A stretch of DNA of 56,511 bases, the filler included, from Sluysia triapertura (Eukaryota), in NCBI GenBank assembly GCA_046118255.1. It is 4 parts of 4 records of this genome, joined end to end, with 100 filler letters (N's around TTAATTAATTAA, not from the genome) between each part and the next. Parts side by side here need not be neighbours in the genome. Positions count along the whole stretch, not along the records: positions 1 to 15,157 come from JBJNIA010236776.1; positions 15,258 to 32,040 come from JBJNIA010197820.1; positions 32,141 to 44,644 come from JBJNIA010102877.1; positions 44,745 to 56,511 come from JBJNIA010172477.1. One strand, given 5' to 3'. Below, one piece after another: positions 1 through 56,511 of this stretch. Under the pieces are notes generated by a model. That model ran no database searches. It was given only the letters and a program-made list of their open reading frames with translations, and was not told where the DNA came from. The position numbers and the translations under genes were made by a program. Position 1 is the stretch's first letter; the number at the start of each line of letters is the position of its first letter.

Positions 1-119
1 ATAGAAAGTGAAATTAAATTCATTATTTTTATGTATGCCAACAGTATTGCTGATTGTTATTTTAATGTAAGAAGTAATTTAAGTAACAATAGATTGAGTA
101 GAGTAAAAGGAAATGATGG

Positions 120-1228
120 TTGATAATAAAGTTTGACAGACCGTACCATGTAGTTGTCAAAGTTGTTGTTTCAGACGTTCATGAATTAGAAACTGAGGCT
201 TTGGTCAACCCTGACATTGTTGCAGTTCCCGACACAGTTATTAGTTGCTATTTTTACATTTCAGTTCTTACTATCATTGTGGCAAGACAAAAGTATTTAC
301 ATCGCTCATGTGAACAGTTATTTGAAATAAGTATTATAATTTTAATTGTATTATCTGAATCGATTGAACAGTCATTTGAAATAAGAATTATAATTTTAAT
401 TGTTTTATCTGAATCGATAATTGAACAGTTATTTGAAATAAGTATTATAATTTTAAATGTATCATCTGAATCGATAATTGAACAGTTAGTTTACATTAGA
501 CAGATGACTTTGAATTTATTCATACGTGATTTTCATAGATGTCACAAGACAATACCATTTTCATTATTAAGTAATACGTTTAAAACGTTGTTCAAGTTAA
601 TGGACAATGATACAAAATGCGCATTTATTAGTATAGATATTGAATGTTTGAAATATGTAATTAATGCTTCACTGCATTACCTTAATGATACACTCAAGTT
701 TTTTAAAGAAAGTATCAATTTGATAAAATTGTCCTTTATAAACAAAATAATGTTATATTTTTGTGTAATGAACTATTAAATCCAATTATCGATTTAAATA
801 GTGGAGTTGATTCTCCAGACACTTTAAGATCCGAGTGTCACATCGATATTGAGATATTGCGGTCAGTCCCTGGCCATCCGTATACTATAGAATTACGTGA
901 CTTGTATGATACTGACATGTGTACGTTTTTAGTTTTTGAATTACGTTCAAAGGTTGGGTTGTTTGAGATACATGATGATTTTATAGACTTTAAAGATTTT
1001 AAAGTATTTTATTTTTATTATGTTTTTTGTGTTTACATCGAATATATTTTTGTTAACTGTTATCACTTTTCAAACGAGTTTAAATTTCAACATCGTTATA
1101 GTTATAAGGACCTTAAGTCCTTTTTCCTTAATATTAAATTTATAATTTTTAATTTAAAAGTTAATAAATATGTATACCGGTCATCACAACCCCGTTATAA
1201 TAAATCATGTATCATAAATCATAAATAG
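120..1228 (+). pseudogene. Patchwork locus A: two overlapping ORFs (120-779, 761-1228) with a 3x ~54-57 nt tandem repeat and a phosphorylase kinase gamma N-lobe fragment (785-970)
   Basis: IIDLNSG..DIEILRSVPGHPYTIELRDLYDTDMCTFLVFELRSKVGLFEI matches PhK-gamma KIID..[42 protein letters not shown] (kinase subdomains II-V only). EQLFEISIIILIVLSESI is repeated at ~312-485. Confidence 0.7.
1106..1122 (+). other. CTTAA-loop hairpin (AAGGAC CTTAA GTCCTT)
   Basis: 6-bp perfect stem; the same loop recurs with different stems at 10234, 14978, 15036, 18677 and 46980. Confidence 0.7.
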
Positions 1229-1517
1229 TATATAAAAGCCATAAGTCATAAAATTTAAACTATATATTATAAATCGCAAATCGTAAATTATAAATTATAC
1301 ATTATATATCATAAGTTATAAATTATAAATCGTATAGTAATTATTTTATAATTCGTTATGGTGTAAACAAAAAAATAATAAGAAATATTAATAATGTTAA
1401 TAAATAGTAAAATTTAAACGTAAAACTCTATTACATAATTAGAGTTATTGTTTACAAATATATTACAATTTGCATAAATAAACTTATCTAACCACAATAA
1501 CTCCTTTTTGACCTTAT

Positions 1518-1994
1518 TTAACGTAGAAAATTGTGCAGCAGGTATCGAGAACACGTATGCCGGATTACACTGCCCCGTAATATCTCTTTCGAATCTATTT
1601 TAGAACTATAATTATAAAACAAAATAAACCTTAAAATTATCAACACTCCTATTGCTATAATTAACATCATTACATGTAATCTTATAACTGCGATTATAAA
1701 ATCGTGTTTGTAGTAAACCGTCATATTCACTTTTGAGTTATTCATAGTAATTATATTTATTATTGAATTTATGAAAATTTTTGATGTATAATAAATTTTA
1801 TTTGACCAGTTACTACAATATTTTGATAATAGATAATTTTTATATTGTATTTTAAAGTACAACGATCTACTACATTCACGCATTTGAATCCAATGATTAA
1901 CATTATGACTTATTTTAGCTATTAAACATTTTCTATCTTCATAAGAAGAATCTTTTATTAATGAAGTTACTTCAATATTAATTATTTGGTTCAT
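1518..1994 (-). CDS. Hypothetical protein with one hydrophobic (possible transmembrane) segment
   Basis: 158-aa ATG-initiated ORF in very AT-rich DNA; VMMLIIAIGVLIILRFILFY segment; no family recognised. Confidence 0.3.
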   Translation of the reverse strand: MNQIINIEVTSLIKDSSYEDRKCLIAKISHNVNHWIQMRECSRSLYFKIQYKNYLLSKYCSNWSNKIYYTSKIFINSIINIITMNNSKVNMTVYYKHDFIIAVIRLHVMMLIIAIGVLIILRFILFYNYSSKIDSKEILRGSVIRHTCSRYLLHNFLR

Positions 1995-2953
1995 ATCTTG
2001 ATAAACAAATATAATTTCAATAAAATAGTGGATTTGTTGTCCATGTTTTAGTTTATAATAATAGTGTAAATACTACGCTATAAACTAAAAAAAACTATTT
2101 TTTTGAGCTGATCTTTTTAAAGTATATCAGAAACAATATATACTCTAAATTATATAGCTATAAACTTTATCTAAATTCCTAGTGTTATTAAATGATTTGT
2201 AAAAATCTTACATTTCTAGCTTCCGTTTAAATAGAACCTCTATAAACTTTGAATCATAATTAAACTCGCTGAGTAACGAAGATTATAAGTTTTAACAGAA
2301 AAATAAATTAAACTTGTTTTAAAAAGCGGAGTACGAATACTATTTATTTAAGCTTGAACCACTAATAAATTAGTAAATGATCTCGCCTTGTTAGACCTCC
2401 AACATATTATTCAATCTTCATAAGCTTTTACAAAAATCCTACGGTCTAGCCATAACATGTACGACTAGATACGCAGGCGAACTCTTACTTAGATCCATTT
2501 ATTCTGTTTCCTTTCAAAAACATATCACATTCATTATAATTTCATACAAATAATTTAAAATTATTCGGTACAGAATATTAAAAAATCAATTAAACATTAT
2601 CGTAAGTATTTAAGAAAAGTAAATAAATCAGTCTGAAAATAATATCATTTCAAAATGTATGTTGCTAGTTTTAATACTTAAATTACTGTAAAGTTGAATA
2701 AAATTATTTTTTTACAAAAATATATTACCTTATTTTGTAAATTATATCTTTAATTGAAATACTGCACAATAAATTTCATAATCTTCAACGTAGCTACTAA
2801 TAAAATTTAAATTAAAAACTTTAAAAATTTCAGCTAAAACAATTAAAATGTTTATAAAAATGTTTCTTTTGTGATATTGTTTTACTAAAGTAATTTTCAT
2901 TTTAAAAACTTGTCTTTCAAAAGTATTTCACAACACACTCAAGTTTATTGATT

Positions 2954-5900
2954 ATGGATAAAGAAGAAATTCAAACGAAAATTAAAGTATTAATTAATTA
3001 ATAATTTGATAAATGATAGCATGCTATTGAGGATAAATTACAGTCGTATGGTGCATATATTGATCAGGAACTACCAGAATATATTTTGGTTATGATAGCT
3101 AATAAAAAAAGCAAAGAATCCATGCATAGTGACCTATTGTTATTTTTAGAATCAAATACAGGTCCCTTTATTGATTGGTTGCATAGTTTTTTGCATAAAA
3201 TTCAGAAAGACGTTGATGGTAATTTATTAAATATGGATAACTTTTCATTAGAAAATCGTCATTCTCGAAAATTATCACCAAAAAATGACAAGAAGAGGAA
3301 GCAGGAGAAAGAAAAACTTAAAGATTATGAAAAAGAAAAGGAATCTGAAAAAGAACTTGATAGACGTGAGAAAGAAAAAGAACGTGAGCGCCAAAAAGAA
3401 AAAACAAAACATGCTAAGATTATGAAAACAATGAAATTAGAAGTAAATTAGTATTTTAGTATTATTTTTTTAGAAAAAAGAAGCAACTATGTCTGGTAAG
3501 ACTAAAAAGGATAGATCAAGATCTCTAAAGAAAAAGTCAAAGAAAGACTCCCCTGCTGATGTAAGTAAATGCATTTTTTAATGATTGAATGTTATGTCAA
3601 TTGTATTTTTGTCTTTAGTCTAAAATGCTTACTACAGAATCAGAATTAGGTGATGTTAAATCTGTAATATCATCTGTTGTAAAAGTTACCGAACGTCCAG
3701 TTATGTCAGTTGGAAAACAAATTCATATGGCTGATCGAGTGTTTCGTGATATTCAAGAATCATCTCAAAATTTGGTAAGTTATGAAGACGTTTGTAATAT
3801 GCAACAAGAATCGCATAGAGTCCAAAATCGACGCAAACGTTCGTCGAGTATCGGAGAATCAAATTTAAAAAGCAATAAGTTGTCTGAATCACGTGCTAGT
3901 GTTTTTTCTCGACTAGGAGCAGAAGACAACCGAAAATCATTAATAAATTCTGATTTTGCTGAAAAGGATATTACACCAGAAAAATTTCCTATCAAAAGAC
4001 GATTAGGTGAAATTTGTGGTCATTCTGTTTCTCCTGATCGACCAAAGTTAGCTAATATCTTCATAAGTAATATTAATTTAGTGAGGCGAAAGTGAGGCGT
4101 TCAAAAAGTCCTAATTTCATTGTTACATTAAAGGGTGGTCGTGAAAAATTGCGACAATCAAATGAGCTTCGATATCGTCTTGGTCCGAAAAAAACAAATA
4201 ATGCTTTTAATCGAGAATCATCATTGGAATCTATTGATTCTAATTCTGAAACCATAGATCGAGATTTGCCAAATGATGAACATGCGTGGAAAATTATACA
4301 CAGAAACATAACAAATGATAATGAAAACGACAATTTAGATAAAATGAATATAGATGCCAAGGAAATTAATAATGTGAATGAATGCGATAATGATGCTTTG
4401 GTTTTACGTAATGATGACAATACTGGTTCTAGTAATGCTGTCAGTCAAAGCACGAAATGTCGTTTTTGGCCTAATTGTAAAAACAAGGAAACATGTCCAT
4501 TTTTCCATCCATCTGAACCTTGCAAAACATTTCCTAATTGTAAATTTGGCCAATTTTGTCTATACATACATCCAAATTGTCGATTTGATGCTATTTGTAC
4601 AAAGCTCGATTGCCCGTTTACACATTATTCTCTTCGTACGTTTAATCCAGCTAAACCAGGTTAGAATACAGATTTTTTCCACTAACGTTTTTAAGTCAGG
4701 GCAAAAGTACTAACTTATTAGATTTTTATTTATCCTAGGTCGGATAAATAGAAAATATTTTAAAATTACTAGTTTGATAAAATTTTTAAAATTCGTATTA
4801 GTGTCACATCATCATTTTTGCAGTTGGAGCGTATAAACTTTAGCTTCGATACTAGATGTTTTTTCTCTAAGGAAAAATAAATTGCTTTATTGGAAAATAT
4901 TTTTTGATATTACATGAAAATCTTGACAACTGTCTTAACACAGAAATTGATAAAAACAAAAAGACGTTGATTTGCTTAATTAGTTTTTGCTATTGATATT
5001 TTATAATATTATTGCATAAATTTCATTTGTACTGTTCGTAATCACTTAAAACGCTTTAAAGTATTGTATTGTACTATTTTATTATTTAAATTGATAAAAG
5101 GAATAACAAATTTATGTCGTGTTTGATTTTTCTATTTTAGTCAGGATAATGATAGCATTTGTCTATAATGTAATGTTACATAAATTTATTTTACATAAAT
5201 ATTTACTAAATTGCTTTGTACATTTATTTTTTATTGAAACATTTTTAATTATATAAATTTTTATAATGCTAAAATTCATCAATACAAATTTATTAATTCG
5301 ATACACTTAATAATACTAATAAATGTTTTAATTATTTAAGTACGAAATTAATATGGATTCAAAAATTAACATGGAAGAAAATGTTAAATGTATTGAAAAA
5401 GCGTAAATATCAATTAAAGAAAACATCAAATATTCGAATATTTATTAATAAAAGTAATGCTAAACTAATTGTTCATTCATTGATAACTAATAATGAATGA
5501 TGGTATGTTGTATTCAATTCCACACAGAAATGTGCAAAATGGCAATTGATGAATAAATCGGCAGGAATTATTTTCCAAGTAATATGACTTCATATAGCAC
5601 CTTATATTAAAGAATTACATTGGTTACATATAAAAGTAAGAATATAATTCAAAATCATGATGACTTATAAGTGCTTACATTGTGATCTCAGAACATCTCA
5701 GAAATAATCAAAAATCGGAAACAAAAATGAATGTCTCTAAGATATAACAATTTATGCACAATCAAGTGATAATAAGTTAGGTGATAGGTTATATACCGTT
5801 TATCAGAGAATGCTAGATGAAATTCTTTGTTTCTGTTCCATTAGATATAAATTAATTTCTTAGTATAGTGAATTGTTTAAATATTTAAATTTTATGTAAA

Positions 5901-6867
5901 ATCAATTTAAATTAATAGCTATAAAAAGGTATAAGATCAGTATTATAATGTTATTAAAAAAGTATAATGTGTAATAGTATTGAAATATTTAATTCATAAA
6001 AGAAAAAGAGACTACAGATAAAAAAAACTAAAGAATGCTCAGGTTACTTGGAGAAAAGGTTATCAAAATTATTCATGCTTTATTTTTATGATTTTATACG
6101 ATTAAGTTTCAGTTTAAGTACATAATTATTGATTAGTTTTGAGAGTTTTAATATTTTGGACTACTTATTAGATTATACTTATGATTTACTTCTTATGATG
6201 AAATTTTACAAATTCTGTTAATAAAATGCAAACTGGGTTAATTTTATTACTTTTATTCCAAAATAGTTGAAATTAATGACTGATAATTATTTCATATTTT
6301 TGACATTTAAATTTCATTTCATTAAGCCTTTTGTGGGGTTAATATTGAAAATGTTTCTAAGACTTAATTATACCACATAATATGTTAGTATTTGATGATT
6401 TTTTTTCAGTTCTTACTCTAATTTCACAACAACAAACGAAGTGCATATTTTATCCAAAATGCACCAATGTTAACTGTAAATTTTATCACCCTACAACACC
6501 ATGCAGATTCGGTAGTGCTTGTTTACATAAAAATACGTGTATCTATAATCATCCTGTATTACCACATCGATCTGAATTTAAATGGGTGGCTAATAAATCC
6601 TCTGTCAATGCTGCGGTAGCTGCTACCAATCCAACGACCACTGTTGCTACTAATACTTCCTTACTCAATAGTAATAATACTAAGCCTTTGGATATTTCTG
6701 AACAAGAAGTTCCTTTCAATATGGATGTTCATATTGATGACGATGAAGAAGTGGAAGAAATGTTAGCTGATGAATCAATTGATAATATAGAAAACGATCA
6801 TCATTCATCATCAGAAATAATGGCAAACTCAGATAAAAGTTCTAAAATCGAAATCCCATCGAATTAA
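2954..6867 (+). CDS. ZC3H14: Zinc finger CCCH domain-containing protein 14 (Nab2-like poly(A)-binding protein); exons 2954-2986, 3020-3442, 3474-3560, 3619-4046, 4082-4659, 6410-6867
   Basis: N-terminal PWI-like KIKHAIEDKLQSYGAYIDQELPEYILVMIANKKS..DLLLFL..WLH; five CCCH fingers (CRFWPNCKNKETCPFFH etc.) followed by FKWV. GT-AG introns of 33, 31, 58, 35 and 1750 nt keep the frame. Confidence 0.93.
5340..5805 (+). mobile_element. Decayed L2/CR1-group non-LTR retrotransposon ORF2 C-terminal fragment inside ZC3H14 intron 5
   Basis: Broken frames read AKLIVHSLIT..HIAPYIKELHWLHIKVRI.FKI..TYKCLH..LGDRLY, typical of the region after RT. Shares gataataag(t/c)taggtgataggtt(a/g)tataccgtttat with the reverse complement of ~11889-11924. 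Confidence 0.75.
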
Positions 6868-7412
6868 GGCGTTTTAAATAAATTTAGATATGAAAAACTA
6901 TTTTTCTTTTAGTAATACAAACACAGATTGTAATATCAACTGAAAATAACATTTTTATGCAATATATACAAAAAAATGAAACTTAATTTAAAAATGTTTT
7001 TTGAAACAATTGTGATTCTATTAATATAACGCAATACTTTTAAAAATCTATCTTTAAATCAATCACTGTTAATTCACTTGATAATACAACGGTGTTAGAT
7101 TTTATTTATTGAACTTAATAATTTAGTTGGGCTGTTTCTCAACTACTGTACATATGTATTTACTTTAACTAGTGTTTGTATTTGTAATCTATGATTTTAA
7201 TATTTACCATATATATTACTTTTACTATATTATATTATTTCACTATTTTTATTATTTTTTCATATTTTATTATCATTTTATTTTATTACTACTTTGTTAT
7301 TATTTTATTAATATTAATTTTATTATTTTATTATTATTTATTATTTTCATTATTATTTCTGTTATTATTTCACTACTGTTTTAAAAATACAAAAATTTAA
7401 AAGTAGAAAATT

Positions 7413-8147
7413 TTGAAATTAAAACCTGATATGTACAAGTTATTTTTCGATTCCTCCCGTGCCATAACTGATGATTCTGAAGATATACAATTTATAGAAA
7501 ACAAAATAGCATATGTGGAGTATAAAATAGAAGAACTTGATAATTTAGAAGAGAAAGAAAATAAAACTACAGAAAGTATGTCGCATGAAGTGAATTCGAA
7601 AATGAAGGAAATTGCAGAAGGATATTTAGGAAGAAATGTCAAGGATCATGTAGTTGCAGTTCCTGCTTATTTTAATTACAGTCAAAAGCAAGCAACTAAA
7701 GATGCAGGAACGACGGCGGGATCAAACGTTTTACGAATAATTAATGATCCACCTGCAGCTGCTATTGTGCATGGTTTAGGTAAAAAGGTTCATATCGAAC
7801 ATAACGTATTAATTTTAGATTTAGGTAATAGAAATTTAGATATGAGTATTTTGACTATCGAAGATGGCGTTTTTGGGGTCAGAACCACCGCAGGTGATGC
7901 GCGTTTAATTATTGGAGATCTTGACAATTGTATGATGAATGATTTTATTCTAGAATTTAAACGTAAGTTTGAAAAAGATAGTAATAATGACACAAGAACT
8001 ACTAAGAGAGTAAGAACACCATCTGAAAGAGTCAAACGTGTTCTGAGTTCGAGTGCTCAGTTCAATATCGAGATTGGTTCAGTGTATGAACAAAAAATAT
8101 ATGACCAATTTTTAAATTTATTTCAAATATTTATAAATTCATGCTAG
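7413..8147 (+). pseudogene. Patchwork locus B, ORF1: degenerate HSP70 nucleotide-binding-domain fragment (~7570-8100) fused to unrelated N- and C-termini
   Basis: [58 protein letters not shown] matches cytosolic HSP70 residues ~126-290. EPTAAA, DLGGGTFD and HLGGEDFDN are all altered. Confidence 0.88.
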
Positions 8148-8159
8148 ACTGATATATTT

Positions 8160-10018
8160 TTGAGCATCGATGTTGCTACGTTTACTATAAGAGATTTGAC
8201 AGAAACAAAAAGTAATTTAAATTTTAACGGATGGGTTCCGAACCTCGAACTTGGAGTTCTGACACATGTCTATCAGGTAGTGAATAATACATTTGAAGAT
8301 TTTAAATTCATTATTATTAAAGAACATTGTATTAAGAAACATAATTGTCGTTTGCTTTATATTTTATCATTTAAAAATTTTATTGATCTTAAAGAACACT
8401 GCATTAAGCAGCGTGATTATTGTTTATTTCGTTCTTTATTGTTCGTTGAACCAAATAGATGTAAAAAATATCATGGTGAAAGATGTCAGCGTTGCCCGGT
8501 TCGTTCTGTTCCAAACGTACTCAGTTACTTAGAGAGATATGATGGTGAGACTTCACCAGTTTCCTGAAAGCGATACAAATACTGTTCTGTCGTGTGGTAT
8601 CGCAACTGGAGCGCTGTGTTACATGTGAGATACTTCGTCATGGAACCTACCGGTATGGTGGAGAGTATCCCGAAAGCAAACGGAACGACAGAACATATTG
8701 TAATTGTAAGCTCATTACTTTAAACAAAATATTCTACCTGACAAAAATGTTTGCGGACGTACTCGAATTTTATATAAATAAAATATTTTTAGCTTGTTAC
8801 TGTATTTTTTGCCCTAAAGACATTATTATAAAGCAATTAGAGTGCCTTAAGCAGGAATGTTGTAATAATAAATTATTAAATCGTAAAGAAAGGATTTCAT
8901 TAAATTTAAAGGATTATATAAGGAAAGACATAAAATCTAAATACGACTCCATAAATGAATCAAAGATAAAACATTTCATAAAGTTAATGATGTCATGTAA
9001 TTCAATTTTACAACATAGCGATGAATCAAAAATCAAGCAATTCATAAAGCTAATGATTTCATTTAATGCAACTTTACAAGATAACGTTGAATCAAAGATG
9101 AAGCAATTAATGATTTCAAGTAACGCAATTCTACAAGATAGTGATGAATTAAAGTTGAAACAATTAGTGATTTCACGTAACGTAATTCTACAAGATAGCG
9201 ATGAATTAAAGATGAAGCCATTCATAAAGTTAATGTACAAAGTAAACACTGGCAATGACGATCACATGGTTCTACGAGCAGTTCCCGTTACAATTCTCGA
9301 CTATCTTGATTTTTCGGAGAACCGTAAGACTTTTAGTAACAATTTAATAAAGATCTCTTTAAACTATATTTTTAGTGATTTATATAATTATTTTTTTGAT
9401 AAGATTATACCAATTCGGATCTCACGGCACGCTACAGTCAAATGCAGAAAATGTGAAGAAGTCGTTATCATAAATAAAATTCAACTGTATAAAATACATT
9501 TTAATGTTTTTTACTTAATTCATTTTGTTCTAGCAAAATTCTTACTTATAAATGATGACTATTTAAAATTTAAAATTAGAGATGTAAATAACATTTATAT
9601 AAAATCTTTTAAGTTAAATAAAGAGTTATATGTTACCAGGTTTACTATTATTAATGATACTGATGATCGAAATATAAATACAACTTTGTTAATGAATTCC
9701 AATAAAATTTACAGTCTAAAGGATATAAAACAAACTACAAAATTCTTACATCTCTTTTCACTACGACGTAAATTAAACTCTTTATGCACATACTTTCATT
9801 CGAAACTAACAATATATTCTCTTATTAATACTAATAAATATTTAACGCCCTCAAACATAAGGCAATCTCAATCATTTCAACGTCACAAAATAACCACATT
9901 ACCAGATTGGTGTCAGAGTTATGACACCATAAGCATGTTACAGAGCACTGTACCAGAGAATGCTCCACCATATAGGATTTTGATTATATATATCCTGAAT
10001 GAGATTTACACAGCATAA
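8160..10018 (+). CDS. Patchwork locus B, downstream ORFs (8160-8567, 8594-10018) with internal tandem repeats; product unknown
   Basis: 474-aa intronless ORF with five 17-20 aa repeats (DESKIKQFIKLMISFNATLQ-like, ~8950-9235); KEHCIK is duplicated in the upstream ORF. Confidence 0.45.
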
Positions 10019-10956
10019 AGCTTTTCATAACAAGTCTTGCGGTATGAACTACTTGTATGCAAATTTACTTTTACAAATCTACTGGAAGCTTATCGTCTAA
10101 ATATACAAGTTGTATTCTTCATCAAAATGATAATAAGAATAATATCAATTTATCAATTTCAGAAACTTTAAAAATTATAATTTATCTAGCTAAAAACTAG
10201 ATAATAAGTTGATGAATTTAAGTATATTTTATATTTCCTTAAGAGAGACAGAACCTTAATACAAATAAACTTACAAAAACTCCTCGTAAATAATTGACAA
10301 TGGCTATAAATCTTTTCATGCAATTCAAATTTTCAGCAATCCTCTTCTTAAAAATCCGATACTAATAGTCCACTTGATTAATTAACAGTTGCCTCAGAAT
10401 AAGACGGCACTAGTCACCAAAATTCAGTCTTTTCCGAATAACAGCAGTGTTGAGATACTCCAATCAATTTAGTTGATAGAACAGGAATCGTAAAAATAAC
10501 CTTGGGAATTTTTCGATAAAATAAAACTTAAAAAATATCGTTATTATTCTGTTGATTGCTCTTCAACTGTCTATTTTTATATTTATCAACATACGTTTTT
10601 ATTTTTATTTTTATTTTATGGTTTATTTAATGTCAAACCATTTGGAAGACATAATTTTTATTAACTAAGTATAATTATTTTATAATTATTTTCTTTATAA
10701 GCTATTAAGTTACTAAAATCCTGTAGACTTTGTGCAAGCCACGGATAATGATTCTATATTTAAAGAAATTAATTAAAGTATAATATATCAAACAAACGTT
10801 TTGTATTGAAGCATCATAACCTATGAAATAAGAAATATAAAAATGTTTTTAATTAATTTCAAAGCTAATAAAAATCCAACGATTCGATCAAAATCTGTTA
10901 TAGTGTCATCTAATTTATGAATCATTTTACTGTAACATGTTATCATTAATAATTAA

Positions 10957-10957
<1 letters not shown>

Positions 10958-11008
<51 letters not shown>
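10958..11008. repeat. (ATT)n microsatellite
   Basis: Directly visible. Confidence 0.95.
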
Positions 11009-11010
<2 letters not shown>

Positions 11011-11656
11011 ATTGAAATTATTTTTAAAGAAATCATTGATAAATATTGACCAAATCATTCACAGAAGTAATGATTGATCGTAATTTAAATAAAACAATAA
11101 ATAAACAACTAAATAAATTAGAATCAATAATTATTTAACTGAAAATAATTTCTAAAAATGTATGTCAAGTAATTTAATAATATAAATATATATATTTTTC
11201 AAAACGGATACTATCCAAAAACATCGAATATTTTAATCAATTTTTTTCAAAATCAACAATTTTTTTACATTTATAATAATAATAATAATCATAATCATAA
11301 TGATAATAATAATAATTTTGTTTACTTTTTCCTTGTCTTTATTTGTTTATTTTGATCATTTAACATAATTCATTTTCTTGTTTATTTATTTTTTAATTTA
11401 TAATTTTTCTTTTATTGTTATTATTTTTTCTACTTAATATAATAACTTTAATTAAAATAATTTTATATTACAATAATAATTATAAGCTGTACAAAAAATT
11501 AATATTACTAAGAATAATAAATATTTTCATTATTTGTGTAAAACCTATTAAGTACCGTCATTTTTTATTATTCATTAGGTTATTGCTATAATTCAAAAGC
11601 ATGACAATGTCAAAAGAAAATTTTTGTTGTTTAGTTATATTCTATTAATTTATGAA

Positions 11657-11659
<3 letters not shown>

Positions 11660-11717
<58 letters not shown>

Positions 11718-12290
11718 TAATTTATATTGTTCTCATATTTACTGCAAAATAAATACTCAAAAGCGCTTAAAATAAATCATTCACTGTAATATTTTTGAAA
11801 CAGAAATAACTTTGCCTTTTTCTTAAATATTTCAGAACATTCCAGTAATTTGACATTCTCTGGTAACTGATGGTATATTTTTGAGACATAAACGGTATAC
11901 AACCTATCACCTAGCTTATTATCATTATGGATTATGTATAGATTATTATTATGTCTCAATGAAATATTCATCTTGGTTTCCAAAATTTTTATTATTTCTA
12001 AAAGATATTCAGAACTTCCATGATTTTGAATTCTATTCTTGCTTTTATTGGCAACCAATGTAATTCCTTAAAATAACGTTTTATATGAGATCTTTAAGAA
12101 TTAGTCTTGTTGCTTGATTAATTATTAATTGTAATTTTTTCACTTTTCTATATGAAATTGAGTACAATAAATCATTTTTGCTAGTTATCAATCAATGAAT
12201 AATAAGTTTAGCTGTTTCTTTATTAACAAATTTTCGAATATGTGATATTTTATTTAACTGATATTTAATTTCATATTTCCTTATAGTAGT
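11660..12290 (-). mobile_element. 5'-truncated L2/CR1-group LINE with ORF2 C-terminus, 3' UTR and (ATT)n tail
   Basis: LGDRLYTVYVSKIYHQLPENVKLLECSEIFKKKAKLFLF fits GDRAFSV..P.LWN.LP..I....S...FKK.LKT.LF. The minus strand ends aagcgcttttgag...atataaattaattt(att)n. Confidence 0.8.
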
Positions 12291-12884
12291 TTGTGTCTTA
12301 CCACCTACAATTAACTTTGTTTCATTTATTTTGGTATTGTCGCTACGAAAGATCATAAATTGAATTGTAATTTAATTTGTATTGTAATTTTCATATTTAG
12401 GTTCGAAATTGTTTGATTAGAAAGAAAATAAACGTGATTTTATACTCTAATCAAGATACAGTGCTTTTAGTGCTTTGAAAAATCTCGTACTTATTATATT
12501 GTTAAAATTCTATTTGAGTTATATTGTTGAATTATAAAAGTTTAAATCACTAATAAAAAATTAATTTAATAATAAAATTTAAATTAAAAATAAATTTAAT
12601 AACTAAAATTAAATTAATAATAAAACTTAAATAATAAAAAATTAATAACGAAAAAGTAATAAAAATAAAAATATCCATGGAACTTATGAAATTAATAATT
12701 CAAAATTAATAATAATAATAAATAAATATAGAAATTGATAAAATTAATAATAATAATACTAATAATAATTATTAATATAGAATTAATAATAAAGTAGTAA
12801 TAATAGTTTATGATGCATTTATTGACAATATAAATATTGTTTAGATGTAGGCCTAAGTTGCAATTGACCATAATAAAATAAAAT

Positions 12885-12951
12885 TGTTAGACGGGGCTGA
12901 TAGCTTTGTGGTCCGAGCATCGAACTGCACAGCTCGGGTTCCAACCTAACA
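12885..12951 (+). repeat. Degenerate tRNA-derived unit bracketed by TGTTAG...CTAACA (copy 3)
   Basis: tgttagacggggctgatagctttgtggtccgagcatcgaactgcacag...ctaaca is homologous to the copies at 38799 and 48184. Confidence 0.75.
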
Positions 12952-14977
12952 ATACTAATATTAATAATAATTGTAATAAAGATGATAAATGGATAAATCG
13001 CTAACGATGAGCAAATGGGTAATGAAACATTGTCATTTATGTGCGAAAAAAGGTTCTATAAACATTTAAGATATAAAAATGATAAAAGTATATTTGTAAT
13101 TTAACTTGCTTTATAAAAGTAATTTTGGAATATTGAATGAAAAACTTATTATTAATAGAAAAATTGAAGTTTTGTTATTTACAATAACAGATATGAAATC
13201 ATATTTTCTAAACGTATCGCTAACATTTTCAAAAAATAAACAACAAATGATCTGTCGATATCCTATATAGGATATTGTCTTTCTTTGCATTTTCTGTAAT
13301 GATAGTCTGTATTTTAATGTTTAAATGAAATTAAAGAATTTGCATAAGGAAAGATTTAAATTATAAAATTAAATTATAATTTATAACAATTATTTTTATA
13401 TTATATATTTGAAAATATTTTTTGTAATTACACTAATATTAATGTCGACTGAAATAAGTTCTTAAAGTATACTTTAATCTTAATTAAGATTACGTTTGAG
13501 TTCTGATCTCAGAATTGCAATGACTAATTAAACTATAAAATATTTTAATTAACATAAAACTTTGATATAAATCTAAAACTAATAAAATGATTTAACAAAG
13601 TTTTAAATAATTATTTAACAATAATAATAACATTTCGTAACAATATTAATGTTACTTTAAATAAATAAAATCGATGAATATACATGTTAAACAAATATAA
13701 ATAATTAACATATTTAAATTTTTGAACACATTTTGAATATATTTTTTTAGATTGGATGTATTGTTTATGGAAAATTATTGTTACCTCTATACTTTGTTGC
13801 TTTAATTTTAAAAAGTTAAATAAAAAAGATAAATATTATTAAATTACCATGAAAATAATAGCAAAATGAATTCTTACAAGAAAATATTATATTACTAAAT
13901 GACCATAGAAATAATATAATCAAAAACATTACACAGAAATTATTATTTAAAAAGAGAAAGGATTCTGACTATATTTATGCGTTATAATCTAGAAAACACA
14001 TAACTAGCTACAATTAAATTACATTATAGAAATGGAGAAAATTCTAAAGTAAATCTTATTGGCCATAATGTTTAATATAATGGGAAAATAATGAAGCAAG
14101 AAAATTTTAATAAATATTTCTAATACAGATTCACACAAGTTTACAATGTTATACTTCTTGAAGAAAAAAATATTACAAATTATAGCGCTTGAAGAAAAAC
14201 ATTTCAATTGAACGATTTATTGATTAATTTTATGGAACATTCATTAATTAAAAATATGTTGGAAATTCTTCTTAATCAAATTCTTTAGACGATGCAGCGA
14301 TCTGATGACTTGCTCCGGCAACATAGGAACGCCTATCTATGTTATGAATATCTGATTTCATTATTTGGTCTAATTATAAAACAAATTTTAATTGCTGGGT
14401 TCTTTTTTAACCTAAAAGCTTCCCTACAGCCAAATAATTAATAGTTATGAGTCCGTTTACAGTATACAACTTATCTGTGGCGTACCTGTAAAATCACTTA
14501 AAGTAATTATTAAAATTTAACTCCTTTAAAAAACGTTCAATTTCTGTCTGATACGGGTAAGTAAAAAATTGTTGATTTATAACTGAAGTTAAATAAAACT
14601 AAACTAAATCAATCGTCAAATTCAACGTTTTAGTTTAAAAAATGTAGATCTAATACTCCTTATTGCAAATTATATATTCCAATAACAAATTACTTCAAAA
14701 TAGCTGATTGCCTACTTGAATTTTAATATTCTTAGTGTTCTTGAAATGAAAATAATAAAACGCAAACGAATATGATAATTTTATTATATAAAACGTAAAT
14801 ATTGTGTATTAGTGTGAAAATTATAAAATTAATAACGTAAGAATAAAAATGATTAAGAAATGTTAATACCAAATGTAAACATCAAATATTAATAATAAAA
14901 TTATAATAATGAATATGCACTTTAGTATATTAAGAGTGTAGCTTTAACAACTCCACCCTATGATAATAATGTTGTGA

Positions 14978-15054
14978 TTGATCTTAAGGACCAACAAAAA
15001 GTATGTGAATTTATATTTTAGAAATAATTTTATTAATCGATCTTAAGGATCAAT
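14978..15054 (-). other. Two CTTAA-loop hairpins 60 bp apart
   Basis: Minus strand reads TTGGTC CTTAA GATCAA (14978-14994) and ATTGATC CTTAA GATCGAT (15036-15054), each with one G-T wobble. Confidence 0.6.
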
Positions 15055-15157
15055 CGTACAAAGAAGATTTTAAGTAGAAGTTTATAACTTAATTTTCTTT
15101 TTTATAAGTTTATAAACCTATATGAAAAAAGCTTACTAAGTAATTTACTAAAAATCG

Positions 15158-15257
15158 NNNNNNNNNNNNNNNNNNNNNNNNNNNNNNNNNNNNNNNNNNN
15201 NTTAATTAATTAANNNNNNNNNNNNNNNNNNNNNNNNNNNNNNNNNNNNNNNNNNNN
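15158..15257. other. Artificial assembly spacer (44N-TTAATTAATTAA-44N)
   Basis: Six-frame stop linker; identical 100-bp layout occurs three times. Confidence 0.95.
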
Positions 15258-15937
15258 AATAACGGCAATAATATTTATGATCATGATAAGCAATTAAAAA
15301 TAGTAATATTGTCAATTAGTGATAGTAGTGGTAGTTGGATAATAATAAGATGAGTGATAATTGGCTGTGAATTTATTATTTATTATTTAATATGTTTGAT
15401 TTTTTGTGTCATTGAAATTGCTCATGGAGACTTTGAATCACCACACAAATGAAATACAAATGAGGTTACAAACTAAGTGAAATCAAAGCTAAGAAAGATC
15501 CTACAGAAAGGCAGTCAGAAACGTTTAGAGAAAGAGCCTTAATGCTAATATTCAAATCCTATAGGTACGTCGTTCAAAGTCACTTAAATATTGTATCATA
15601 AGCGGAACCTAATTATTTACTTTGTAAGTAGTTTTAAATATAAAATACATTTAAAATATAAAATTAATATAAATAATGTAAATAAAATATGACTTGATTT
15701 CAACAAAATGTAACTTAAATATGAAATTATTTTTTTTGTTATTCTAATATCTTGAATCTAATTAAAAGTAAATAATAAAAATGATAAATAAATAAAATAT
15801 GGAGAGAAAGCATATCAATGTATTAGCAGAACAAATAAATACCTATTATATTACTAAACAAAAACAAACAATTAAAATAAATAAAAGGAAAGTTCGCACT
15901 TTATCATTAGAAAAACTGAAAATCAATTAGATTCTAA

Positions 15938-16030
15938 AAAGTACAATTATATTCATTATTTTTGGTTATGTTAACTATATTGGTGATTGTTATTTTAATT
16001 TAAGTAATAATAGATTGAGAAATGGTTGAT
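15938..16030 (+). repeat. Dispersed repeat homologous to 5-123
   Basis: attcattattttt..tattg(c/g)tgattgttattttaat..ttaagtaa(c/t)aatagattgag..atggttgat occurs at both sites. Confidence 0.75.
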
Positions 16031-17384
16031 CATCCAACAAATTATCGGACTTATTATTGCAGATTTAATTCTGATTATTTGCGTGAAACGGTGTTTGATT
16101 GTAAACCTCAATAGTGATTGGACAGAGAAAGAGTACAGAGTATAAATCAAGAAACTATCCAATAGCAGTTTTTTTCTGTGGTAGCTTTTTTTTTTGTAAA
16201 ATAATAATTAGCATATTTAAATTATTTTATATAACTTTATTTAAAAAATAAATAAATATATTATTTTAATAACTAAATAGGAATTATTTTTGGGAAATGC
16301 GCCTTTTGTTTAATAAGGTCCTTTTATTTATAGATTTTAAGAATTATTATTAAATGTTTGTATTGCGTCACCCTTGATGGCTGTAACTATTTTCTGACCA
16401 ATTATGTGCATTTCTAGTAACCAATAGTTGCTGTTGGTTATAATAATTTATCGTTTATATTTGCATTAGATATATTTGGAGTTGTATTATTGTTAGAAAA
16501 AGAACATCTTGTAATAATTTCTCTATGATTTTATGATTATTAAGTTTTAAGTTATTGTTATTAATAATAATATGATTTTATTAAGTTTCAAATATTAGTG
16601 TTAAATTAATATAGGTAAAAAATATAGTAAAAATTCTTTGAAGTAATAAATTGATTACTATAATTTTTAATAAAAAATTAATTTTGACAATTTGAATTCA
16701 CGTTTTTGTTTATTAAATTAATTGAGATTTCCAAGCTAAATTGATTTTGTTATTAAGTTATTGCTAATTTAGTTAAAGGCACAACAAATATATTGTAAAA
16801 TACATTTTATTATAATTTTATCAAATGTATGATTTTGTGATTACCGCTATTTATAAGAATAAGAAATAAATGCCATTAAGTCGTAAATTTTTATTTAACA
16901 TTAACATGATTAAGAAGATCATAAGCATGGATAATGTATGAAATATTTAATAATGTTGTAGTGATTCACCTAATAATTCAAAATTTAATATTATATACAA
17001 AAAATTATCCATCCTTCACAACACATCATAACACAGATTTTTAGATAATACACTTCCTACAAAAGCAATAACATCTCTCACTTTCTTTTTTTTCAATATT
17101 CCAGACATTAGGTATATAGCAATCGTTGATTATGGTAACGGTTAATCATGATAACAATAACATCCTTTTTGATTGTTTCATTCTTATCATTTTTATTTCA
17201 TATTTGTGTGTGACATTTACGTTTTCTATTTTCAGTAATCACATTTTGTAATATAAATTCTTAAAATTAAATTGACAATGTTTCCTAATTCTTCAGCATT
17301 CGAACAAGTTTGGAAATTTATTTTGCGTAAATTTAGTCTATTGTTTCAAAAAGATCGTTTGTGCATTGATGTGTAGGTGAAGAT

Positions 17385-17754
17385 ATGGAAGAAGGTGAAT
17401 TTAAACTAGTTCAGAAAGATTATCGAGAACCTTGCAGCGATAGTAATACTAATGTCAATGAAATACTCAAAACCAACGACCTAAGAAACGTGGAAATAGA
17501 AAATATGCATGAAATTAAAAGCAATAGTGAAATTTTATTCAATATGGACAAAGAAACCACCGAAACTCTTACTAATATGCATTTTATTGAATCTTTGCAA
17601 TTTATAAATAACTCTAACATTTCAGAAGAGCATGGCCTTATCAAAATATATCAATTATTATAAATTATATGATACTACACATTCCTTTAATTTACACATG
17701 AATTTTATTAATATTAAATATGTTACGAAAATTAAAAGTTTTGACTTCAAAATA

Positions 17755-17829
<75 letters not shown>

Positions 17830-18700
17830 TTACTCTTTAATTTTATTGATTGGCCATGTTTAATAAATTTTTCAATAGCCATTTTATTTAATGACTTCTA
17901 GAATGAGTTGTACATCAAATCAGGATCTACAAATGACAATTTCTAATTTAATCTCAACAGTTATTATGTCTTCATGTCAACAGAGTGTTCAGTATCAGAA
18001 TTTAACAAACATTTTTGGTGTTTTAAGCATTAATATATATAATGATATAGATATTAAAATTCCTAATGAACCACCTTTTATTTTTTGTAGTTTTTGATGA
18101 TAAACATTATGCTTAAGATGCTAGACGCAATTGTTATGGTTATTTAGATGTATTTTCTTCACGAATTGAATGTTCTCTTGATTGTAAACGAAGTTTTTCA
18201 CATCGTCATAACTATAAAGATCCTAGATTTTATCACGATTTAGACAACAGACTTAGTAGTAATATTAGTAATAATCAACATTTAGTACCAAACACAATGT
18301 ATCAAATTATAATATTAGTAAAAGTGACAATTTAATACTACCTTAAATGTACGTACCAAAATCATCTAGATACTACTCATCCATTGGTATTATTTACAAT
18401 GATTATCGTAATAATGCACGCATTCATAATTATAATAACATTAATTCTATCAATCAACATATTTATTATTCTATTCATTATCATTTATTACCAACATCTC
18501 CAGCTTCACTCGGCTCGTTAATGTCAAAAATTACCAAATTTTTTATGTGTCATTAGTAAGCAACTTTATTCTATTGATTTTTATTCTGAAATTTTTATGT
18601 CTAAAAGTCGTGTCGTACATAATAAATTAACTAAAACCTATTTTTTCATTCGTGAATTGAATTTTGATTAAGTAAGGGTCCTTAAGACCAATTTTTTATT
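17385..18700 (+). pseudogene. Patchwork locus C: broken ORFs carrying an SRSF1/SRSF9-type RRM1 fragment (~18041-18165), with a CTTAA hairpin at 18677-18689
   Basis: Across one frameshift and one stop it reads DIDIKIPNEPPFIF-VVFDDKHYA*DARRNCYGY, compared with SRSF1 [34 protein letters not shown]. Confidence 0.6.
17752..17828. repeat. (AAT)n microsatellite
   Basis: Directly visible. Confidence 0.95.
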
Positions 18701-19295
18701 AACGATTTTAGTAATTTGGTAATTATATTATTAAAAATTAAAACTTTTATTTTTATAACCGATAACAAAGCTTTTATTAATAATCTTTGTTTCAAAATTT
18801 ATAAACATCTTTCAATACAACCATTTCAACTTTTTACATTAAACGGCTATATGTATAACTACATATGTCTTTGAATATTTCTCATTCCTGATTGCAATAA
18901 TCCTTCGATAAATCTTCAATAATGGAGAGTCTTTTAATGTCAGATCTTATATGTTCTTTCGAAGTGGTTATCGGGACGGTGATAATAGATAGGTATAAAA
19001 GAAAACAAGAAGATGAAATAATTAATTTTTATAACAATGAATTCATTGAATATTATTACAAATAATTTTATTTTTGAAAATAACCGCATCGTATTCCTGT
19101 TCCCATTTGAATCGTGTTTACAGCAATTAAAACAACATTTGATGAGTTGGCTGACCAAATTTAGGATAAAGAATAACTGTTTCGATTAGTAGACAGAAAT
19201 AATTTATTCAAGTCGCATTGTCTTTCCACAAGGAACTCGGCAACTGAAATCAAGTGTTTGTTACCAAAACTATTTTCATTTATTTTCTTTTTCAG

Positions 19296-22200
19296 GTTAT
19301 CCGCAGACTTGTCGGACGAGCTGGAGAGGTCGTACAACGAACTATGTGACATATTTCACAGCAAATGCAAAAATCAAAATGAAAAGTTGCCTCTTATGCC
19401 AACCTTCGATCTAGATCAAGATATTATCAACAGCTTTGTTCGGAAGGAGTCCGGCTTGTCGTCATTGAGCAGCATTAATCAGGACCCCGTAATCAAGACT
19501 TGGAGTGAGCAGATGATTCATGAGCATCAGGCAGAAGAAGACCAGAAGTACAAAGAAACGAGAAGAGAAATTAAAAGAAGACTAGAAGAGATAAAAATTC
19601 AAATTACAGAAATGGTAGAAGAAAACGAAACCAGAGACGATTTGGAGAAGATGGATCGGCAAGAATTCGAACTGGACGTAGAGACGAAAAATGCAATTTT
19701 GGACCAGATAAATAAAGACGAGCAAAGTGTTAGTATGTTTTCATTATCATTGTTGTAAGCAAAGTGCTATTTTGTGGTGTGCAACTGTTTCACAATTAAA
19801 TCGAACAATCGTCAAGAATTTTGAAAATGTGTGGTAGACTTCAGACAGGATCCATTTTTATGGAAACAGGAATATCGGATATCGGATTCGTAATTCAGAT
19901 TTAATACAGTAATAAGAATAATTGTAAGTGGATATTTATGGGCAGAATTCAGAACAGGAACTGTATGACTGTCGACGACGATCGATCCTGATTTTCATTT
20001 TTCCCGGTATTCTTCAGACAATACCAGTATTGCATTAGTATTCAGGATATACAATTACTTCTTATTCTTCTTCTTCTTGTTCCAGGTTCGAGAATCAATA
20101 GATCTGGAAAACCTGGCTCAACAATATATCCACGACATCATCAAGAAAGAGTGCTGGGACAGTATGGCAGTGAAAGGTCGTTCTTTGTGCTCCTTTGCAA
20201 CTTCTGGCGGTGTAACGGTAACTAATTTTCCATTGCGAACGCGGTCTGCAGAGTTCGAACAGCTTCTTGAACGCGTAATCAAACGAAGAAACATAGAACT
20301 GTCCGATAGTAAGGATCTTAGAATGCTGACAGAATTTCTGTCCAAGAACAGTGGGGTTAGTGCTGAAATTTCGAATATGAAATATTTTCTCGCGATATTG
20401 GCCGTTTTGTTTTACCGAATTTACCGAATTTGTTTTTATTTTCACAAAAACATCAAACATTGCGTGGAATTTAACTTTGATCCAGAACGCTTTGGGTCTC
20501 GAAGAACATGTTATTCTACATAAAAATTGTATAGATATTGTACTAATGAATCAAAATAGGAGTGGAACAAATTGCCTTCATGGGTATCAATTTTTGTGAA
20601 CAATTCTTTCTTAATTCTTCAATAATTCTTCAATCGTTCTTCGATAGATCTTCAATAATTTGATAATTCTTCCATAACTCTTCAATAATGTAATGTAATC
20701 TAANNNNNNNNNNNNNNNNNNNNNNNNNNNNNNNNNNNNNNNNNNNNNNNNNNNNNNNNNNNNNNNNNNNNNNNNNNNNNNNNNNNNNNNNNNNNNNNNN
20801 NNNNNNNNNNNNNNNNNNNNNNNNNNNNNNNNNNNNNNNNNNNNNNNNNNNNNNNTCTGATAAAACAAGAAGAGTCTACAAAATGAACAATACTTTATTT
20901 ATGTCTTATAAAATCGATTTTGCTTCTTGCAAGAAAATGTATTTGAAAATAACATTGCAATTTATTAACAGACAGAGCCGAAAGAATCGCTCAAGAGTAA
21001 TGTGTTGAATTTTGATGAAGACTATTTAGTTAGTCTCCAAGACGACGTGACCAACAAGGACCACGATTTGTCAAAAGTATCTAGTTATTTATTGATAAAG
21101 TTGTTGTTACTGTTTTGTTAAGTTTCATGTTAAATAAATTAATAAATCAATCAATGGTTACCCTCTTCATTTTTATTGGATATTTGAACATGTGAATGGT
21201 GGTGGTGGTGGTGTATTTAGACGAATTAGAGATCCACTCATCATCGTTCATAGTTTCAGTTGTCTAGCACGTAAGATGAGAGTTTTTATCTTTGACAGCA
21301 ACATAATGTGACTGAACAGTCTGCAATTACAAAGCTTGGAATGCTTCTCTCCTATCCCTATTAGTAGACTATTTGATACATTACCCATATGAATTATTTA
21401 TCATCTGATGTTTGTAGACGTATGATGATCATGAAGAAATGGAAGAAGAAGAAGAAATTGTTAATTATGATACCTCATTGGGTCCTCAAGGTTAGTATTT
21501 TACTATTTTATAATATTATCCAATCAGATTCCTTATTTTGTATTTTATCCAATTAAGATTTAAAGAATTATGAACCATGTAATTTGATTTTTGTTTACAG
21601 TTTATTAATGTTGCTTTAACATAACAATGAAATGGAATTATTAATAATTCGTTTTCTGAATTAAATTAACCAATCACAATAATGTAAACAAAATGTTTAC
21701 GTTTTGAAATTTCATTTCATTCATTATTTTGGCTTGCTTTTATTGAACTTGTATGTTTATAATTGAATTTCTGTTTTGTTGTTTGTTGGTTGATGTTATT
21801 ATGTCGGCATTACTCTGAATCATTTCATTGAATAACAGCTACTTGACATTTCAACAGTGTGACGTGACGTGTGCAGTGACCTTTTATAGACAACAATGAA
21901 ATAATTATATATACTATGTTTACGTTGGATCTATTTCCGCATTTTGTGTATTCTTGACTGTCGGGAAAATGAGATAATAGAATAAATAAAATAAGATGTG
22001 GAATTATGTATTTATTATTTATTTATTCATTTATTTATGTTTTTTATTAATTATATATATTTACATATTTCAATGAATTCGTATCGTACATTATTATTAT
22101 TATTATTATTATTATATTATTATTATTATTAATTATCATAATTATAGTTATAGTTATAGTTATAATCATAATCGTAATTATAGTAATAGTTATAGTTATA

Positions 22201-22443
22201 GTTATAGTAATAATCATAATCTTCTTAATAATCATAATCTTCTTAATAATCATAATCTTCTTAATAATCATAATCTTATAATAATACGAGAATAATCTCA
22301 TTTTTTACTAATAATTTTGACTAATAATTAAATACCCATCAATACAATCTTATTAACATCTTTATACTCATTAAAACCATTTCAATCAATCTCATATACC
22401 AATGTCATACGACTAGAACTACTATTACTACTACTACTACTAA

Positions 22444-22505
<62 letters not shown>

Positions 22506-22578
22506 ATACTACTACTACTAATACTACTACTACTAATACTACTACTACTAATACTACTACTACTACTACTAGTACTAC

Positions 22579-22635
<57 letters not shown>

Positions 22636-25600
22636 CACGTTTGAAAAAATATCTCAGTTGTTTTACAAGAAACAATCTAACATTTCTGAATATCAAGAAT
22701 GAAATATCTTAAAACGCTCCTAAATGAAGAAGTAAACTGACCACACTTAATGAATGTTATAAGGATCCCATTGTGGTGCCGGAACAATAAAAAATATGAT
22801 TTAAAATAAAACTATATAATAAAAACTATATCTGTTTGAAAGTAGTATCTGACATGACTTCAGAAGTGACAAGATGTATGAAACATGTATGATACAGCGA
22901 TTTGTCGATTAAAGACAGTTAATTTTGTANNNNNNNNNNNNNNNNNNNNNNNNNNNNNNNNNNNNNNNNNNNNNNNNNNNNNNNNNNNNNNNNNNNNNNN
23001 NNNNNNNNNNNNNNNNNNNNNNNNNNNNNNNNNNNNNNNNNNNNNNNNNNNNNNNNNNNNNNNNNNNNNNNNNNNNNNNNNNNNNNNNNNNNNNNNNNNN
23101 NAATAATACTAATAATAATAACAATAATACTAATAACAANNNNNNNNNNNNNNNNNNNNNNNNNNNNNNNNNNNNNNNNNNNNNNNNNNNNNNNNNNNNN
23201 NNNNNNNNNNNNNNNNNNNNNNNNNNNNNNNNNNNNNNNNNNNNNNNNNNNNNNNNNNNNNNNNNNNNNNNNNNNNNNNNNNNNNNNNNNNNNNNNNNNN
23301 NNNNNNNNNNNNNNNNNNNNNNNNNNNNNNCCAAATAAGATTGTTTCGCGTGTTGAGCTCTATCGGCATTGTCCATTCAACAACAGATCTAAAGCAGGCA
23401 CTGATCCCGATCTGACACAAATAAGAAATATGATTATAAATCTATGAAAATGTACGCTATTTTGAAATAATAGAGGTTGAATATTATTTCGAAGAATATT
23501 TCCTGTATCACCACGAATCGCATCGGCATTAGTCGATTTGTGGCGACTAACATTAATATTAATATTTCATTTTTAAAAGTGATATTCAATAAGTGAAATT
23601 AGCCAACCACAACAAATCTAATATTTGACTGCTTATTATGCCACTCTTATAAATGTGTGTGTGTGTGTGTGTTATCTATAAACAGCTACACTTCAGAGAT
23701 ATATTAAAATAAAGGTTGACAATGTTGTTTCTTTAGATTTCAAAACGGCTCCTAATATCAAATATTTGTATTCCCAACTGGAACTGGAGACTCGAGATCA
23801 GAAGGTCAATCAGATCATTCTATTGAAAGTTTGTAGTATTTATTTAAACAATGCGTGTGTGTGTGTGTGTGTACATATCAAGATCAAAATAGAAGTGCCT
23901 GCATCGCTGATTGGTCCAGTTTCTAGTAATATTTATTTAATTTTTCCAGGACATCATTTATCAAATCAAAACTGGATTCAATAAAGAGTTCACAGAAATG
24001 TACCAAAAGAAGGCTCAAGAAATGACGAGAATAAGCGAAAAGAACGGGCGCATTTGGAAGATATTGGAAGACATTGGAATGGAGTCTGAGAAAACGCCGA
24101 ATCCGGAATTCACCCGTGAAGAAATGCCAGAACAGCTACTTGAGGTGCTTGATAGTGAAGTGGTGGGAGTGGAGAAGTATTTAACAGAAGAGGAACAACG
24201 TCGATTGGCTGAAGAAGCAGCAGCGGAAGAAGAACGCCTTCGATTGGCTAAATTGGATAATTGGCGAGAACGTGGCTTGGAAGACATGATGGGCGGTGTT
24301 CTGGAGGTTCGACGAGAAGATGAATTGAAGATCGATATTCCACAGCCAAGTTTTGTCTTAGCTGGCAAGCCGGAAGACGAATGGACAGAAGAGGAGAAAA
24401 AGATTTTCGAGGAGTACAAAAAGAAAGTGGCTGAGTTGAACGAGGAGCGCGAAAAGTATCGCAAGCAGCAAGAAGCAGAATGGAAGAGGCTTGGTACGTT
24501 GATTGAAGATGCAAAACACGCATTTGATGAGAACTTGCTGGCTCTATTCAATAAGCAAATCCAGACTATGATGATAGTGTATCAAGAAGAAATCAAGATT
24601 CTTCGAATTCAGTCCTCCCTTGTGTTCGATGAAGCCCTCGTGTCAAGACAGAGACAGGTCAAGGAGATGATCGCCATAAATCAGAAGCAGATACAACAGG
24701 TAATGATGTTTTTGATCCTGCGGAATCTAACAAGTCATTATTATGTGAAATGTAATACGAGTTTAGAATAACCGTCTAGAAACAAAGAACATTAAATATC
24801 GCAATTTTCGGAACTATTTGTTCTTTCTGAATATATTCGAATACATGAACGAATTAGATCTTGCAGTATTCAAATACTTTGTTTTTTCTATTCGATTTAC
24901 TTCCAACACTCACAGAGTGACTATATTCCTTGTGCTTTCTTTTAATGAGCAATCTTTCTATTCTAGCTTTTCCTGTACTTATCCTTCAAATTAAGCGCCA
25001 TCTTTTAAGATATAATCTCTCGAAATCTTCCCAAGTTACTAAGGTTAATAGAGTTCTGTCCTTAAATTGTAAAAGATGCGATATGAATTTTATTTCTCGT
25101 TATTCTCTCGAGAAAATTAAATTACCTGTTCAAAAGATAGATAACGATTGCGAAATATTTCTATTGATGCAGTATTGTTCGGTTTTAGCTCAGCGAACTA
25201 ATCAAGAATGCCGAAAATATCATAAGCAAGAACAATGACGAATACGATCAAATTGTGGCCGAGGAAAAGCACATGGACAAGGCATTCAAGAAAGAATTCT
25301 CCGATGTGCACGGACACATATACGAAGCGTTGGTCAAGATGTACAAAAAACGCGGAAAATTGACTCGAGTTGCCACGGGGCCTGTACAACCGTTTAAATC
25401 TCAGCCAAACAATCCATTTGGAGATCAGCCTACAATTGGATGGCGTAAGTTGATCATTAGTGAGACTCAAGCAGCAGCTATTGCTGAGCTGGACAAGTTT
25501 GATCTACAAGATCCTACATTCGACGGCAATCCGACTTTGTGGGAACGCTTCAGTCGTATCAGAAGGAGAAGAATAGATAAGGAGATTGCCATTAAAAAGG

Positions 25601-25866
25601 CAGCCGATGAGTTGGCAGAAATGCAGCAATTTTTCGATGTATGTTTTTGATTTCTTAAAGTATTTAACTAAACCTTCAGTCGTAGAACACCACATCACCA
25701 TTTTTAAATTCTTTTTCTAAACCTTGCCAAATCTTTACTCATTGAGCCATTTTGTTTCAAACCATTTAATTGTAACATTTGTATTTCATATAACAATCAA
25801 TGTCGTTACATGAACTTTCATTATCATAGAGATTAATAAGAAATTGAGGAAGTAATCTTTAATACG

Positions 25867-25919
<53 letters not shown>

Positions 25920-28900
25920 CTAGGCATCAGTTTTGTCGTCAACCTGGCAATAATATTAAAATTTGTATTTCCAACCAATGAAATATCAATTGGCTACAGT
26001 AGCTGCTAATTCACATTTCATTGGAGCAAACCGAATACACAAAAATTATGAATTGGTGCTGAATTTGATATTTATATTAAAGTCTACTTTGCACTAACAT
26101 TTATAGTTTTATAATTATTAGTGGTTGGAGAGGTTTACAATGTGTCACTCAAATATGTTGATACAAACTCAATGTTCGACTTTGGTGAAAAGAACAATTA
26201 AAAATTCATTACGATGTTCATCCTGGTAACACATGCAAATAAAGAATGTTTAATTTGAAGATTGAAGAACAGAATATTTGTCTATCAAAATTGACTAAAA
26301 ATGACAAATTAGTTTTAGCTGGCATGTTTAGCGGACTACGCGGTTTTCAAGTACAATAGGTGATGGAAATGCCCTGTAAATGATATTGCTAAACAAATGT
26401 GCATGAATGATGCAAATTTATTCAGAAAACTTAATATTGATGAAATAGTGTCATTTCATTGGACGAGAAAGAGGGCGATTTGGGAAAATCGAATTGTTGC
26501 AAGATTAACAAGCCAAAGTAGATCGATAATATTACCGGAGGCTCTAGTTAATGAAAGCGAAGAAAACATTAATATCTCTAGTAGACAATATGCAGCTTTT
26601 TATGCTCGAGATATAAATAGTAAAGAAATAAACCCTTCCACGATTTATTCACTCAATTTTAATACTTTATATCCATAAAAAATGTCCTCCACGCTTTAAT
26701 TAAACCTATATAAAAATTATATAATATCTGTCAATCAATTTTACTAGTACATGCTTTTTCATCTTGCATCGCGTGTGAATAATTGGTCAATATGAGAAGA
26801 CAAAGAGTTTGTGTACCTAATTATTTCTTGATAATAATGATTTGTGCGTGCTTTCTATTGGGCCATTCTGGATCCGATAAAGAAATGACTCATGATAAAG
26901 AAAATTCTTTTAATACTAAAGATGAAGATAAATTACTTTCCAGCAAACAGTGGGTTGTACAATCTCTTCGTACTAATTACTATTTTAATTAGCAAATTTT
27001 ATACTGAGAATCATTTTGTTTTGTTAGTAAACGCCCTTTTTATTTGTTTAGGGCTGCATAAAGTCCACATGAAGTTAATGTTGATATTATTGTAAATTGA
27101 ATTTGTATGAAATTTAACAATGTTTTTAAAATAATAATATAAATGATAAAATTTACGTGAAAGAATTAAAACATGAACTTTATCTATTGTAACAAGAAAA
27201 TCATTGTTTATAACAGTGGACAAACGAGTGATAATGTCCTATTATAAAAGTAGTCATGACTCTAATGAGAGATTCACCAAGTTGAATTAATGCAAGTTAT
27301 TAAATGAAGTTATTTTAGTTTATCTCTTTTGCATTTGACAATTTTTCATGACGGAGAGTTTCCTAGGCCCACACTCGGAAATTTAGCAACATTACGAACT
27401 GCGAAATGTACTTACTGGACACTTCTCTTTTATTCAATCCACGCGAATTACATTCACACATTTTACATACATCATTACGACGTTAAATCTTTCGAGGTCA
27501 ATTCCAAGTTCGACAGTAATGAAGTCAAAGCATTTCCAAACCACATCAATATCCAATGTATATTTGGATATTGCTAATTTCCTTCTAGTATTTCCTGACA
27601 ATTAGCATTAATGTAAAAGAAGTTTTAAAATAACAAACAAAAATCACTCGAATTATGTGATGGTCACTTTACTTCAACTGATTCTCAAAGTTCTCTAATT
27701 AGGACATCGTCAAGAAGATAAAAATGTTCGAAGGTTTCAGAATTTATGGTTCGCCATTCTTCCACAAAGTCAAATAGTATAAAAGAGATGTGTCACTTCT
27801 GAATGACACGTTCTTCTTAGTTCTACACTCAATTTTTTTAAAATAATGTTAACTAATATTAAGACACAATAAATATTTTATTCCCTGTTAATCTTTTGCA
27901 GAAACAAAAAGGCATACATAACTTGTTATTTGATGAAGAAAGAAGTATTAGTAATTTGTTTCACGAAGTAATGGAAACTCGGCAGCACGTGCGGTTCGCA
28001 AAAGAGATCCAATTGATTTTGAAACAAGGTCAAGTTGAAGTGGAACCTAAATCAGTAGGATTAGTGCCTAACTATGATGAGTGTATGTTAATTCGTCGAA
28101 GTGTCATTGAGAAACTGAATCTTCAAATCCAAAGTCTTGGAAGAGACAAGGTGAAGCATATGATAATTGGGAAGGATAATAAAAAGAAGTTCTATCATTT
28201 AAATTGGTGAGTATTTTCCATTTTAATTAAACAACACACACTTTTTATTTGCCTAAAGTGCATTTAATGAAATGAAATGAATATATATATTCACCATTTT
28301 CTAATAATATTTATTAGTGACATGAAGACATTGCAATGCCGATATCACAGGTACTTATTAGATAATGAAGATGTACGACTTACTTTCAAATAGATGTAAT
28401 TGAAAGCATTTTAATATGCCTCTCCGAATAAAATGCTTATCTTCCCTCGCAGAGATAGACATCCATTAAATCAGTATTAAAATGCGTGACAGATGCCTAT
28501 GAACTTCGGAAATAAGCAATTATGAAATCTAAATATAGTTGCCTTGGAACGCTCCTATCAGTTTTCACAGTTTTAATATATTTGACAAAGACTTATTGAT
28601 CCATCGGAAAAGATTTTTCTTGGTGTCTGAATAGATCTTAGAAATGCATTTTTTCAAAATTTAGTTGGTTTACGGTTATGTTAATAGATCTTCAGTAAAT
28701 CGATAGACGACCGCAGCTGGCAGATGCAACAACAAATCCATTATAAAATATCTGTTAATCATGTTGATAGGAGATTATTTAATGTTGGTGAACTTTTACT
28801 TATTAAATTTATCTGCAGTATGTTACATTTTACTTGATACTTAATATTAATTCAGGGAATTAAGAAGGATGTTAATGGAATATGAAGATCTGGAACAGAA

Positions 28901-31756
28901 AATTCGCGATATTCAAAGTTTCAAAATTACGAAAGAAATACAAAAAGTTAGTGTGTTAAGTTTTCCAAATTAATTAGCCAATCATATACCTTTACTAAAG
29001 TTAAAATAAAATAAAGTTAAAAAGGTCATTAATTCACAGGAGAGTTAGTAATTATTCAGAAATGGTGCATTGTCGAGATCCTTGAATGGATCCTCGAACT
29101 TGACATATCTTTTCCGTACTCTGCAAACATTTTCTAAAGTTATCTTATTTTAAGCCTTTTTAATCATCTGACAGATGCTCGATCATTTGAAATTGGAATG
29201 ATTAACTATGTATTTGATTGTAATTGGTCAACACTAACTTTTAGCCATTGTTCCATTGGTTGCTTTATTTAATCTAATGAGTTTTTCTTCTCTTTTTCCT
29301 TGACGTAATTTGAATTTTGTTTAAATTAGTAATTGTTATTGATTCACGTTTTCAAAAGCGGTCGAAGCAATCGGGAAATTAATGAAGACAAAGAAATTCA
29401 TCAATGAACAGTCCTGAAGCAGTCCATAAATTTCAATGTAGGAAGTACAATAAATTAATCAATAATAGCACTAATAATAATCGATGCAAAATTCCTTAAG
29501 TATCAGTATTATTCTGTGTTTCTAAATCAATGTAGGTCTACTAAATAAAAGTACTGCAATGCTAAACAAATTCTTGCACATTTCAGTTCTTTGAAATCGG
29601 CCATCCATCTGAAAAAGTAATTCTATGTAAGCGTGAGAAAAGTCATGATAAGGAATTCATTTGGAGTTCTGCAGTCGAATGAAATGAGTCATTCAAACAA
29701 CAAATATAGTCATTGTACTTAATTATCATTAGTTACATTTATTGTTATCATAACCTCTATCACAATAGTAACTTTCATAGTAATCTCATATCATCATAAC
29801 TCCATCAACATTATCACATTAAACTATGTAACAATTCAATTTAAACTTCATTTTTATAATTGTCAGAATTACTCTATCCTACCTTTTTCACTTCCCTTTT
29901 ATTTGAATGCATGTTTATATGTTATAATATTATCTTTGCACTTCTGTATGAGTGATTATTCTTATTCACTCTTCATATTTTATTCCTTACATATACAATT
30001 TCCCAAGTGTCAGCTGTTACAATCGTTATTTTTGTTACAACAAACCCAATTTCATTTGGTGTTTAAATGGATCTCCGATTAAAATCAAATTAGCTAATTT
30101 AAATATTGTTTATAAAACGATATTCAATGCTTCTGTCATTTATAATAATGAAAAATTGAAAAATAGTCTGCTAGTGTAATTTGTGGCGCCAAGACTGTAT
30201 TAAAATGTATTTCAAATTTGATGTAAAACGTGACCCAAAATTTCCTATATAACCTCGTTCACTAAAATTAAATTATGTAAGCTAAACATTGCTTCCGAAT
30301 TGTACTTTTTCCGAAAAGTGGTGTCTGAAGTTTCTGGAGAAAACAAAACGAAATGAATTTGTCATGAATACATCAAACATTGACTTACTAACATGTAAAT
30401 ATTGTACTTTTTCGTTTAAAAGATTTCTCGAGTGGTGAAATATGTTATTATGTATGTAATAATTTCAAATTAGTAATCGATCCATATGAAAGAAATTATT
30501 CACAATTGTAAACATTGAAAGTATATTTTCGAAGCACTTTAAGTCAATTTCTTGAAAAAGCCGATAAATGTTATTTAAATAACACAATGTTTTTTGCAAG
30601 TTATATTTTAAAATTACATGTTTTGAAAGATGCAGGCATATTTGGAATTATTAATATTACTACGAATTTTGTTTTTTATCCTAAGCATGTAATAGTGCAA
30701 CTGATCAGTCACACCAGAAATATTTACTGGCCAATAGTTGTTAAGTGCAGTGTGAATCATGTTATGTTTGCTCAATATTTAAAGTATAATATTATTGGTC
30801 TTCAAAATTACCTATCATTTTTAAATTATACACCAAATGGAACCACAGTGCACAGATGCAGTCTATCAAATAACTTCTGATACGTCAATCAACTTTATTC
30901 AATGTAAACTGAACATTATCAATACTATATTTGTGATAAATTTGAATTATTTCGATAGTTCTCCACGTATATCCATTTTATTATTTAAATCAGCACGAAC
31001 CTGTAATTATGTAAATATAAAGTTATAACAATTAGTAATTAGTTGCCCTGGTACAAATTAAAAACTCAATATGATGAAAAAGAAAGATATTACGATCTCT
31101 TTATGCTAAATTTGATGAAAAACTAAATCATACGGATTCAAGTTCAAAATTCAACAACATTGGAACTATTAATGATAAAAATTTATTAACAATGAAACAA
31201 ATGTCATGCGGTCTAATCAGTGAATTGTTAGGTTCTATTGTACTGGCTTTTTATGATAATATTCCTATTTATAATAAAGTCCATTTAAATTTTGTTGATT
31301 CGTTTATTTTAAAATTATTTATTGTTTTTAAAGGCATTAAGCCTAGTTTGTTTCTTAATGTGTTTATTTTTTAAATTTTAATTTTTTCAAATAGTTTGAA
31401 GTTCAATTTTTATTTAAAAGTTAATAAAATTGTAACTAAATTTAAGTCTTACAAATCCTCGTTCTACGATAATAATAATTTCGATGTTTTCCAGAGAGTG
31501 CATCATTTTTAATTTAAAAATGTTTGCTTTTCACATTAGTTTGATATTAAATAGGCCAAAATAGATAAAAATTAAACAGAAAATGTTATTCAATGAAAGT
31601 AGTACTTGTTTGTAACTTAGTTAAGACTTGTGTTCCTAGATTTTCCATGTAATGATATTAATTTATATGTTTCAGTATCTTGAATCTGAAGATTACGATA
31701 GTCTCGTTAATACCGATATCCAGAAGTTGGAACAAACCATAGCCAAATTGGGAGAG
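19296..31756 (+). CDS. CFAP43: Cilia- and flagella-associated protein 43 (WDR96), partial: C-terminal coiled-coil half; exons 19296-19728, 20086-20355, 20972-21076, 21418-21490, 23737-23828, 23950-24699, 25189-25638, 27902-28206, 28856-28946, 31676-31756
   Basis: [82 protein letters not shown] and WELRRMLMEYEDL match CFAP43. Exon phases join through GT-AG introns. The WD40 half and the last exon(s) are absent. The two small exons at 20972 and 21418 are less certain. Confidence 0.9.
22090..22635. repeat. Compound microsatellite/minisatellite: (ATT)n, (TTATAG)n, 3x 18-bp unit, (CTA/ATA)n
   Basis: Directly visible; lies in a CFAP43 intron. Confidence 0.9.
26345..26560 (+). pseudogene. Possible decayed OTU-like cysteine protease fragment (transposon-derived?) in a CFAP43 intron
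   Basis: STIGDGNAL* followed, after a frameshift, by NDIAKQMCMNDANLFRKLNIDEI resembles OTU GDGNCLF.AI..Q....LR. Confidence 0.35.
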
Positions 31757-31972
31757 GTTAGTGCGACGATGTTTAATAAATCATATTTGAGAATCTGAAT
31801 AAGCGAGAAAAATCCACTCCATGGCTTCAGCGACTGCTGGCAAGGAAGCTGTGATGATCTGGATTTTGAAAATCATTATTTAGTGTTTGCTTAGTGTGTC
31901 AAAATATGAAATTATGATTAATTGGTTTCTGTATATTTTAAAACAAACATTAAAATTTAAATTTTTTATTCA

Positions 31973-32040
<68 letters not shown>

Positions 32041-32140
32041 NNNNNNNNNNNNNNNNNNNNNNNNNNNNNNNNNNNNNNNNNNNNTTAATTAATTAANNNN
32101 NNNNNNNNNNNNNNNNNNNNNNNNNNNNNNNNNNNNNNNN
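32041..32140. other. Artificial assembly spacer
   Basis: 44N-TTAATTAATTAA-44N. Confidence 0.95.
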
Positions 32141-33524
32141 GGTTATTTCTTCGTATTTCTCATTGTCTTATCTTGATTCAAGTATTTCATATACTTATCT
32201 TATCATTACAATTCATCATAGTCCCATATCTCAATTCCTCAATTACATTTACCTTATATGTTATCCTGAATCGTAAACCTTTTTATCTACCTTTACCTTT
32301 AATTAATCCCAACAGATGACTTTAAAAATTAAATTAAGTCAGGATTGATTCTTCACTTCAAAATTATTAAGGATTTTACGTAAGATTTTAAAACTAAGAT
32401 ATTATAGTTAATGCCTTAATAAAAATAACGTACGACTTCATATAGATAATGGAATATTATAATCGCATAACTCCACGAAAAATCTTATTTGCAAGTACCA
32501 ATAATTATAATCGAATATCTTCCCAAATGATAGTTCGCGTAAAAGATCACGTAAAAAATATTATAACGTATTGTGTATTGTGCGTCATACGTCCAATTTA
32601 TAGGTTATTGCGTTTGTACATAAAATATTTATTTATTTTATTTCCATGATACAGAGTCATAAACATATCATAATTTTATTTATACAGAATCATAAAAATA
32701 TTATAAATTATAAATAAAATTTATCATAAGGTATTTCTTAAAACATCCTGACTATTTTTAAGATTTAATTTTAATTTAAAAGCTAAAATAATGTTTTATA
32801 AAATATTAAAATACTTACAAAAGTTAAAAACTAATTAATATTTATAAAATTATAATATAAACTGTTGTCGAAGGAATCCGCAACTAGTCGATAGAAATTG
32901 TGGTAAATCAATTATTACTTTCTATTATTTATATTAAAATTCCTATCGCCATATTGAAAATGGCGTCAATTAATAAACAATATTAGCAAATGATGAAGAA
33001 AAACAAATAATAAATGCAATGAAAAAAATTCTTGATTTTAATTTATTTAATAGAATCATTAAACTATGTTCAAAATAAATTATTTTAAAATTTTTTCAAT
33101 TTATTTAATTAAAAATTTATTTCGGCTATTTCATAATAAAAATAATCTTTAAATGAAATAACACAATACATAAAATAATAAATACGTCAGTATAATGTCA
33201 ATTAATATTTTTTAATTAACAATTAATGTGTACTTGTCAGTTCAACATTTAGTTACGTGGATAGTTTTAGATTATTAGTTAAGTTGATATTATTGTATGA
33301 TTTTTTAGCATGTAATTAACATTTTTTTTCTATACGTAATATTCATTTGGCATGTTTAACGATTATTTTGTTAATGGATAATTATCCCATTAAATTGTAT
33401 TTTATTTGTGGTGTTATTGTGGTTTCATGAATATAATCAAATAATCACATTTTAAATATAATATAAATTTTAATTCTAAATTAATATCAAATTGATTTAT
33501 AATTAATTTACAAATACTTAAAAA

Positions 33525-34112
33525 ATGTCAAAACGTACCAAGAAAAAATATAAGAAGCGTCCAGAAGATGTTATTAAGGATTTAGAATTTGCTCTTAAGA
33601 AATTAACAACTGAAATGAATAGTTTAAAACTGGTTTTTAATCAACGTGCTGCAAACGCTAAAAAATTTTATAATGATTTAATTGCGTCTAATAAATACAA
33701 TAATGAATTAAAAGAAGAAATAGAAAGTATGGAGTACAATTTTATACAATTTGCTAATTGTATTAATTTACAGTATAAATTTTTACAAAAATTAACAGTT
33801 ATTCGAGTTAAAGATTTAAATGACAAAGTGCACCAGTTAACTTATGAATTGGAATTATTAAAACAGAAAATGAAAGAAGAAATTGCTAAACGTGATGCGA
33901 TTATTAAAGAGCAAGCTGAGCGTATTGTTGATTTAGAAGTTCATATTAATACTATGCACTTGAAGTGGCAAAAGATAATGATGGAAAATTTTGAAAAATT
34001 AGAACATAGGTTAGAAATAGATTGGAAAAATTGGAAACAGGAACACTTAATATTTAGTAAAGAAACTAAGAAAAAATTGATTGAAATGACTAATTACTTT
34101 GTAAAAATTTGA
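33525..34112 (+). CDS. CCDC153: Dynein regulatory complex protein 12 / CCDC153-like coiled-coil protein, intronless
   Basis: 195 aa with a Lys-rich N-terminus and coiled coil. The QYK.LQ, RD..I....L...I..M..KW..IM...L..RL....W pattern and length fit CCDC153. Confidence 0.65.
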   Translation: MSKRTKKKYKKRPEDVIKDLEFALKKLTTEMNSLKLVFNQRAANAKKFYNDLIASNKYNNELKEEIESMEYNFIQFANCINLQYKFLQKLTVIRVKDLNDKVHQLTYELELLKQKMKEEIAKRDAIIKEQAERIVDLEVHINTMHLKWQKIMMENFEKLEHRLEIDWKNWKQEHLIFSKETKKKLIEMTNYFVKI

Positions 34113-37100
34113 TTATAAATTTAATTTATCTATGTACATTTGATGAATTTTTGCAATATCTTAAGTAATATATTTTAATGAAAACAGTGTTTTATAGTTT
34201 TTGTATTGGTTATAGTTTTATGAAGGTTTTCGTTTAATAAGTTTTGGAGTCAATCGTTTGTAATTCGTGGTATTGAAATAAAAGAAGTGTTTTACTAAAA
34301 TCACACACATTTCAAACGAATATCTCTAAAACTTATTTGTATCGTACTTGCGAAATGGATCCGTCTTATTTTGCTTTTATCCGTTATAAAAATACTTATA
34401 TTTCTGTTTGAGCAAATCCATTGTCGTTCAATATTACCTTCCATTAGGCTCCTAAAAAGAATATTACCTTGTCTGATTAAAAAATTAAACAGAATCAAAT
34501 CATATTTCTTGTATGATTGTTAATATATATGAGAAGCTTTAATAATAATAATGTATCTTTTGTTGGATTCTGATAATTTATCTGAATGTTACAAGATTCG
34601 GATCCACATGATGTTAACTATCAAAGTATTGTGTGTAAGTAGTTGTGAATAATTAAATTAAAAGTATCCATAATATTCATAACATAAACCTCCGAAAATG
34701 ACCGGTGACCGTCCAATGTGCAATATTAACTTATTCGTCATATGCGCTTTTTAAATTAACTCCAAATTTAATTTCAGAAATCAAAATAATATATAATCAC
34801 ATAGTTTATATAATTTATCAATTATCACAAATAAAAGTTAATATCTCGAATAAATGTTAAATTATCCGTTATTAAACACAACTTCATAGAGCAATTAAAT
34901 TAAATCGATTAAATTAATTAATTTAAAACAAAGTAATAATAACTTTCACTCAAACAAATTAGACAAAATATAAATTTTGTTGTGAAATTAGGTGCAAAAT
35001 TAACTCGATTATATTGTGGTGTCCCAGTCGTTCATAAATTCACCTACACATACCTCATCTACATCATAACCTCACCACATTTTTATGCAGATCATAACAC
35101 CTAAATAAAATTATAATTATACATAAACTATGACAATTAATTATACTTGTATTACGATTAGTTGGCCGATATCGCTTCCCTAATTCACAACGACAGCTCT
35201 GAACATCTTTAAATCCTGCATTTTATTTGATTGCACAATAATAAAAATGTTAGTTCTACTCTTGTCAGAATTTGTCATCTCAAACCCGAATATATGGAAT
35301 AATTATATCCGAAATCAAATATAAATATGACAATGCGTATTATATATATTATTTCACTTAAGATACACGTCTAGGCTCCAAACGTTTTACAAGAAACTCG
35401 TTTAAGTTTTTATCTTAGTGGACACTGGTATCATAATGACATATCGATAAAAGTCAGTATCGATAAAACTACCATGTTCAAATAATATCTTAAATAATAT
35501 TCAAATTTACGATACTTTTAAACCTTCTTCTTATGTAATATAAAGATGAATGTTTTATACTGCTCTCAAAGTCCTGAGCACGAAAAAGGATTAATAATAT
35601 GTATGAAATGTTTAATAAGTATTTATATTTTGAAAAGACTAATTATCGGTAGAGCAGTAACTGCAGGTAGCTTAGCTGAGAAGAAATAACGAGCTCTTAA
35701 AATAAAATTATGATCAAAATAAAATTTTGATATAATAAACAATCTAATATATATATATATATATGTTGAAGAACTGAAATATGTAATAAATTATTCGATT
35801 ATGGTATTCATCCTCAAAGTTTAGCCCTGTTAATTAAATAATATTAATAATTATTTAATTAATTAATATTTGAAGCTGTCAGAAATTGTCAGAATTACTT
35901 TCAATTTGTGAATATGCAAATTTAACTGCTGAAGTGGTTAATGAAGAATCAATAGAATATGTTGACTAGTAGGAGAAAATAAGATCATTTGCTGTTTAGA
36001 CAAAGAAAAGAAAAGAAAACTTTTATTTATGTACAAATTAAGAACCGATAAAATCTTATATAAACTTAAATAATTTAATAAAATTTCGTTACATACGCGA
36101 CTGTCAAAAAGAATTTAATGTACCAGTTATAATTCAAATATTAGATAATCATACATAAAGAATTTGTTTAAATTTTGGTACATCACTATATTTTTGAAAA
36201 AAGAAGGTTTTACTTTAGTTAATGAAATTTTTTTGTATTTTTATAGGTCTAACAGAATCTTTCAAGACATGGAATCTTATAAAGTTTTACCACAAAATAA
36301 TGATAAAGCATATTTTGAAGATTTTGAAGACACTAAATTAATGTCTGAAGCAGATCGATCGTGAATCCTTTGATATTATCGTTGATATAAAATGCCATTT
36401 TAAATTTTATTCGAATAAATCTCGACAAGTCCTATTTGCTATCGGTAAAAGAATTAAACAATATTTAGTTATCAAAATACAAAAGTACTCAGTAATATAC
36501 TGCGAGATTGCTTAAAACCAAATAGTATTCCTATCATGTTTTGAAATTACATGAACCGAAAGCCTGCGAACTTTCGTTGATGCATCAATGTAGGATCAGT
36601 CAAATAAGAACAGATGATTTAGAAGTTATAGGCTATATTTATTAGTTTTTAGAGCAGAGTCGCGTCACCGAACTTTAGGTGTTGCATCGAAAATAAGGAA
36701 TGCAGTGATATGTATAAAAGAATTCAAAGTCAAATATCTGTGTTTAAAAGAATTTTACATATATTATATTTTTGTGTGATGAAGTTTTACTTTCAATTTA
36801 ACTATGAGTTCGATTTTGATTTTTGTTGATTTTTACGATGCTAATAATGAAAAAGACCTTAAGCTGATTTTTAATGTTTCGGAATTACAAAAAGGACTTT
36901 GAGTCCATGTTGAATTGTTTCCATTGCCATAATAGAATTTCAAAAGATAGAACAGGCCAATTTTTGTAATTATTATAATTCGAAAAATCTGTAAAAAAGA
37001 AAACTTTTTTGCACGAACACTGAAATAATTACATTCTTGAGCAGATACAAGGTAAACAAACAATATAAAATATACTATTGTGTACGTATCAAACATATTA

Positions 37101-38798
37101 GAATAAATAAAACATTCACCTTATTCAATCATAGAACACTAAACGAATGTCGAAGTAATTGTAGTAAAAACTGAATTCAATATAAATTTCAAATTATGTA
37201 TCACTAATTATATTCGTTTTAAATTTCAAAGTTATTTTTTGGCCATAGTTTAGTAATCACAGAAATAGTAATTCAAACAAAATGAAGATGAATGTAGTTG
37301 GATAATAATCGCTTATCAACACTGCAAAATTTTACAAGAAAAGTTTCACAAGTTTTACAAATTTAATAAATAAAACAATTTCATTTGATAAATCTAAAAT
37401 TCGTGATTGTTGTATAAAATGCGCTTTAAACTGATTATTTTAATAATTGCAAATGCTCCTAATTTAAATTCCTACTTACGTATGCATTGAAAATGTCTAA
37501 ATAATCATTTATTATGCTTAAAACAAACAGTTTATTGTTCTAAATCAATAAAACACCTACATTTCAGAAAACGTTCGAAGAGCTCATATTGAAATTTGAA
37601 TCTGAAATTAAAAAGCAAATAAAAAATGAGTAAAAATATAATTAATATTGTCAGTATCCAATGCGTTCTTTGTAAAATGTTAAAAAGGAAAGAAAAAAAT
37701 ATAATAATCATTATAAAATGAAATAAATTTAAAAATAAAAGAAAATTTTTTTAAATAAATTTAGATTACAAAGCGAAATTAATTTTTTGATTTTAATTAA
37801 AAAATATTTGTCAATATTGGTAATAAAAAATATTAATTTAAACATTATGTTCAAAATGTTACCCTATTATTAAAAATATTGGATTTACAATTTTGGATGT
37901 AACACCTATATCAAATTATATTAGAATTATTATTACCTACTGGGCATGAACCCACATTCATATACAAAGGTAAAAATAATTATTGTTATTGTTAAACTTT
38001 TCATTAATGCTATGATTAGTAATGCTATTGTTATTATATTATAACTATAACTATTAATATTATTATAACTATTATAAATGTTATTTTTATTATTAATATC
38101 GAAATTATTATCATTATTATAATCACAATTACCATTATTTTTATGCTTATTATTACTTTTATAATAAGTATTATTATTGTGGTAATTAATATAATTATCA
38201 GTATTTTATGCTTTTCATGATTTCGTGTGTGTCTAAATAGCTTAAATAACATTTAATCAATAATTTATGTGTAATATTTTATAAAATCAAAAATTTTAAA
38301 TATTTTTATAACATTTTATTGGAATACTTTGATGTAATATTTTATGTAAGTATAATTTTATTTTAATTTTATAATTTAAATTGATAGTAATTAAAATTGA
38401 CTAACATATAATAATTTTATAATTTAATTTACTTTAACCTTCACATTTAAAATTCACTTTGACCTTCATAAAAACAATATAAATAATTCATTAAATTCAC
38501 ATAAAACTCACAATTGTTTTGAAAATATTTTGCGAAGACTTCGAAATTCTTTATTTTACAGAAGATTTTTACTCCTCGATGATAATAACTCTCAACAGCC
38601 TCGGCAATACCAAATTACATAGTAACGTTAAGTTAAGCTCAGTTTATCAGACGAAAAATCAACTTTAAATCATTTTTTATATTTTCCCTTCAACTTTTTA
38701 AAGAGTTGACGTAATATATCTTTTAAAATACGTTCAAATAAAGAAAGGCCTAAAAAAAAGTGCCAAGTAGTATAATTGAATATATTAAAAAATGAAAT

Positions 38799-38897
38799 TG
38801 TTAGACGGGACTGATAGCTCAGTGGTAGAGCAGTCCGACTGCGCAGACGATGGTCCCGGGTTCGATCCCCGGTCAGTCCATTTTACGAAGTCTAACA
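38799..38897 (+). ncRNA. tRNA-Ala-derived pseudo-tRNA (38808-38880) with TTTT terminator, inside an 8-bp inverted repeat TGTTAGAC...GTCTAACA (copy 1)
   Basis: Perfect acceptor GGACTGA/TCAGTCC+A, D arm GCTC-AGTGGTA-GAGC and T arm CCGGG-TTCGATC-CCCGG, with intact A and B boxes. The anticodon arm cannot form a 5-bp stem with a 7-nt loop. Confidence 0.8.
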
Positions 38898-41800
38898 AGA
38901 CAAAATAATATTTATTCAGATAATGATCAAAGTCAAAGTCGAGTATCCTCGCAAATAAAACAAAAACTTACTTGCGTTTCCATTCCCGGTCATCGGAACG
39001 AGTATCGGAACTCAGACTTCTAGACAGAATAAGTAAACATTAATTGAATATTAAAACAATAAAAAGTTTAGGTTGTTGCTGACTAACAATAATTTATATG
39101 AAGATATTTAAAGTATTATTGAGAACTAAAGTGTGTATATATTATAAAGTAACTTAAAGATATTGAAAGCCTAATTGTTTACATTTATTACGAGTATATA
39201 TTAATTTATTGACATAAGAAAATATTCAGAATCTTTTGAAGAAATCTAAGCATTAAATCTAAGTATTGAATTTTATTATTATTGAATTATATTAAGCATG
39301 AATTTTTTTAAATTCAACAATATGAATGATTCTTATGATGTTGTAATTATAATTGATCATAGGTGTGCTGAACTTAAATGTTAATGAATGAAATATTGAA
39401 TTGAATATAATATTTAACTAATGTAAAACGAAATATTATATCCAATAATACTTAAATTGTGCATTCTACACTAAATGTAATGTTGAAATTGAAATAATAT
39501 GTATTATTAATATTATGTTAATTAATATAATAAATACCGAAAATAATTAATAACAAATGTCCAGAATGAAATAAGCAAATGCTTGTTCTAGTACAAGAAT
39601 GTTGATATATTATTAATCGACTAAACAATAATAGTAAATTATCAAATATTGATCATATGTAATATTAAAAATCAATGTGTATTGAAAATAGTAAGAAGTT
39701 AATAATTTTATAATAAATAAAATTTTATAGTAGTCAATGATTTTATAATTACATAGTCAATAATCATAAAATCTTTGAACATATAGATGATGTAAATTGA
39801 TAAACAACGAATTATATATTCACATTATATATAAACTGTATATAATTTCAAACAAAGAAACCATTAAATTCGGAGTGTTACAGAAAGCTTTCGAGTAGGT
39901 ATTGGCTACGAAGCTAATTTAAAGTCACTTAATTTTCAGACTTTAACTGTTTCAATATAACAAAGTCGAGCGGGTTTGATAAAGTTGTATGAATAGGAAC
40001 AAGATACATTAAGATAAGTAGATCTATGGATATAATTCTAGTATTACATAAGTCTAATTATTAATTTCAAAATAACCAAAACATTTGCATGGCTAAACAT
40101 ATTTGTAATTTTATATTCTTTGGCTTCACAATATTTTAGGTTACTGAATGATGATGATGATAATAATAATAATATCATCAAATAGTCAAATCCAGGCAAC
40201 GCTTGGAATGCCAAATAAGTAGTGATATGCATCAAAATCAGATATAAATGGTGCAGTGACATTTTAAATAGTACAATAACATTTTAAAAGATAGAAACTA
40301 CAATTTTTTGGCACACAACTTCATTGATGTTGACGTTATTTTATATTGAAGTTATTTTCACCATTATGTTTTCGAATTCAAAATTAATAAGAATAACAAT
40401 AATTTAATAACCACGAAACTTTAACAATAATACCACTATGTTAACTACGAATAACTAAATAACTAAATAATCTTATAATAATATCAATACAATTATCCGA
40501 TCAATAAACCAGGGTTGTCGCAACTATCACTTGCTTAAAAATTTTAAATATATATCTTATATGAATATTACAATTTAAAACAGTAAAGAGGAATCCCTAA
40601 AAATTGTATGACTATTATAATTTAAAATAATAACGGAGAATCCCTAAAAAATAGGATTTATCTTAACTATATTAATATTTAAAATAAAAAATAAAATTCA
40701 AAAAATTATCCGAGCATGGATCTTCCTAATATTATAACTTTGTTACGTTAAAAATTTTTTAAGTGTTCACTTTATACTTTTGCATCACCAAATAATTCCC
40801 AAATTCAGAATTAGAAATTCCTCCTACACAAATAATCGAAATAACCTCACCATAACAATTTTGACAATTACATGGTACGACCTGTCGGACGGACATAACA
40901 ATTTAATAAACAATCAAACATTATTTTTCTTCAACTATATTCGATTTATTTTTTCATTAATTACTTCTTACGTTAAAATGACATTTTTGGAATTCAATTA
41001 ATTTTCAAAACAAATCTTTCCACAAACATTTCAACCTCATTTTTGGATTCTCCTCTGTCATAGCAATCATTTCATATTCAAATCATTATCTTTTCATCAT
41101 TCTAAATAATAAAAAATTAAATATAATTTCGACTTTGCTCAAAATAGAGGCTTTCCTCACATGAACTCGGTCAAACTTTATCTTCATTAGATCTCTTTAA
41201 AACGCATACATGCACAGTTACAAATTTATCATGGCATTTCGCATTCAAAAGCTATTCACACAAACGTAATTTTTCTTAATGAAGTTAATTAATATTTTAA
41301 TTAAATAATTATTTATTTTAACTTAATTTTATTTTATGTTTAAAGGTTTTACTATGATTCCTTTTTCTACGTTTTTATGTTCATTATTAATGTATCAATT
41401 TATCTTTAATATTATTAACCATAATTTTAGTTTTTGAACATTTTAAAAGTTCCAAACACATTACAAGATCACTCGAACGTCTCAAATCAAAAGGTTTCCA
41501 AAAAATCTCAAATGATCCCTAGGCTCAGAAGCTGAATCATCTTCATATTTCAAAACATCTTTCCAAGCCATTCTTAAGTCTCCATAGGGTTTGAATACAT
41601 GCAAATGTCTTTGGAACTCCAAGGTATTCTTCGGTTTCAAAATGACTATAAACATTTTCTTTATCATTCTTATTCTAGCAATATTTAATTATGTTTATAT
41701 TATTATATTTCAGATATTTTCTATCACTTTTCTCAAATATTTTAAATTACTTAACCTAGTTTCTACTCAGTTACTGGGCAATCTCAATAGATCATATACC

Positions 41801-42539
41801 AAAAAAGATATTTGGATAAATATGAAATAATATAGAATAATATATGGAATCACTAATCACATAATATAGAACTTTCAAATAACACATTGTAGTAGAACAT
41901 TTTGCACCGGTGCATTATAGCTGTAGGGGATAATTTATTGAAAAATGTGTGTGCATTTTAATAGAAATCACTATAAATTTTAAAAAGCTTTGACTTTTTT
42001 ATTACACTTTTATTTTTAAATCATGAATGTATTCGTCATCGTTATTATAAAAAACAAAGGCACGTTCTCTATAAATAAATAGAGAATATAAGGTTGTTTA
42101 ATAGAAAAAATTCAAAATTTAAAAAAAAAATTTTAATCAACAAATAATGAAGACCAATAATGTTGTAATGTGTGATGTAGCTCAGGACATTTACTTCTAC
42201 TTACGTCACTTAACTAAAACTGAAATAAATTTTCTAGTACGATATATACTGATAAACACAACTTACCAGTATTATTTTGATTTGAGTACTATGAGAAAAG
42301 GCTGTATTTCCCTTATTCTACTAGGCATCTATAAAAATCGTATAACTACGTGATCCGCACTCTACTAAAAGTTTGCAAAAAACGCATTCCGAATACAATT
42401 TGTAAAAAATAATTGAAAAATCAGTATTAAGATGAAGATAAAAACTAATTATAATAAAACATATTTGCAAACTTGTTGCATTTGCTTTCAATTTAACATT
42501 TATAAATTCAAGAAAATAACTTAACAATGTATTTCTTAC

Positions 42540-43110
42540 ATTTCGAGACATGGGATTGCTTCATGAGTTTCTTTTTTTGTTGGAATTTCATTATGTGCAT
42601 TTAGTTCGTTAAGAATTATTGATACATTTTCTGGTGATAATTTTGGTTTTTTGGGCCTGAATAAAATTGTTTCTAAAACTAATAACACACTAACAATATT
42701 AGAGCATATTAATTATTAATACTCTTCATAAATATCATATTTTCTAAACTTAATATATAAAAATTGTAATGCTTATTAAAATTAACGGGTTTCAATAATT
42801 CATAAAAAGTTAAAAAAAATAACTTTTCGAGACATAGAATTGCTTCTTGAGTTTCTTTTTTAGTTGGAATTTCATTATGTGCATTTAGTTCTTTAAGAAT
42901 TAATGATATATTTTCTCGTAATAAATCTGGTTTTTTGGGCCTGAATATAGATTTAAATTATATATTTTTCTAAATTTTATGTAACAGAAACAATATTAGA
43001 ACATATTAATTCTCTTCATAAATATCACATGTTCTAAACTTTAATATATAAAAATTATAATGCTTATTAAAATTAAAGGGGTAAAAAAATTCATAAAACT
43101 TCTAAGAAAT
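42540..43110 (-). repeat. Tandem duplication, period 284 bp; each unit holds a putative 117-nt exon (42824-42940, 42540-42656)
   Basis: Both copies are flanked by ttcag/gt on the minus strand and stay open: PKKPDLLRENISLILKELNAHNEIPTKKETQEAILCLE and PKKPKLSPENVSIILNELNAHNEIPTKKETHEAIPCLE. Confidence 0.7.
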
Positions 43111-44644
43111 AACAGTGCTTATATCGTTGTTCCTTTTATATTCGACTGATTTGATATGTCAATTATTCTAACATTATTAGAAGCTAGGATTCTATGGTTT
43201 CAAAGAAGAGTGCTTATTTCAGAAATATTTCTTTAAATCAATGTAAAACAATTGGATAGTTCATTTCCAAGATTATTATATTTAACAGTTTTAATATTTA
43301 TGACATCAAATCAAAAACGAACTTGCTTAAAGTTCATCAGGATTATTTTCTGTTTCAGTATTTTGATTAACATTTAATCAAACTATTGAAGCAAGTTCGA
43401 TTACTAATAATATTATATCAAAGGTCTCCATTCTGGCACTAAAATCAATAATTTTTATTCGGTTAATTTGAATAATTCTTTCCTAGTATGTAGAGGACAG
43501 TTAAAAGTGAACCATAGCAACAATTCTTCTCATTTTGCAGCAGTTCTAGGATCTTTACCAAGGGCCTGATTACAATAAAGTGTAGATTATGATGAGATAA
43601 CTCTTATAGAAGTAACGAAAGTAAATTTTGTAGCAAATTCTGCCAAAAGCATATGTACAATATCTAAAAATTTGCAAATAACAATTTAATGCTAATTCTT
43701 TCGTGTTTCACCAAATAATAGGACTGGATAATAGTGTACGTTTTGTTGGATTTAGATAAGGTTCAAGTAACTATAAGGGTTACAATTTATAGTATAGAAA
43801 TAATAAAATATTTGAATTAAAATAAAGAAAGGAAGATACGAGATAGTTTTTATGATTTAAAATTAAAGTTAAATATGTTCCGTTGTTTAAGTATAGGTAA
43901 AGCATATATTAAATTAATGCTTATAAATATACCAATCTAAATATGTTATTGAACTTGACATGCAACATATTATACAAAAGATTCGTATAGAAAAATAAAT
44001 TTATTCCATTAATTTTATCCTTAATTTAAGTTGATAAAGTGCGTTATTAATGAAATAGTTTATAATAATGATATTAAATTTTAATTTAATTTTATGGAAG
44101 TTGGACATAAGCAGAAATTGGTGTCGAAAAGAATAGACAGCTTTAATTTTCGTCTTGTCTAATTTCTAGTTTTCCGTTTTCCAAATCATCATAAAACTGC
44201 TATATAAGCAGTCGTATTTTTGCAGATATCACGCCAGAAAAACAGAGACAGAAAATAAGATCAAGAGGAATCAAAAGCTTTCTCGCTGTAGGGACGCTGT
44301 CTTAATTCATCAAGGCTTATTCTTTAGTAATTGATAAAAATAAACACTTAGGGGATATAGGAACAAAGGTTAGTAACCTGTTTTTAATTTTGGTTAATAT
44401 GGGCGTCGACATTTATCTTAAATAAGTTGTGTTAGTGATTTGTTAATATTAAAAGATTTATAATTTTGAAGTTTATAATCAAAGATGTTTTGTATTAGAG
44501 AATAATTTGTATTATTATTTTTATTATTATAAAGAATTTTCATTGTATAATTGTGATTTATTACAGAATATATCGAAATTCTGAATTTGTTTAGTTATTT
44601 GGTTTTAATTTTGTAATTTAAAAATAAAAATAAAGACATATATA

Positions 44645-44744
44645 NNNNNNNNNNNNNNNNNNNNNNNNNNNNNNNNNNNNNNNNNNNNTTAATTAATTAA
44701 NNNNNNNNNNNNNNNNNNNNNNNNNNNNNNNNNNNNNNNNNNNN
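44645..44744. other. Artificial assembly spacer
   Basis: 44N-TTAATTAATTAA-44N. Confidence 0.95.
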
Positions 44745-45484
44745 ATGTTATTTTAAAGTAATTTAATATTAGTAATATCAATTATTGTTTTATGTATATA
44801 TTATTTGTATTTTATTTTTTTTGTATTTTATTATTTTTACTATTATTTTATTATTATTTTTATTTTTATTTTTATTATTATTACTATTAATTTTAGTATT
44901 ATTAGTAATTCGATGTAACCATAAAGCTTAATATCGAAACTGTGTTCTTGAAGTTACGTTAAGCTGTTTTATTAAGTACTCTAAAGGTAAATATTTCAGT
45001 AATAGACCAATGAAACAACTATATACTTTACAAATGTAATGTTGTTAGATAAATTATGACAAAATAAAGATTTTATTTGCCAAGAAAGTAATAGTCATTA
45101 TATTGAATATTTATGCAAATATAATATTTTACTATTTCATTACTGATCTTGGAGCTTTAAGTACGACATGTTTGGTAACTGTGTAATTTTTAAAATCTCG
45201 TGTTTTATTAAAGAATATTTAACAATGAAAAGATTTATGGTACAACACAGAGTCATTTGGAAAACTACTTATTAGTTGTTTCGTAATTTTGGTGTGCAAT
45301 TAAAATCTGAATTAAAATAATCATTAAAATGTATTATTATTTCGTGTCATTATTATTATTATTTGTTTTAATATGATGTAAATAAAGTAATTCTTGGAAA
45401 ATTTAATTGTTACTATTTTTAACTTTTGATTTGCCAAAAATAGAAAAGGCAACCTTATAGAAATTTTAGCTGTATCACATACTA

Positions 45485-47170
45485 ATGAATGACTCCTTGG
45501 AAATCGCTAGAATAGAAGTTGAGCAGACTGAGGCTGATCGAATTATGAAATCAGAAAATGATGTTAAAAGTATGATGATAAGTGCAGAAGCACCGATATT
45601 GCTTGCAAAAGTGCCCGAATCATTTATAAGAGAAATAACACTACGTGCTTGGATTCATACAGAACGTAATAAACGACGTACTTTACAACGTAGTGACATT
45701 ACATTGCCACTCTGTGATGGTAAGGCAATTACATGCTATTTACTTTTTATCAATTTAGGTGTTAGATCTATCTCAAAATTCATCTCAAAGTTAGAAGAAG
45801 TTAATGAGTATCCGGATATTATTCGTCTCTTTACTGGTATTTTGTATGTTATAAAGGATTTTAAAAATATTATCCTTATATTTGAAAAAGTTATAAACGC
45901 TAAAATTAAAGGAATATGTTATGCAGGATTTAGTAGTTGTCTGAATTTATGTGAATTATTCGATTTAGTTCATGATATTTATGAAATATTTATTGATAGA
46001 TATAGGCATGATGATAATTATATTCATAGAACAGTTATAATTGATATTTTATGTTTAAACGAAAATTTTTCATCTGAATTTTTACCTGAGTCACTTTTTT
46101 CAAAAGTTTTATCGACGTCAAATTTTAAATTACTAAAAAATGTTATTTTTACGAATCCTGATCGGGAATACGTTATTATTTATATACAATATGATAGTTT
46201 AGACGTTAAGGTACTTTTTACATTCTATGTAGACCAAGATGTTTATGAAACGTTAATTGATAAAGATAACTATGATGATAATTATATACATAAAACAGTT
46301 ATAATTGATATTTTGTCAAAACTTTATTTCAAAGATTATAACTCATCTAAATCAAATGATTTTCAAATTAGTTTTAAAGATTACAATAAAGTTATAGAAT
46401 ACGATAGTTTAAACGTTAAGGCATTTTTTACCATTAAAGAATACAGTAAAGGCTTTGAGTTAGATTCAAAAAATGTAACTCTATTTTGTAATTGTGCTAC
46501 GGCTTATATTAAATTAAATGATCTTCGAATCGATTTTATAGATTGCAATAAAGTTATAGAATATGATAGTTTAGACGCTAAGGCATTTTTTAGACGAGCT
46601 CTATGTGAGGAAGGTCTTTCAATGCTTGATAAAGCTATCGATGATTTTAAAATTGTATTAATACTGGAACCTGAAGATAAAGCTGTGAGGTTTATACTCG
46701 AAGAACTAAATTTGGGAGGTGTCCTTGAGTCAAGATTCGATAATAATGCGTATGAGTGTATACTTTTGTTAGTTATTTTTAATTATTCCGAATTTCTTAG
46801 TGATATTCAATTATTGACAATTATTGAACTGTATTTCAAAATGAACTATATACTATATGATCCCTTACATATAACTTTTTATGTCTACATTAAAATTTTG
46901 ATTGAATATATTAATTTTCGTTCTTATTCCAAGTTTATTTCCTTTAGTAAAAGTAATTTTAGAAATAATAATAATTCAAAAGACCTTAAGTCTTATTTTT
47001 CATTAAAGTTAATTTTAAATTTAAACCCTAAATCAATTATTTTCATCTTTTGGCCATTTCAATATAAACAATCAAAAAATTTTAATATTGATATAATATC
47101 AAATAATAATAAATATAGCACAGGATTTCTCATGCACCGCGATTATACAATGAGTTTAAAAAGATTTTAA
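45485..47170 (+). CDS. Patchwork locus D: intact 561-aa intronless chimeric ORF with an NF-YC histone-fold fragment (45539-45700) and an RPAP3/SPAG1-type TPR segment (~46430-46710)
   Basis: [50 protein letters not shown] matches [25 protein letters not shown]...DCNKVIEYD....KAFFRRA......[16 protein letters not shown] matches TPR clamp repeats. CTTAA hairpin at 46980-46994. Confidence 0.8.
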
Positions 47171-48183
47171 TCTAGGCGAATGCTTGGATGATGATTTATG
47201 ATAATTTAACTAGATTTTGAAGCTACAATGAATTTAAGCTAAGAACCTTAACAAAAGTAGCTCATTTATTCGTGGATAATAACTGAGCGATAGAAGTTAA
47301 ATAATTGAAGAGAGATCCAAATGAAATTCGATAATAGTGAATTGTCGAAGTGTTCCACTAATCAAATGTTTTCCAGATAAAAAATATTCGATTGTTAGTT
47401 GATCAGTAGGATAGATTTTCCTTAATAATTTGTCGTTTTGTCACAATAATAATAGGTACAGCTCTTGTCGTATTTTGTGTCTTGTCGTTTTTTATGTCTA
47501 CTTTTGTTTTGGTTCTTTTGCTTATATAGTTTGTTATTCTTTAAACTTAACCGAAAATTAATTACTTTCTTTTATCTCTAACGGATTTTGATAAATAAAA
47601 TATTTGATAATAAAAGTTTCTATGATTGATAAATATTTCTAATTAATTTAAGTTGAATTATAAACTAATAAATTATTAAAATTATTTATAAATTATAAAC
47701 CAATTATTGAAATTATTTATATAAATCATATTAACTTTTTACATAAGTCATAAAATTAAATTATCCACATTAATTTCTCAAAAATGAAATATTAAAATAT
47801 TTACATAAAAATTTGAAATTGAAAATTGAACTAGTATTAATTATTTACATTACTAACATATCAAAGATTTGGAGATATAAGAATTTCCAAGCAGTATTAA
47901 AGTTAGAGATCTTGATAAAGAAAGTCAATAAAGTTTAATAACGAATTTGATGCCTATACCTTTTTCTGCAGAATTAACTAAGCACTATGAATATGAATTG
48001 TGCTTAAATGACGTTTTAGACATTAATCCCAGTCTTGTTATTAGTTTTAATAATCATTGTTATTCAACTATCGTTATTATTTGTTATCATTTCTTGAGAT
48101 ATATTAAACATGATCTTAATCAATTAATCATACGTTATTTGATCATTAAAGTTATCATTATTTATAACAAAAAGCATAATACC

Positions 48184-48316
48184 GTTAGACTGACCGCGGA
48201 TCGAACCCAGGACCATCGTCTGCGCAGTCGATGCTCTACCACTGAGCTATCAGCCCCGTCTAACAATTTCATTTTTAATATATTCAATTATACTACTTGG
48301 CACTTTTTAGGCCTTT
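48184..48316 (-). repeat. tRNA-Ala-derived unit (copy 2) plus ~55-bp upstream flank shared with 38744-38798
   Basis: Reverse complement reads aaaggcctaaaaagtgccaagtagtataattgaatatattaaaaatgaaat-tgttagac-ggggctgatagctcagtggtagagcatcgactgcgcagacgatggtcctgggttcgatccgcggtcagtctaac. It has a G3:T70 pair and an A73 discriminator. Confidence 0.85.
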
Positions 48317-49144
48317 TGCCCCAACAATTATTTTCTAATAATTTTGTTATTTATTATTATTAATTTTAATTTTACGTTATTTAATATAATATTTTAACTT
48401 AATTTTTATTATTAATTTCATAATTTACAAAAATTTTATTATTTTTATTAATTTCTAAATTAATTTTATTATTAAATTAATTTTTTATTAATTTAATTTT
48501 AGTTCATGCGTAAGTTCTTGAAATTAACAACATAACATTAATAAATTGTTAACGAAATACTTTATTACACTCTAACAATAGTAATGAAATTAATAAATAG
48601 TAGGGTATGTGCCCACGAATAAAATAAAATACCTTTTACATAATAGCTTAAGAATCAGTACAACTTTATCAGTAATATTTTTAGTTAATACTTATAATTA
48701 TGTTGGTGTACCACTGAGTACTATCACTTTCTTTATTGTTACATGATTTAATTTTTTTGTAAGAACACTGTGTGCTCTTAAGTTATTCACTTTACTTTTT
48801 TATTGTTAACAGATTCATAAAACAGTGTTTTTGAGCATTACTGTGATAAATCTGTAAAGCAACAAAATGGAACGTTTGCGCCATGCACGTAATAATTACA
48901 CTATTCTAATTAGAGATAAAATAATATTAAAATATAACTACATGGACTGAAAATAGAATTCAATATTTACAGACAATTTTGTTTTAATATTTTAGATGTA
49001 AAGAAAGGACAAAAACACAGTATTATTAAAATTTGTATTTTACTTATTTGAAACCTAAAAGTTTTATGTCTTCAATGATTTATTTTTAAGTTCTCTAACT
49101 GAAACTTACTTTATAATATAAAATCTATATCGAAGTTTTGTAAG

Positions 49145-50627
<1,483 letters not shown>

Positions 50628-52449
50628 CGTAATTGAATCCATAATTTATATCCTATTTAAGAAAGTTACTTTACAATTAATAATAATACTTGTCTGACAT
50701 CTTCTGCAGCAGATTATCACAATTTCCCACTTATGCGTTCAGTCAAACTGTTAATTGAAGTATTAATCTCTTTCCTAGATTTAATAAAAATTTCCATCTG
50801 GGGAATCAGTTGAGGACAAAATTTCAATAGAATTCTTGACTTTTATTTTGAGCAATTATGCATTTTATATATGCAAGTTCTACAAATTTTCTATGTATTC
50901 AATAAAAGAAATTCGATTGCCTCGTTTTGCTTATTACCATAACAACTGATCTAATAGTTCTGACTTGTCTGCGCAGAGAAAAAGTTTTACATTCATACTT
51001 TAAACTCATCAAGAAAAAACTACCTTAAGATTGATGTCATTTATTGATAGAAACTTCGTTATTTGGAGCCAAAGATACAAATTCAATATTTTAAAAGCAA
51101 AATTTAAAGCTCAAATGGATTTACCAATTACAGAGCAATAACCGCTCATTCAATTTTATTTTTAATTGTACATCTTTCTCTATGTTCTTTTGATTATCGT
51201 GTTACCATAGATAGCATTTTTCTCTGAGTATTTTTATAGATTTACAATAGATTAAATAGTTATTTGTTTCAAGTCGACTTGATATTTGATTCTGATCTAT
51301 TTTTCTTATCACACGATCTTATCATTAATTCATAATGTTTTATGATGATTATTATATTATTGCTGTACTTCGTCTTGGTAAGCTTATATTGTTGGGTACG
51401 TAAATTTCCGTTTTTATTTATTTCACGTTTATTTTATTTTAAATTTGCATTACTTTCGTTATAGCAAATAATTGTACATACTTAACCATGTGCGATCCGC
51501 TGGACACATTTCATTGACGTGCTTATGCTTCTTTCATCTAAATTTCATTCTGTATTTATAACCACGACTGAATTTTCAAACTCACTTGATATCATCAGTG
51601 GACCACAAATGGAATAATAACATGGAAAGATCCTGTACAATAAATAGAGTAGTTTAAGGTCATGTCTGATGAAATGCGTAATATTGTTTTAATACTTAGT
51701 TGTACTTATCAAATGTAAAAATACATTTTGTTGATTTTAGAATTTATATATTAATACCAAATATAATAATAATAATAATTTTACAAATATGTTTATTACT
51801 TGAAACAACAATACTACTTGCTGATGAACCAGTACTTGAAGTTGTTATTGTACTTGGAACCTACATCAAGGTAGGTATTTGAAAAGAAACTATTTAGAAA
51901 GCTTTATGCAGAAACGGTTCCCTTTTTAGTTCGATGTTAATACATTAGGAGCGAGAAATATAAAAATTCGTCTGAATAGATACATCGTTGGTAATGTTAA
52001 ACGATACAAACTTTTGTCAAAATACTTGAATATTAATGATACTCGATCATCTTTTTGCCTGCTTTAGGATAAATTTCTGTTGAAAGTGAAACAACGTTGC
52101 ATTTTTGTATCCTATAAGATTTAAAATTGATTTTTGCCACTTGCAATGTTGAATGGAATTATAAAATATCGAATGTTTTGTCAGTTTTACCAATCTCTGC
52201 TGTTCTTGTCATCGTTATTTTCTATTTGTGTGATTTTACATATTTTTAATTTTATCATCATCTTAATACAAATGTGAAATAGCATGTATTCGATATAAAA
52301 AATCGATTTTATGTTGCATTTATATTTATCATTTATTGTGATGTGATATTATTTATCTATTACTTACATATTTGTAATAAAATATTGGTTGACTTTTTAG
52401 TTCTAACTTATTAATATTACAAATTTTATTTCCAAAAATTTGCTCAAAA

Positions 52450-53249
52450 TCAATAACTTTAATGGGCTCTTAATTCGTCTCCCGTTTGTTACAACTGCGA
52501 GTTTAACATCCTACTTTAGATTAAAAGAGTGTTAGGATCGTGTCATGTCACATGTTTATTTCGGTCATTTTTTCAGTTAAATGTGTTTTCATTAAAAATT
52601 TGGTGTTACGTGTGCCTACCAACTCCGTTTTTTGAATTAACCTTGAATTGTGTCAGTAAATTCAAATGAAGATTCTAGCACATTATTCAAGATCCCAAGA
52701 AATGCTTAATAATCACTTATTCCTGTGATCTGCAATTAACAAATAGCACAAGATGTAACACTTCATATTCATAAGTACTCTAACCAAAACACCTAGTGAT
52801 ACAACCATACTGTCACATCTGGATTAGTAATAGCTTTAGCTAATTTAGTTCGTCATATTTCATTATGTTGGCAATCTCTTGGACCATAGCTTGATAAACT
52901 TCACAAAGATCTCAATTCTAAGTTGTAATAAAAATCATATTAATTTCATACTTTTGATTCACTTCCTTTTTTAGTTTGATGAATCATGTATTCAGATTGG
53001 TTAAGACATTGATAATGTGTTTTGGTTAAGTATTTATTAAACTTTAGACAAAAATTTTTAAAAAAATTTATTTTATTTGCCATGATAATTGTAAGTGTCA
53101 ATTTCCATATTAATTCGTGTTCTACTCATTTATTCAGAAGGCACTTTATCCTCATTTTGATAAATTAAATTAAATTTATTTTGCTTCTTAAACTTATCTA
53201 ATTCGTAAATTAATTAAAGAGTGCGCCTTATACGGCGGAAATTATGGTA
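52450..53249 (+). mobile_element. Probable decayed pogo/Tigger-like (Tc1/mariner superfamily) DNA transposon, right end
   Basis: 53221-53249 reverse complement TACCATAATTTCCGCCGTATAAGGCGCAC resembles pogo-type TIRs with a TA end. Upstream broken frames (F*INLELCQ*, KCLIITYSC..QLT, ISLCWQSL) loosely follow DDE_1 motif order. Confidence 0.45.
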
Positions 53250-53688
53250 ATGATACAAGCAATTTTATGACAGTGATAATTAAAAATGTGTACCAGCAAG
53301 GTGACACGTAAATAAAACTGAAATGAATTAATTTGTAATAGAAAGAAAATGATATACTTTACAAATTAAGATAAAAAGCTTTTAAATAGACCACAAAACA
53401 TTTAATTTACTTTTATATCCACAGATGATTTACAAAGTTATCACATTTTGATTTATAAATCTTTAAGCAAAGTACCCTCAATAATGGAGCATAAATTTTA
53501 CGTAAGGTGAACGTCTTAAGAGAAGCGAAGATATTTCTTTTGGTGATACCATTAAATGCACATTGGTATCGTCATCATTATGATTAAATAAATAAATAAA
53601 AATAAAATTTTTAATCTTAACACAACTCTCATTTTCATATAAAAATACAAAAAAATTATTGCGTAAATTAATTAAGATAAGATTTTTT

Positions 53689-54162
53689 TCATTCCGATTC
53701 TGTTATGAGCATTTTAATCAAATCCGGATTTTTACATTCATTAGCACCGAGTCGTTTCATCTATAAATAAAAAATAAAATTTCAGTTCTTACTGTTCCAA
53801 TTTCATGTAAAGTTGGTATTTCACGTATTGCTGTCAAGGAATTTGTTTTAAATTCAGAATTAGCTTTTTTGTAACTAAGAAATGTTAATAAAGTAAAATG
53901 AAACTACGTGTCTCTATCTCCAACTATAACTTTTATAAAAACTGAATCCTCCGGGAATAATGACTTACATTTTTTTAAAACTGGTTCAGCTGAAATAATC
54001 TTAATAAAACACAATTTAAATACCTTCAATGCAGTCAATGCACCAACTTTGACCCGTCGCTTCATTTATAGAACCAGTATAGTAAGCAAAGATTCGTTTT
54101 CCTTTATGTTCAGTAACTTTTTCTTCCAATTCCTTTGTACTTGTTACAGTAAGTTCTATCAT
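53689..54162 (-). CDS. TXNDC17: Thioredoxin domain-containing protein 17 (TRP14), 124 aa; exons 54162-54024, 53989-53908, 53874-53793, 53760-53689
   Basis: Manual splice gives [92 protein letters not shown], colinear with human TXNDC17. Introns are 34, 33 and 32 nt, all GT-AG. Confidence 0.93.
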
Positions 54163-55440
54163 TTTATTTTATCAAAGTTATTTTAAAAAATTCCGTTTTT
54201 AGACTAAAGTTTAGATTTATATAATTAACGATCATATGACATAATATAAGACATGCTATATGTATTTTTTATTTTTTTATCGTATAATTTTTAAGTAAAA
54301 TGTCTTCAATATCCTTTAATTATAATATAATTATTAATTTTATTTAAAATATCTTTTTGAAGAAATAATCTGATAATTTTGGAATAGTTTTTAAAGTTTT
54401 TATAAAATTTTGAATGATTACCACTTCATAAAAACAATATAATTATAAAAAATATTTACTAATTATTGATATATTCTTTATATTAAATAAATTTATAAAT
54501 GCATTTTAATTTAATAAATAAATCAAGTGAAGTCATGTAGGTAAATATGATTGATATAAAACGTATGTAGAAAATAATTTTTAAAAATCCACAAACTAAA
54601 TTAAGAAAAATACGGTAGATTAATCAAAAAGTTTTTAGTACCATTAAAATTCAAAATACTTTAGACAACAAAATTTAAAATAAGGTTCTGTGATGCTTAT
54701 CCATGAAGTCCTCACTAACAAATTATAAATGCCACTTATAAACACGTTTAAGACAAATTAAATTGTTTAAGTATCGATTAACTTTAACATAGGTTGTGTA
54801 ATTAAATTTCAAATTACGCAACATTATGAACTGCAAATTCTATTGTAGTATGATTGTTATCTTCAAATAAGTTCAAGACTACTTTTAAAGTATTCAATGT
54901 ATGACATAAAAATATTCTCATGCGAAAAATGTACAATAAACTTTGATTTATGCTATAAAATTTATAATCTGCAAACTATATGCAATAACTTCCATAAACG
55001 CTATCATGTAAAAGTATATTCTTCTTTTTAGATTCAAAATAGAATGGAAATACCAAAATTAATGACAAATTTATAAAGGAAAAACAAAATATCAAATATA
55101 ACGGAAAATACACGGCAAAGTTAACCAAAAGTTAATTAAATCTCACTATTTGATTTTGTTAAAATTTAGTGAAAAACTTTAGATGTTATTAAACAGCCCA
55201 AGAAGAATTTTTAATTGATTTTATGTTCATCTAATTAGCCCCTTATAACATTGAAACTAACGAAAATTATGTGATATGGTAAAATAAGAACTTCATATTT
55301 GTAGTAACTCTTGTAATAACTGACTCTGAATTTAACGCATGAGTTCTTCAATAAACTGCTTAAGTGATGACAAAAATCAAATGATAATGAGTTTGTAGTT
55401 TTAATTGATCCTAATGTGTTTAGTTTTTTCTAAAATTGTG

Positions 55441-56333
55441 TACGATGTAATAAGAACTCTACCAGTTTATTGTCGCCAGACATTAATAATTTATATATTT
55501 TGATTTTATCTCCATCATTACCACTTCATGGCTTCAAATTAATTTAAGATGCAAATAAATTAAATAAATTTCCTAAATACAGATATTTCAAATAGCAAAA
55601 TAAGTTGTACACTCAAAGTTGACTTGATTATCCCATCTCATGTATACAAAATGCTAGATGACTTATATTTAGCTCCAGAATCTAAATGTCCACCAAATTC
55701 TAAAGTTCCAAGCAATTATTAACTCAAGAACCTAAATTTAATTATATAGTGCATTGGTGTATCCTACAAATATATATGTACAAATTCATTATACATTTGA
55801 TTATATTGATTATAATTCAAGCAATAACAAAATTACATAACAATTTTTAAAGTTTAAAAACAATTCTCTTTGTGACAAGACAGCAGATAATATAATATAA
55901 AATAATATAAAATTTTGTTGCACTGCTAAAATTTAATTACGTACACAAATAAAGACAATTTTAAAAATTCAGTTTAAGTTACTATCGATTTGATTGCAGT
56001 TTTACTGGGAAAAGAAGTAGTGTGCTTAGCTAGACTAAATTATGCAGAACAAACTCTTATATATTTAAGAAAATTAAGAATATATCAATTATAATATGAA
56101 GAATTAGAAATATGAAGAATTAGAAATTACAATTAGAATTTAATTGTTAGATTGAAATTATGGTTGGTGATACTGACAGTTTCTTTTTAAAATTCACAAA
56201 TGTTAATTTAGATACTTTATTAAATAAAATGATTAAAGATGAATTATTGGATTCGTCAAATCATGATACAAACCATCCAATAAATAATACCAAATTTCAA
56301 GATACAATAGGTAAATTTAAAGAAGTAAGGTAA
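55441..56333 (+). mobile_element. Decayed Polinton/Maverick protein-primed family B DNA polymerase
   Basis: Motifs in the correct order through stops and frameshifts: DINNLY..S.SLP.HGFK (A), KVDL..P...DD..LAPE, YIVHW..L, YIDYN, FLKFKNNSLCDKT.DN (B), DLIAV..K..V.L.R.NY..Q.L..L.KL.IY, GDTDSF (C), DSSN...HP.......IGKFKE. Confidence 0.85.
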
Positions 56334-56432
56334 AATATATTGAATTGCTATGCATTTTCCAACTCTGAATTTACTATCCGATTTATATCTGGACGAAGAA
56401 TATAGAATATTCTTATAGAAGCATATAAGAAT

Positions 56433-56436
<4 letters not shown>

Positions 56437-56469
<33 letters not shown>

Positions 56470-56511
56470 TATTAATTTATATGGCGCTCATATCTACCGC
56501 GAAAGTACTCA
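56437..56511 (-). mobile_element. 3' end of another L2-like LINE copy with (ATT)n tail, running off the window
   Basis: Reverse complement tgagtactttcgcggtagatatgagcgccatataaattaatat(att)n matches the 3' end of the 11660-12290 copy. Confidence 0.7.

What the first reader, a model, noticed from the sequence alone, without database searches (positions are those of the whole stretch)
1106..46994. Recurrent hairpin with invariant CTTAA loop and compensatory stem changes
Instances: AAGGAC-CTTAA-GTCCTT (1106-1122 +), TTTC-CTTAA-GAGA (10234-10246 +), TTGGTC-CTTAA-GATCAA (14978-14994 -), ATTGATC-CTTAA-GATCGAT (15036-15054 -), GGTC-CTTAA-GACC (18677-18689 +), AAGAC-CTTAA-GTCTT (46980-46994 +). Stem sequences differ (GGAC/GTCC, AGAC/GTCT, GGTC/GACC, GATC/GATC) but pairing, the closing C-G and the loop are kept. 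Non-Watson-Crick pairs are G-T only on the CTTAA strand, as expected for a single-stranded RNA/ssDNA structure. Inference: a cis signal for 3' processing, RT recognition or HUH nicking/termination.
Basis: partly seen in the sequence, partly recalled or inferred. Interest (0 to 1): 0.8.

Follow-up and report, generated by a model that had tools for sequence, protein, structure and literature searches.

The report
End signal of gene-fragment-carrying mobile elements
A short hairpin with a fixed loop and a changing stem recurs far more often than chance in this AT-rich animal DNA and sits just behind repeated patchworks of host gene pieces, so it is likely the end signal of a family of mobile elements, probably of the rolling-circle (Helentron) kind, that would copy these gene pieces around the genome.

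Summary
All six hairpins are at the stated coordinates. Five are strong, against 0.04 expected in shuffles, and their stems covary. The window is AT-rich nuclear DNA of an animal, likely a flatworm.

The hairpin is the first part of a 50-130 nt module: hairpin, T-run, a second TTAA, and in three copies AATAAA plus an ACAA..CC(C/T)CGT motif found nowhere else in the window. I found one further member (31332-31344, loop ATTAA) and a one-armed copy (36853).

Three modules lie 116-220 nt from the end of same-strand patchwork ORFs or ORF clusters holding uninterrupted fragments of host genes (phosphorylase kinase gamma, HSP70, NF-YC, TPR). At the two sites covered by laid contigs, the DNA left of the module is repeated.

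Best reading (0.42): the palindromic subterminal repeat at the right end of non-autonomous Helentron-like (HLE2/HINE) elements carrying mRNA-derived cargo. Main rival (0.25): the 3' stem-loop of a stringent non-LTR retroelement. No transposase or reverse transcriptase, matched left end or empty site was found, so family membership is not established. Canonical Helitron (CTRR) and TTAA-duplication models fail.

The parts
1106..1122 (+). Hairpin a, 6-bp perfect stem, loop CTTAA; start of the terminal module
1123..1195 (+). Rest of module a: T-run, second CCTTAA (1126-1131), 22-nt block shared with m (1147-1168, ends in AATAAA), end motif (1186-1195)
692..1048 (+). Cargo: uninterrupted fragment of phosphorylase kinase gamma, sense to the module, mostly inside ORF 761-1228; repeated DNA
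   Evidence: depth
7413..10018 (+). Cargo region before c: ORF 7413-8147 with an HSP70 fragment (7566-8093, 108 of 176 residues identical to HSC70 by my count, no stop), ORF 8160-8567 and ORF 8594-10018 with 57-66 nt internal repeats; repeated DNA
   Evidence: depth
10234..10287 (+). Module c: decayed hairpin (10234-10246), second CCTTAA (10254-10259), AATAAA (10264-10269), end motif (10273-10287)
14978..14994 (-). Hairpin d; no downstream module; candidate left-end (inverted) copy; 15 of 16 nt identical to f in inverted orientation
15036..15054 (-). Hairpin e, 59 nt from d; d and e can also fold back on each other (z -3.9); about 100 nt from an assembly spacer
18677..18712 (+). Module f: hairpin (18677-18689), T-run, second TTAA; no end motif found; no identified cargo upstream
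31332..31469 (+).
36853..36880 (+). Module h: left arm and loop as in i, right arm decayed, T-run and second TTAA
45485..47170 (+). 561-aa patchwork ORF: NF-YC fragment (45488-45721), duplicated pieces, SPAG1/RPAP3-like TPR fragment (about 46430-46700); reads through hairpin i
46980..47012 (+). Module i: hairpin (46980-46994), T-run, ATTAAA; no end motif found

Best explanation
The hairpin opens a short module that lies behind repeated patchworks of host gene fragments, and it is likely the palindromic subterminal repeat at the right end of non-autonomous Helentron-like (HLE2/HINE) elements, which a rolling-circle Rep/helicase supplied from elsewhere would recognise as a single-stranded DNA hairpin. 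Shown: the hairpin, its enrichment and covariation, the shared downstream motifs, the same-strand cargo and its repeated nature at two sites. Inferred: that the module is an element end; that subfamilies keep the loop and the fold while the stems drift; that the two minus-strand copies are left ends; that the cargo came from spliced mRNA (retro-inserted or used as repair template) and was then amplified with the element. Untested: the enzyme and the mode of transposition.
For: (1) Flanks upstream of the hairpins are unrelated, while downstream motifs are shared. All 6 plus-strand modules have a second TTAA within +11..+26 (21% of random sites) and 5 of 6 a T-run (18%) (the set and the motifs were picked after inspection). 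ACAA..CC(C/T)CGT has 3 matches in the window, each 35-115 nt behind a, c or m; it was derived from a and m, so only c is an independent hit (P about 0.01). (2) Summed contig depth is 446-1438 at spot positions 305-1064 left of a and 287-5408 per bin over 7281-10192 left of c, against about 20 on ZC3H14 exons; it is 110 and 87 in the bins at and beyond c (depth is not a copy number). (3) Published Helentron subTIRs are 12-15 nt imperfect palindromes, several with a 4-bp stem, a shared 5-nt loop and family-specific stems (PMC4067079 Table S2; passages). They lie 38-60 nt from the 3' end in mite HINEs, with T-rich ends; oyster HINEs lack target duplications (PMC7492417). (4) d and e lack the downstream module, fold back on each other, lie about 100-180 nt from an assembly spacer, and d matches f at 15 of 16 nt inverted, as a left end would. 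(5) Depth across 7281-10192 does not rise toward the 3' end, unlike 5'-truncated LINE copies. (6) Helentrons capture gene fragments and bat Helitrons amplify retrogenes (PMC4224331).
Against: No Rep/helicase or other transposase domain in 125 stop-free frames near the sites, nor in 24 longer ORFs. No inverted left-end partner upstream of a, c, m, h or i within 12 kb. d/e and f are separated by a 100-nt spacer of unknown real size, and the 5' exons of CFAP43 were not found before 19258, so they are probably not two ends of one element. A terminal palindrome is convincing only in m; such palindromes occur in 4 of 6 modules against 41% of random stretches. Depth falls to about 135 before c rather than peaking at it. 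The loop and closing pair differ from all 15 subTIRs in the published table. The cargo is sense, uninterrupted and in frame in 3 of 3 cases, which fits an RNA intermediate better than DNA-level capture. No empty site was testable.
Confidence: 0.42

Rival explanations
1. The module is the 3' tail of a stringent-type non-LTR retroelement. Its reverse transcriptase binds the RNA stem-loop (loop by sequence, stem by shape), primes at the A/T-rich end, and switches template onto host mRNAs, giving sense-strand, intronless patchworks.
For: Cargo is sense and uninterrupted in 3 of 3 units. The kinase fragment runs past the point where an unnamed homologue's record stops (P0127), a likely exon junction (inferred). 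AATAAA lies 18-34 nt before the end motif in 3 of 3 copies. Missing left ends would be 5' truncation. Eel UnaL2 uses a 5-nt loop recognised by its protein (PMC1636434 passages), and zebrafish L2 proteins read stem and loop separately (PMC4176376 passages). The HSP70 fragment has no stop despite heavy divergence (chance 0.02-0.17 under neutral decay).
Against: The hairpin is at the start of the module with a variable 35-115 nt spacer, not next to the tail. No RT domain was found upstream of any site. The LINE-like remnants in the window end differently (label recalled). There is no 3'-rising depth. d and e lack the module. The 7-nt array behind a is linked by contigs to the neighbouring repeat on its right, not to the module (tables 5 and 8).
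Confidence: 0.25
2. The patchwork ORFs are a transcribed, recently expanded host gene family, and the hairpin with AATAAA is a shared 3'-end or stability signal in their mRNAs rather than a transposition signal.
For: Long open frames (561, 474 and 244 aa) at 25% GC. Polyadenylation-like hexamers follow several hairpins.
Against: Different copies carry unrelated gene fragments. Two ORFs read through the hairpin. m lies inside a CFAP43 intron. No homologue of ORF 8594-10018 was found. Invariant HSP70 positions are changed.
Confidence: 0.12
3. The units are non-autonomous LTR-type or Penelope-type retroelements, and the hairpin, whose loop region CTTAAG is self-complementary, is an RNA dimerisation or packaging signal that lets host mRNA pieces be joined by template switching.
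For: LTR-mediated retrocopies are multi-gene, often sense and in frame (PMC5131818, abstract). The loop region is a palindrome (sequence).
Against: No direct terminal repeat flanks the c or i units. No hammerhead or other Rfam family lies near any site. Only 6-9 purines precede the stem.
Confidence: 0.08
4. The motif is a double-stranded protein-binding palindrome, a TTAA target-site junction, or chance.
For: The stems are short, folding z-scores of the whole modules are mostly unremarkable, and site a can be read as a decayed kinase HRDLK motif.
Against: Enrichment, paired changes in 5 of 5 exact matches and shared downstream motifs. A TTAA-duplication model makes one arm host flank, which would not covary; 10 of 28 CCTTAA are followed by G. 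The kinase reading is not significant (P about 0.5).
Confidence: 0.06

Closest known systems
Non-autonomous Helentrons (HINE, DINE-1; HLE2 group)
   Same: 12-15 nt imperfect-palindrome subterminal repeat with a shared loop and family-specific stems; short conserved right-end module starting at that repeat; T-rich context; no target duplication seen; gene-fragment capture (PMC4067079, PMC7492417, PMC11417382; passages and one table).
   Different: Loop CTTAA closed by C-G is not among the 15 listed subTIRs; spacer to the end motif is 35-115 nt; terminal palindrome clear in only 1 of 3 copies; no matched left end or Rep/helicase partner; cargo is long, sense, in-frame patchwork, whereas the published Culex captures carry stops and frameshifts.
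Stringent L2-clade LINE/SINE 3' tails (UnaL2, ZfL2)
   Same: Stem-loop with a 5-nt loop whose sequence is conserved while the stem is read as structure; position at the 3' side of the unit.
   Different: Here the hairpin is far from the end, no terminal short-repeat tail is established, no RT partner was found, and the bodies are host gene fragments.
Canonical Helitrons (HLE1), including bat Helitrons carrying retrogenes
   Same: Hairpin near one end; capture and amplification of host gene fragments and retrocopies.
   Different: No CTRR end about 11 nt behind the hairpin; the palindrome is shorter than 16-20 nt in most copies; the cargo has no poly(A) tracts or flanking duplications.
LTR-mediated chimeric retrocopies
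   Same: Multi-gene, sense, in-frame fusions of mRNA pieces.
   Different: No flanking LTRs detected.

Membership tests
Helentron / HINE (HLE2) | 12-15 nt (often palindromic) subterminal repeat near the 3' end | tested here: met
   13-17 nt imperfect palindrome at the start of the right-end module; geometry as in Table S2 of PMC4067079
Helentron / HINE (HLE2) | Inverted copy of the same repeat at the 5' end of the same element | tested here: inconclusive
   Only d/f pair up (15 of 16 nt), across a spacer of unknown size; none for a, c, m, h, i
Helentron / HINE (HLE2) | Short 3' stem-loop behind the subterminal repeat | tested here: inconclusive
   Present in m (31459-31469); 4 of 6 modules against 41% of random stretches
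Helentron / HINE (HLE2) | Insertion between T and T without target duplication, shown by empty sites | not testable with these tools
   No genome held; paralogous copies could not be read
Helentron / HINE (HLE2) | Autonomous partner with Rep/helicase ORF and the same termini | tested here: inconclusive
   No such Pfam hit in 125 frames plus 24 ORFs of this window; rest of genome unavailable
Canonical Helitron (HLE1) | 16-20 nt palindrome about 11 nt before a CTRR 3' end | tested here: not met
   No CTRR at that distance behind a, f, i, m, c or h (sequences printed)
Stringent non-LTR element (L2/CR1/RTE tail) | Stem-loop directly before a short-repeat or poly(A) tail | tested here: not met
   Hairpin 35-115 nt before the end motif; no common tail
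Stringent non-LTR element (L2/CR1/RTE tail) | Same tail at the 3' end of an RT-encoding LINE | not testable with these tools
   None in the window; genome unavailable
Stringent non-LTR element (L2/CR1/RTE tail) | Variable 5' truncation (coverage rising to the 3' end) | tested here: inconclusive
   No rise over 7281-10192, but bins are 364 nt and contig depth is a rough measure
LTR retrotransposon-mediated retrocopy | Direct terminal repeats on both sides of the cargo | tested here: not met
   No such repeat in BLASTN or nhmmer self-comparison; the left side of a is off-window
piggyBac/Kolobok-type TTAA transposon (definition recalled) | TTAA duplication outside terminal inverted repeats, with unrelated flank | tested here: not met
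   Both arms covary and conserved motifs continue beyond the TTAA
Known RNA families, including hammerhead ribozymes and the histone stem-loop | Match to an Rfam model | tested here: not met
   Only 2 tRNA-like hits at gathering score; none of 7 hits at E up to 5 overlaps a hairpin

The most novel reading that the evidence does not exclude
A new kind of cargo-only mobile element in a flatworm-like animal that assembles pieces of several spliced host mRNAs into long in-frame fusion ORFs, keeps them open by selection on the frame rather than on the protein, and is mobilised through a hairpin with a self-complementary loop: an exon-shuffling machine that joins RNA-level capture to a terminal signal unlike any described Helentron or LINE tail.
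Probability: 0.13. Interest if true: 0.8.

Novelty: new variant of a known kind. Interest (0 to 1): 0.45.

Why it matters
If right, the hairpin is a search handle for a whole, otherwise unalignable family of elements that shuffle host mRNA fragments into long open frames in a poorly studied animal lineage. It would be a case of rolling-circle elements routinely carrying RNA-derived, in-frame multi-gene cargo, and it would warn annotators that such ORFs (HSP70, NF-YC, kinase and TPR hits) are element cargo and not host genes. The signal type itself, a terminal hairpin of a mobile element, is well known.

Tried and rejected
No whole genome is held for this window, so genome-wide counts and empty sites could not be done. 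One sequencing run holds the DNA; no RNA holder was listed, which is no evidence on expression.

Homology of the 150-200 nt flanks: an AT-blind anchored test suggested links, but composition-aware shuffles removed them. Of 55 pairs, only the overlapping d/e pair and two downstream pairs involving 51024 exceeded z 3; these were not explained. Protein similarity between the tails of ORF 761-1228 and ORF 45485-47170 (E 0.036) was dropped once the first proved to be kinase-derived. Reading site a as a decayed kinase catalytic loop was not significant.

Public collections: the exact 17-mer gave 3 viral-contig loci in unrelated contexts. The block-plus-end-motif pattern gave 21 metagenome and 2 viral loci; 0 of 23 had the hairpin upstream. 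A covariance model from 6 copies recovered its training set and, of new sites, only d (E 0.034) and 8846 (E 0.16) below E 0.2.

ORF 8594-10018 and ORF 17370-17663 found no relatives; two further frames found nothing in solved structures. Earlier scan notes held nothing.

Considered from recall and rejected on the window's sequence: tRNA anticodon or T-arm remnant, U12 branch site, a tRNA primer-binding site on the minus strand at the end motif (no TGG start or adjacent LTR end), and the reading in which the hairpin is a left end with the element to its right (the repeated DNA lies to the left).
Full report
Setting. The window is 25.5% GC and is nuclear DNA of an animal. It holds intron-split genes for a Nab2-type zinc-finger protein (ZC3H14-like, 3086-6867; name recalled, Pfam) and the 3' half of CFAP43 (exons 19258-31795). 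A tree of one CFAP43 exon against 24 of the 120 listed homologues places it beside an unnamed protein and next to parasitic flatworms, without starred support (87/83), so a flatworm is likely but not shown. Three 100-nt spacers with a fixed linker (15158-15257, 32041-32140, 44645-44744) join pieces whose true distance is unknown. No whole genome is held.

Observation. All six strings are as stated. Five have a stem of at least 4 bp with at least 2 G-C pairs, against a mean of 0.04 in 300 local dinucleotide shuffles; no 7-mer of any kind reached five in those shuffles. The pattern RRWCCTTAAGWYY allows unpaired arms, but all 5 exact matches are paired. Pair counting on 8 copies gave 81% paired cells and 12 two-sided changes, above all 500 shuffles, with the caveat that the copies were chosen as hairpins. 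The copy at 10234 does not fold on its own.

The hairpin is part of a module. Long flanks are not homologous once base composition is respected. Sites a and m share a 22-nt block that has only these 2 matches in the window (0.24 expected). They also share a motif ACAA..CC(C/T)CGT, which has exactly 3 matches: 74 nt behind a, 115 nt behind m and 35 nt behind the weak copy c. Only c is an independent confirmation (P about 0.01). AATAAA lies 18-34 nt before the motif in all three. All 6 plus-strand copies (a, c, f, h, i, m) have a second TTAA within +11..+26 and 5 have a T-run; d, e and the other 3 CCTTAAG sites lack the second TTAA. These features were noticed after inspection, and in a leave-one-out profile test only f and m scored near the top 1% of random sites. 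Copies f, h and i lack the end motif. A covariance model added no new strong member.

What lies upstream. Three modules follow patchwork coding regions on the same strand. Before a lies a phosphorylase kinase gamma fragment (692-1048). Before c lie an HSP70 fragment (108 of 176 residues identical to HSC70, counted from the alignment) and a 474-aa ORF with internal repeats. Around i lies a 561-aa ORF with an NF-YC fragment (59-73 aligned residues, 63-71% identical) and a SPAG1/RPAP3-like TPR fragment. The three ORF ends are 116, 220 and 185 nt from a same-strand CCTTAAG (P = 7e-5 for 10 random sites). I chose these ends after seeing the data and did not count the upstream ORFs of the same units. 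No cargo was identified before f, m or h. The fragments are uninterrupted. The kinase piece runs past the point where the unnamed homologue P0127 stops, which suggests a crossed exon junction, but the host's parent genes were not available, so the RNA origin is inferred. The HSP70 piece has no stop; under neutral AT-biased decay that has a chance of 0.17, 0.05 or 0.02 for 30, 45 or 60 changes, a weak hint of selection on the frame.

Repeat evidence. Contigs of the one run that holds this DNA were laid on 1-10900 at 80% likeness. Summed depth is about 20 on ZC3H14 exons, 446-1438 at spot positions 305-1064, and 287-5408 per bin across 7281-10192. It is 145 at 1354-1366, 135 at 10192, and 110 and 87 in the last two bins. 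The tool warns that this is not a copy number, but the cargo regions are clearly repeated and the repeated DNA lies left of the modules. Two results go against my reading: depth falls before c rather than peaking at it, and the bin holding a (4197) is confounded by a high-copy neighbour starting near 1400-1450. Sites d, e, f, m, h and i were not covered.

Mechanism. The anatomy is that of an element end. A canonical Helitron end is excluded (no CTRR). A TTAA target duplication is excluded because both arms covary and motifs continue past the TTAA. No LTRs or ribozymes were seen. Two readings remain.

In Helentrons the right end starts with a 12-15 nt subterminal repeat that in mites is itself palindromic and lies 38-60 nt from the end (PMC4067079, passages). 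Its Table S2 (read whole) lists several with a 4-bp stem, the same 5-nt loop and different stems, the pattern seen here, although with another loop. Minus-strand copies d and e have no module behind them, fold back on each other (z -3.9) and lie about 100-180 nt from a spacer, as a left end running into an unassembled repeat would. Copy d matches f at 15 of 16 nt inverted, but they are in different spacer-joined pieces and the CFAP43 5' exons are missing between them, so I do not count them as one element. Helentrons capture gene fragments, and bat Helitrons amplify retrogenes (PMC4224331, passages).

The rival is a stringent LINE tail, where the loop is read by sequence and the stem by shape (PMC4176376 and PMC1636434, passages). 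It explains the sense, intronless cargo, the AATAAA and the missing left ends better, and the position of the hairpin, the flat depth and d/e worse. I put about 0.7 on the module being the end of a dispersed cargo-carrying element, 0.42 on the Helentron-like mechanism and 0.25 on the LINE-like one. It works like a HINE right end; membership is not established, because three defining features were inconclusive and one could not be tested.

Literature seen. Passages: PMC11417382, PMC4067079 (supplement list; Table S2; its other supplements unread), PMC6431247, PMC4224331, PMC7492417 (its Table S2 of subTIRs unread and could hold a closer match), PMC4176376, PMC1636434. Abstract and outline: PMC5131818. 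Searches for CTTAA + hairpin + Helitron (5 papers), CCTTAAG + stem-loop + transposon (8 papers) and Schmidtea + Helitron + Helentron (1 paper) listed nothing describing this motif by title or abstract start; I did not open those, and Repbase and Dfam could not be searched. The labels L2-like, RTE-like, SINE and Maverick-like used for neighbouring repeats are recalled and come from no call.

Verdict. A real, covarying hairpin that marks the right end of repeated units carrying host mRNA-like fragments. It is a new variant of a known kind of signal, with an unusual cargo, and the mechanism is unresolved between rolling-circle and retrotransposition. Interest 0.45.

Noticed in passing
window 1-167, with related copies at 15935-16029 (+) and 40853-40984 (-): Extremely high-copy repeat (bin depth 734,000 against about 20); its frame resembles a LINE reverse-transcriptase piece (recalled, no Pfam hit).
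   Followed up: partly
window 5404-5803 (+), 11888-12267 (-), and (ATT)n tracts such as 11659-11715 and 56425-56469: LINE remnants (L2-like, recalled label). The (ATT)n microsatellites look like their 3' tails, preceded by a different end motif than the CTTAA hairpin.
   Followed up: partly
window 1196-2063: High-copy repeat on the minus strand (depth about 50,000; RTE-like, recalled) with a 19-copy 7-nt array at 1200-1331, inserted directly behind the end motif of module a.
   Followed up: partly
window 12862-12932 (+), 38744-38880 (+), 48186-48316 (-): Three related tRNA-like sequences with broken anticodon arms and shared upstream flank, probably heads of a tRNA-derived SINE.
   Followed up: no
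window 56151-56330 (+): Frame containing GDTDS, resembling the protein-primed DNA polymerase of Maverick/Polinton elements (recalled; no Pfam hit).
   Followed up: no
window 53907-54168 (-): Thioredoxin TXNDC17-like pieces in two overlapping frames (Pfam PF06110): a processed pseudogene or a gene with a tiny intron; no CTTAA module behind it.
   Followed up: no
window 36894-36906: A second hairpin with the same stem as a but another loop (GGAC-TTTGA-GTCC), 36 nt behind site h.
   Followed up: no
window 10108-10231 and about 40367-40490: The stretch just upstream of c has its best match at 40367 (+) (score 82 against a 99th percentile of 52), and a degenerate end motif lies on the minus strand at 40518.
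   Followed up: no
window 31334-31360 and the same part of a, c, h: The second TTAA can pair with the loop region to give an alternative, mutually exclusive hairpin (8 bp in m), like the short inverted repeat beside the DINE-1 subTIR.
   Followed up: partly
window 42538-43113: Two tandem copies of about 285 nt, 81% alike.
   Followed up: no
window 15158-15257, 32041-32140, 44645-44744: Assembly spacers with a fixed all-frame-stop linker; the four pieces may not be neighbours in the genome.
   Followed up: partly
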